Shown: positions 1-64,000 of the stretch, piece after piece
How the letters are laid out: every line of letters starts with the position of its first letter
Position numbering within the stretch: the stretch's first letter is position 1
Assembly (NCBI RefSeq): GCF_001194135.2
Contig: NC_068982.1
Span: 185,635,125-185,699,124, forward strand
Length of the DNA stretch: 64,000 bases
Direction: 5' to 3'
Origin: Octopus bimaculoides
Lineage: Eukaryota
The notes under the pieces: generated by a model
The model's database searches: none
Told to the model about the DNA's origin: nothing
Seen by the model: only the letters and a program-made list of their open reading frames with translations
Made by a program: the position numbers and the translations under genes

Positions 1-120
1 ATGCTTTTAAAATCTAAATCCTATAGACATCTTTATTTCTTTTTAAAAAGTCAACTGTCTCAAAATTTAATATTTTAATATTTGGAACTTTGAATTCTTT
101 TATTTTTTATAACTACAGTT

Positions 121-345
121 ATCTTCATTATTTACGGATATTTGTCCTCATCTTGTTTATTGTTAACACGTTTCAGCTGATATACCCTCCAGCCTTCTTC
201 AGGTATCTTAGGGAAATTTCAAACCTGGGTTCTCATTCCTAAGGTATTTTTCGATGTTACTATTATAACAACAAACAAGATGAGGACAAATATCCGTCGA
301 ATGTAAAAAACGTAAATAACGTAAATAGTGTACATAATACCTCAT
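121..345 (-). mobile_element. Penelope-like element pLTR remnant with hammerhead-like core and inverted partial copy
   Basis: Minus strand reads CTGAAGA-A-GGCTG-gagggtatat-CAGCT-GAAACGTGTT (202-165). 135-164 is an inverted repeat of 267-296 (29/30 match). Confidence 0.65.
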
Positions 346-493
346 CACTTAAATATAGAACTGTATTACAGTTATCTTTTTTAAAATAATTTTTTCTTTA
401 TAGACATTATATTAAAATAGCATAAGTTTCATTTGCCATACCACTTTTTGTCAGTTCTCATCAATGATAGCCATTATTTATGAATACTATCTA

Positions 494-645
494 CATCATT
501 ATCATCATTTAACATCTGCTCTCCATGCTAGCATGGGTTGGATGATTTGACTGAGGACTGGCAAACCAGATGGCTGCACCAGGCTCCAATCTGATCTGGC
601 AGAGCTTCTACAGCTGGATGCCCTTCCTAACGCCAACCACTCCGA
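494..645 (-). mobile_element. 5'-truncated RTE LINE 3' UTR/tail copy
   Basis: Same sequence as the 44458, 46980, 60771 and 63770 copies (ccatgctagcatgggttgga...ggatgcccttcctaacgccaaccac), with a degenerate (CAT)n tail. Confidence 0.85.
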
Positions 646-663
646 TCAACTCANNNNNNNNNN

Positions 664-711
<48 letters not shown>

Positions 712-2891
712 TGACATCCCTTTGAAGGATTGCGGTCCTCACCACTTTTATATATGTGTATATGTATTTATATATATTGTACATAACATTTATAATAAAT
801 AATCTATACATATAATTATATATTTTATACACATCTCTGAGGAAATACATTGTTGTATTTTGGTAGTCAAATCAACTAATAAACAAACACAATGAATTCA
901 AATTGATGATGGCAATGGAGATATACTGAAAACACAGACATGGTTTCCTGTTTAAGAAGTTAGACAATCATCTGTGTTTCAGTTTTGTCCAACTGTATAG
1001 CACCTTGGGTAAATGTCTTCTACAGGTTGACCAATATATATTGGAGTAAAACTTAACAGTAAGCGTGCAGAGGCCTGCTGGATTTACTGTACCTGTTTCT
1101 TCGATGTTGACTAAAACCATACCTGGTTTAATGCCACCAACTCCCTCTTTGGTTGCTTTAGCAAAGTGAACTGTATTAACAACATTTGGATCAAATGTCT
1201 GATCTCAGAAAAACTTGATATTTGGATACTCTGCCTCCTTCTCTTGTATCATGGTTTTCTTTCACCTTTTCCCCACCACTACGGGAGTTCCCATAAGGTT
1301 ATGGGTGCCACTGGCTGCCCTTCTTCATGTAAAAAAGTGTTATTTCCCTCAGTTATTTTATGTTATGGAAAACCTTTTAAGTTGTGAACACTAATTACTG
1401 TCTTTGTTTGTTACTTTGAAAATATTAAAAAAGGAAAATTTCATCACAACATTATGCCAATAAGATTCTGGCATAAATCATGCCAGAGTCTTATTTAACA
1501 TTCATTTCTCTGATAAAAGAGTAGTCACAAAATCAATACCAGTCATGTATTTAGGTCAATTCTGTTAACGTAGAGCCCTTCTCTAAAAATGCAAGGTCTT
1601 GTGCTAATGCAATTAATTATTCTAATCAATTCTATTTTTCTACACTAACCAATCATTTCCACATTATTTCAATAAATACAGTGAAGTCTAAACCTTGCTG
1701 ATGAAAACAAAATAAAGCTGAAACTTGTTTAAAATTATCTTTCATATTCACTGGAAAATGAAAATAATATTTGTAATTGACTAATATTTTTCTTCACCAG
1801 ATATTTCTTGCCTACTAATCTCTGAAACCTTCACTGACTTAGTCATCTCTAGTTATCTTTTTAACGTTTAATGTTTTCTTATATTAAATTTTAACATTGG
1901 CACAAGGCCTCTGTTAAGTATTTTATTAACTAATATAACTAATTCATATACATGAAATGTAATTATCAAGCTACATGAATATCAATTTCACCAAACCTTA
2001 ATGCCAAAAATGTATAAGTAAAAAATATTTAGATGTTTCTCTCACATACATACTTACGTATACAAAACATATAGATTACTCTATTTCTCACTCAATTATT
2101 TTCAGACACACACATGCACAACACAAATATGAAACTGTTATACATTAGCCTATCTCTTTCACTCTCATGTATACTTTCATATATACAGATATAAAACATA
2201 CCTACATAGTTCTGTCTATTACATATAACTATAACACTTACATGCACCCCCATTACTCTAAACTTTTCACTCTTAGCTCTTCCCTATTTTATATCAGTTT
2301 TATCAGATCCCTTCAGAAATTGCACATCTGTTCTTTAATTTACCTCAGGGACTTTTATAAACCACAGGAAACTCTAGACTAAGAAAAAGGCAAAGCAGCT
2401 GGGTACTTTAGTTATCATGTAATTTTTAAAGAATTTATAAATAGGACATGATGAGTAGCACACATCACCTATTTGGTGTGAAACTTGGCAGTTTACAGAT
2501 TTGTTTCATGTGTTAGTCTGAGGATAAAGAGAGTACAAGGGGGGGGGGGGGGGAGCTAGTAGTTTTTTTTTTACAATGGTTGACTGAGGACAAGGAAAGC
2601 AAGAAGAAAACTTGTGGCTTTTGTAAAGTCTGAAGAATAAGGAAAGCAGGAAGAGTTGTTGAATGTTTAAGTCTTGCTATTCCACCGGTTTACAGATATA
2701 GCAATGTGAGATAAACAATGATTAAGGGATTATGTTAAATTACAGCAAGGAGTTTAGTCAGTTGATTTACTGGGGTGGTGGGGTTGTTAAAACATGCATA
2801 TGGAGTTCCCGGAGGAGGGGGAGGAGAGCCCCTGCTTCTCATGTAAAAAGCATTTTCACAAATAGTTTTGTATGAGAGAAGAGAGGGCAAT

Positions 2892-2928
<37 letters not shown>

Positions 2929-4189
2929 CAGAATTGTAATAACTTAATATAAGGAGGGTTCAGACTCAGTACAGGTTGAAATGAGCAGAGATGATAGCAG
3001 TAGTTGGGAAAATAAGGGTAAGGGGACACAGGACTTGGTGTGTGCGAGTGTTTGTGTGTGAATATTAATGTAAGAGATAAGAGTTCAGTAAGGTAATTAT
3101 GTGTGCCATGTAAAAGGTGAACCATTACTTAGAGCTGAATCCCATTCAGGCTCTAAAAGGGAAACATTTTATGAAGCAGTCTTAGCAATTATGGGTTGTC
3201 ATAAATAGGTAGGAAGTTAGTTTTAGTTATAATGAATGGAAGAGCGATGTTGGGGGGGGGGGGTTCAAGAATTGTGAGTTTATATACTTTGAATGGGTTT
3301 TATTGTTTGTGGGAGGCAGGTTAATTATTTTAAAATTGCTACAGTTTGAAATAAATAATAGAATTTCAACAAAGAAGTTCACAGGACTGATCTCCTATAG
3401 GTAGATAGCTCTGATGATGAGAGGACAATAGACATAGGATAAATATATATAATCATCTCTTCTTTTATTTTCTAATATTGTTCAAATATATTGTTTTTAA
3501 ATGTTTGTGAAATACGCAGTTGTTAACCCCAGATCAATTGCATCCATGACCAAAGATATAGTATCTATTACTACATTATCTAATGTGTCCTTTTTTTAAA
3601 GATAGTATAGTGTGGTTTTAAAGAGATTCAGTTGCTGTTTCTAACAAGTCAAATGACTGCATCTATCTTGGTGCTATTGAACAAGACTAGATTGTTAAGT
3701 AAGAAGTGTACTGTCGATGTGCCAATAAAGGAGATTAAATTTGTAAGTGAGATGTTTACCATCTGTGTCATGGCACTAGTGAACGTGATTAGACTGTCAA
3801 GTGAGAGAGGTACCATTTGTCTTGCTACCAGTAAATAAGACTAGGTGTCTCTGGTTACAAAATGTTTTCTAGGTCACCGTTCACAAAGCTAAAGGGTCAT
3901 TTAAAAGTTGCTTGTGGACAATCGCTGGTAATGTTAATGTATCATAGAAGAAACAGATTAATTAATGTTAATATAATACTGAAAATATTCAAAAGCAAAC
4001 TATAAATAAATACGCAGAAAAAAAAAAAACAGTGTTAGTCAATGACTTAATATTTTCTCAGCATTCATGCAGTCAACAGTGAGGATTTGAGGGGAAATGG
4101 GCTTAACTATTAGGATGTTTATATAACCTTATATAGTTGGCAGTAGTATTACTATTAGAATAATTATATCACCTGACATTATTGAGAAC

Positions 4190-4345
4190 ATGTTGTAAAG
4201 TTAACTTTGTAACCACAAGGTTTTGGTTCAATCACAATGAGTGGCATCTTGGGCAAGTGCCTTTTACAATAACCTTTGACTAACCAATGCCCCATGAGGG
4301 AAATTTGGCAGATGGAAGCTGTATAAGAAGCCTATTCTACATATA
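4190..4345 (+). mobile_element. Degenerate tRNA-derived SINE (family B: cttgggcaagtg...ggaagctg...agaagccc)
   Basis: Similar to the copies at 22978-23300, 38490-38630 and 46145-46385. Confidence 0.6.
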
Positions 4346-4700
4346 GGTGTGAGCATTTGTTTTCAAATGTCTTCTGAATAATAAATAGCTCAGTGGTTTC
4401 ATCAGTTTAGACATGTGATGACAATTGGAATAAAAATACCCTTACTTGAAATATAATTAAGGATTAGTGTCAGGAATCAACAGCTGAAGGAACAGTGTCT
4501 GTTGTTCTGAGCAGTTAAAGATAAAAGTAGGTCACTTAGATCACTTTGTGAAGGAAGGGATTAAAATCTTTCACTGAGGATAATTAAGGAATACAATTTA
4601 GTACATCTATAAATTTAGAGATTAACACCTTTACTTTAGGGAGTACCATTTGATACTTATGTAAATATTACTTATGTAATACTCACAGCTAAGGACTATT

Positions 4701-4815
4701 AGTGAGATAGAAAGATAGACAGCTAGATAAATGGAGAAGCAGACAGACAGTGACAAAAAAGACAGCAAATATGAAACCCAACCACTTTCAACTCAGACCT
4801 CCTTTTTTGGACCAA
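4701..4815 (+). repeat. Direct repeat copy 1 (about 115 bp; partner 5974-6098)
   Basis: Both copies share gcagacagacagtgacaaaaaagacagca...aacccaaccactttcaactcagacctccttttttggaccaa. Confidence 0.85.
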
Positions 4816-5973
4816 GGTTTTTTTATTTCTGTTACTCATGTTACTCAACAAAATGAGGGCAATTAAATAGGGCAATGAAAGAGTATGTTCTGGTGCACAT
4901 GTAAATTAAGAGATCAACAGCTATTAATAAGGGACAATAATCTGACATTCATACAAGTGAAGAATCAATATTTGTTCTGAGTGCCTTTAGTGCTGGGTCA
5001 AATCTTCTAGTTAAAGGTAACTTCCTCCCCTCTTCTCACCATAACAGAGACCCTGAAAAAGAGACAACTGTTGTCCTCTCCTCTTCTGATTAAATCATGT
5101 ACAAAATACAAAGAATTGTCCTTTTGCTACCAAGATGAATGAAGTGTGCTATCATCATCCAGTGATGTTAGGACCTAACATTAGACAACAATAACAACAG
5201 CTCTGAGGTGGGAGAGAGCTGGTTTCCATGGTTATGGTTAAGGCTAATAAATGATTCAGCAGTCATACTTTAATGTTTTGCTTTTTAATTTACATAACAT
5301 GCAGACAAGATGGTGGCGGTGGTGGTAGTGGTGGTGGTGGTGGTGGTGGTGGTTGCGCTAATGACTTGTAGTTATGGTCGTGATTGTTATGACTGTAATA
5401 ATGAAAATGATAATTGTATGGAGGTTGAAGGGGTGGTTATAGTGGAGATTCTTGTGGCTATATTAGTGATGATGTTGTTGGCGTTGGTTAGCCCTAGACT
5501 AGCCCTGACCAAGCAGGCTCTGATCTAAGCATTCCACTTGTAACAATCCCATTTATCCAAGGTGCAGTGGAATCTAGGACCCCATCTTCCAATGTATCCC
5601 TTTCTAAAAAGGTAGATTTGTCTGCTGTTTCTAGTCGGCCGAACGCTCACGTAGAGGCTCCCTCATTGGCTCGGTGGTGGTTGTACGGAGACGGATGACA
5701 CCCATGGTTATAACAGATTTCGTAACTAAATGAGAGAAAGGAGGGGGTAAGATAGTAAAAGAGAGGAGAAACTTAGTATGAGGGAGTGGAGAGGGTGAAG
5801 GTTAGTAAGAGGGGGTGTATGTCGACAGAAACGCACAAAAACATACATACATGTAAAGTTGAGACATGCACATACACACGCAACAGACGCATCGAAGAAG
5901 ACACTTTGATGCAATGTATACACATACACGCATCTGCACATACCGATTCACACACATACACATACTTAGAGTT

Positions 5974-6098
5974 AGTGACATAGAAAGATAGATAGATAGA
6001 TAAATAAATAAACAGAGGTAGGCAGACAGACAGTGACAAAAAAGACAGCAGATACGGAACCCAACCACTTTCAACTCAGACCTCCTTTTTTGGACCAA
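5974..6098 (+). repeat. Direct repeat copy 2
   Basis: Partner of 4701-4815. Keeps CpG (gatacggaaccc) where copy 1 has aatatgaaaccc. Confidence 0.85.
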
Positions 6099-6490
6099 CG
6101 CAATGTGAAAAGCTATTTTCAGAGAGAATGTACTCACACACACACACATAGAGAGAGTTGTATACCAGTAAATGTATGTATGTATGTATGTATGTATGCA
6201 TGTATGTACGTCAGCCTGTTGAATGCAGGCATACATAAACATACGTATGTGACTATAGATATATGCATGTACATATACGGATACATATATCTATAGATCT
6301 ATGAATAGGGGTCTATATACATACTTACATACACAAACCTACACATACACATATATAAAATGCACTGTACATACATACACACACACATATATATATATAT
6401 CATGTCTATACACAAATGCATGTATATGTACCTACATCTATGTATACATAAACATAAGCTTGCATATGAGCACAGATATGTATGTATGTA

Positions 6491-6493
<3 letters not shown>

Positions 6494-6568
<75 letters not shown>
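6494..6568. repeat. (AT)n microsatellite, representative of many (AT)n, (CA)n, (GA)n, (ATG)n and (AAT)n tracts in the window
   Basis: Directly visible. Other examples: 8151-8180, 23762-23797, 40281-40344, 56987-57047, 57358-57402. Confidence 0.98.
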
Positions 6569-6572
<4 letters not shown>

Positions 6573-6735
6573 TGTGTGTATGTGTGTGGTCGTAAATTCG
6601 ATTTCGAGTATAACCACTTGCTTTTTATTTCTCACATGAGCAGGGAATAAGTTAGTCAGTTTCTCTGTAATGGGTCCTCAGATGAGAAGCAAGCCCCAGT
6701 CTTTCATTTTTTTTTTTTGTTTTTTTTTGTTGCAG

Positions 6736-6853
6736 CAGATGCAGCACGGAATTTGCCAACGATCTCATCAACAGAAGCTCCGCCTTTGTAAACTCGGCCA
6801 AATGGATTTCCAACCCACCAGTAGATGAGTACACCTTGGGATATAAAGGATAA
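6736..6853 (+). CDS. Unassigned, probably terminal, coding exon (RCSTEFANDLINRSSAFVNSAKWISNPPVDEYTLGYKG*)
   Basis: Very long poly-T tract plus ttgcAG(cAG) NAGNAG acceptor at 6735/6738. Open frame to TAA at 6851-6853, with many C-ending codons in an AT-rich background. Protein not recognised. Confidence 0.45.
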
Positions 6854-8148
6854 AAGCGCTTCAGCGGAGTTGATGGAAATGCATGCTTATAGACATTCCG
6901 TGTTGGTCTCCAAACATGTGGCCTTTTATGGGTGAGGCATTATATGCATGAATGTACGCGCGCCCACACTCGCACGCATGCACGCACATACACACAAATA
7001 CACTGCTAAGGATGCATTTATTTTGAATGTATATACAAAATATATACCTGATTATGTAACTGGTCGTTCGTACTTATACACGTGCGCGCGCGCACACACA
7101 CACAGAGCCTGCATAAAAGCGTAAGTTAAGGCTAATACCCTTAACTGAGTCTTGGTGGCACTGTATGGAAGAGATGGTTATCACTAGCTGCGGACCAAAG
7201 TTCTCGAAGCAACTCACAGCTGCTGCAAATCAAGTTGACTAAAACAGTAGCAACAGCATACTCTCTCACTGTTAACAGTTAGGAGTTGCGCAACTTCAGT
7301 ATTACAGTTATTTACCGGTTGAGTAGATCAAGCCACTTGTGAGTTAAATATTGTCCCCTGGTGACGTGCAAGGCCAGGTTAGGGCCAACTCATGCCCTAA
7401 ACATAGCCTTCCAATGGTGCTTCTTCCATTATTTAGCTTTAAAGACTCTAAGATATAATAAATATTGAATGTGAGGTAATGGATCAAATATTCAGTTTTG
7501 TTCCGGGTGTCCTCGAGGCCAGATCCCGAAACTATATTAATCATAACCGCTTTTCAAGACAGTTTTTTAAAAAATTATTTAATACTAGATAGCAGTAAAT
7601 GAAATAATATAAATCTACTTATAACAAGAGCAACAGGATAATTGCAAATGTTCAACCCTTTCAAGCAGGACCCTATTACAACAATACCTTTTGCACCTGA
7701 AGTGAATCAGGCATTGGAAATAACTTTGGTGCTTCATAATCTGTCTGGGCGTGTCTACTAGATATGAACAGGAAAATTTATCAATTGGCAATTGCCATAC
7801 CTTATCGACCAACTGTGGTTCCTACAGTTTCCACTCTCCCACCACTGTGTTTATCTGTGTGTCTTTCATGCATTTTAGCAGTGGTGGCGGCCATGGTTGA
7901 GATGTCGCTAGACACAAGTATGTACGTACATACATACATACAAATGTCAGTGTAAAGATGTGTATAAATAACTGTTTCAACCACTCTGTTAATACTTTTG
8001 CACACGCACACACATATCCCATAACATATACATTGTGTGTGTGTGTCTGTGTGTATGTATTCATGTAACAGCTGTATATACGTACAGATATACACACCTC
8101 TGTATGCATTTCACTCAAGAATTATACACATTAATCTTCAAGTGGGGC

Positions 8149-8182
<34 letters not shown>

Positions 8183-8966
8183 GCAAACACAAACATATCA
8201 TGCACCATGCATAACAGTTCTATCTCATGCAATTATATCATAACTAAATGGATTCTATACAAACGTGCCTACATACTATTATTTTTAAAAAATGGCATAT
8301 TACATACTTCCGCGACACATCTGTGCACAAATAATACACACACGTGACATGTAACATATTTAATAAAATGTAAATAAAAGATTCTGAAAGCTTGGAAGGG
8401 TGTATTAAGGCAAAGCCATCTCGAGTAGATGATTGATTTGTGGTAAAGGAGATGAACTTGTGAATGTGGCAAAAAGAAAAATCGGGCGTGAGTGTATTCA
8501 GATGTAAATAAGTGTGAAATAGGCGTATGCAGAAACAAAAGAAGACAAGCTGATGAATGGACGGTAGGTAAACAGATATAATGATGGATGGACGGATGGA
8601 TGGATGAGAAAGAGAGGGAGTGACTGAGTATATTTACTTACTGGCATTCTCGACTGAAGTTATTACACTTGTTGATGTTACAGTTGTTGTGATATTGCTA
8701 TCTTCTACTCTTCACGTTTTTTTTTTCTCCTTCTCTCTATCCTTTGAGATAGATACGTGGGCGTACAGGTTGTTGTGTGTATGTATGTATCTATGTCTTA
8801 GTACGTGTATATATGTGTGTGCACGCGTCTGTCTGTGTCGACCTTCTGGGATGCTGACAATCGAATACCGATGGAACTCCAAACTGACACTGTTGAAATA
8901 CGAGAGACAACTAACCAGTCCTTACCCTTCTCTTTCTTTTTCCTTCTTCACCTTTTTCTTCTATCT

Positions 8967-9001
<35 letters not shown>

Positions 9002-11689
9002 TTCTTTATACCTGTTTCCTCCTCCTCCTCCTCCTCCTCCTCCCACTACTGCACTACTATTTTTCACGTCTTTTTCTTTTATGTAGAAGAAGAGGGCGAG
9101 AAAGAGAGAGAAGCAGGAAAAGAAAGACAAATAAAGAGAGAGAAAGAGATCAAGAGTAGAAGTTAAGCGAGGGAGAAAAAAAAATTTATAAACAAAGAGA
9201 AAAAGGACAAGGAAAATAAATGTTCATAAAGGTAATAAGAGAGGGACGGAGAGCAAGAGTTAGAAGAAACATGGGAGGGGAATAGAGCAGAAAGAAGTAA
9301 AAATATGAAAAAGAAAGAGAACGAAAAAAAGCAACAGAGAGGAAAAATGAGAAGTTAATAGGAGAGAGAGGAAGAGAAAGAGAGGCGCGGGGAAGGGCAG
9401 CTGATGTAATGTGAAGTGACAAGTAGGGAGAAGAGAGAGAGAGAGAGAGAGTCGGAGAAGGAAAGAAAATCAGGAAATCCCTCATTACGACTGTGGAAGG
9501 GGTGGGCAGAGGAGACACAAGAGAGATGTTACCTATTAATGTGTTTATCTTTACACATACATAAAGGAAGGCGGAAACTTTTTCTTGCTGCTGCNNNNNN
9601 NNNNNNNNNNNNNNNNNNNNNNNNNNNNNNNNNNNNNNNNNNNNNNNNNNNNNNNNNNNNNNNNNNNNNNNNNNNNNNNNNNNNNNNNNNNNNNNNNNNN
9701 NNNNNNNNNNNNNNNNNNNNNNNNNNNNNNNNNNNNNNNNNNNNNNNNNNNNNNNATATATATATATATATATATATATATACAAATAATAAATGAGTAT
9801 ATGCATATATACGTACATGTATGTATATACTTACATCTACCTGTATATATAGATGCATATCTGGGTACAGGACATTGCAAACAACACGTAGACAAAATGA
9901 TAAACAGAGTACAGAAAACACACAGGCCACATAGAGAACATTTCCTTCAGGTACATACATACATACATTCATACACACACACACACGCAACATGTACATA
10001 CATCTAAACACATACTGGTGGGATGAAAGCGGATGTTATTATGCTCAAGCCAGAAACCAGTCCCGAATGCTTGCAACGGTCAATTTGGACCCCACAAAAG
10101 TGACCAAGGACCATGTGTTGATGTTAAACTGAGTGACAGATTGAGTCTACAACTCATGATAACACACTACGGGTACGGATATGTGTGTGCACATGCGTCT
10201 TTTCAGGGAATAAACAAGGCACGAAACTTTAGAGACGGCCACGAGCTGACAAATGGTGGTGGTCGTTTAACCCTAGGTCATACCTGATGGGGCAGACTTA
10301 TGATCAAAGTTATTTCAGTCGCAACAACACCGTTTATTTAAGGGTACAATAACAACATATAATTTAATGTGACTTTTCCCTTTTCCACGATGGCAGGGTG
10401 TGATTTGAAGAAGATTTGGTTATCATTTCTAGTATGTTAAGTAACTCAGTCGTTGGATCGTGGAGGCAGTAGAAGTGCATACTTTTATTGTTGGAGGTAA
10501 AGGTAGCGGCGTATAGTGATTAACATAGTATGGCGTTGACGGTAGTGTTTAACAGTGATGATGATGCTGGTGGTGTGTACGTTTAGTGCTGTGTTAAGTG
10601 TTGAGAGAGAAAGTGACAGTAGATATGGTATGCATATATATATGGATAACAAATGTATTATATTTCGAAAATAGTGTAAACGGCACGAAAAGAACACAAG
10701 GAACATGAATGGATTTGCTGAAGGCGTGCGGTATATACGGGGTGGAGTTGACATTTAACTTCACATCAATGAGCGCAGCGTTTGGTCCAAACAACACTAT
10801 ACTGTGCTTAACCGAAATAAATTTTGTACCGTGGGGAAGACGAGAGGTACACATTTTGGCATCCCCTGCACATATCTAGCTACCTGCCTGCCTGTCAGTC
10901 TGTCAATGTACTTTGCATTTGCATTTTTTTTTATATATTTACAGAAACGCAAATGCATATGTATTTTTGTCTACGTGTTATGTATGTTTGTATATATTTA
11001 TAGAGAGAGAGAGGGAAAAGAGTGAGAGAGAAGGGAGAAGAAAGAGAGAGGGAGGGAGCGCAAACAGATACGTGAATGTGTACACATGGATGTATTCTGT
11101 GCGTGATGTAAGAGCAAGTATTACGCCATTGGAAAGGTAAAAGTCGAAAGGTAGAATGGCTGCTGCTAACATCATGAAGAACTGTGTCTGTATTTGTATG
11201 CGCGCGCGTCTTTTATATATTCTCTGTTTCTCCCTCTGACACACGCATACGTACATACACGCTCTCGCGCGCACACATACAAGTGCACGCACACACACAC
11301 ATGCATATCATACTAGACTGCAAATGTTCTACTTTTACTCTATGTTTAAGTCTTATAGTTGGCTAGAGTCAAAATAGGACAGGTGCCGTGCTGATGACGT
11401 CTATTGAGGTAGAAACAGATCAATTGCTGCATTCATGTCTTCAGTTTTTTTTTTTTTTAATGGTATGTCAATTTCAGAATATTCTGAAATCTTGAGGTTA
11501 TCTTGCCTTATTTGGAATCGGTCGCAATTGCCACTAGGTGTTTGTTTATCGTCTCTTGAAGTGAAGACTAAATCAAGAAGTTAGCTTGCATGGCATTTAA
11601 TATACCTTTGTTGTTTTTGTTAACCAGATTCATGCAACTGGCAATTTTGACTTGCTTTAGTTAGCTCATTTTTGTTTTTAAGGTATGTA

Positions 11690-12030
11690 TGTGTAACAGC
11701 TTATGTAACAGTTGAATCGTTCAAACTCTGTGAGACAGTATAATAATCAACATGGATAAGAAAAATATCGGTTACAGTTTTTTTTCGTACGTAGGGTCAA
11801 AGCAGTTCAGTGGTACAAGGAGAATGACAAGAATGAATGCTCGCGCGCCCTTAGCTGAGTCTGTGAGGAAAAACTGCTTGCTAGAAAGCGAAAGACGTAC
11901 AGCGTATGGAAGCAAAAGTACAGTGCCCTTACGTGCGAATAAAAACTAAGCAATATTTTTCTTTTCCACGCTGATTATTACGCTGTCTCACAGTTTGAAC
12001 AATTTAACCGTAACATAGCCTGTTACATAC
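11690..12030. mobile_element. Foldback/MITE with about 125-bp imperfect terminal inverted repeats
   Basis: 11690-11815 (gtaacagcttatgtaacagttgaatcgttcaaactctgtgagacagtataataatc...) is the reverse complement of about 11915-12030 (...gattattacgctgtctcacagtttgaacaatttaaccgtaacatagcctgttacatac). Confidence 0.8.
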
Positions 12031-12427
12031 GCATGCATGCACGATCTTGAGACTCACTTAGAACGAGCTATTCAGAAAATATTAACCTTCTTCTCCAGTG
12101 CTTGTATTGCTTTTGGATTTATTCCTGGAGAGCCGTATGTGGAATCAATTATAATTATCTAAGTAACTAAACTTGATACAGTGGATTTTTTCGTGCATTT
12201 TGGCAGCTCTGCTTCCAGGGATGGTTCATTAGATACTGAAATCAACTGGAGAATCGAGATTTCAGTTTGAGAATCAAGATTTCAGATTTCAGTTTGCGTT
12301 TGAGGTCCCGGCGAAATGAATCTGAACAGACAAAGATCTGAAGCAATCCACCAAACTTTGCATCTATGATACTTGCGTCACTATTTCATGGGTACCGTAT
12401 CACCGACATTTTTTTCCTTTTTCTTTT

Positions 12428-12625
12428 ACTTTTACTCGTTTCAGACCGCGGTTATGCTGGGGCACCACCTTGAAGAATTTTAGTCGAACGAATCGGTACG
12501 AATACTTATCTATTTTTTTAAAGCCTGGTACTTATTCTATCGGTCATTTTTGGCAAACCGCTATGTTACTGGGTTGTAAATAAACTAACACCGGTTGTCA
12601 AGTTGTGGTGGTGGACACACACACA
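12428..12625 (-). mobile_element. SINE 3' half (family C)
   Basis: Matches 22978-23150 and 25695-25870 (gaattttagtcgaac...tattctatcggtc...aaccgcta.gttac). Confidence 0.8.
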
Positions 12626-12639
12626 CTATATATATATAC

Positions 12640-12972
12640 ATTGCGGAACTCCGTCGGTTATGACGACGAGGGTTCCAGTTGATCCGATCAACGGAACAGC
12701 CTACTTGTGAAATTAACATGCAAGTGGCTGAGCACTCCACAGATACGTGTACCCTTAACATAGTTCATGGGGAGATTCGGCGTGACACAGGGTGTGACAA
12801 GGCTGGCTCTTTGAAACACAGGTACAACAGAAACAGGAAGAAAGAGTGAGAGAAAGTTGTGGTGAAAGAGTACAGCAGGGTTCGCCACCATCCCCTGCCG
12901 GAGCCTCGTGGAGCTTTAGATGTTTTCGCTCAATAAACACTCACAACACCCCGTCTAAGAATCGAAACCACG
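12640..12972 (-). mobile_element. tRNA-derived SINE family D copy, 5' end lost in the N-gap
   Basis: Near-identical reverse complement of about 24320-24630. Confidence 0.9.
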
Positions 12973-13769
12973 NNNNNNNNNNNNNNNNNNNNNNNNNNNN
13001 NNNNNNNNNNNNNNNNNNNNNNNNNNNNNNNNNNNNNNNNNNNNNNNNNNNNNNNNNNNNNNNNNNNNNNNNNNNNNNNNNNNNNNNNNNNNNNNNNNNN
13101 NNNNNNNNNNNNNNNNNNNNNNNNNNNNNNNNNNNNNNNNNNNNNNNNNNNNNNNNNNNNNNNNNNNNNNNNNNNNNNNNNNNNNNNNNNNNNNNNNNNN
13201 NNNNNNNNNNNNNNNNNNNNNNNNNNNNNNNNNNNNNNNNNNNNNNNNNNNNNNNNNNNNNNNNNNNNNNNNNNNNNNNNNNNNNNNNNNNNNNNNNNNN
13301 NNNNNNNNNNNNNNNNNNNNNNNNNNNNNNNNNNNNNNNNNNNNNNNNNNNNNNNNNNNNNNNNNNNNNNNNNNNNNNNNNNNNNNNNNNNNNNNNNNNN
13401 NNNNNNNNNNNNNNNNNNNNNNNNNNNNNNNNNNNNNNNNNNNNNNNNNNNNNNNNNNNNNNNNNNNNNNNNNNNNNNNNNNNNNNNNNNNNNNNNNNNN
13501 NNAAATATGTCACAGGGAATAACATTTTTATGACCGCCCAGCAGTAACTCTATTAAGCTGAATAGACGTCAGTGATTGGTTGAAATTACAGAAATACGAC
13601 AACTTTAACATGGAATAACTTGCGAATTCCTTTTTTTTGTTAAGAAGTTTAAGAGTAAAAGATGTTTTATATGACACATTCTACCAGTGTCCCAAGTTTC
13701 AAAGTGTTTCGTTAAGAAAATACTGGTGCCCCCGTTTTGAAATAGATCCTCGATCCCTTTTATTTTCCA

Positions 13770-13900
13770 TCTATCAAATCTATTCACAAGGCTTTGGTCG
13801 GCTTAGTAGAAGACACCTGTCCTTGATGCCATGCAGTGGGACTGAACCCGGAACCATGTGGATGGGAAGCAAACTTCTTACAACACAGTCACGCCAGCAC
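13770..13900 (-). mobile_element. SINE family B 5' half
   Basis: acaaggctttggtcgg...tagtagaagacac...gggactgaacccggaaccatgtgg...agcaaacttctt, shared with 23170-23300. Confidence 0.75.
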
Positions 13901-15814
13901 CTACATTAAAATACTCGAAAGACTTCACGGAAAGTTTTTCTATATTAAAATAAACATCAGTAAAGAAACTTTTACACAATTACAGAAGTGTTAGAAAAGG
14001 CAATCTGTCTGTATGGAAGCGCATACCATACCATATACATATCATCAAGTATGTTATCGAACGAGTTTATGTGATAAAAAAATAAAATCCAAGAGTGCAA
14101 AGGAAATTTGGCAATCGTCAGGCAGGGTTTATCAGAAGAGTATAGCTTGGACTACAAGAGGTCTGAAAAGACAAGATCTGGTTTATGAGTTTCAGAGATG
14201 TTAGAAGAAAAAAAGAAAGAAAAACTAATGAAAAGTCTGAACAATTTTTGTCTAGAGTTCCATCAGAGTTATGTCCCTTGGATCGGTCTTTTTTTTTTTA
14301 GTCGTTTTACGTAATGGCATGCAAATGACAATTGTCCACTCCAGGTTTTGTATATCTGATTGTGAAAATGTTGAAAGGCAAGGGTGAGGAAGAGAGAAAG
14401 TGCAAGATTGAGAGATGCTGGGGAGGATTCTTTAAATGTGCGTGTGTATATGTGTGGTTGTGATGGAGCGCTGGATGCGAAGGAAAGCACAACTTATTAT
14501 GGTGAAGGTACTTCATATGGAACAAAAGCTAATCCTTACTACTAGGATGGAACCAAATATATACCTCTTGTCAGGAGTAAAAGAGAAGAAAACTTCACTT
14601 TTAGAGTTCAAGAAGATCCATGGGCGAAACGAATTCTTTATAATAATCCTTTTCTCTGCTAAGCTGAGTGTCTATTTTAGTTGTANNNNNNNNNNNNNNN
14701 NNNNNNNNNNNNNNNNNNNNNNNNNNNNNNNNNNNNNNNNNNNNNNNNNNNNNNNNNNNNNNNNNNNNNNNNNNNNNNNNNNNNNNNNNNNNNNNNNNNN
14801 NNNNNNNNNNNNNNNNNNNNNNNNNNNNNNNNNNNNNNNNNNNNNNNNNNNNNNNNNNNNNNNNNNNNNNNNNNNNNNNNNNNNNNNNNNNNNNNNNNNN
14901 NNNNNNNNNNNNNNNNNNNNNNNNNNNNNNNNNNNNNNNNNNNNNNNNNNNNNNNNNNNNNNNNNNNNNNNNNNNNNNNNNNNNNNNNNNNNNNNNNNNN
15001 NNNNNNNNNNNNNNNNNNNNNNNNNNNNNNNNNNNNNNNNNNNNNNNNNNNNNNNNNNNNNNNNNNNNNNNNNNNNNNNNNNNNNNNNNNNNNNNNNNNN
15101 NNNNNNNNNNNNNNNNNNNNNNNNNNNNNNNNNNNNNNNNNNNNNNNNNNNNNNNNNNNNNNNNNNNNNNNNNNNNNNNNNNNNNNNNNNNNNNNNNNNN
15201 NNNNNNNNNNNNNNNNNNNNNNNNNNNNNNNNNNNNNNNNNNNNNNNNNNNNNNNNNNNNNNNNNNNNNNNNNNNNNNNNNNNNNNNNNNNNNNNNNNNN
15301 NNNNNNNNNNNNNNNNNNNNNNNNNNNNNNNNNNNNNNNNNNNNNNNNNNNNNNNNNNNNNNNNNNNNNNNNNNNNNNNNNNNNNNNNNNNNNNNNNNNN
15401 NNNNNNNNNNNNNNNNNNNNNNNNATTGTGTACTAAAGAACTGGTATAATTGCTCACGTGTTATTGACTCTCTTTCTATCTGCTGTAATAACTCACACAT
15501 GTATCACTCACATACACACTTTTCTTTGTATGACGGCCTGTCTTTGATTATGTTCTTATATGTCGCATTCACACTCTCACACAGACATACATCTTTAACG
15601 CTACAATAAATATCTCTGTCATTCATCTTATACGGTTGTGGTCTTTCATTACTGGTCATCTATGTTATCGTCGCATAACATATCACGTATATCATATTTG
15701 ATATATATATTTTTGTGTTCGACCGTGTGACACGTTTAAATAAAAGGAGTCCTCTGTTTTTCCATTCGTCACCATTTCTCCTTTTTTGAGTTCGCACGGT
15801 CGTCCCTTACACAT

Positions 15815-16125
15815 CTAACATAAAGCAAATTTTGGTAAATAGATCCAAACCAAGCACAGAAGAGATAACGCCACATGCTTACAAAATGGTCAATGTGACA
15901 CAGAGACTGTAGTGTATAAGGCAGAGGTAATACCGAAGGATCCAAGCAGGTTGACGCAAGCAGAGATATGTTGGTGCTACAGAAGGTCCTTTTAAACCAG
16001 ACTGAATAATCACATGACATCTTTTAAACCCAAGAAGAGAGGTTGCGTCACAATGGTAACAAAACACATAGGGTTATTAAAGGAAAATGCTGCACAAAGC
16101 TTGACAAAAAAAGTGTTGACGATGT
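15815..16125 (+). mobile_element. Penelope-like element GIY-YIG endonuclease remnant
   Basis: Across two frameshifts it reads CLQNGQCDTETVVYKAEV...YVGATEGPFK.RLNNHMTSFK, the VVY...YVG..R..NH..SF pattern of PLE endonucleases. Confidence 0.75.
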
Positions 16126-16524
16126 TTTGGGCATGAAAAGGGAAGATAAAATACGAAGGCTGTGAGAAACAATGATGTCAGTCACTGGTTACTGCAGGGA
16201 TGGGAGGTCATGGGTTTGTAGCTTGATCTTCTATGTTCTGCTTGACGAGTATTGAACATGGGAAAGAATAGCAAATAGCGTTATGATCTCCAGCTGACAG
16301 TTTCTGGAGACCGCCGCCACCACCACCATCACCACCTCCACCTCCACCTAAATCTTAAAATTACAAATTTTGAACTGATACGAGTAGATATGAAAAATAG
16401 GAAACGGAATAAAGAACAGGAGCAAATCCACTAAGAAAAGTCAAAATAGCTCAAAGCTATATTCCAAGGTGATAGTCTATCATCTCTTGTGTTTATCATT
16501 GCTCTGATCTCGCTCTTCCAAGAT

Positions 16525-18185
16525 TAGGACATAACTTAGAAAAATATAAGGATATAGTTAACCATTCATAGAAGACCTAAAGTTATGCGGGAAGACTGAG
16601 AGGGAATTGGAGATCTTTGTCAGGTATTTTCAAGTGTCGAACCCTTGTGATGACGGGAAGGAAATATTATAAAAGTGATGGAATAAATCTACCGAACGAA
16701 GAGAAAATTCGGAAGATTGATACAGATAACAGATATAAATATCTAAAGGTCTTGGAAGCTAATAGGATAAAGGGTATAACAAAATCAGGAAAGAATATTT
16801 CCGAAGGACATAATGACTACTAAAATCCAAACTCAATAGCATAAGCATGATCGCTGCCATAGATTCACGAGCCGTATCCGTCATCAGGTATCGTGCCGGA
16901 ATAATCAAATGGACAAAGAAAGACCTTGAGAAAGTAGCTAGAAAAACAAAGTTGCTGACAATCTATACCCTCAGGCAGATGATGACAAATTGTATTTCAA
17001 CAGAAAGGACGGAGGAAGAAGACTAATAAATATACTTTGCTGCTCTAGGTACAAGGCCCGAAATTTTGGGGGTGGGGGCCAGTCGATTAGATCAACTCCA
17101 GTATGTAAATGGTACTTAATTTATCGACCCCGAAAGGATGAGAGGCAAAGTCGACCTCGGCGGAATTTGAACTCAGAACGTAACAGCAGACGAAATACCG
17201 TTAAGCATTTCGCCCGGCGCACTAACGTTTCTGCCAGCTCGCCGCCTTAAAGAGGACTGATAAATATAGAAAACTGTGTAGGTCCAGAAGTAAAGAGGTT
17301 AATATGTTGTTGACAACGAAGGTGCGCTTCTGATCGCAGTAAGAATAGAGGATGCGTTAGATGAAAGAAAAAAAGTGAAGTTCCCGGAACTGGAAAGTAA
17401 TGATGTGAACAACAAAGTTTACACGGAAAGTATCTTTCAAAGTACTAAAAAGTATTGAGACAAGGAGTAACTGCACATTGCTAGAGACAGAAAGCTGGTC
17501 TAGCTATGCAGAATCAAGCAGTCACAGCAAGATACACCAGGAATAACAAAAATAAGGATGGCATCTCGGCTGAATGTAGAATGTGTAGTGAGAGAGAAGA
17601 GACGGTAGTGCATATAGTTTCTGAATGCAAACTGTTTACTCAGAGGGTTTGGACTGGAGGCAATATAAGTTGCCATGATCATACACTGCCAAATGTGTAA
17701 AAAAAGAAAATATAGATTTGAAGATATGGTAAAATGGTATGACCTTGAAACAATATAACATTGAAAATTACCACGTTAAGATAAAAGTTCACATCCAGAT
17801 TTTGCCGTACTCAATACAGAGGAAAGAGTATGTTATTTAATCGATGTTGTATAACCGTTTAATAAAAGACTGGTAGAAAAAGAAGGTGAGAAAATAGCAA
17901 GATATCAGGACTTAAAATATGAACTTCAAAGAATCTGGAATTGCTGTAGAATTATCATGATCCCAATTGTAATAATAGCTTTTGGAACAGTTGCAATAAG
18001 TCTGACTGGTTGGTCGAAGATGTTGGATATCGAGATGAACTTCCGGTCTCTATCAAGAACCTGTTTGCTTAGCATGGCAAAGTCTCTAAGAAAAGTGCTA
18101 GCTACATAAGGTCGCAGAATACAACATCATATCTAGCAATCTAATACCGACAAGACAACTAAATGTTGAATAAACGAAAAAATAA
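16525..18185 (+). mobile_element. R4/Dong-type non-LTR retrotransposon (RT C-terminal part, CCHC knuckle, RLE), decayed
   Basis: Motifs IEDLKL (YxDD-like), YKYLKV, LYFNRKDGGRRL, CRMCSEREETVVHIVSEC, HPD...C..IDV, KIARYQDLKYEL..IW...PIV, RKVL*. Many frameshifts. Confidence 0.85.
17035..17249 (-). mobile_element. SINE family A inserted into the R4 element, with TSD
   Basis: tRNA-like head ggcggcgagctggcagaaacgttag...gagttcaaattccgccgaggtcgac. Flanked by aagaagactaataaatata (17016-17034) and aagaggactgataaatata (17250-17268). Confidence 0.9.
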
Positions 18186-18189
18186 TAGG

Positions 18190-18395
18190 CATTTCAACAT
18201 AAGGCCAGCAATTTTAGTGGTGAGGGGGAAGTCGATCTTCAATCGACCTCAGTATGTGACTGGTACTTTATTTTATCGACGTTGAAAGGGTGAAAGGCAA
18301 AGTCGACCTATGCGGTATTTGAACTCAAAATGTAAAGAGTTGTAAGAAATTTTGCTTAGCATTTTGCCCAACGAGCTACTGATTTTGCCAGCTCA
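18190..18395 (-). mobile_element. SINE family A
   Basis: Same core as 17035-17249 (ggtactt..tttatcgac...aaggcaaagtcgacc...tttgaactca). Confidence 0.85.
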
Positions 18396-19239
18396 AACAG
18401 ACACGTACACACGGATATGTATTTACATATTTATAATTAAACATATTGATATTTCCTTATATTTCCATATGACTGAAGATGCCAAAACAACCGACACAGA
18501 TAAGAAATAAGAAGTTTATATCTGTTTATAATGTTTTCCTATCTTGAAATGCATACTCATGATATATTTATTTCTGTATGTATGTGTGGTATATACATGT
18601 GTACGTATATACACATCTATGCATATTTGCCTACCTATTTAACTACATATCTACACAAACACATACATATATGTATAGTGGCGCAGGCATGGCTGTGTGG
18701 TTAAGAAGTTCGTTTTGGCATTACATTGTTTCGGGTTCAGTCTCACGGCGCGGCACGTAAGTATATAATATGGCGGACGAAAGAAACCGAAAAAAGTCCA
18801 TCAGATATATATTTGGATCTTTCTTATCTTTTTAGTCAGAAGACTAGGTAGTGCCCACAATCCGTTACAGGGCTTCCAAGATTGGGGCAAGGAAGAGAGA
18901 GGAAAGCATCCTCAAACCCGAAACCTTATTTGAATGCTTGCAAGAGAGTGGAATCCAAGATGTCAGGTGGTAGTGTTAAATGGAGCGACGGTTTAAATCA
19001 GTCATAGCTAAACTGCGACCCGCGGAACTTTCTGAATGGTATGCTTAATGAAATATCTTTTTTTTTTTAAAGTAATATGGTCCGATTAATGACGAGCCAT
19101 GTCTCATGCAGCCCGCTTCCCGTGAAAGGCTGTCCATGCATGGTTTAAACGCACCCACTCAAGTAAACCAGGGTGCGATTTAGACACAATGCAAAAAACT
19201 GAATAAATATTGCAAGGCATCCGGTCTGCCCTGGATTGG

Positions 19240-19640
19240 TGCTGTTTATCGATTTCAAAAGGCTGAAAGACGGGATTTGAACTCAGAGCACATAGAGTCG
19301 AAACAAATACTGCGAAGCATTCTTTCTAACGAAAGACACTACTAATTCGCCGCCCCTGCGCGCATCGTCTTTTTCTTCACAACCCATGCTAATTACACAT
19401 TTTTAACACACACACATAATTGCTTCTATTTTAGGGATGAGGGAAGCACTTTTTGAGTGGAACTGGTTAATTGATTGCATCAACTCCAGTTCATGACTCT
19501 TAATTCATTTTATTGACCTCAATGAGCTGGAAGGCAAAGTTGAATTCGGGGAATTTGTATTCAGAACTTAAATGAGCCGAAACAAATACAAGGCATTCTG
19601 TCGGACGCTCTACCGATTCTGCGAATCCATCACCTTTATG
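19240..19640 (-). mobile_element. Two degenerate SINE family A copies (about 19240-19355 and 19440-19640)
   Basis: tttgaactcag and gaaggcaaagttga core motifs. Confidence 0.65.
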
Positions 19641-22474
19641 CATACATACATGCTTCTATCTATCTATCTATCTATCTCTGTGTGTGAATACGTCTTTCAA
19701 TGTTTATCTTTTTCTCTTGATCATGTTTGTTTACGTAACATACTATTTCATATTAATTTACATGGAAAAATGTCAAATATTTAATTCACTCATCCACCCC
19801 TCCACACAAAATAAGCACACACACAGTTATGCTTATACATCTATAATCTCTCTCACTCTACATGCGCATGCGTGAATGCACGATTGTATGTGCGTGCAGG
19901 TTTGCATGGGTGCATACCATTGCCTGTGCGAATCTATATTTTGACGGAGGTATGTAAAAATGTCGATGTGTACAAGCGAGTTGTTGTATTAGGATCTGCA
20001 GCATAAATTTGAAGTAATGAATTCAACATCTATCCAATGAAAGAGCATGATTGCTTATCCCGCTAGAAATAGAAGCGAAATCTTTCTATCATTAAGGGAG
20101 GGAAAGGAGGAGAATATATTGGAGAATATAGTCATAGATATATATTTTTAAAAAAAGTTTAAAAGAAAACAAGCAAGCAAAAGGGAATGTTCGTAGCTTC
20201 AACGTCTTTGATCATATATGGTAACTGAAACTGAACCAGCCAAGAGCTAAACAGCAACGTTGATAATGATGAAAGCAATTTCAATAGCAAGTAACAGTGG
20301 TCTCTGAAACGTCATGTGTCTAAGCTGATGGAGGTAGAAGGGCTTGTGAGGTGCATGCTTGTACTAAATGAATCACAGTTTAAAAGTGAATTTGTTCTAT
20401 TTAAGAATTGAAAGTGTGTCTCGAAGACGTTTCCACATAAAACTTACCTTTTTACCTGAGCGAAAGCAGTAACAGCATTTTTTGCAAAACATATCCATAG
20501 ACTGTCAAGAACTTGTCGAGAGTTCAATGAATTGGATACTGAGAACTTTAGACAATAAAAGATCCAACAATGATGTTCACGCTCTGGGTAGGTTGGACTA
20601 CTGGTCACAACTTCGGTCTCCTAGCATTCCAGGCCTTACTGATCTGCCAACTGCAAAGTTTGTAAAGAAAAAAAGCTTCGACCACGACAAAATAGCCAAA
20701 GCCAGAGGCTTGAACTGCTGAGAACGCCATTCTCTCATTACGTCTTTGCTCTCTGGAACGCCACCGGAACGCTACGCCATTATGATTTACTCGTTGATGA
20801 CTCTCAAAATTCTTCTGGCACCAAACTTTGTTGGCAGACAAGAAATAACGAGCAAGAATAATTGGGTAGGAACTGTTCAACCCTTAAATTTCATTTCCCA
20901 GGTTCTCGCATCAGGAGCTAATACAGTCACAGTTTGGTTTATAATTATTTGATTTGATTTTATATGACATGTGGTAAAATAATAGCATCGTTGGTTACAG
21001 ATTCCCAATGAACCATTCACTGTTTCACTACTTTGCTGGCAGCGAGAGCAAGAAAGAATTTGTGTAACTCGGACTAAATAATATCACGGTGCATTTTCAC
21101 ACAAAAGCACTGTTTTTTCAGTTTTCTCGCAGATATTTATCATCTTTTGCCAATGTATATCAGTGGAATACAAACTTGCGCGTATGCACTCATTTGGCGC
21201 CCTTCTCAGTTTTTACCATAACGTTTTAATAAGGTATATTTTTCATGCATTTATGCAGACGTACCTTCTCGCAGATTTATGTTTTTTTTTTTTTTGAGTG
21301 ACCATGGTAAAAAATGTAAGGACTTCTTTTCCTTCTAAATAAAAAAAAATCACATTTTTTAAAAATATCATCAACAGCATGCACATACCACCCATTTTCG
21401 GCAGTTAGGGTTACGCCGAAAACGGGTGGTGCACGTATTCTTTACCTCTGCCCACCTTTAAAAACCCATTGCCATAAAATTTCATTAACACTGTATTATT
21501 AAGAAAGTTATGAAGGAACAAAAACGAGGTGGGGATTAAATGCATTTTTTTCGGTTTGACAATTTTCTCACGATTCTTTTGAAAATTTCTGCACAGTTCC
21601 AGGTTTCATGTTAATTATGAAATTTTAAAGAATATTTTGTAATCTTAGACAATCAGGTTCATCCATTTTCGACAGGCCATCGCGAAGGCATCTTTTTTTC
21701 TTTTTTTTTTGCTTTTGGAAACACTACGTTATTCATTTATTTACTTTTGAGAAATTGATAAAATGTACGTTATATTTTAAGAAATTAATTCTGAAAAACT
21801 TTACAAAACTTTTAAAGATAAAAAATATTTAATGAAAGGAAACAACAAATTAACGTTGCAATGGAATTTTGCGATGCACTATAAACCCCAACCACAAGAT
21901 GGTTTCAATTCCTTGCTATGGAAATATTTACTAGTAATATCATCTGCTGGATGGGATGTGGAGAATGAATAAATCTAATTAGCTACAGTTACAAAAAGAT
22001 TAATCGTAAGTTTGTAATTTTATTACTCTCTCGAACATTTGTTAATTTCTTAACCAGCATAAAAAACTACATCTGTGTAAAAATTTTCGAGTCGGAGGCT
22101 ATGATAGAAGCCGTTGCTGTACAATGAAGGAATCAAACTCGTAACCTTGTAATTGCGAAGCAAATATCATAAACAGAACTGTACACCAAAAATGTCTAAC
22201 ATTATACCAGTACCAAAATGAAGCTTTATCGAAGTTTCACTTGGAACTTTTAAGAGAGACCCAAACATATTTCTTTTGCTTATTCAAAATCAGACATCTC
22301 CAATTCACTGAGATGTTTAATATACAAAGATATATATTGATTAGAGATGTTTAATACACAGACCTCTTGATGTGGTTACTTACCATTTCAAAAGACAAAG
22401 TTCAACTCTGTACTTGGTGCTCCAAAATGATCGCTAAAATAAAGAACACACACATTTACCCACAACCGTATATA

Positions 22475-22975
22475 CAGGGTGCGGTGAATAAACTGTCGTC
22501 TAAATTACGCAAAAAGGAAAATAATACTAACCTCTCATTTTAACAGATATATTTACCAAAATTACATAAAAATATCTTGAAATACTAAAGTGTAAATTTA
22601 TTTAATAAAATCGCCATTGGCTTCAACCACGGCCTCCAGACGACTTCGGAATCTTCTGCAACTCTTTTGGACGGTCTCCTTGGTGAATGCCGCCATAATC
22701 CTTGCCTTCAGTTCATCTTTGGTATCACAAGGAGTTTTGTTGGTCTCTCTCTCAACTGCGCCCCACACATAATAATCAAGGGGGTTGCAGTCTGGGGAGT
22801 TAGGTGGCCAGATGTTAGGGGTGGTGTGGTGGCAGAAATTGTCTGACAGCCATGACTGGGTTCTCCTGCTTGTGTGGCATGGTTCAGAGTCTTGTTGTCA
22901 GACATAGGGTCTTCAACCAGGGCAGCACTACCTTCTCCAGGCAATTGATGTAGGCCTCCATGTTAAGTCTGAGAT
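22475..22975 (-). mobile_element. Tc1/mariner superfamily maT (DD37D) transposon 3' fragment with TIR
   Basis: TA at 22473-22474 followed by CAGGGTG TIR. Minus strand reads YV*QQDSEPCH...WPPNSPDCNPLDYYVWGAVER...VVEANGDFIK*, with 37 residues between the 2nd and 3rd Asp. Confidence 0.9.
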
Positions 22976-22977
22976 CG

Positions 22978-23300
22978 TGTGACTGCAGCCATGCTGGGGC
23001 ACGGCGTTGAAGAATTTTAGTCGAACAAATCGACCTCCAGTACTTACTAGTTTTGAAGCCTAATATTCTATCGATCTCTTTTTGGCGAACCGCGACGTTA
23101 CGGGGACGTAAATACACCAATACCAACCCAGACTCAAAGACATACACATGGATACACATATAAACGATGGGCTTCTTTATACCGAATCCATTCAAAGCTT
23201 TGATCAGCCCGAGGTTATAGTAGAAGACACTTGCCCAAAGGACAACACTATGGGACTGAGAGTGGACTCATGTGGATGGGAAGCAATTTCTTGCCACGCC
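22978..23300 (-). mobile_element. Near full-length tRNA-derived SINE (B head, TG linker, C tail), adjoining the truncated end of the maT copy
   Basis: Shows that the B and C fragments elsewhere are two halves of one SINE. Confidence 0.8.
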
Positions 23301-23759
23301 CGTCCGTCTTTAGATGTAAATGATTACTCTGAGTATTTCCACTGTAGTCTAATAAAAGGGTTTGACTCTTCCAGAAGCATGTTTTAGGTATTTTATTGCA
23401 TGCTAGCTAGGACTGTACTCTTACCTCCTTTAGTAAAGAAGTTATCTACCTCTCTCTCTTTCCCTCCCTAATACTTCACTTCATCCTTCGTTTTGATTTT
23501 CTATCTGTCATTCTCACTTCCAGTCCCACAAGACATTTTCATTTTTCTTTGTATAACTCAATATCTGTATGTCTTGTTTTCATCATTGTCTTGAACATTC
23601 GTTAGCTATTTCCAGTGGCTTTTCACCACTGGTTCCACTAAAAGTGAATAATATCAACGTTAAAGGCGCGAAGTTGGACGTTGACTGATGAGCTACGAAT
23701 TTGTTTGTTATATTTTTGTAAAAGTTTCCGTTTGTTGTGTTTCCTTTTTTTAAATATAA

Positions 23760-23797
<38 letters not shown>

Positions 23798-23800
<3 letters not shown>

Positions 23801-23965
23801 GGCGCATGGCTCAGTGGTTAGAGCGTCGAGCTTACGATCGTGAGGTTGTGAGTTTGAATCCCGGACCGGGCTGCGTGTTGTGTTCTTGAGCAAGACACTT
23901 TATTTCACTTTGCTCCAGTTAACTCAGCTGAGAAATGAGTTGTGACATCACTGGTGCCAAGCTGT
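23798..23965 (+). mobile_element. tRNA-derived SINE 5' part, ends at the N-gap
   Basis: A-box TGGCTCAGTGG and B-box-like GTTTGAATCC, followed by gtgttgtgttcttgagcaagacacttt. Confidence 0.85.
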
Positions 23966-24260
23966 NNNNNNNNNNNNNNNNNNNNNNNNNNNNNNNNNNN
24001 NNNNNNNNNNNNNNNNNNNNNNNNNNNNNNNNNNNNNNNNNNNNNNNNNNNNNNNNNNNNNNNNNNNNNNNNNNNNNNNNNNNNNNNNNNNNNNNNNNNN
24101 NNNNNNNNNNNNNNNNNNNNNNNNNNNNNNNNNNNNNNNNNNNNNNNNNNNNNNNNNNNNNNNNNNNNNNNNNNNNNNNNNNNNNNNNNNNNNNNNNNNN
24201 NNNNNNNNNNNNNNNNNNNNNNNNNNNNNNNNNNNNNNNNNNNNNNNNGTTGCTGACAGT

Positions 24261-24637
24261 GGAGGCGCAATGGCCCAGTGGTTAGGGCAGCGGACTCGCG
24301 GTCATAGGATCGCAGTTTCGATTCCCAAACCGGGTGTTGTGAGTGTTTATTGATCGAAAACACCTAAAGCTCCACGAGGCTCCGGCAGGGGATGGTGGCG
24401 AACCCTGCTGTACTCTTTCACCACAACTTTCTCTTACTTCCTGTTTCTGTTGTGCCTGTAATTCAAAGGGCCAGCCTTGTCACACTGTGTCACGCTGAAT
24501 ATCCCCGAGAACTACGTTAAGGGTACACGTGTCTGTGGAGTGCTCAGCCACTTGCACGTTAATTTCACGAGCAGCCTGTTCCGTTGATCGGTTCAACTGG
24601 AACCCTCGACGTCCTAAGCGACGGAGTGCCAACAACA
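24261..24637 (+). mobile_element. Full-length tRNA-derived SINE family D with TSD of at least 12 bp
   Basis: A-box TGGCCCAGTGG, B-box GTTTCGATTCC, (CAA)n-like tail. gttgctgacagt at 24249-24260 and again at 24638-24649. Confidence 0.92.
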
Positions 24638-24659
24638 GTTGCTGACAGTAAGCTATATA

Positions 24660-25250
24660 TCAACTTATCGAATTTTTTCGCAGCTTCGATATGGGAAAAA
24701 GTGTGTAACTCTCGATGTGTCGTATACAGCCCACTGTTTGAAGCTTACAGTCTGCCTACACACGGATCCTCGGATCGTGTATATACATACATACATACAT
24801 ATATGTATATTTTGTTGGAGGTGTGAAACGTGTGGTCGTATGCTCCTTTCCAAGGCTGCCTATGTCCTATGAAGTATCGGCTGCATGTGCAACGTTCTTC
24901 CTCCCCATACCGAGTATTTTGACGTGCGTAGTGTGTGTAAGGACTTGCAAGTTGATTTGGGGTCTGAAGAGACATAGGGATTCACAAGGATTATATTTCA
25001 CAGAGTGATCCAACCAATCCAGTGAAAGCTCCAACTTTCGTATGTTACCTATGCTTCAAAACCATAAGATCTGCAGCGAGATTGAATAGACATCTGCGCG
25101 GTAATAGTGGTTCTGAACCGGTGTCCATTGGTAAAAGATGGTAGAGAACTACTGTCATAGTCGGAATGTCAGAAATGCCATTGACAACGAGGGAGCTCAG
25201 GAGATGGCAGTCATCTGTAAAGGCAATTATCATCATCATCATCATCTTCA
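24660..25250 (+). mobile_element. RTE-like LINE 3' end with two C2H2-type fingers and a (CAT)n tail
   Basis: LTCVVCVRTCKLIWGLKRH.(fs)IH and FVCYLCFKTIRSAARLNRHLR, then gccattgacaacgagggag and (cat)n. Confidence 0.55.
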
Positions 25251-25291
25251 TCGATATATCTTCAAACACACGCATGGACGACTGACATTAA

Positions 25292-25326
<35 letters not shown>

Positions 25327-25660
25327 ATATGGCATAAATACAGTTTAGTGTACTTTCTGATACATTTTTTTCCTTCACTCGATTTTCTGAAAAAGTTTTA
25401 CAGAGATGCGTTTCCGAGGGTGTCGATTACGATTTTAATGATAAAATTTAGGTAAAAAATAAATGTATTAGAGGAGTACCTCCCTGACTCCTAGTATCAG
25501 TATCCGTAACGTTAGCCCTTCTTCCAGTTTTTTGTTTGAAACATAAACGTATTTATGCAAAATTTCATTAAGAAAATACGCATTTTTAAGAAAGTTACGA
25601 AGCGTAGAAGGTGGCCTCAAATTGTAACAGCTTTGCTTTGTCTATGTGTGTACGTATGTC

Positions 25661-25693
<33 letters not shown>

Positions 25694-25694
25694 T

Positions 25695-25870
25695 CTTTTA
25701 CTAGTTTCAGTCATTGACTGCAGACAAAAACTGGAGAACCACCTTCAACGAATTTAGACCGATCACATCCACCTCAATATGTATTTCAGTGCCGTATTTG
25801 TGTTACTTATGTTTGTCGAATCGCTAACTTAGGCGACATAACAACAGCACCGGTTGTTTTAGACCGATAT
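25695..25870 (-). mobile_element. SINE family C half, degenerate
   Basis: ttttactagtttcagtcattgactgc...gaaccaccttcaacgaatttag, similar to 12428-12625. Confidence 0.7.
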
Positions 25871-27099
25871 AAAAGTAAATAAACACAAACTTATCTATCG
25901 GTATCTATATATGGGAAAGGCTTCTCCACAGTTTTCTACTTCACCATCCCACTACAATCTAGGAAACACTATACTACCTCACTTCCACCGTAATCATCAC
26001 CACCACTTGAATAAAAGATTACTACAACTACAACGACACACTCACCAACACCTCCTCCACCAATGTAACCATCGAAATCACCACCGCTTCCACCGCAACT
26101 ACAACAATACAACCCTGATCTACAACTTCGTCGCTCACCGCAACCACACACCGCCACTGGCACACTGACCTCCACCGTCACCATCGCAAGTCATTTTGAC
26201 TCTCAAGTTCTAACCTTGACACGCAAGTCAAGGTCGCATGTTACCGGAGCGATGACACTCGTAATCTCGTAATACCGTATAAACATTTAGACGTTCACTA
26301 GTTTTACATAGATTACAAAACGTCTCTTCTACACGTTTATTATGAAGTATGGCTCGAATTTATCAGCAGAGTTCTTCAGTTTCGCTTTCTAATGTTGTTT
26401 ATCTGGCAAAATAATCATACATATTACGTTGGTTAGTCTCTGTAGAAACACTCTAGACTGTTGCTCATGCAGGAGCGAAATCGACTTTACATCTTATTTT
26501 ATGTTATGTTATGTTATGTATGTTTGCGCGGATATGCGTAATGCATGCGTTCATGTATGGATGCATGCATACCTATCCATATATGGATGCACACACACAC
26601 ACATATCCATGTATATATATACACACACACACACACTCATGTATGCACACACACACATGTATATAATGCATGCACATGTTCATATGAATGCATTAGGGAC
26701 AAAATCCAAAATTACAGGTAAAAACTCAATTAAAATCAATTTATAAAAAATTAAAATTAAATTAAGTTTCACACACACACACACACACACACATATATGT
26801 GTGTGTTGATGCATGAATGAAATGTTGTAGGTTGGAAGGTATTCATACATGCATGCATGCTATTATTTAATTTATTTCTAGATTTCCTGCCAATAGAGAA
26901 AGATCACTGGAATTGCAACATCATCAACTGAGTGATTGTACATGTTTATGTGTATAAGTGTAAGTATTTGGCATCAGTATATGTGTAGATCCCAGTGTTT
27001 TGCTTTAAGTCTGTATTATTATGCATATAGCTGCATGTTTAGATTTGTGCATATGTACTTCTAGGCTAAACTTTTGGAAAGTTCTACATATTCATATGG

Positions 27100-27400
27100 T
27101 TCTATTGATGGCTTGTACTTGTAGTCTTCTAATTAGCTTTTACTCTTCTGGTTTTGAGAAACCTAATTTCTCAAGCTTGGTGTTGAGGTAGTTGGTTACA
27201 TGTCCATGTCTCCCAACAATTACTGGTATAAAACTTGTAGTCCAGATGGAATATCTGTAAATCCCTCAATAGTTCAGCATTTATGCTTTCTCTTTTGCTG
27301 AGCTTTAGTTTTATGTTGACGTCTGCTTGGCAACTGACTTCTACTACTATACATAGTTTCTCTTCTCTGTCCCAAATCACTGTGCCTCGTCTATTATGGT
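27100..27400 (-). mobile_element. RLE endonuclease fragment of an R2/R4-type non-LTR element
   Basis: ORF 27171..27380 IWDREEKLCIVVEVSC.ADVNI...AELLRDLQI resembles the PD..(D/E)xK RLE region. Confidence 0.6.
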
Positions 27401-27612
27401 TTAATGCTTAGGATTGTTTGTTCGTTTGTTGTACGTGGGTGTACATCTGTCTGTCTACCTGTGTATCTACAAGTAGGACTCTGATGTACAAGGCTTCCTT
27501 CTCAATCACACGTTTCTGGGTTCGGTCCCATAGTGTGAGTGAATTTGATTGACAGAAACTGAAGAGGAGCTCATTGTATGTGCGTGTGTTTATATATAAA
27601 GTCTGTCATACC

Positions 27613-27653
27613 GGCCATGACGAAGGGAAATAGCCCTGAAACTCGAGTCGCCT
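27613..27653 (+). ncRNA. Minimal hammerhead-ribozyme-like motif (PLE type)
   Basis: GGC-C(A)TGACGA-A-GGG-aaatag-CCC-T-GAAA-CTCGAGTC-GCC: stem I GGC/GCC, stem II GGG/CCC, palindromic stem III ACTCGAGT, GUC cleavage triplet. One extra A in the core. Confidence 0.6.
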
Positions 27654-28360
27654 TTATATATATACATTTATATTTATATATTTATATATTTGATCCTTTA
27701 TATTGAACACTCAATATTTCATCTACATTCAATACTTTCTTTCATGGTGCCATCCATTTTTATTTTATTTTATTTTATATTGTATATTGTATATCATATT
27801 ATATATTGTATATTCCATATTCTATACCCCNNNNNNNNNNNNNNNNNNNNNNNNNNNNNNNNNNNNNNNNNNNNNNNNNNNNNNNNNNNNNNNNNNNNNN
27901 NNNNNNNNNNNNNNNNNNNNNNNNNNNNNNNNNNNNNNNNNNNNNNNNNNNNNNNNNNNNNNNNNNNNNNNNNNNNNNNNNNNNNNNNNNNNNNNNNNNN
28001 NNNNNNNNNNNNNNNNNNNNNNNNNNNNNNNNNNNNNNNNNNNNNNNNNNNNNNNNNNNNNNNNNNNNNNNNNNNNNNNNNNNNNNNNNNNNNNNNNNNN
28101 NNNNNNNNNNNNNNNNNNNNNNNNNNNNNNNNNNNNNNNNNNNNNNNNNNNNNNNNNNNNNNNNNNNNNNNNNNNNNNNNNNNNNNNNNNNNNNNNNNNN
28201 NNNNNNNNNNNNNNNNNNNNNNNNNNNNNNNNNNNNNNNNNNNNNNNNNNNNNNNNNNNNNNNNNNNNNNNNNNNNNNNNNNNNNNNNNNNNNNNNNNNN
28301 NNNNNNNNNNNNNNNNNNNNNNNNNNNNNNNNNNNNNNNNNNNNNNNNNNNNNNNNNNNN

Positions 28361-30476
28361 GCTGCCTTGTGAGTGCTTTCCCTTTTGCAGCTCGCCAAAG
28401 AGCAATCTTTTTGGTAATTGATCGTCTGACATGCGAGCTGCGTGCCCTGCCCAGTGAAGCTGAGACTACATCGAGATGGTATGGATGCTGGGCAGGTTAG
28501 CATGTATTAGTACCTCAGTGTCCGGGATCCTCTCCTGCCACTTTATGCCGAGAAATTTTCTGAGGCGTATTGTATGAAAGTGGTTCAGCTTCCTGGCTAG
28601 TAGACCGTCCAGGACTCACAGCCGTAAAGCAGTAAAGCAGCGTTGTCAGAACAACAACCTGGCACACCTTGATCTTTGTCATGATGGTGATCCCCCTCCT
28701 GTTCCAGACAGTCTTGCGTAGCCTGCCGAAGGGAGCGCTTGCCTTGGCGAGTCTGGCATTGATTTCCTCATCGACGACAGTATTTCTAGAGAGTGTGCTG
28801 CCAAGGTAGGTGAACTTGTCCATTACGTTCAGTCGATGCCCGTTGATGGTGATGTTGGGTTCAACGTAGGGTTTGGTAGGAGCTGGCTGATACATTACCT
28901 CAGTCTTTTTTGTATTGATAGTAAGGCCAAAGTTGTTACAGGTGCCAGGAACAAGTCAACGCTGTGCTGCATGTTGGACTCAGTGGCAGCATTAGAGTGC
29001 AGTCATCGGCGAACAGGAGGTCGTTGACGGTGTCTACTGAAACCTTGGTTTTCGCTTTGAGCCTCCCGAGGCTGAAGACTGAACCATCGAACCGGTACTT
29101 GATGCCAATGCTTATGTCTGTGTTCCTGAAAGCGTCTGTCAGCATGGCTGAGAACGTAAGGTTGAACAAGGTGGGAGCAAGGACACATCCTTGTTTCACT
29201 TCGTTGGGGACAGGGAATGGATCAGAGGTTTCTCCTTTGTTCTGTACCCTTGCCAACATGCCATCGTGTAGTTGTCTTACAATGGTGATGAATTTTCTGG
29301 GGCATCCATACTTCGCCAAGATTCTCCAAAGACCTTCTCTACTAACGGTATCAAAGGCCTTGGTCAGGTCGATGTAGGTGGAGTAGAGGTCGACGTTCTG
29401 CTCCTGACACTTCTCCTGCAGCTGTCTAGCAGCAAACACCATGTCGATAGTCCCACGCTCTTTCCGGAAGCCACACTGGCTCTCAAGTAGGAGACCTTGC
29501 TCTAGGTGTGCAATGAGGCAGTTGAGCAAAACTCTAGCCATGGACAGCAGTGAAATTCCGTGATGATTGTCGCAGACCTGGTGGTTTCCATTTCGCTTGT
29601 AGAGGGGGATGATGGAGGCGTCCTTAAAGTCTTGAGGCACTGTCTCGTGCATCCAGATGAGCTGAAACAGCTGGTGAATTTTCCTGGTCAGGACCATACC
29701 GCCTCCTTTGAATACTTCAGCTGGGATGGAGTCCGGCCCAGGTGCTTTGCCACTGGACAGTCGGCGGCATGCTTTCTGAATTTCCTCCAAAGTTGGTTCG
29801 ACGTCCATTGACTCTTCAACGGGGACTTGAGGTAGCCTATCGATGGCTTCACCATTGATGCAGGAAATTCTTCATGTCATTTCTGTCTGCAAAGCCCGGG
29901 ATCATGTCTGCTTTGCTGCTAAGCCAGGAATCCTGCATCTGGCGCAACTTCGTTTGGATTGTGCTCCGTACAATCCGCAGTATGTCCTTCTTTGAAACTG
30001 ACTTGGGGTCAGTGAGGTGAGCTTTGTTAACGTGATGCTTTTCCTCTAGTAGTTGCTTGATCTCCGTGCAGTCCTTGTGCTTCTTTGAAGTTGGCCCAAG
30101 GCATTCCATGGCTGTGTCGTACAATGTCACCCGGAGTGCAGCCCAGGCTTCCTCAATATCCTTGCCTTGTAGCACAATGGGGTCCAAGCGTTGTTCCAAT
30201 GTACTGGTAAATAGCTGCTTGACATTGTTATCCTTCAGCTTGCCGATGTTCAAGCGTTTTGATGCTTTCCTATTTTGTGGTCGTCTCTTGGGCTGAACTC
30301 TAAGGTTGAGTTTGGATACAACAAAGCGGTGGTCTGTCCAGCATTCTGCGTCACACATGGTCTTCGTAACTCACACGTCTTGCCCGTCCCTCTTCTTTAT
30401 GATAACGTAGTCGATGAGGTGCCAGTGTTTTGAGCGGGGATGCATCCATGACGTTTTGTTGCAGGTGGGGAGGTTG
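28361..30476 (-). mobile_element. RTE (BovB-like) LINE ORF2, lightly decayed, both ends in gaps
   Basis: Endonuclease end SWMHPRSKHWHLIDYVI...TDH. RT motifs GKAPGPDSIP, QCGFRKERGTIDMVF, YIDLTKAFDTV, VKQGCVLAPTLF, LLFADDC, FTYLGS. Confidence 0.97.
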
Positions 30477-30943
30477 NNNNNNNNNNNNNNNNNNNNNNNN
30501 NNNNNNNNNNNNNNNNNNNNNNNNNNNNNNNNNNNNNNNNNNNNNNNNNNNNNNNNNNNNNNNNNNNNNNNNNNNNNNNNNNNNNNNNNNNNNNNNNNNN
30601 NNNNNNNNNNNNNNNNNNNNNNNNNNNNNNNNNNNNNNNNNNNNNNNNNNNNNNNNNNNNNNNNNNNNNNNNNNNNNNNNNNNNNNNNNNNNNNNNNNNN
30701 NNNNNNNNNNNNNNNNNNNNNNNNNNNNNNNNNNNNNNNNNNNNNNNNNNNNNNNNNNNNNNNNNNNNNNNNNNNNNNNNNNNNNNNNNNNNNNNNNNNN
30801 NNNNNNNNNNNNNNNNNNNNNNNNNNNNNNNNNNNNNNNNNNNNNNNNNNNNNNNNNNNNNNNNNNNNNNNNNNNNNNNNNNNNNNNNNNNNNNNNNNNN
30901 NNNNNNNNNNNNNNNNNNNNNNNNNNNNNNNNNNNNNNNNNNN

Positions 30944-30985
<42 letters not shown>

Positions 30986-31034
30986 TTATGTATATATGTG
31001 TGTATATGTATGAGTGTGTGTGTCCAGTCATGTG

Positions 31035-31165
31035 GGAATATTACCTTACTTAGAAACAAGGGTTGATGACAGGAAGGGCATTCAGCTACAGAAAATCTAC
31101 CTCAACAAATTCCATCCAACCCATTGTAAGTATGGAAAAATGAACACTAAAATGATGATGATGAT
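31035..31165 (+). mobile_element. Old RTE 3' tail copy
   Basis: acaggaagggcattcagct...ccaaccca...atggaaaa...aaaatgatgatgatg. Confidence 0.6.
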
Positions 31166-31289
31166 GCAAATATACTTAAAATAAATTCTCAACATATGTT
31201 CCCTGACATTACTTTTGACATAACAGACATTATTATGATTATAGAATTAAACTAAATTCAACTTTAGACCATGACCGGTTTCCTGCTTG

Positions 31290-31900
31290 TGTTCTGAAGG
31301 AGCACAATTTTCTAGAGGAAATCACTAAACACAGCTTTTCTATCTGAACATTCTCCGTCATCGTCTTTCATCCCAGTTTTTAAGAAGGAATGCAGTGAAT
31401 CCAGTCTCAGTAACCTCTCATATCATTGAATTCTTTGACATAGTGGTCAGATAAAAAGTGTCAGTTTTTGACTTCAGTAAAGCTTTTGACAGAGCCAAAC
31501 ACAGTATTCTGCTGCAAAAAGCTTTCTCGTATTGGAGTCCATGGAAATCTATTGCAAGGATTAAGTGCTTCTTGATAAATGGAACCCAACATGTTATGAT
31601 TGATAAAGTGTCATTAGTTGTGTCCCTCAGTTTACTGTGTTGGGCCGATTTCTCTTTATTATTTACATAAAGGACATTGCACATATCATACATAGTCAAA
31701 CAAAAATCTTTTCAGATGAGTCTAGCACCAAAGAGTCATTAATGGATTACATGACTGAACAGAGTTTGAATCTGATCTATGTGCTGTGATTCAAGGAGGG
31801 AATAAAAAAAAGAAACATAAAATCCATGTTGATAAATGAGGAAAAATTTGAGCTCGTTTACTTTGCAAAATAGATGTATTTAAATAGTCATATTCTCTTC
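31290..31900 (+). mobile_element. Degenerate CR1/L2-type RT fragment
   Basis: DFSKAFDRAKHSILL..K...IKCFLINGTQHV (ORF 31458..31670), followed by decayed QG/ADD-region sequence. Confidence 0.7.
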
Positions 31901-31994
31901 CTTCAAATAATGTCAGACTTTGTTGTAACTGTGGACAACAACTATTGCTGGAGTGTCCAACACCCATAAAGTTGATATGGCCTGTAGAATGTGC

Positions 31995-32098
31995 TCATGG
32001 ATCCTGACAATTTTCCAGTCTAGAGTTCCCAATATCATCATCCTTCTCTTTACTTTTGCTTGATTTCATCTTTAAAAGTGTTGTTAACTGTATTCACT
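31995..32098 (-). CDS. Possible terminal coding exon of the AK-like gene
   Basis: A strong acceptor tcttttgttttgtatAG at 32100-32099 gives SEYS* in phase 0. An alternative cAG at 32089-32088 gives LTTLLKMKSSKSKEKDDDIGNSRLENCQDP*. No homology support. Confidence 0.3.
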
Positions 32099-32364
32099 CT
32101 ATACAAAACAAAAGATTATGAAAATTGAAACACCATAAAGCATTTAGAAAAAAAAAGCAAAGCCTTGATTATTGGGATTACATCAAAACGTTCAAAGTCC
32201 ATATTTTTCAATATGGAAAATATTTCATTAACATAGTCTAAAAGATGTCAGTATCATGTTCACAAGTCACCCAAGACTAGGCTTGTGTACTACATACCTT
32301 CAACAAAAATAGAGCTCACATGACATAATTTTGTTACAGCAAATTTTTTTTTTATCAAATACCG

Positions 32365-32595
32365 GCAGAATTGATACTGGTGCTTTGTAAAAAGCACTCA
32401 TGCTGGTGCCACATTAAAAGAACCCAGTACACTCTATGGAGTGACTAGCATTAGAAAGGGTATACAGCTGTAAAAGCCATGCCAGAACAGACAATAAAGC
32501 CTGATGTGGCCCCTGGCCTTACCAACTCTGGTCAAACCGTCCAACCCATGCCAGCATGGCAAATAGACATTTAATACTGATGATGATGATGATGC
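32365..32595 (+). mobile_element. Old RTE 3' UTR copy
   Basis: gctggtgccacattaaaa...ggtcaaaccgtccaacccatgccagcatgg, then (GAT)n. Confidence 0.75.
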
Positions 32596-32652
32596 CATGG
32601 AATCCTAATCACAAGACCACTTAGTAACCAATATGTGTGTGTATGTGTGTAT

Positions 32653-32699
<47 letters not shown>

Positions 32700-33149
32700 N
32701 NNNNNNNNNNNNNNNNNNNNNNNNNNNNNNNNNNNNNNNNNNNNNNNNNNNNNNNNNNNNNNNNNNNNNNNNNNNNNNNNNNNNNNNNNNNNNNNNNNNN
32801 NNNNNNNNNNNNNNNNNNNNNNNNNNNNNNNNNNNNNNNNNNNNNNNNNNNNNNNNNNNNNNNNNNNNNNNNNNNNNNNNNNNNNNNNNNNNNNNNNNNN
32901 NNNNNNNNNNNNNNNNNNNNNNNNNNNNNNNNNNNNNNNNNNNNNNNNNNNNNNNNNNNNNNNNNNNNNNNNNNNNNNNNNNNNNNNNNNNNNNNNNNNN
33001 NNNNNNNNNNNNNNNNNNNNNNNNNNNNNNNNNNNNNNNNNNNNNNNNNNNNNNNNNNNNNNNNNNNNNNNNNNNNNNNNNNNNNNNNNNNNNNNNNNNN
33101 NNNNNNNNNNNNNNNNNNNNNNNNNNNNNNNNNNNNNNNNNNNNNNNNN

Positions 33150-33194
<45 letters not shown>

Positions 33195-33197
<3 letters not shown>

Positions 33198-33445
33198 GCC
33201 TTTGTTCCGGGCAGAAGAGTTTTAATTCTTTTGAGTCTTTTCCAGTAGCTGATACATTGCATCGAGATGATTTTCTTAGTGCAGCTTCATTGGATTGCTT
33301 CGAGTTTGTTTCGCCGTGGATTTTTTATTGTGTGGTGACCATAGTTGGGAGCAATAGTCTAAGTGGCTGAGAACGTATGTCCTCCAAAGGATCATGAATG
33401 TCTCTTTTTCTCTTGTTTTGAAAGTTTGGAGGATCCATCCATCCA
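33195..33445 (-). mobile_element. CR1-type LINE C-terminal fragment
   Basis: LWRTYVLSHLDYCSQLWSPH...LEAIQ...SYWKRLK. Confidence 0.8.
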
Positions 33446-33459
33446 GCCATCTGCACTTT

Positions 33460-34850
33460 ATTATAACCACTCTGAGAGTGTAGTGAGTGCTTTTTATGTG
33501 CCACCGGCATCAGGGCCAGTCAGCTGGCACTGGCATCAACCACACTAGAATGGTGCTTTTTATGTGCCACCAGCATGGGTGCCAATCAGGTGGTACTGTC
33601 ATTGGACACAACGACTTCACTTGCCTAAATAGGTCTTCGCAAGCGCAGTTTATTGCCCAATGATTGAAGGGTGCCCTTAAATGGGCTGGTTATGCTGCAC
33701 AGGCATAGGCCACGGTTACGGTCTCATGTGGCTTGCTAGGTCTTCTCAAGCACAGCATAACTGCAAAGGTCTCAGTTACTTGTCATCGATTCAATGTGGC
33801 CCAACGTTCAAAGGTCATGCTTCACCACATTATCCTAGGTCTTTTTGGGTTTGCTTTTTCCACAGGTTCCCTCTACTACTAGGGTGTGACACCTTTTCAC
33901 TCAGCTGTCCTCATCCATACGCAACACATGTCCATGCCAGCGCAGTCATCTCTCTTGCACACCATATCTGATGCTTCTTATGTCCAACTTTTCTCTCAGG
34001 GCACTTACACTCTGTTGTGTATGCACACTGACATTACACATCCACCTGAGCATACTAGCTTCATTCCTTGCAAGCTTATGCATGTTCTCAGCTGTCATGC
34101 TCCATGTTTCACTGCCATGTAGCATTTGCACACATGCATCAGACAGTCTACCTTTTACACTGAGTGAGAGGCCCTTTGTCACCAGCACAGGTAGGCGCTC
34201 TCTAAACTTTGTCCAGGCTATTCTTATTCTAGCAGCTACACTCTCAGAGTAACTGCCCCTCCCCCAATGCTACTGGCTTGGTCACCTAGCTATCAACTAC
34301 TTTTTCCCTAGCTTTTTCCCCTGGAATGTGACACAGGCTGTTTCCTGCACATTTTCAGTGTTTATTGCCCCTGAGCATTTGCTACACACAAAATCTATCT
34401 TCCCAGTTAGCCTTCCTATGATATTGCTGCACCTCTTATGTGTCCATAGCTTACACCGGGTACATTTTATGGAGTTTCTACCTATGCCTTTGCTACAAAT
34501 CAAGCAGGGCCATCTATCTGAAGGGATTTGTGGTTTGTCTGCCTTCCTACTTATTAAGACTTTGGTTTTTGCAAGATTGACCCCAAGACCCTTCGATTCT
34601 AGACCTTGCTTCCACACCTGAAATTTCTCCTCTAGTTCTGATAGTGACTCCGTTATTAGAGCAAGGTCATCAGCATAGAGGAGCTCCCAGGGGCATACTG
34701 TCTTGAATTCCTCTGTTATTGCCTGGAGGAGTATGATGAATAAGAGGGAGCTGAGGACTGAACCTTGGTGAACCCCTACCCTAATCCTACCTGGAATTCT
34801 TCACTGTACTCATTGCCATGGGAAATGTTGTTTACATCATCATCACTTAA
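33460..34850 (-). mobile_element. RTE-clade LINE 3' part: RT end, PHD-like finger, C-terminal region and 3' UTR
   Basis: GVHQGSVLS, PWELLYADDL, CLIC..CTRC..HKRC..CSKC (C4HC3), MLHGSETW, LARNEASMLRWMC. The 3' UTR at 33460-33770 matches 60771-61180. Confidence 0.92.
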
Positions 34851-34902
34851 CATCTACCTTCCATGATGGCATGGATGGTGTATATATATTACACACACAC
34901 AC

Positions 34903-34951
<49 letters not shown>

Positions 34952-35029
34952 AACAAAAAAAGAAAGAACAACTCCAACATCATCACTAGCACCACCAGTA
35001 CCATTGCAACTATATATTTATCAACTTAC

Positions 35030-35104
35030 CCGAGGAATAAATTTTTTTATTTCTTGATAAATCTCATTGTTCACTGTTTCAAATGATTTATTCTCAGTAT
35101 CCAA
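35030..35104 (-). CDS. AK5-like: AK-like gene, exon h (LDTENKSFETVNNEIYQEIKKFIPR)
   Basis: Acceptor gtgctctcctccAG, donor GTaagt, 75 nt, phase 0-0. C-terminal strand and helix of domain B, paralogous to exon c. Confidence 0.8.
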
Positions 35105-35196
35105 CTGGAGGAGAGCACATTGTAGAAAAAAAATTTTTTAATTATTGTACTTGGATTCTGATATACATGGATACAAGGATAAATGAAGACTAAAAG

Positions 35197-35694
35197 TAGT
35201 GGTTGGAAGGAAGATGTGTAGCATGTGACTGTCGCATTGACCATGACAGAGAAAGTTGAGCAGAAAATCTGCATCAAATTTTGGCAAAAGATTGGTGATA
35301 ACTTCTCAGAAGCCTATCTTAGTTCTGCTGGTTGCAGGTCTCCCAGAACATTCATCAATATCGACATTTTTTAGCCATCTTGGAAATATCTGAACCACTG
35401 GCACACTTGTGTATGGCTCATACACTCCTCTCCATACACTTTCTGCAACTTTATGTAGGTCTCTAAACAGGTATTGCCATGACAACTTTCTCTGTCATGG
35501 TCAATGCAATGATCACACACTACACATGCTCCTTCCAAGCACTCCTGTAAACAGCCGAAGTGAGCTAGAATGTTAAAACTTAGTGTGCATGCACAGCAGA
35601 GTTTAAGGTCAATCTGTGTCAAACAGCTTCATTATGCATGCTTTAGCTTCATTACTATGGTAACAGTCCGGATACTTATTGATCAAACCCTGTA
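35197..35694. mobile_element. Rearranged mariner derivative: two head-to-head copies of the transposase 5' end
   Basis: Plus strand MTEKVEQKICIKFWQKIG; minus strand ETYIKLQKVYGEECMSHTQVCQWFRYFQDG. 35199-35258 is inverted at 35483-35542. Right TIR ...gatcaaaccctg followed by TA. Confidence 0.8.
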
Positions 35695-35814
35695 TTTGTA
35701 CTCATTTATATGCATTTATGTTACTTTATATAAATTTATTGCTGTTTAATATAAAGTTTATTGATTCATATATTAGTACAGTTTAATATACATTTCTAAC
35801 ATTTGATTTACATA

Positions 35815-36020
35815 AGGTGGTGAGCTGGCAGAATCGTTAGCATGCCAGGTAAAATGCCTAGTGGCATTCTGTCCATCTTTACATTCTGAGTTCAAATTCT
35901 GCTGGGGTTGACTTTGCCTTTCATTTTTCCAGTGTCAATAAATAAGTACCAGTTGAGCACTGGGGTTGATGTAATTGACTTATTCCTCCCCAGAATTGCT
36001 GGCCTTGTGCCAAAAGTTGA
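35815..36020 (+). mobile_element. SINE family A (CpG-decayed)
   Basis: ggtgagctggcagaatcgttagc...gagttcaaattctgctggggttgactttgcc...ataagtaccagttgagcactgggg. Confidence 0.85.
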
Positions 36021-36174
36021 AATCAATATTTGATTTACACATTTACTGATCTTTTTTATTGTTTAAATTCATTTGTAATGTTTTATACATGTGTCTCTAC
36101 CTTAGAAATGTTAAAAAAAAAAAAAATGATGGAACTTGAAGACAGAGCAATGAGAACAAAAATAAGGGCCCTAC

Positions 36175-36366
36175 CGTGACTAGCCTGGACAAATCATCAT
36201 AATAATTAATGACAGGTAAGGTGTGTGTCTCAAAACAAGTGATCTCGTTAGTTATAGCTAATAGATTGTTCACTGAATATGAAGCCCTTGCACTGCGCTC
36301 CATTAGAACTTTCACAGCTTCCTGTTTAGGGCATCTTAAGTGGATCATTGTTGTAGGTAAACCAAT
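36175..36366 (-). CDS. AK5-like: AK-like gene, exon g (IGLPTTMIHLRCPKQEAVKVLMERS...FETHTLPVINYYDDLSRLVT)
   Basis: Acceptor ctttatatttcAG, donor GTaggg, 192 nt, phase 0-0. Starts IG.P and ends PVI.YY...L, like the equivalent AK5 exon; overlaps ORF 36097..36348. Confidence 0.9.
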
Positions 36367-37452
36367 CTGAAATATAAAGTCAACATATAGAGCTCATTGT
36401 TGAACTGGGTAACACATTATACAGCTTCTTCCTCCCCTACTGTTCTACCATTGTGTCAATATGTTCCTACCATTTAGCCTTAGGTCAATATATAAGGCTC
36501 CAGTTAGTACAGGTTCAGTATATTGTTGAGGCTCTTTCTATAGTGTTAATGTATTGTACATGTGAACAGTATATGGAGACCTTTGAAATGGACCACATAT
36601 CGTACACCATTTGTGAATATACAGTATTCCTAGAAAATATAAAGATTAACCTATTGTACATACTGTAATATTGATTTAAACTTACATTTTAACAATAAGG
36701 TAATATTGAGGGTGCTCTCTAGAACTGTATTGATACAGTTTAAAGTATGTAGTATTCAGTAAACAGACAGTAAATCCATTCACATTGCATTAATATAGTA
36801 TGTATCCTTCAGAAATGACATAACACCCAGTACATTTTCAAGAGTAGCAATAACAAACTTCATGCAATTCATTCCTTTGAAAGTTGCTTGCTGCTGATGG
36901 CATGTTTAATACGTGCAGTCTTTTGAAAATTGTTTACCTTTGTATTCAATCCCTATCTGCCTTTGAAAAATACTTGCTGTGGGTACCCTGTTCCTGGCTG
37001 TTGTGATCATCTCTTTGTTTCTACCATGGTAGAACTTGCAATTATTCACCAAAAATAAACTGACTTAACAATAAACTATTCTGTATGTACGTATGTTAAT
37101 TAGACTGTTTATGAAAGAAAGATTAGATTCTCCACAGTTATGCCATTCACAACGATGTTATAGCCACAACTGCAGCTTCAGTAGCTATAATCATTACATG
37201 TTCCGTATCTTTCAACAAATTATCATGCTGTTAAAACTTGTTTAACACAGTTGACAACTTCTGGAATGTGAAATCCCTTATTGAGTGGATAATTAATTTT
37301 TGACAGTGTTCATAGTAAAGTTATGCAACAGAGAAATCACTGCTGTTCGTTGTCTTTGAAACTGTAGACTACAATGATTCTCTTGTTGCTTAACATTACC
37401 CTGGACACTTGTTTCTTTCATACATGTAATACATGTACTTGCACAGTTGTGA

Positions 37453-37924
37453 CACTTGAAGCTTTGGTTAGATGCAGCAACTTTTATAACCTCAGCCATT
37501 ACAGCTTCAGCAATGTTACAAATTATAAAGCCTTCAACAAGCTGCATGCTCAAACTTGGATGCTACAACTCACAGTTACAAATATTGCAAGTTCAACAAT
37601 TTTTATAAGTTTGACAGTTTGAGGACTTAATCTAATAAAATATCCACAGCTACAAAGCTGGTCAAATACCAGTAGATCAAGTTGTCAATACATTGTGTTC
37701 TGCACCCTTTGAAGATGTTGAAACAAAGATATATTTTATTAGATTAAGTCCCCAAATTTGTTAAACTTGTGAAAATTGTTGAACATGCAATATTTGTCAC
37801 TATAAGTTGTTTCATCCAAGGCTGTGCATGAAACTTGTTGAAGGCTTTATAACTTGTAATATTGCTGAGGTTGTAATAATTGCTGAGGTTATAAAGTTGC
37901 TGCATCTAACCAAAGCTTCAAGTG
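37453..37924. repeat. About 470-bp imperfect palindrome (foldback element)
   Basis: 37453-37644 is the reverse complement of 37728-37924, with a spacer of about 85 bp. It produces the mirror ORFs 37293..37553(-) and 37807..38016(+). Confidence 0.88.
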
Positions 37925-38489
37925 AAATAACATTGGTAATTGATAAAATGCAGATTATCCAATTTCACATGTTACACTCTGGAATGCTGTTTTTGGATTC
38001 ACCCTTTAATCATTAACACTGTCTTATAGCAAACTAACTATCTATATGCTATGGCGTGAACTCTGAACACACTTTATCAAGCTTCATAACATTTTTGTTT
38101 TGCAATGCCAACATTTTAATACTCTAAGAAGTATGATAGTAAATGCTATTTTGCTGTGCTCTGCCTCTGCTATTTAACAATAGAATAGTAATATGTGATA
38201 TTAGATTTTATTATTGTACATTGTTATTGTCATCTTATGAAATTTTAGTCTTATGCAATTAACTGTACTCTAAATTTTTAAGCTAAAATTGTTACAACAT
38301 TTAGTACACTCTGAAGTATTAGAGCTACATGTTGCACTTATTCTAGAGATTGGATAGCAGACATCATGTCCTCTATCATTGGGGTCAACATTTCATAAAC
38401 TTTTCAAGAAAAGAATAACATATAGTGTAGCCTGTAGCACTATATCAATGTATTGTTTATCTTCTAGGATAAGAATTTATAACACATAG

Positions 38490-38625
38490 ACACAGCTGTG
38501 TGGCTGAGAAGTTTGCTTCACAACCACATGTTTTTCTGGTACTTTAGGCAAGTATTTTGTACTATAACCCTGGAATGACTAAAGCCATGTGAATGGATTT
38601 CGTAGATGGGAACTGAAAGCAGCCC

Positions 38626-38630
<5 letters not shown>
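38490..38630 (+). mobile_element. SINE family B head
   Basis: gctgtgtggctgagaagtttgcttcacaaccacatg...ggcaagt...aaagccatgtgaatggatt...ggaactgaaagcagccc. Confidence 0.7.
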
Positions 38631-38658
<28 letters not shown>

Positions 38659-39309
38659 ATATATGAAGTTGTCTATCAGTAGATAACAGCAGGAAAATCA
38701 TGGGCAAGAAAGAGACTTCAGAGGTTGGTGTGCATGAGGGATAGTGTTCTGAGAATGATATTCTGAACCGTTGTAGATGTTTATGGGTGTCCATCTGTGA
38801 TTGTACATGTGTTGTTACATAAAACATGGTTTTAGTGGTCTTCTAGAGGGAGGTGTTTTGTATATATGATCTGGTGTTCAGGGGTCAGTACACATGTAGT
38901 GACAGGGGTTGTGATTCAAGAGTTTTGTTGTAGCATGAATCTTTGTCCTTGTATATTCTTGGGTGCCTTTGTCAGTCACTCTGTTGCGAGTATCATCTTA
39001 GGGGAGGCCCTAAAAGGAAAACAAGTGATCTTTCATGTGGAGTATATCTGTTTCATTGGATAGGTTACTGTTGCTGTTGTTTAACCCCAGGTTAGTCCTG
39101 TCAAGCATACCTATAATTAAAGACATTCCAGCCATGACTTTCCTGACTTTCTAAGACTATGTAGGATGATGCTATATTATGAGAATGGTCTTTCTATAAG
39201 ATAGAAAGGTGTGATGAGGGACATTAGGCTACTATTTCCACTAGGTTCAGTCATCACATTGAGGCTAAATTGATGGCTTGTTTTTGTGTAGCCAGTATAT
39301 ATGCATGGT

Positions 39310-39720
39310 TTGTATGAAGTTAATGAGGATGGTAGTAGTAATGATGATGTGGACAATGATGATGATAAGGATGATAATGGTAGTGATGATGATGAGGAGG
39401 ATGGTGGTGGTGGTGGTGGTGGTGGTGATGATGAGGATGATGGTGGTGGTGGTGGTGGTGGTGATGGTAATAGTAGTGGTGGTGATGCTGATGATGATTT
39501 GCATAGTTGTTGTGTGATGGTGATGGTGGTGATGCAGTTAGTTGCAATCATGATGATGATGATGGTAAGGATGCTGATGGTGGCAGTGGTGGTGGTAGTA
39601 GTGTCAGTGATAGTGCTGGTGGAGGTGGTCGTGGTGGTGATGAAGATGATAGTAGTGGTAGCAATGGTGACTGAGGATGTTTATGATGATGGTGATGGTA
39701 ATTGTAATGATAACAATAGG
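39310..39720. repeat. Degenerate (GAT/GGT)n low-complexity tract
   Basis: Directly visible; source of the spurious poly-H/D/G/V ORFs. Confidence 0.9.
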
Positions 39721-40280
39721 GATGCTGTCAAACCCTACTTCACTTCTCAATACCACACCTTTCAAAACAAAGTGTTCACAAGAACCTGCTTCCCACCTTA
39801 CACACACACACACACACACACACACGCCTCCTGATCTACAGGTGATTTTGGCAAGGTGGGTAGTTTTGGCAGCAGAATCATTATAAAACCTTATCTCCCT
39901 GACCTACTTTTTTTTTCCCTTGCCTCTCTGTCTTTTGCTTCACCACCACCACTGCCNNNNNNNNNNNNNNNNNNNNNNNNNNNNNNNNNNNNNNNNNNNN
40001 NNNNNNNNNNNNNNNNNNNNNNNNNNNNNNNNNNNNNNNNNNNNNNNNNNNNNNNNNNNNNNNNNNNNNNNNNNNNNNNNNNNNNNNNNNNNNNNNNNNN
40101 NNNNNNNNNNNNNNNNNNNNNNNNNNNNNNNNNNNNNNNNNNNNNNNNNNNNNNNNNNNNNNNNNNNNNNNNNNNNNNNNNNNNNNNNNNNNNNNNNNNN
40201 NNNNNNNNNNNNNNNNNNNNNNNNNNNNNNNNNNNNNNNNNNNNNNNNNNNNNNNNNNNNNNNNNNNNNNNNNNNNNNNN

Positions 40281-40334
<54 letters not shown>

Positions 40335-40344
40335 ACACACACAA

Positions 40345-42880
40345 GCATGAAAAGTAGGTCAGGAGAAATTGTAGAGATGCTGGAGTAGAGGAAAGTAGAT
40401 ATGTGCTGTATTCTATTGGTAAAATGGAAGTAAGCTTCTGTCAGACCCTACCTGGGCAAGGAATACAGGTACAAACACCTTCTGAATTAGTGACTGTGAT
40501 TGGGCTGGTGGAATAGGCGTATTATTAGTTGAGAAATCAAGTAATCAAGGCAGTGAGAGTATACTCTTACTGTTAAAATAACCAAGCTTAGGCAAGTCAT
40601 GGACATGACAGTGACATTTATCTCTGCATGCTCTCCAGAGGAACAGGAAGATGGCTTCTATAAGGCTCTCCTGCAGACTATCATGTAGGTTAAATTTAAT
40701 GAACAAATTAGACACCATTTTGATGACTCTTTGCTGTGCATGGTGGCTATGGAAAAAGTATGAGGAATGTGGATAGGTCAAAGCTTCTGATATAAATGAT
40801 CTAACCATTTGCAATGCTAAATTTTGAAATCTGGTCAACCAGCTGATCACTTACCAAACCAATCAGGTAAACACACAAACCAGATATTCTTCATAGTTAC
40901 CAGGAAATGGAATAAACAGTTAAAGAAGATGCTGATTAATACAGACCATTGGTCAGTGACATTTAAGTTAGTACTAGACATAGTTAAAGACAGAAAAGTG
41001 ATACAGAAAAAAGTGTGGAAGTTAAAAATTTTTTTAGATCAGTTGTAGGTTCAAAAGAAAAACTAGTTGATGAAAAGAAGTGGGGGATGATGGAGACTTA
41101 TATGAGAGGATACCTGAAAGTTTCTACAAGTAACAATCAAGTAGAAGATATGCTAAATGTCAGATATACTTATCAAAGTGAGACACTGCAAGTAAGAGGC
41201 TTGCACATGTTCTATGACATAAAGATCAAAGGTGTGAGATATCCAGTATTACAAGATAGTGTACTAGAGAGAATTGAAATGTCATAGGGAAGAATATTCA
41301 TGGAGTAATAGCAGTAAACTTGCCTTCACTGACATTGAAAAGAGATGTGGAAATGCTTTTGAATGAAGAGAATGCTCTAGAGAAAGAGATCCTATACCAA
41401 GTACTCAAAGTGGGATTAAGGACATGAAGGCAGGAAAAGCAGCTGGACCATCAAGAATAGCAACTGAGCTGCTTAAAATATCTGGCAAAGTAGGTCATAT
41501 GTTAGTTGCTCAAGTGATTAATAATTCACAGAGAACACCTGTGAGTGATTGATCAGTATCATCATTAATGGTTAGAAAGGTAAAAAAAACTTGTCCAGAG
41601 AAAGGCAATGACAGAGCTATCAAATTGATGGAGAACTGATTAGGAAGAGAATTAACTTAAATGCAAAGTAGTGCAGATTTATGCCAGGACAAAGTTTCAT
41701 CCATGGTTGCTTCCTTGTGAGATGATGTCAGGAAAGTACTGAGCTAAAAGTAAGCCATTCTGCCTAGCTTTTGTTGATCTGAAGAAGGCTTTTGATGGTG
41801 TTCCATATTTTGTTGTCAGATAGTTCTGAAGAAAACTAAAGATAAAAGAATGGCTTGTGTGAGCCATGAAAGCCTGGACAGAGTTGCTGTTGGCAAGATG
41901 AGAGTCAACAACAATTCAGTGATGACAATGTGCAGATAGGTATTCATCAAGAATTGGTTCTCAGTTTCCTTCTATTTTTTTTTTATAACAGAGGAGATGA
42001 ACCCTAATTGTCTATGGGAACTTTTGCATGCTAATGGGCTAGTTCTTATAGCTGAATAGACCAAAAATTTGGAGGGGAAATTTTAATTTGGAAGTAAGTC
42101 TTAGAATTGAGAGATCTCAGAGGAAACCTAGCAAATATTAAAGTTTTAGTTTGTAAGAAAGTAGACAGGACCCTATGGACATAGAAAAGCTTAGTATGTA
42201 GAAGAGGTGTAATAAGATTCCATTTGGTATACTCATTATAAACCATGAATGCACAAGAAGTGTAGTGGAATTACAGAAATGCTGATATGGAAGGTAGACT
42301 TCATTTGTGGCAAATGTACAAAACTGTTAGCAGTAAGAGTACCTATGAAATAGATTCCTCCAAATGTTCATCAGGCTACCTAAAAGTTAACGATAGCTTT
42401 TGCTTTTGATATGATTTAAAAACAGTGGTGGTAGGGGTTTTGAAAGCACATTTGCTAGAGTAAAAACAAGGTGGATAACGTTCTGGGAACTATTTTATCT
42501 TTTAGTAACAAAGAATTCTCTCTTAGAATGAAGGGCAGATATTTCAAATACTTGCTTACAAAATATGATGCTGTATGACAGTGAAAGCATGGATTATAAA
42601 TGTAGAGGATTTATAAAGGTTGGAAAAATTGGAAGGGAACATATTGGATGTGTAATGTCATTATACATAAATGACAGGGCACAAATGAGTTGAGAGAAAA
42701 GCTGGATATAAGAAGAATCAAATATAGCATGCAAAAGGACTATGATCATGTGAAGTTGTCTGAGGAAGTGGATGGAATGTATAGAAGAGAAAGACATAAG
42801 ACAAAGTGGTGGAGACTGATTTCAAGAGGCTGAATCTTATGAAGGAGATGACAAAGGATTCTGAAGACTCACCCATCTTA
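40345..42880 (+). mobile_element. Old near full-length RTE LINE (same clade as 33460-34850), heavily decayed
   Basis: RSGEIVEMLE*RKVDMCC (APE start), FVDLKKAFDGVP, VG.HQ..VLS, C.WELL.A..L, PHD-like remnants near 42170-42320. Confidence 0.85.
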
Positions 42881-43019
42881 TGCATGCATAAAAAATAAAT
42901 ATAAAATTGATGATAGGATGGCTGGTGATTGTGATGGAAATTAGTATGTATAATATCTAAAAACTCCCTGTGAGAATAGACTTCTGAATGACTATAAATA
43001 GTAGCAGTCTGAGTGAGAG

Positions 43020-45225
43020 TCCGGACAGAACAGGTATTAATCACAGGAGGTCATAAGGTGTCGTTTTGGTAGTTTGTCGGAATATCGTTTGTTGGTTCAT
43101 ATATAGTTCGTGGAGAGTTTGTTGGATTGTTACGTTGTTGTTACTCAGCTTTGTTATATGTTTTATTGTTACTACACAGTTACAATGTGAAAAAAGTATC
43201 ATTATAACAATTGGCAATACAACAATATTGGCAACAAGGATTTGAAGCTCACGCAAGTCAGTTAACAAATTTTTGTGATACAAAGTTGTTAATTTGGGAA
43301 GACCTATTAGCTTCTATAATACAGTTGCAAAAACAGCAACAGGAGTTGCAGAAACAACTACTTCAGCAACAAGAAAAATAATGGAGCTGTGTTTTAAGAA
43401 GTCTGGAAACACTATAAGTTCATTTTCATAAGACGGCATATTGAACTCTATAACAGAATTCAGTTATGACATAGAGGAGGGTATAATGTTTGCAGCATAC
43501 TCTAGAAAGTATGAAGAAATATTCAGGGAAGACTGCAAGTCGTGGATAGACAATGAAAAAGTAAGACTATTATTATGTAAATTAGCATGAAAAATAAATA
43601 TTGTAATTTTGTTTCCAGGAAGCAGATGAACTGCTATCAAAAATATTCAGTGAAAAGAGTTCCCTATTTAACACTTAATGGGAGTATTGGAATCTAGTTA
43701 CAAAAGAAGATGAAGACTTTGTCACATATGTTGGGACTGTAAACCGAATGTGTGAAAGGTTTAAAGTGAAGCAACTAACTCCTGATATGTTTAATCTCCT
43801 CATTTTTGTACAAGGGATTACTGCAAACAAAGTTGCAGAGATACATGTAAGAATTCTCACAAAACTTGAATAGTGGACCAAAGTTTAACCCTGCAGACAG
43901 TTGCAGAGGAGTGTCAAAGAATGGTAAACTTATGTCAGGACATAAAGAAAATTGAAGAAGAGTTCTCACAAGTACAAGCATGTTGACCGGGAAATTATAT
44001 AAACAAAAAAAAAAAAAATATGTTAAGGTCTCTGTTCTAAGACTGAGGCCTGTTTTCAAATAAAGGAAAACGTCATACCTATATTCAAACCATATAGAAA
44101 GGTATCATTTGCTGTGATAAAGCAGGTAGAGGAAGAATTAGACAGACTGGAGAAAATGGAAATTATTCAAACNNNNNNNNNNNNNNNNNNNNNNNNNNNN
44201 NNNNNNNNNNNNNNNNNNNNNNNNNNNNNNNNNNNNNNNNNNNNNNNNNNNNNNNNNNNNNNNNNNNNNNNNNNNNNNNNNNNNNNNNNNNNNNNNNNNN
44301 NNNNNNNNNNNNNNNNNNNNNNNNNNNNNNNNNNNNNNNNNNNNNNNNNNNNNNNNNNNNNNNNNNNNNNNNNNNNNNNNNNNNNNNNNNNNNNNNNNNN
44401 NNNNNNNNNNNNNNNNNNNNNNNNNNNNNNNNNAACAGTGAATACACACAGAGGACTCATCATCATCATCATCATCATCGTTTAACGTCCGCTTTCCATG
44501 CTAGCATGGGTTGGACGATTTGACTGAGGACTGGTGAAACCGGATGGCAACACCAGGCTCCAATCTAATTTGGCAGAGTTTCTACAGCTGGATGCCCTTC
44601 CTAACGCCAACCACTCAGAGAGTGTAGTGGGTGCTTTTACGTGTCACCCGCATGAAAGCCAGTCAGGCGGTATTGGCAACGGCCACGCTCAAAATGGTGT
44701 CTTTTATGTGCCACCCGCACAAGAGCCAGTCCAGGGGCACTGGCAACGATCTCGCTCGAAAATCCTACGAAGGCCAGTCAGGCGGTACTGGCAAGGGCCG
44801 CCATTTGGTATGAAGCTCTCACCTGCAATATTTCAACAGGTTATAGATGTGGTGTTGGTGGACTGTTAATTTGCAATTCCATACTTCAACGATGTATTAA
44901 TTAAAAGTGAACCTCATGATCAGCATATCAAACATGTGAAGTGTGTTTTTCAAAAAATAAGAGATTATGGTTTCACACTCAGTGAGGAGAAATGTGAATT
45001 CTGTGCCAAAAATGAAACATCCAATTGAGATGTAGACCCAGGCTCAGCCACAAAGGCAGTAACTCTGAATCACTGAATGAAAGCTGACTAAATCTGTGGT
45101 GACCTATTCAACCAGTACCAACATGGAAAAGAAGATGCGAAAGGATGACATTATTATTGTCATTTTATGCCTGCTTTCTACGTTGGCATAGATTGGAGTT
45201 ATTGCCTTCCAAGATGGGTCATAGG
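43020..45225 (+). mobile_element. Decayed Ty3/Gypsy LTR retrotransposon (5' LTR end, PBS, gag, RT, RNase H remnants)
   Basis: ...aatacaaca then TGGCAACAAGGA (PBS-like, 43229-43240). Gln-rich gag start with KVRLLL.KL; PIFKPYRKVSFAV..VEEELDRLE; NTHRGL|PFGMKLSPAIFQQ; YFNDVLI; KIRDYGFTLSEEKCEF. Confidence 0.88.
44458..44795 (-). mobile_element. Young RTE 3' UTR copy nested in the Gypsy RT
   Basis: (CAT)n tail at 44458-44480. Inserted between the NTHRGL and PFG codons. Confidence 0.92.
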
Positions 45226-45245
45226 ATATTTTGTTCATATATTTC

Positions 45246-45276
<31 letters not shown>

Positions 45277-45941
45277 TGAGCATATGATGGTGATAAAGAT
45301 ACACACTCACACAAACACACACACATACGCCAACATGACTGTCTGATTGATAAATTATTCATGAAACTTGAAGTATTGAGTACTTTTTCTTTCCTTTTCT
45401 TTTTGTAAGTAACACACATTCATACAACTGCACACTCACATATTTATGGAAACATTTTTGGCTTAATGGATAGGAAGTATGTTTCACAAGTTCAGGGTTC
45501 AGGGTTTGATCACATGGGTGAGTGCTTTGTCCTTTATATTCAGTTTTAGAGTAATGGTTTCATGTCTTTTTATAATTAAGATCTAAACTGTTAATATATG
45601 AATACAAAAGAGAGATTTGAATAACTGTAAACCTTCTTTTGGGCCACCATGCATGTATGTTTGTATGTATATGTATGTACAGATATACATATGTATTATA
45701 TGTATGTATATATATGCATGTATGAATTTTGTTTCTATGATTCCATTTAAGTTCTATATTGGGAATAAATACCAATGATTTGGGGAATATAATTTGCAAT
45801 GGACTGATCTTCTATCCTGGGAGAGTGCTATCTGTTCATTGAATTCTTGCCATGAAATCAGAGTAGAAACATCATCAATGTGTCCAGGTGAGGTCTCTAA
45901 ATCCTATTTAAGTTAATTATTTTAAGGCAACATTAGCTTAC

Positions 45942-46058
45942 CATATTATTGAATTGGTCAAGTTGAGTAATGTTCTTGGGATAACCAAGCACTATAATTA
46001 ATTGCTTTAGTTGCACAGCATCATCAATTTTTTTATTGATTAACTCATTCACATCAAA
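45942..46058 (-). CDS. AK5-like: AK-like gene, exon f (FDVNELINKKIDDAVQLKQLIIVLGYPKNITQLDQFNNM)
   Basis: Acceptor tgtatgtttttattgcAG, donor GTaagc, 117 nt, phase 0-0. IIVLGYPK...Q...F corresponds to the AK LIDGYPR motif. Not in the ORF track. Confidence 0.88.
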
Positions 46059-46144
46059 CTGCAATAAAAACATACAAGAAGCTGTGAAAGTTGATATAGA
46101 ATTAAATTATAGCATTCAAATAAATACAAGTGTGTGTGTATGAA

Positions 46145-46385
46145 ATAAATATATTGGTGCAAGCATGACTGTGTGTATAAGTTCGCTTTCCAGCCATATG
46201 GTTTTCAGGTTCATTCTCCTTGCATGATACCTTGGGCAAGTGTATTCTACTAATCAACCTGAGCTGACTAAAGCCTTGTACATGAATACATTTTTGTTGG
46301 GTTCAGTCTCACTAGCTTTGGGCTGATCAAAGCCATACAAATGAATTTGGTACACAGAAACTGAAAGAAGCCCATTGTATATACG
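46145..46385 (+). mobile_element. SINE family B
   Basis: gcaagcatgactgtgtg...accttgggcaagtg...gaaactgaaagaagcccattgtat, then (TG)n. Confidence 0.8.
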
Positions 46386-46606
46386 TGTGTGTGTGTGTGT
46401 GTATGTGTGCACGTGTGCATGTGTGTCTTTGTGTTCATACTTGTTTCCCACCGTCACATGACATGCAGTGTTGGGTTTTTTTCAGTCTTATTGTAAAGCT
46501 ATTCTCAATAAAATCAAGACTGAAGCAAGTAAAAAATAAAAGATTAAAGTTTAATGGGTTATTTTTATGTGAAAGTTTGATTTTTAACTAAACAATTCAT
46601 TTGTCT

Positions 46607-46745
46607 TTGTTCTGAGTTGAAATTCTGCTGAGGTCAACTTTGCCTTTCATCTTTTTGGAGTCAATAAAATGAGTACCAGTTGAACACTGGGGTTTGCATA
46701 ATTGATTAGACCCTCTCCCAAAATTCCAGGCCTTGTGCTTGCAGT
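46607..46745 (+). mobile_element. SINE family A, 5'-truncated
   Basis: gttctgagttgaaattctgctgaggtcaactttgcctttcatc...gagtaccagttgaacactgggg. Confidence 0.85.
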
Positions 46746-46979
46746 AAAAAAATTTAACTAAACAATTTTTAAGATACACACAACCACGCACACAACTTCA
46801 TTACTACTTACAGAATTACTAGCACAAATGTAAAAGTCACAGATCTCATGTGATATATACACAAAGACAAGAGAGTGTACTGGGGAGGAGGATGTAATGA
46901 TTAAAAAAGTGGTGTTGGTGATGGTGGGGAAGATTACCATGTTTAATAAAATCAAGTTGGATTTACACTTGCCCAGCAC

Positions 46980-47375
46980 CATCATCATCATCATCATCAT
47001 CGTCGTTTAACGTCCGCTTTCCATGCTAGCATGGGTTGGACGATTTGACTGAGGACTGGTGAAACCAGATGGCTACACCAGGCTCCAATCTGATTTGGCA
47101 GAGTTTCTACAGCTGGATGCCCTTCCTAACGCCAACCACTCAGAGAGTGTAGTGGATGCTTTTACGTGCCACCGGCACGAAGGCCAGTCAGGCGGTACTG
47201 GCAACGGCCACGCTCAAAATGGTGTATTTTATGTGCCACTCGCACAAGAGCCAGTCCAGGGGCACTGGCAACGATCTCACTTGAAAGTCCTTACACATGC
47301 CGCGGCCACAAGTGCCAGAAAGGCCACGCTGGGCACAGGTGCCATCACAATTTCACTTTCACTTGCCCCAATAAG
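46980..47375 (-). mobile_element. Young RTE 3' UTR copy
   Basis: (CAT)n tail; near-identical to the 44458 and 63770 copies. Confidence 0.92.
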
Positions 47376-47452
47376 TCTTTGCAAGGTGAGTTTCGTATTT
47401 TGTTTTCTTATTAATGAAGAGCAGGTAGGCGGGTAAAAAAATTTCGCTCACA

Positions 47453-47497
<45 letters not shown>

Positions 47498-47705
47498 TGG
47501 TATTTGCTAGTTTTAGAACCACTTTATTGTAAAGCTATTCTCAATTGCTGAGAAGTAAACACAGATATATATATATATGAAATACAATCTACTAATGTGT
47601 AAAATATATTAAGGATTATATATTAGGTTACATTAGACATATTCAGTTATGACACAACTCTTTTATATGTCTTCATCTTAATTAGAAAAAAAACATATGA
47701 TTAAT

Positions 47706-47775
47706 TAATGTAATTTAATATGTCAATGTAATGTAATTTAATATGTCAATGTAATGTAATTTAATATGTCAATAT
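47706..47775. repeat. Short tandem repeat, about 24-bp unit x3 (aatgtaatttaatatgtcaatgt...)
   Basis: Directly visible. Confidence 0.8.
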
Positions 47776-48692
47776 GTGGGTTATATATCTTATGTATCAA
47801 AAACACATCTCTCAATTCATATTAATGTAGCTACAAACCAGTATAAGAGCCTACATATGGTCACTCAATCTGCTAGAAATAGCAGACAATTGCCGTTGAA
47901 AACACACCAGACTGTCTTACAACAAGGACATAAAATAGTCATGAATGCAAAAAAAACCCCCCAAAAAACCAATGGTTACAGCTGGAATGTCTGTTTGCTC
48001 AGAGTTGACCATTATTAAGGCTGTTATTACTAGCTGAGTAGATGGTTGAACTGGTGCTGGTAGAGCACCACATTAAATGGGTTACAATTGATAGAATAAC
48101 AAATAAAACGCTTTGTGCTATTTGGTTCTGTTTATGCAAATTTCAACTGCTTTGACAAAATACCAGTCAAGTCCTGGAGTCTGTATAGTTGACTGTTCTT
48201 TCGTACCTTATTTCTGATGTTATCGTTCCATTAGAAACCATTATCAATGTTTTTAGAGTGGTGAATTAGTAGAAATAGTGTTAGAAGTTATATTTTCCAG
48301 TGAGAAACTACATTCCTTTATGTTCTGAGTTCAAATCCTATTAGGATTGACTTATAAGTATCTGAAATGCCCTTGAGTGAAATCAATTGACTACAAATTT
48401 ACAGTTAATTTTCATTTGAACTTTGAAAAAGAGATATTGACGTTCAACAAATAAGTCATTTGTTTAGAGTATCCAGCTGGTATAACATTATGACTCATAT
48501 CAAACCAAGGACATATTCACAGATGTCCAACTCCAGTGATAAAGAATCTTTGAGGAGAACTGAAGGTGCATCCAGTATTATTATGTTGTTCAGTTTTTGG
48601 GGTTTTTTAAAACTTGTATAGCTTAGATGGAGAAGAAAAGGCAATGATCTTTTCTTCCCAAGCTAAGAACCCTTTAGCATTTAACCACTTAA

Positions 48693-48912
48693 CCCTTTAG
48701 CATTTAAACCAGCCATATCAAGCCAGAATATTCTACCTGTTTTATGTTCAAAATGGCCAGATCCGGACTCTTATACTTACTCTACAATGTTATTCTAAAA
48801 ATAAACAATCAAGCCATTGAAATCTTGAAGCTATAACACAGCGTATGATTAATTCAAAGCACCGTGAATAAATAAGCATTGCATTTGACAGAGTAATCTG
48901 AATGCTAAAGGG
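48693..48912. mobile_element. piggyBac-type MITE (220 bp)
   Basis: TTAA (48689-48692), then TIR CCCTTTAGCATT ... AATGCTAAAGGG, then TTAA (48913-48916). Confidence 0.92.
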
Positions 48913-49217
48913 TTAAAGGTTCTCTGGGACAAGAAGGAGAAAATGGAGAAGAGTTATCCTTAGACAGGAGGCTTGATCCACATGCTTCAAATACAGTAGG
49001 CTTCACGAAAGGCACCCTCAGGGCAGTAGGCTTTATGAAAGGCATCCCCAGGGTATGTTTGTGCCTTTCATGATGGTCTCATTCGAAGGACGAACAAATA
49101 ACCACTGACCTTTGATGTTCTCCGTTTAAACTCTGACTCAAAGAGAAGGTTTGGAGTGTGGGTGATAGAGGATGTAAGTAAAGTTAAACTGCAGATAAGA
49201 ATTTTAGTGAAGCTCAC

Positions 49218-49396
49218 CTGTTGTATAAATTCGTCATTTCTAATCAGTGTTGCAGTAGTTTTCCACTGGCTACAGTCAGGATTTTTGGGATCATTAATAC
49301 CATTACATACCATCTGACCAATAGAAATAAAATCCAGTCTAGGATATTGCGATGCCAATGTTGTAGCATGCAGCAATTTTTGACAACCTGGGATAC
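49218..49396 (-). CDS. AK5-like: AK-like gene, exon e (P-loop/NMP-binding: G-IPGCQKLLHATTLASQYPRLDFISIGQMVC...SQWKTTATLIRNDEFIQQ)
   Basis: Acceptor ctttgtcttttatatttaAG, donor GTgagc, 179 nt, phase 1-0. Aligns with GGPGSGKGTQC...HLSxGDLLR...GELVP; overlaps ORF 49068..49376. Confidence 0.88.
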
Positions 49397-49738
49397 CTTA
49401 AATATAAAAGACAAAGGAAACAATGAATATTTTCTTTCACTCTGTGTGTGTGTGTCTGTATACATATATGTATATAATATACATATACACACACACACAC
49501 ACACATACATACATACACATATACATATACATATCATATAATTTGAGATGTTTTGGTATTCAGAAGACCCAAAAGGCAGGTAAAGCTGATGTGGCAGTGA
49601 AGGCAATGCTCCAGCATAGCCAAAGATATGATGCCTGAAGTAAACTAAAGAACCTGTATAAAGTGACATCATCACATTCCATGAAGAAGAAGTAGGAGGA
49701 GGAGAAGAAGCAGAAGAAGATTAAGATTGATATGTTAC

Positions 49739-49867
49739 CTGTTAGAAGAATCATTGGGCATTTTGGGAAATGTGGATAAAAAGAGAGTTCTGAAGGATAT
49801 GTTATCTCTTTTGATGAAGTCTCCAAATCACTATAAACTGACATGCACTGTAACTGCATCTGTATTT
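49739..49867 (-). CDS. AK5-like: AK-like gene, exon d (linker plus beta1: IQMQLQCMSVYSDLETSSKEITYPSELSFYPHFPKCPMILLT-G)
   Basis: Acceptor ttttctatttgtccaattAG, donor GTaaca, 129 nt, phase 1-1. Ends PKCPMILLTG, like AK5 RKCKIIFIIG, with the intron in the first P-loop Gly codon. Confidence 0.8.
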
Positions 49868-51299
49868 CTAATTGGACAAATAGAAAATGTACAATTAAAC
49901 AAACACTTATAGCAATTAATATTGATTATAATTTCCATTATATTTAAATTCGGTTGATTATTAAGGAAACAAAATCTACATTGTTTATAGTAAGATTTGA
50001 GGATAAGGGCAATTTATAGCACAAGTGTTTTTGTAGTGACATCTATTGGATGTTTTCTGTAAGTTGTGCTGATACAGCATTCAATCCTATATTCCACAAA
50101 CCTTTTTTTTTTTTTTTTTTATGATAATTTTGAAAATAGTGGTAAGATTTGATATAGACTTAAAATAATAATGGTACTTATTGAAGGAACTGAAAAACTT
50201 AGTTGAACTTGGTTGGATTTGATCTCAGAACATAAACATGACTAAACACTGCATTAAATTTTGTCCAACTATCTACCAATTCAACTATCAAATGGATGAA
50301 GCTAAATACCGCATACAATATTTTCCACCAGTCTACCAATTCTGTTATTATATATTCTTGAATTATCATCCTTAACATCTTTTTCCATGCTGGCATTATT
50401 ATTACTAGTGAAATCCAAGGAAATTCCACAGAACGGAAAAAATTACGAGGAACTTTTTAAGAAAGAAAGAGATGATTTGCATTTTTATTACATATACATC
50501 TTACTGTTGTCTATGCAGTAAATGATACAAAAATATACAATAACAATCTATACAATGCTTAATACATATATCATGCTAGTATTTAATTCTGTTGAAGCTG
50601 CAAGAACAATATATAATTGCATATTCCTTATTATGCAATTTTTTATCATAATTACTTTACATCATATACAATTATTGTACCCAAAACTATATAGAAAGTA
50701 GGAGAGTATTGTTGTTAGCTTGAAGCACTGTGTATTGTTTGTAAAGAATAAAATCCTTTGTACAACAGTTCTTATAGTCCATTGTTTGTATTATAGTGCA
50801 TTGTTGTGTCATTCAAAATATTTTATTCTTCATATAGAAAATATTCACTATGTTTAGTTTCATTTTCTGATTAGTTCATTTCCTTTGAAAATTAAAAGAA
50901 AATAACATTCATGGCTATTTTCCTAAGTTATTTTACATCCAGTTGCAATACTATATTATATAATTTTAAAATTTCCTTCTGCTAAACACTTTATACTTCT
51001 CTCCCCCTCTCTCTTTATATCTACCTCTTACTTTAACAAACTTTTTAATCATGTATTCCCCTCTTCATGTCATTAACATCTCTCTCTCTTTCTCGTCACC
51101 TCTCACTTCCCCTAGTCACATGACAGTTTAATACATTGGCTGGCTATCTGCTATCTCACTCACTCCTTGTCCCTCCCCATCTGTCACTCTCACTCTATCT
51201 CTCAATCACTTCACCTCTTACTCTCTCTAACAAACTAAAGAATTATCATTATTATTATTATTATCATTATTATTATTATTATCATTATTATTTATTCTT

Positions 51300-51512
51300 A
51301 CGGTGGCAGGCTGGCAGAATCGTTAGCATGCTGGACGAAATGCTTAGTTGTATTTCATCTGTTGCTACATCCTGAGTTCAAATTCTGCTGAGGTCGACTT
51401 TATCTTTCATCCTTTTGGAGTCAATAAATTAAGTACCAGTGAAACACTGGAGTTGATGTATTCAACTAGTCCCCTTCCCCCAAATTTCAGGCCTTGTGCC
51501 TATAGTAGAATG
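51300..51512 (+). mobile_element. SINE family A
   Basis: ggtggcaggctggcagaatcgttagc...gagttcaaattctgctgaggtcgac...aggccttgtgcc. Confidence 0.88.
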
Positions 51513-51524
51513 GATTATTATTTA

Positions 51525-51835
51525 TTTTTATTTCAGGTTTTGTTGTAATTCATGGAGTCTTGTATGGATAGTAGGCTTGCTGCCTGCAGCCTGCAGCCTA
51601 TGGTACAGTACTATCTGTTCTTTTCAACCATCTAATACTTTCCTGATTATTCTGGTTGTGCCAAAGAAGCAAACTTTTGTAACAGTTCTACTGGGAACTC
51701 TATTCTTATTTCCTTTATGTTCCTTTTGATACCTGCTGATACTGTCCCCAAGGAACCAACAATAATAGGCACTTTCTTCACCCTCTTCATTTTTCATAGC
51801 TGGGCTATTTCGTATTATTGTTATTATTATTATGG
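51525..51835 (-). mobile_element. R4/Dong-type 3' fragment
   Basis: VPIIVGSLGTVS and (fs) KVCFFGTTRIIRKVLDG*, then a 3' UTR ending in an (AAT)-rich tail. Confidence 0.75.
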
Positions 51836-52049
51836 CTGCCATAAAAGCCCTGTGTGTTCATTTTATCATTACGATTGAATTCTGAGATTGTCTGGACTGT
51901 GCAGATACTATTTTTGTGTAGAAACACACCCTGTCTTGCAGGGGTGTGCATTAATATTTTTGAATTTAAAAAATCTTCGGCAAAAGCAAATATTTTGCAG
52001 TTTTCTATAATTATTTAAAGATAGCTGGTAAAACAGCCATCATAAGGTT

Positions 52050-52510
52050 TAACAAAGAAACATGCTCCTTCTCGGAAAATTGAGAGCGAGGGAAAAAATG
52101 AGAACATAGATATTGAATAGCCTAAACTTAATGACGTCACCTAAGCGAATAATTTTTCATCTCTAAGCAACGTCAAAACTTTTGGTGTCGACAATGAGAA
52201 CAACAGCAACAGCAGCAACAGTGACAGCAACAACAACAACAATAACAACAGCAACAACAATACAAAAGAAATGAAACATAAAATGCAAATATTGCCTCTG
52301 CTTCTTTTGCATTTTTGGTGAGAGTTATAATATGATGTTTGATATGTGTGATGTATAACAATATGACATTTAGAGAGACAAATTATCATATAATGTGAAA
52401 ATATTAAGTGTCATGGAGTTACGCAGTTTGCCACGGGATAATATTGAATTAGTTACCTGATTGTGGTTTTCCATCGAGAGAATCCTTTATAAGGTTCCTG
52501 ATTTCCGAAA
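52050..52510. promoter_or_regulatory. CpG-retaining patch with CRE (TGACGTCA 52132-52139) and an X-box-like half site (CTAAGCAAC)
   Basis: Local cluster of CpGs in an otherwise CpG-poor gene body. Motifs seen directly; function inferred. Confidence 0.35.
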
Positions 52511-52541
52511 TGACATTATCTTGTTTGGTATCTTTATCAAT
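52457..52541 (-). CDS. AK5-like: AK-like gene, exon c (IDKDTKQDNVISEIRNLIKDSLDGKPQS+G nt)
   Basis: Acceptor tttttgtcttccttgtcAG, donor GTaact, 85 nt, phase 0-1. Resembles the AK C-terminal ID....D.V..EI...I helix. Confidence 0.8.
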
Positions 52542-52689
52542 CTGACAAGGAAGACAAAAAGCTATAGACAACTGTGGTGAGGGTCATAACATGATGTATA
52601 TGATGGATTCTTCCATTGAAGATGATGTATGAGTGTTCAGCAAGAAGACAGATAAAAAAAAAGATCCATCCTAATTGACAATCAACAAC

Positions 52690-55600
52690 ACACTCACATT
52701 ACTATTAATACTATTCACCAATGTTTACATTTGGTGATTCCTCATGTGAGTCCTCAGGCCACCAAAAGCAATATGGATATGAGTATGAACATGACTTATT
52801 AAAACCAACACATGATCTAGCTGAGAAATCACAATGTGAACAATGGTGATTTGCAAGAAGACTGTTTTTCAATTGGTTTCTTGTCCTACTTTCCTGTAAC
52901 TGCTCTTGATGAAGTATCCTTTGAATTTCAAAATTTTGAAGCTGGAAAAAGCACTTTCTCCTCCAGTCTGCATGGTTTCTTGCAAGATTCTCAATGTTTT
53001 CTTTCCTAATACTTGACTGTCTCAAATTATCTTTGAATTCATCCTTATATGACAGAAGTGGCCAGCCTACATTGTGTCATGAATTTAGAAGCTGACTATG
53101 AAAGAGTTGTTTTGGTATTTGATCATTATTCAATGGAAGGATGTGTCCACACCATCCCATTTGAGATTTGATCAAAAACGCCTTTGTACCAGATATTCCA
53201 CACATTTCCAGGATAGTACTATTCTTCACTCTATCATCCCTCTCAGTCTTGCATATTTGCCTAAGACATCTCATATGAAAGTTGTTCAGCTGACTGATGT
53301 GCCTGTGATAAGATGTTCAGGCCTCTGCTCCATATAAAAGAGTTGTTAGGACAACTGACATATACATGTCAATTTTTGTCCTTACTGAGACATCATGGGC
53401 ATTCTAAAGTTGATCATAAAGTGTTTGGCACCCAAACACAACCTTGTTTTGTACTATTTTTAGCATCAAAAGACTGAGACTGACTGCCATTTGAGAGAAT
53501 GGATGCCTTCATATCTTTATGCAGAGATACTATGACATTTAGCATTTGCTTGGAAATCTTGAGCTTTGCTAATATTTTCCACAAATCCTGCTGGTATGCA
53601 GAGTTAAAGGCTTTTGTAAGGGCAACAAATACCACATAGAAGTCTTTATTGTGCTCCTGGGCCTTCTTCCAAACTTGTCACAAACTGAATATAATATCCA
53701 CTGTTCCTCAGCTTGACCTAAACCCACACTGACTGTCTGGATAGACCGAATTGACTAAGTCAGTATTAATTCTGTTTAAAATGACTCTAGAGAGAATTTT
53801 TTCTTGCAACAGATAGCTGTGATATGTCACAATGTTTGTCACTTTCACACCTATTATCTTTATACTTATATAGATAGAATCATTGTGTCTTTCAATTGTT
53901 GAGGAACAGTTTCTATTTGCAACATTTGGACTATAAGCTCTGTCAATTTATTAAAATATTTTCATTACATTTAAAAATTTATCCATGAATACCATCCACT
54001 CCTGGTCTTTTCCATTTGTCAGTTGTTTCATAGCCACTTTTACTTCATCAAAACATGTATCAAATGCAAAAGAGTTAATTAATGGTCTTTGTGGGGGATA
54101 TTATTGAGTTCATATCTACATTTGGATCTCTATTGAGTACATCTTTAAAATGTTCTGCCCAACATTTCAGTATGTCATTATGATCTGCAAGAAGATTCTC
54201 TTCAGTAGAAAGAACAGGAGAGCATCCTTTACTTGGACCAAATACTCCATTCAAATTTTGATAAAGACCTTTTATGTGATGTTTTTCAGCTGATTCTTGC
54301 AGAGCTTTTAGCTTTTCGATCCCACCACTGTTGCTTTATTTTTTTTAGTTTAATTTGAACAGAGTTTTTGGCAGACTTGTAAAACTTTTTCTTTCTAGCA
54401 GTGTCTGCAATCCATTTTTTGTGAAATCTGTGGATTTCTTGAAACTGTTAATTTAATTTCATTAAACCAATCCTGGTTTTTACAGCATGAAAACCCACAA
54501 ACTTCTCTGGATGACTCATAAATAATATCTCTAAGTTGAACCTATAACTCTTCTATATTTTCTGTGATTCTAACATTATGTAACTTTTCATCAAGTGCTT
54601 GAGTAAGAATATCCTTGCCATCTACTTTGAGCTATGAAATATCAAGTCTCCTTATGAATTTTTTACAATTTTGTTTTATAGTTAGCTTTGGTCTTACTTT
54701 TATCTTACTATAGACCACAGTTTCATCAGACCAGTATTCTGCCTTATGGAAAGAACATGCTAGGTTAACATCATTTCTATCTTGGCTTTGACAATCACAT
54801 AGTCAATCAAGTGACCATTACCTTGTCTAGGATGATACCAAGTTATTTTGTTTTTATTGGACTGTTGAAAAAGTGTATTGGTGGCAGGAAGTCCAAACTC
54901 ACTGCACAAAAATAGTAACAGGAGTCCATTTGTGTTCATTTTGCCAAGACCATCCTTATTTAGAATATTTAGCCAAGAAAGTAATCTGATCTAACATAAG
55001 CATTAAAATCTCCTAAAAGAAAAATTCTATCTTGATTGGTAATTTGGTTCAATGATATTCATAAATCAGTATAGAGCTTATCTTTAGCTGCACCTATAGA
55101 ATCAAGTGTGGGTATGTATGCACTTACTAGTGTAGCATATTCTTCTAGGCCAATTGGGATTCACAATAACATAAAACGATTATTAGTTCCATTTGATAAG
55201 GATTCTAGTTTATGTACAATATCAATACAAATAGTGTAACCCACACCAGATTCTCTTTTTTCTGCCTTGGATTTACCAATATAGAAGGACCTGTACTCTC
55301 CAAATACTTCATTTAGTTAACCAGAATCTGGTAGCCTTGTCTTCAAAAGAACAGCAGTGCTAACATTTTTACTTCTCAGAAACCAATCTATTTTATGCTC
55401 AGGATGCTTCTTGTGATCTTGGAGTGTGCATACGTTCCAAGCTGCTACACACATATCTATTTCTTTACCCTTTTTCCTTTGTCTTCTCATATTTCTTGAC
55501 TGCATGGTTGAAAATCTCGTCATTTGCAGTATAATGAGCAAGCAATTTTTAGGGCACTTTTTCTAGCTCTGTCACCATACATGCAGAGCCATCTTAAATA

Positions 55601-55960
55601 GGCTGCTTTGTAGTTAAGAAGAGGACATGGACTGTAAAGTTGCTCATATAAATTTCACAGAATGGCTATCTATTTCTTGCCATCATGCTTGCAAAGCTCA
55701 AGCTAGAGACCTCCAGTGACTTTCTCCATCAGTCCTTGTCACTATCACTTCATTGCCATAAGATTTGATTTGTCTTCATGTTGTCACTGAGTGATCTGCA
55801 CTATGAGTTTGTTTAAAGGGGAATTTACTTGAGTTGGATAAAACACACTCACTCAACCTGTACTGGTGCACAATGTGCCACTTGTCAGATGCAGATTAGG
55901 TTGCAGATCAAGTAGTGATGGTATGGCTTGATCAACCAATGGGTTGAGGGTTGGTGGCTC
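52690..55960 (-). mobile_element. Old near full-length RTE (BovB-like) LINE
   Basis: AAWNVCTL (APE start), HLIDYVIV, FV.LTKAFNS, KQGCV..P, MRCLRQI, WCGHIL..PKQLFHSQL, C-terminal HHCSHC finger. Confidence 0.88.
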
Positions 55961-55994
55961 AACACATATACTTATACAAAAAATAAAAAATATT

Positions 55995-56045
<51 letters not shown>

Positions 56046-56139
56046 ATATAAATATATCAAAAATATAATTACAATTTAAAAATATAAATAAATAAAAGTA
56101 TATAAATGAAATATAGCCACTCCACATTCTTTATTTTCT

Positions 56140-56290
56140 TTCCTTGTTTCTATCTGCGTTCTTTTCTGTGGAAGAGCGTAGGCTCGAAACGTTAAAGACT
56201 TTTTCACTTCCCAAGCGTTATACTAATACATCTGTTTGTTGTCTACACCACCTGTCTTTGTCTGTTGTTTATTGTGAATTCTCCCTATAT
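56140..56290 (+). mobile_element. Penelope-like pLTR remnant with degenerate hammerhead core
   Basis: CTGTGGA-A-GAGC-gtag-GCTC-GAAACGTTA (56166-56194): stem II GAGC/GCTC, palindrome AACGTT. Confidence 0.55.
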
Positions 56291-56981
56291 ATATACACAC
56301 ACACACACATATACACACACTTTGTTGGATGGTTGTTGACTACTCATGATATATATATATTATATGCCAAGTTCCATATCAAGCATTTATTATTTGGCTT
56401 CAGTGTATTAAAAACTATACTTTACTTCACTACGTATATGTGCATCCATGTATATGAAATGTAAACTATTATTACAACATCAGTATTAATATAAAGGCCA
56501 TTTCACTTTAAGTATAAACTCTAGAGTATATGTAAATGAATGATCTAAATTTGATTTAAATTATATTCATGCACCATTATACTTAAAAATTCTATACATA
56601 CAAATGCTTACAAATCAATATTTAATAGCATTTTGTGCTAACAATTGTATCTTTATTTTTGTGTTCGCATCATACACTTACACTCTCAAAATCTTGAATA
56701 TCAAACTGTTTCTCATACTATTTACACTTTTATAATCATGCCGACACCAAACATTTTTAACCTTTATATCACATATATACCAGAACTCTTTCGTTTAACT
56801 TTTGTATCATCTATATGCCAAGTCTTTTTCTCTAACAGCTTTTGTGATGCAATGTTGAAAGTTCAATGGAGGCAACTGAGGTGTTCCAAAGTGTTTAATA
56901 GTCACTCACCTTCTTTTGCTCAAATCATAGTTAATGACTTGGAAAGTGAGTGTATAAAATAAACAAAGAATGAAGGAAGAA

Positions 56982-57049
<68 letters not shown>

Positions 57050-57185
57050 TTCCTTTATTGATCACAAAGGGTTTACATCAAGAAAAACTTTATACACAGT
57101 ACAGGACAAAACATGGAATGTGTGTGTTTGTGTGTTGTGAAGGTTTTGCAATAATAATAATAATGATGATGATGATGATGATGAT

Positions 57186-57357
57186 AATAATAAAATACTG
57201 AAAACTTGGAACTGAAATTCGCATTGTTGACCTGCAGAAAAGTATCATTCTATATTCTGCAAGAATACTAAGAAAGATTCTTGAGGAGATATGTTGTTGC
57301 CAAACCTAACCTCAAGATAAAATACCTGCTAACCAAATTAGCATTCACTAGCAAAAA

Positions 57358-57360
<3 letters not shown>
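57186..57360 (+). mobile_element. R4/Dong-type 3' end embedded in (TAA)n
   Basis: IVDLQKSIILYSARILRKILE plus 3' UTR, with (AAT)n on both sides. Confidence 0.75.
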
Positions 57361-57402
<42 letters not shown>

Positions 57403-57403
<1 letters not shown>

Positions 57404-57870
57404 GATGGGCTACAGCAAATATTCTAAAAAGGGCTACAGCAAATATTCTGCTCAATACCGCAGATTTGCTTGTCAGTTGTTTGACCTTAACCAGTTGAGC
57501 ATGACCCTTGGTGGCTGACAATATGTGCATCTCTGATCACGAGCAGAAGTAGTGGGGGAACATCATAGCCATGTATTGAGAGGAAGTCTTTGGGGTTTGG
57601 ATAATTCACCTCTGGAAATACTGATGTTTCCTTCAACATCCTTAAACAACCCTTATTTAAGGACCATTTGAACGGGATAGACTACTCGACCTGAAGAAAA
57701 TTCTAACTGGGCCCCACCTGCAAGGTCATGCGCTGTTTATCTTGATATGAGATCACCATGTCGTACACATATGATTGTGATGCATGTGCCTTGTGTACCC
57801 TTATCAGATGGGTAGTCCTGGGCTTCGTATATTTGTACCCCAGTGTCACTTTGATGGCATGCACTGCTCT
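57403..57870. repeat. Interspersed repeat remnant(s), probably LINE/SINE tail, with a 19-bp tandem duplication (gggctacagcaaatattct x2)
   Basis: The duplication is visible; family assignment is uncertain. Confidence 0.4.
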
Positions 57871-58349
57871 CTCACTCAATAATAGCAACAACAATGACAG
57901 GAACAGGAACAAGAACAACAACAATGAAAATAACGAATTTTTTTATTAATCACAAGGGTTGGCTAAAAGATCGAGTATGGTACAGAATGATATCGAGTGA
58001 GGTTTCATGTACAGAATGATATCGTGTGATGTTTCATGAACAAGGTGTAAACAAGTGAAATAAGAAAAATAAGAAAAAAAGTTTGAGAGCTATTTGTGAA
58101 AACCCCACAAAAGCAATAGTCACCCCGAGTAGTAAAGCAAACACCCTCTCTTAGCTGTCCTCCTCCAATATATATGCACATGCTCAGAGCAGGCCTGTTC
58201 ACTCAGGTCATACTTGCTATACTCATCCATCTTTCAACAAATTTGCTGGGAGGCAGCAGTTTCTTCTCTAAACCTACTTCCCTTTTCAACTGAAAGTTGA
58301 AAAAGTTGTAGGTCTGGATAAAAAGGAAAGTGTCTTTCACCAAGGCCTT

Positions 58350-59535
58350 TAATAATAATAATAATAATAATAATAATGAAATTATTGTATACAGTGCTCA
58401 GGTGTTCTGCAACTTGTCAACAGTGCATATAAAGCATATGCAGTATTGTACAAATGCCTGGAAAGTGAACAGTGTATGAGTCAGATACATGCTTGCGTGT
58501 GTATGGAGGGGAGAAAATCAAGTGTAGTGTTGGCGAATCCCAGGAAGCATGGAAGTTTTGAAGGATGCAGTGCTCCGACAACTAACAACTGATGCCAGCA
58601 GTTTCTTTCATACTTCAGCAACTCTTAGCGTGAAAAAGTGTTTCCGAAAGTCATGGGAGCTGTGCTGTTTTCTGACTTTGTAAACATGTCCACGGGTGTT
58701 AGACAGGTGGAGTCTGAAAAGGTGCTCAGAGTTATTGTTAGTAAGACGGTTAATAATTTTATAGGTGTCTGCCAAGTCGGCCACCAGACATCGGAGTTTC
58801 AATGTATCCATGCCCAGGGAAGTAAGGCGTTTGGAATATGGCAAATGCCTGATGGAGGGTATTCTCTTGGTTGCATGTTGCTGAACGGTTTCCAGACGAT
58901 AAATATCCTGGGCAAGATAGGGGTTCCAGACCGGAGACACAAATTCCAGGTGAGGCCACACCATAGCTATATAAAGCCTCAAATAGATAGCTGAAGAGCA
59001 GCTCACAAAGTACTTGGTAAGTGATGCCTAGACACCCTCAGCCTTCTTGGCAATTTTAGCAATGTGTTTTAACCAACGAAAATCTCTGTCGACAATAATG
59101 TCCAGATCACGTTCACAAGAAGACATTTTGAGATTAGTGTTGTGGAGGGAGTAAGTAGATGCTGGGTTTTTCCTCCCAAAATGCATGGTGGTACATTTGT
59201 CCACAGCCAGCTTGAGTTGCCATTCCATGATCTATTGCTGGATTGCGTCCAGGTCTGATTGCAATAAAGATCTATAGTGTACAGGATTTGTCCTTTTTAT
59301 TTCGAGGTACAGCTTGATGTCATCTGCATATTTCAGCACTGTGGCATTCTTTAAGTTGGCATTTATGTCATTAATATATGCAACAAATAAAAGGGGTCCA
59401 AGAACAGATCCCTGTGGTGCACCAGATGTCATCTCATAGGGTGAAGAGTGCTGTCCAAGAACTGTGACAACCTCTTTTCGGCCGATAATGAAGGACTTCA
59501 ACCAGTTATAGAGATCATCTCCTACACCCAGATAA
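58350..59535 (-). mobile_element. CR1-clade LINE 3' part with (ATT)n tail
   Basis: SGAPQGSVLGPLLFVAYIND, KYADDIKLY, LQSDLDAIQQW, RPHLEF.SPVWNPY..DI..LE.VQ..ATK, TRGHVYK...FF..RV. Confidence 0.95.
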
Positions 59536-59944
59536 AAAATGACTACTCTTTCTGGCTAAAAGTAGGCAGTGGAATGATCTTTCCAGTAGATTCAGCAGTT
59601 TGACATAACTCCACAAACCAGCAATGCTTGGGTACTGTGTGAACAGTTTCAATGCCCTCTTCATATCTTGGACAGACTGGGATTTTTGGAAATTATCCCT
59701 GCATGCTGACCTGTAAGTTCCTTGGAAGGGACGAACCAGATAATTTTCATTGATTTCCAGAGTTTTCTAAAGATTGTTGCTCATTTTCCTCACCCTAATT
59801 ATCTGTAGAATACCAACATGAAACTTACGCCCATCACATTACCAAATTGGCAGAGAGTTTTGAGTGCTTGATAATATTTCAAACATCAAACTCCCAGACT
59901 TGGTCTTTACTTTCTTTTCTTTTATAATAAAAGTAACACAATAT

Positions 59945-60520
59945 ATCTTGACTAGGATCTAAACAAACTGAAAAATCCAGCAGAAGAAGATTTGAGAAAA
60001 ACTTCAACCAAGATCAAAAGTTAACAGAAGAAATGACAGTTCCAAGTGTTATGCATACAAAATTTGCTGAAACTGTCATGGTTTTAGGGATTGTCAGCAA
60101 TGAAGGACATGTGATGCCTTCTTACTTCTTTCTACAAGGCCTTAGAGTTAACTCTGCCACCTACATTGAGGTCCTGGAAACAATTGTTACGCCCTGGATA
60201 GACTGTGTATGCAATGGAATGCCATATGTGTTTCAGCAAGACTCTGCACTATCACACATGACTCTAGTAACACAAGAATGGATGGCTGTAAATTTTCATG
60301 ATCACATATTTGACCTCCTAATTTCCCACATCTCAATCTATTGGACTATTACATGTGGAGCATTGTTGAGAGAGAAGGCAATGAACATGGCCATAACACA
60401 AAAGATTCTATGAGAGCTGCCAGAGTCAGAGGAATGTCCAAAATGAACCAGGACAAGCATGTAGATGATTTAAAGTAAGGGATATCTTTATGGAAGTGTA
60501 AACATATTACACTACAGAAG
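59945..60520 (+). mobile_element. Second maT/DD37D-like transposase remnant
   Basis: EKNFNQDQKVNRRND; TVMVLGIVSNEGHVMP..YIEVL..PYVFQQDSA..H; NLLDYYMWSIVER. Confidence 0.85.
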
Positions 60521-60770
60521 TAGTAATCTAACACTAGAAAGAACAACAGCTTCACTCATTAGAGTTTTGAACCCTATATCAACCACCAATTACATTCTAT
60601 TTGATCAAATTAGATTATGTCATCTATAAATGTTGTGTTTCATTTCCTCTGCTCATTTAACTGTCCTGTTTACATAACTTTTTTGTAAATACTTTATTGG
60701 TTAAGTGTTTAGTTTTTGTTTCATGAAGTTTTCCAGCCATGCCCATTATTTTTTTATATTTCAGATTTAG

Positions 60771-61343
60771 TACGCTGTGCATGAGAAGACCCGGCAAGCT
60801 AAGTGAGACCTAAATCCAAGGCCTCCGCCAGGGGTGTAGCCAGCCCACTTATGCATACCTTCATTCATTGGACACTAAACGCTTGCGAAGACCTGTTGAG
60901 GCAAGTGAAATCGGAATCGAAATCGAACTAAATTCAACGACTGGCACCCATGCCAACGTTGTCTCCTCCATTGGACACGAAACTCGGCTTGTGAAGACAT
61001 GTTGGGGCAAGTGAAAGCAAAATCGTGATGGCACCTGTGCCCAGCGTCACCTTCCTGGCACAAGTGCCAGGAAGGCTCCTGTGCAGGTGGCACGTAAAAT
61101 ACACCATTTTGAGTGTGGCCGTTGCCAGTACCACCTGACTGGCCTTTGTGCTGGTGGCACGTAAAAGCACCCACTACACTCTCGGAGTGGTTGGCGTTAG
61201 GAAGGGCATCCAGCTGTAGAAACTCTGCCAGATTAGATTGGAGCCTGGTGTAGCCATCTGGTTCACCAGTCCTCAGTCAAATCGTCCAACCCATGCTAGC
61301 ATGGAAAGCGGACGTTAAACGATGATGATGATGATGATGATGA
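60771..61343 (+). mobile_element. Longest young RTE 3' UTR copy, (GAT)n tail
   Basis: 5' part matches the UTR that follows the ORF at 33460-34850; 3' part matches all tail copies. Confidence 0.92.
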
Positions 61344-61570
61344 ACACTATATTATCCAAAGTGATATTTTCAGAAGTTGAAGAGGGTATTGTTTTAAACT
61401 TCTATATCTAGCAGAATGAGTGACCTTATAAGGCATCCTCATTGACTCTTCAGCTACCTAGTTCTCTAATTAGTGCTTATAATGTGGAATATCCTCATTA
61501 CAAAATATCAATTGCTAATTAATAATTTACAGAACCATATTTGAAAATCTGTAGGAAAGCAAAATCTTAC

Positions 61571-61771
61571 TTCAATTAATTTATTAATTCTCTTGTAATG
61601 TGCAATAACTGGACTCATTCGTTCTTTGTAAGTTTGGACATGAAGAGCAATCAATCCTGGGATGTTTGCATTTATATCAACCTTTGCTTGTAACTTTGTA
61701 AGACATTTCTCAATGGTCGTTGATTCTTCAGTATGTATGTAAACCACAACTATAATCTGGTCAGTTTTTAT
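61571..61771 (-). CDS. AK5-like: AK-like gene, exon b (IKTDQIIVVVYIHTEE...HVQTYKERMSPVIAHYKRINKLIE)
   Basis: Acceptor ttttctcatcatttAG, donor GTaaga, 201 nt, phase 0-0. Matches the AK beta4/LID/PVI.YY..L segment; overlaps ORF 61508..61747. Confidence 0.88.
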
Positions 61772-62261
61772 CTAAATGATGAGAAAAGTGAGAAAGATAA
61801 TTATTCAATTGTCTCTGCTTGGGGTTGAGTTTTCAAACCAACTAATTTATGGCGGGTGTCTACTTTATACATGCAAATATCTGAGATGAGTTGTTGGTCA
61901 TGTTACACGGAGTATTTATATTACTATTAATAGTTTTATATTATATTATTTTTAATGACCTTTGGGATTGATGAACGGACATTTTTACTGCTTTGTAAAG
62001 GAAAGAAGGACAATGCTTAACCTAACCCTTTATTTATTTCAGGATCTCTAAGGCTGTTGAGAATTTAGGAAATTACTTCAGATGAGAGACCTTGCCCAAA
62101 TATTTGCAGCACCTTAAATTTTACTAAAGGCATCTAAAGATTAGGTGGTAGTAGTGTTAAACTGAGTAATGGATGAAGTCTACTACCCAAGAACTTGGAA
62201 CATAAAGAACCACAACAAATGCTTCATAGTTTCGTAGTTAATATAACTCATCAGGCAACAT

Positions 62262-62618
62262 GCCATGCTTGAGGAAACCTATTGAATCAAGTAAATCAAA
62301 ATCAAATCAAATCACAATCAAATGGAAACTGGAGTTGTGGCCGATACCAGTGCTGCCCGGCTGGCTCCCCTGCTGGTGGCACGCAATAAGCACCATTCAT
62401 GCTTGGGTTGTTGCCAGAGCTGCCTGACTGGCTTCCATGCCGGTGGCATGTAAAAAACACCCACTACACTCTTGGAGTGGTTGGCGTTAGGAAGGGCATC
62501 CAGCTGTAGAAATATTGCCTGATCAGATTGGAGCCTGGTGCAGCCTCCTGGCTTGCCAGTTCCCAGTCAAACCGTCCAACCCATGCCAGCATGGAAAATG
62601 GACGTTAAACGATGATGA
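62262..62618 (+). mobile_element. Older RTE 3' UTR copy
   Basis: ggtggcacgcaataagcacc...ggagtggttggcgttaggaagggcatccagctgtag...aaacgatgatga. Confidence 0.88.
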
Positions 62619-62927
62619 GGTTGTAAATAGACATTCCAAAGATGAGGCTTATATGTGGAAACAATAATGTGAATTCCTTCTACCATAGACCTGTATTTAT
62701 TTTGAATAGACAACCACTTACAGCAGTTAGATAACAATAAGAATATGAAGAAAATAAAGCAGGTGAGGGTTATTAACTGTCTCAACCAAATTAGCAAAAC
62801 TATATGTAATTTCTACAACTAGCCTGAGTGAATTAGTCAAGAGTTGTCTGCCTATCATGGAAACAAATTTGTGCTCACATAAAGTAGTGGAGTGATGAAG
62901 TCAGTGGTGTAAAACTGAAGTACTCAC

Positions 62928-63032
62928 GCAATTTTCAAAAGCTGCAACCTGCTCCATGGTTGTAGGATAATCTACCACAATAAAACATCGAGCTTCTGGA
63001 CATTTATCAAGGTTTTTCTGAATAAAACTTCT
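62928..63032 (-). CDS. AK5-like: Adenylate kinase (AK1/AK5-like) gene, exon a (domain A: RSFIQKNLDKCPEARCFIVVDYPTTMEQVAAFENC)
   Basis: Acceptor cttctaattttgcAG, donor GTgagt, 105 nt, phase 0-0. PEARCFIVVDYPT..EQ...FE matches the AK segment GFLIDG(F/Y)PR..Q...F. Confidence 0.85.
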
Positions 63033-63099
63033 CTGCAAAATTAGAAGCAATAAAAAAAAATAAATGACATGTAAGGAATTAGAGAATAGTTGTTTCTAA

Positions 63100-63420
63100 T
63101 TTAGGTACAAGGCCAGTAACTTTGAGGGGAGGGTTTAGTTGATACCATTGACTCCAGTACTTGACTGGTACTTTATCTTATTGACCTTAAAGGAATGAAA
63201 GACAACGCTGACCTCGGCAGAATTTGATCTCAGAGTGTAGAGGGCTGGAACAAACACTGAAAAGCATTTTCTCCAATCTTCCAACAATTTCTACCAGCTT
63301 GCTGCCTTAAATAATAATGGTTGTTGACTTAGGCATAAGGCCAATAGTTTTGGGGGAAGGCATTAGTTGTTACTATCGACCCCAGCTCATAATCTGGTAC
63401 CTTATTTTATAGACACCAAA
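63100..63420 (-). mobile_element. SINE family A copy (63100-63310) plus a partial second copy
   Basis: aggtacaaggcc...ggtacttt...gacctcggcagaatttgatctcag...ccagcttgctgcc. Confidence 0.8.
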
Positions 63421-63769
63421 ATAGTTGATTAACTCCAGGTTGATCTGAATGAGCAAACTGATGATCAAAAGCCTTTAACTAAGACTATCCCATCTTTTTC
63501 TTGGAAAATGTGCACCTATCACTACATTATCTAATGTGTCCCTTCCTTTTCTGTATAGATGGTTTGATTAAATGGAGATTTAACTGCTATATCTAGCTTG
63601 TTGAGTGACAAGAGTTTTCTTTGTTGGATTGACATTTTTACATATTTTCAAGAAAGGTCGGATACATGGATGGAAGCAGTGGTGAAAAAGACTGAAAATC
63701 AGATACCATGTTAGTCCACATTGTTTAAAATCCAGAAATGTGATATAAAGTCTAAGTACTGTGTTATTT

Positions 63770-64000
63770 CATCATCATCATCATCATCGTTTAACGTCCG
63801 CTTTCCATGCTAGCATGGGTTGGACGATTTGACTGAGGACTGGTGAAACCGGATGGCAACACCAGGCTCCAGTCTGATTTGGCAGAGTTTCTACAGCTGG
63901 ATGCCCTTCCTAACGCCAACCACTCAGAGAGTGTAGTGGGTGCTTTTACGTGTCACCCGCACGAAAACGGCCACGCTCGAAATGGTGTCTTTTATGTGCC
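63770..64000 (-). mobile_element. Young RTE 3' UTR copy running off the window end
   Basis: (CAT)n tail; reverse complement of about 61150-61343 with only a few mismatches. Confidence 0.92.

Follow-up and report, generated by a model that had tools for sequence, protein, structure and literature searches.

An adenylate-kinase-like gene on the minus strand of a 64-kb stretch of the Octopus bimaculoides genome (the window) is best explained as a member of the AK5 family in which both kinase domains are non-catalytic and may act as tethered structural or partner-binding modules; we give this reading a probability of roughly 0.6. The locus is an annotated RefSeq gene, "adenylate kinase isoenzyme 5", known before this analysis. 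Its product, XP_014775120.1 (533 aa), consists of a docking-like helical domain at the N-terminus followed by two short-type adenylate-kinase (AK) domains, A and B.

Between 63032 and 35030 we rebuilt, exactly as originally predicted, eight exons with canonical splice sites (acceptor AG after a pyrimidine tract, donor GT) and compatible phases (incoming 0,0,0,1,1,0,0,0). Their lengths of 105/201/85/129/179/117/192/75 nt yield one spliced frame of 1083 nt, or 361 codons, up to a GTAAGT donor, and its translation matches residues 169-529 of XP_014775120.1 with 100% identity. The gene had been called intact, which is correct for its frame and splice sites, but the window holds only part of it: 168 codons lie upstream, beyond the window edge, and a ninth exon follows at 32098-32084. 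Residues 1-168, covering the docking-like domain at the N-terminus and the first half of domain A, had no match within the window. The eight-exon feature is the 3' two-thirds of an Octopus AK5-family gene, laid out as follows:

62928..63032, minus strand: exon 1 (residues 169-203; AG/GT, phase 0/0), core strand of domain A, AK profile positions 74-109; VDYPT at 62975-62961 replaces DGYPR
61571..61771, minus strand: exon 2 (residues 204-270, 100% identical to XP_014775120.1), strand 4, degenerate LID region without GRxDD and C-terminal helices of domain A, AK profile positions 110-173
52457..52541, minus strand: exon 3 (residues 271-299, outgoing phase 1), final strand and helix of domain A
49739..49867, minus strand: exon 4 (phase 1 to phase 1), inter-domain linker and strand beta-1 of domain B (KCPMILLT-G)
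49218..49396, minus strand: exon 5, degenerate P-loop (G-IPGCQKLL) and NMP-binding region of domain B; GIPGCQKLL at 49397-49371, with the first base of its Gly codon supplied by exon 4; SIGQMVC at 49325-49305, with Cys in the R44 position
45942..46058, minus strand: exon 6, helix 4 and strand 3 of domain B, AK profile positions 71-108; GYPK at 45986-45975 in place of GYPR
44173..44433, no strand: assembly gap in intron 6 (45941-36367)
39957..40280, no strand: assembly gap in intron 6, microsatellites on both sides
36175..36366, minus strand: exon 7, strand 4, degenerate LID and later helices of domain B, AK profile positions 103-172, the top AK-profile match of the window (50 bits); its LID reads ERSARASYSVNN where the canonical form is RGxxxGRxDDN
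35030..35104, minus strand: exon 8, with the final strand and helix of domain B (LDTENKSFETVNNEIYQEIKKFIPR); donor GTAAGT at 35029, with unspliced read-through giving PRVS-stop at 35021
32700-33149: assembly gap in the last intron
32084..32098, minus strand: exon 9, terminal coding exon, SEYS-stop (residues 530-533 of XP_014775120.1), acceptor TTTTGTTTTGTATAG

Exons 6 and 7, which flank two of the gaps, are both in phase 0, and the alignment with canonical kinases is unbroken across their join. The counterpart of intron 6 in Argonauta hians is gap-free (2616 bp), and an AK5-like gene of a mussel carries an intron at this point too; the gaps therefore change only the length of the intron and hide no exon.

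The proposed ADK fold was borne out by searches with the Pfam ADK profile (PF00406), whose gathering score of 26.8 was exceeded by both the domain A fragment (27.7 bits) and domain B (37 bits). By sequence, both domains are thus members of the ADK family, but only barely or weakly above its threshold, and the whole of XP_014775120.1 reached 58.4 bits, compared to 555 bits for a four-domain scallop protein. Sequence searches against the PDB matched UMP kinase, AK1 and AK5. An AlphaFold model of domain B had a pLDDT of 87.2 and a pTM of 0.83, with an input alignment of canonical kinases that favours the AK fold. In Foldseek, its top matches were UMP kinase (1uky), AK1 and AK5 (2bwj), with TM-scores of 0.75-0.89, about 0.8 for these three. 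Domain B is accordingly predicted to adopt the short fold of AK1, AK5 and UMP-CMP kinases, with CORE, NMP-binding and short LID topology.

The best non-octopod matches of the protein were AK5-like proteins of about 700-1070 aa from molluscs, nemerteans, echinoderms and chytrids, together with an algal "flagellar adenylate kinase". The invertebrate AK5-like proteins (Mizuhopecten XP_021354678.1, Sinanodonta KAL3872034.1) have the same N-terminal domain, with the pattern DxKxYLxxxxIxxLFxxLMxGL, and tandem short-type AK domains, up to four of them, whereas the octopod protein has two. The N-terminal domain (residues 1-60, outside the window) is 32-44% identical to the N-termini of mollusc, nemertean and echinoderm AK5-like proteins; the AK domains are only 17-27% identical to these relatives, while the scallop protein is 45-50% identical to those of chiton and gastropods and still about 32% to fish AK5. 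The intron positions had been described as AK5-like, and indeed the AK5-like gene of the bivalve Sinanodonta woodiana has all four domain B introns and the corresponding domain A introns at the same position and in the same phase. In both genes, a phase-1 intron splits the first Gly codon of the P-loop. By its N-terminal helical domain, tandem short AK domains and intron positions and phases, the protein is assigned to the AK5/AK5-like group, and the sequence comparisons trace it to flagellar adenylate kinases of the multi-domain "AK5-like" type found in other animals. None of 71 canonical AK5-like matches was from a cephalopod, in a word-indexed search that also missed the Octopus protein itself.

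Most domains of the invertebrate AK5-like relatives keep GGPGSGKGT, GDxLR, GYPR, RGxxxxRxDDN and the late arginine; the octopod protein keeps almost none of these. The deviating motifs quoted in the original prediction (GIPGCQKLL, SIGQMVC, GYPK, VDYPT) were all located in the window, and alignment in AK1 numbering confirmed that catalytic residues are lost and GRxDD is missing in either domain. Octopus domain B shows G20Q, G22L, T23L, R44C and R97K, with K21 kept, and, in the LID and late positions, R138Y, D140V, D141N and R149E, with R132 kept. Of its five catalytic arginines, four have therefore gone, along with both LID aspartates and the P-loop glycines; nothing is left but the P-loop lysine and a single LID arginine. 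In Argonauta domain B the arginine positions read R44T, R97K, R132Q, R138Y and R149G, and D140/D141 are replaced by I and K. Where the P-loop consensus is GxPGxGKGT, Octopus reads GIPGCQKLL in domain B and GPPESEKVK in domain A, and Argonauta reads GLPGSLKTK and GSLESNMNQ, respectively, so that the only P-loop residue common to both species is the lysine of domain B. Domain A, with R97T in both octopods, an NMP-binding region about 15 residues shorter and no GRxDD, is degenerate to at least the same degree. As judged from the aligned residues, the P-loop, the NMP-site arginine and the LID and late residues of a competent adenylate kinase are largely absent, and the protein very probably has no adenylate-kinase activity.

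Domain B might still bind nucleotide, as an adenine-nucleotide sensor or a very slow phosphotransferase, or one of altered specificity, rather than being purely structural. The GxPGxxK skeleton is present in both octopods, as are the P-loop lysine, K97, Q101, G40 and Y138, and the complete CORE/NMP/LID topology is predicted with high confidence. Yet the glycine before the P-loop lysine and the G22-T23 pair have given way to bulky, species-specific residues (Q, L, L in Octopus; L, T, K in Argonauta), R44, R138, R149 and D140/D141 are gone, and R132 persists in Octopus only. Further, the two octopods agree at the former active-site positions no more often than in the rest of the domain, which argues against a conserved ligand pocket, but says nothing positive about function. 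The Foldseek PDB list for domain B includes two adenylate kinases with Arg-to-Lys mutations (4jlo R150K, 6s36 R119K). A single change of this kind lowers the rate by orders of magnitude, a further point against this alternative. Overall, we consider retained nucleotide binding unlikely as an alternative to non-catalytic, structural AK domains.

That the frame and splice sites are kept, as the original prediction stressed, was examined in Argonauta hians, where orthologues of all eight exons were found; each of the 16 splice sites and all phases are conserved, and the indels are in frame throughout. Six of the eight exons (105/201/91/129/167/117/192/75 nt) equal their Octopus counterparts in length. 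Exon 1 (L001 14502-14606) has the same 105 nt; exon 3, at 91 nt, carries an in-frame insertion of 6 nt relative to Octopus; exon 4, unannotated (L001 23494-23622), keeps its 129 nt, though the linker sequence is only 12% identical; and exon 8 (75 nt) has a conserved donor. Exon 9 (SEYS-stop) had no counterpart in Argonauta. At the DNA level only exons 2 and 7 could be aligned, each with 70% identity, and the introns were unalignable. The two proteins are 43% identical (dN 0.45, dS 1.12), with a dN/dS of about 0.40 (bootstrap interval 0.27-0.56), which is approximate since dS is near saturation, but is not close to 1, the value that would have counted against the original prediction. Neutral simulation at the observed synonymous distance produced no stop-free frame in 20,000 runs and an expected identity of 15%, as opposed to the 43% observed; an open frame here is far from a chance outcome. 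Since frame, splice sites and phases are kept at a dN/dS of about 0.40 while the introns have diverged, the gene is not decaying, and there is little doubt that it is a real gene under selection. This purifying selection, across two distantly related octopod lineages, is real but relaxed, for a dN/dS of 0.4 and a protein identity of 43% amount to weak constraint.

One could also read the weak constraint as loss of function and drift toward a pseudogene, with a transiently intact frame and an automated RefSeq name that masks a dying gene. The dN of 0.45, the low identity, a dN/dS well above that of typical enzymes, the diverged linker and the missing catalytic motifs would all fit such a course. 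However, neither species has a stop, a frameshift or a lost splice site in the eight exons, even though synonymous changes approach saturation (dS 1.1) and introns can no longer be aligned; together with the simulations and the upper bootstrap limit of 0.56, this makes drift improbable.

In another scenario, the dead domains would form the N-terminal half of a longer enzyme, joined in some transcripts to intact AK1-like domains downstream. In scallop and oyster, AK5-like proteins of about 990 aa do combine two AK5-type with two AK1-type domains, and both octopods share the donor that follows exon 8. In Argonauta, moreover, a gene model of 398 aa, with two ADK domains, starts 4.8 kb downstream on the same strand, its first exon encoding Met-Pro alone, so that active domains could share the locus. 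Nevertheless, this scenario has a low probability: the RefSeq protein stops four codons into exon 9, a scan of both strands with the AK profile gave no match in the roughly 32 kb of the window downstream of exon 9 (of which about 3.2 kb are gaps) and, in the window as a whole, none outside the five core exons, and in mussels and gastropods there are AK5-like proteins of 600-700 aa that likewise end after two domains.

Returning to an AK5-family protein with two non-catalytic domains, it is probably, from its sequence relationships, a non-enzymatic relative of flagellar adenylate kinases. Phosphate transfer would have been lost and the AK folds turned into structural or partner-binding modules, possibly with residual nucleotide binding by domain B, where GxPGxxK is kept. 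Through the N-terminal domain, its best-conserved part, the protein would be anchored at a site like that of its enzymatic relatives, most likely in sperm flagella or cilia. A scaffold, sensor, ciliary or sperm role, as suggested originally, is something we infer only from the flagellar multi-domain relatives and the comparatively well-conserved N-terminal domain outside the window. In profile searches this domain matched Pfam Dpy-30 with an E-value of 0.27 and DUF5586 with 2.4e-4, below the cut-off of that family, and its best PDB sequence match, the N-terminus of EFCAB10 (E-value 0.096), was not significant; its assignment as a docking domain is weak.

Axonemal AKs are tethered via RIIa/DPY30-type domains and also act as structural struts, and some AK domains of AK7, AK8 and AK9 are locked open or plugged by partner proteins (PMC11779644; bioRxiv 10.1101/2025.05.19.654877). 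As multi-domain AKs of the radial spoke on small helical RIIa/DPY30-type tethers, these three provide a working model for the octopus protein. They are, however, not orthologous to it, AK9 being only a distant structural match (9d2f_A, rank 34), their domains are described as catalytic, and the docking-domain similarity on the octopus side is not significant. A tethered structural or regulatory role in axonemes is a tentative proposal. Among the enzymatic relatives, sea urchin sperm is described as having a flagellar AK with triplicated catalytic domains (Kinukawa 2007, as cited in PMC2680645), and Foxj1 induces AK5 (PMC2680645).

Vertebrate AK5 (human, 562 aa, 14 exons) bears the same RefSeq name as the octopus protein and resembles it in size, in its N-terminal extension and in its two short-type AK domains; its structure 2bwj is among the best structural matches to domain B (TM 0.75-0.80), but its catalytic motifs have no counterpart in the octopus domains. 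Human AK5 is expressed mainly in brain. It is described as cytosolic (PMC11626602).

Other degenerate AK-like domains, such as Hydin_ADK (PF17213), domain 2 of Nucella lapillus KAL8598216.1 and those of the proteins P0063 and P0087, have likewise kept the AK fold and lost catalytic residues. The octopus domains show no specific sequence affinity to them (21% identity between domain A and Nucella domain 2). Most proteins of this kind keep at least one intact domain, whereas in the octopus protein every AK domain is degenerate; P0063 and P0087 have no intact AK domain either. Among the best 151 relatives, 48 of 281 full-length AK domains are without at least three of six catalytic residues, so degenerate AK domains are common in this group.

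The window is AT-rich, with many microsatellites, transposon debris and ten N runs. Within it, five evident exons were found by translation around the motifs of the original prediction, with boundaries placed at pyrimidine-tract/AG acceptors and GT(A/G)AG donors, and the remaining three were recovered by a splice-aware scan. Up to a GTAAGT donor at 35029, these eight exons give the same total of 361 codons as had been predicted.

Exons of the octopus gene in the window
63032-62928, minus strand, exon 1, incoming phase 0
61771-61571, minus strand, exon 2, incoming phase 0
52541-52457, minus strand, exon 3, incoming phase 0
49867-49739, minus strand, exon 4, incoming phase 1
49396-49218, minus strand, exon 5, incoming phase 1
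46058-45942, minus strand, exon 6, incoming phase 0
36366-36175, minus strand, exon 7, incoming phase 0
35104-35030, minus strand, exon 8, incoming phase 0, strong GTAAGT donor at 35029
32098-32084, minus strand, exon 9 (terminal), last four codons SEYS and stop

When 1.84 billion representative proteins were scanned exhaustively with HMMER, a 533-aa protein matched at 100% identity over residues 169-529. Its RefSeq entry is XP_014775120.1, named “adenylate kinase isoenzyme 5 [Octopus bimaculoides]”, and it maps onto the window exon by exon. This is thus a genuine gene with an existing annotation, of which the window contains only part; in tblastn with the full RefSeq protein, residues 1-168 lie beyond the high-coordinate window end, and a search for upstream exons in 63033-64000 gave no credible candidate. 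An adenylate kinase (AK) profile (351 domain hits), compared with all six-frame fragments of the window, matched the five core exons and no extra ones, and plain tblastn with human AK1 gave marginal matches only.

The first and second short-type AK domains of the protein, here domains A and B, narrowly exceed the gathering score of the Pfam ADK family (27.7 and 37 against 26.8 bits); canonical ADK domains score about 140 bits each. Sequence matches in the PDB are to UMP/CMP kinases, AK1 and AK5, and an AlphaFold model of domain B (pLDDT 87) has TM-scores of about 0.8 to the same three groups, with the reservation that its input alignment consisted of canonical kinases, which biases the model toward the AK fold. 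To compare residues, a single profile served to align 363 AK domain segments, taken from the 151 best relatives, and positions were numbered after AK1. The second-best match in our library of related sequences was a 425-aa hypothetical protein of Argonauta hians, whose locus (BAAFZT010000040.1) we retrieved; the orthologous exons were rebuilt, including a 129-nt exon omitted by the annotation and unannotated upstream exons.

Catalytic positions of domain B (AK1 residue and number; Octopus; Argonauta)
G20; Q; L
K21; K (kept); K (kept)
G22; L; T
T23; L; K
R44; C; T
R97; K; K
R132; R (kept); Q
R138; Y; Y
D140; V; I
D141; N; K
R149; E; G

In domain A of Octopus, R97 is replaced by T, GRxDD is absent and the NMP-binding region is about 15 residues below normal length; its P-loop, GPPESEKVK, is located outside the window. 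The original prediction had described degenerate catalytic motifs in both domains, and all of its motif statements are correct. Since GxPGxxK of domain B is retained in both octopods, this domain may still bind nucleotide or phosphate to some extent. Residues of the former pocket are conserved no better than the remainder of the domain. R97K, R138Y and the loss of R44, R149 and the LID aspartates are common to both species; most catalytic losses are older than the Octopus-Argonauta split.

The best matches after the two octopods were proteins of about 700-1070 aa from Nucella, Mizuhopecten, Sinanodonta, Elysia, nemerteans, a sea star and chytrid fungi, together with an algal “flagellar adenylate kinase”. 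These best non-octopod relatives are AK5-like kinases with several domains, from organisms that have flagellated cells. They have in common with the octopus protein an N-terminal domain, which is its best-conserved part (32-44% identity), whereas their identity to the octopus AK domains is only 17-27%, too low to decide which ancestral domains correspond to A and B. The octopus AK domains are more divergent from these relatives than fish AK5 is from scallop, and domain B is nearer to AK5-type (25-27%) than to AK1-type domains (17-18%). In a mussel AK5-like member, whose locus was used in place of the scallop four-domain protein, the introns match those of octopus exactly in position and phase in both domains, which bears out the proposed AK5-like intron positions, the reference being mussel rather than human AK5. 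A search with the scallop protein returned, within the limited sensitivity of the tool, 71 canonical AK5-like proteins from molluscs, annelids, brachiopods, echinoderms and vertebrates but none from cephalopods, suggesting, as a lead, that the octopod gene is the AK5 orthologue and not an extra copy. A word-indexed protein search, whose negatives are weak evidence, gave no match to a 265-aa draft query, missing even the Octopus protein, and with the Argonauta protein it returned only this protein itself and no further cephalopod orthologues.

We consider it unlikely that active AK domains belong to the same locus as the dead-AK gene. Scallop-type proteins do have two additional AK1-like domains, and in Argonauta the dead-AK gene is followed, 4.8 kb further downstream and in the same orientation, by a second gene model of 398 aa with two Pfam ADK domains (37001 onward in the retrieved locus, which ends at 42167). 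However, the Octopus RefSeq protein terminates in exon 9, and the AK profile found no AK-like sequence over the 32 kb of the window that remain beyond this exon. The first exon of the 398-aa model encodes Met-Pro only and its AK exons are beyond the retrieved locus; library proteins gave no match to this downstream region. The model may represent either an independent neighbour or, in a four-domain gene of the scallop type, the AK1-like half. A blastn search of the Argonauta locus for a counterpart of the SEYS-stop exon found none.

A mis-assembly or gap artefact can be rejected. Both flagged assembly gaps are located within intron 6, and exons 6 and 7, both of phase 0, when joined give a continuous alignment to canonical kinases. 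Further, the orthologous Argonauta intron is 2.6 kb long and gap-free, and at the equivalent position the mussel homologue is likewise interrupted by an intron. No coding sequence is hidden in the intron 6 gaps; the length of the intron alone is uncertain.

All eight exons are present in Argonauta, with AG/GT sites and phases equal to those of Octopus; six are identical in length, and the length differences in the other two are +6 and −12 nt. The proteins are 43% identical, and the Nei-Gojobori method gave dN 0.45, dS 1.12 and ω 0.40 (bootstrap 0.27-0.56), an approximate value that is more likely over- than under-estimated, as dS is near saturation. By region, ω was 0.36 for domain A, 0.38 for domain B and higher, 0.53, for the linker. 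When neutral substitutions were simulated at the observed distance, the frame stayed open in none of 20,000 cases, which excludes a chance open reading frame, and the expected identity was about 15%. At the DNA level, the two loci align co-linearly in exons 2 and 7 only, all other matches being to a dispersed repeat of about 170 bp. Exon and phase conservation, ω, the simulation and the DNA alignment therefore show that purifying selection acts on the gene, at a strength that would be low for an enzyme; with ω not near 1, it is not decaying. The Argonauta protein GAB1604798.1 is mis-annotated (locus positions concerned: 4638-4718, 6435-6596, 23494-23622 and 31036-32164): it omits the 129-nt linker/beta-1 exon and at least two upstream exons matching Octopus residues 94-171, and neither its N-terminal nor its C-terminal piece is matched in Octopus.

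The protein has kept the AK fold and lost the catalytic machinery while under selection. The observation behind the original prediction is confirmed, and its pseudoenzyme interpretation is supported by the lost residues, the predicted fold and the ω of 0.40. The octopus protein would then carry out no phosphotransfer, and its N-terminal domain, whose similarity to RIIa/Dpy-30 was not significant, would still tether it. Radial-spoke AK7, AK8 and AK9 are anchored by RIIa/DPY30 domains and act as struts, some of their domains being locked open or plugged by partners (PMC11779644; bioRxiv 10.1101/2025.05.19.654877). By analogy, the octopus AK folds may be structural or partner-binding modules. The AK5-like family has been tied to cilia and sperm (PMC2680645), and homology together with this literature points to a putative flagellar context. 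That octopods turned their sole AK5-type flagellar AK into a fully non-catalytic, tethered strut or adenine-nucleotide sensor is a tentative reading, to which we give a probability of about one in four. Were it true, ATP buffering in sperm or cilia would have passed to other AKs or an arginine-kinase shuttle, the scaffold role of the old enzyme being kept, and the transition from enzyme to pseudoenzyme would be dated and lineage-wide. Axoneme-anchored adenylate kinases are now credited with two roles, as enzymes that regenerate ATP and as structural components of radial spokes; a natural all-dead AK5-family protein, selected through the whole Octopus-Argonauta divergence, would separate the two roles and reveal what fold and tether do without catalysis. 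The RefSeq name should be read with caution, as it implies an activity of which the protein, judged by its residues, is almost certainly incapable.

Dead AK domains are less unusual than they first appeared. Among full-length domains of the relatives, 48 of 281 lack at least three of six catalytic residues, and about ten largely complete relative proteins have no intact AK domain. Domain 2 of Nucella lapillus KAL8598216.1 (P0004 in our library; residues 339-501) has no P-loop lysine, and much of its NMP-binding region is missing. One degenerate signature, K Q R Y H E over the six catalytic residues, recurs in three library representatives (among P0063, P0087, P0066 and P0146) and may point to a further conserved family of pseudoenzymes derived from AKs. 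The octopus case is of limited wider significance, pseudoenzyme derivatives being common and degenerate AK domains frequent in multi-domain relatives. What is distinctive is that all AK domains of an AK5-type protein are dead and that this state is conserved across two octopod superfamilies. A literature search for the octopus gene or AK pseudoenzymes found nothing specific, and the all-dead state of an annotated gene of a known family is unusual and apparently undescribed.

In a tandem-repeat scan, the N runs at 32700-33149, 39957-40280 and 44173-44433 had short tandem repeats at their borders, either perfect dinucleotide repeats or others (TA, AC/TG), and ORF translations indicated similar TA-type runs at several others, suggesting that the window gaps are unresolved microsatellites and not absent unique sequence. 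The repeat of about 170 bp, possibly SINE-like, occurs inside introns in at least four copies and both orientations (44457-44627, 46980-47152, 61174-61343, 62464-62618), and many copies of 70-75% identity are present in the Argonauta locus; recurring pseudo-ORFs starting with MKPDGNTRLQS arise from it. An ORF at 60033-60413 (plus strand) is mariner-like in appearance, with no Pfam match. Transposon remnants on the minus strand, within the gene and near it, comprise reverse-transcriptase fragments (RVT_1 with a PHD finger at 34297-34722, RVT_1 at 59232-59501 and LINE-like ORFs at 28515-30358) and a Mos1-type transposase HTH at 35371-35544.
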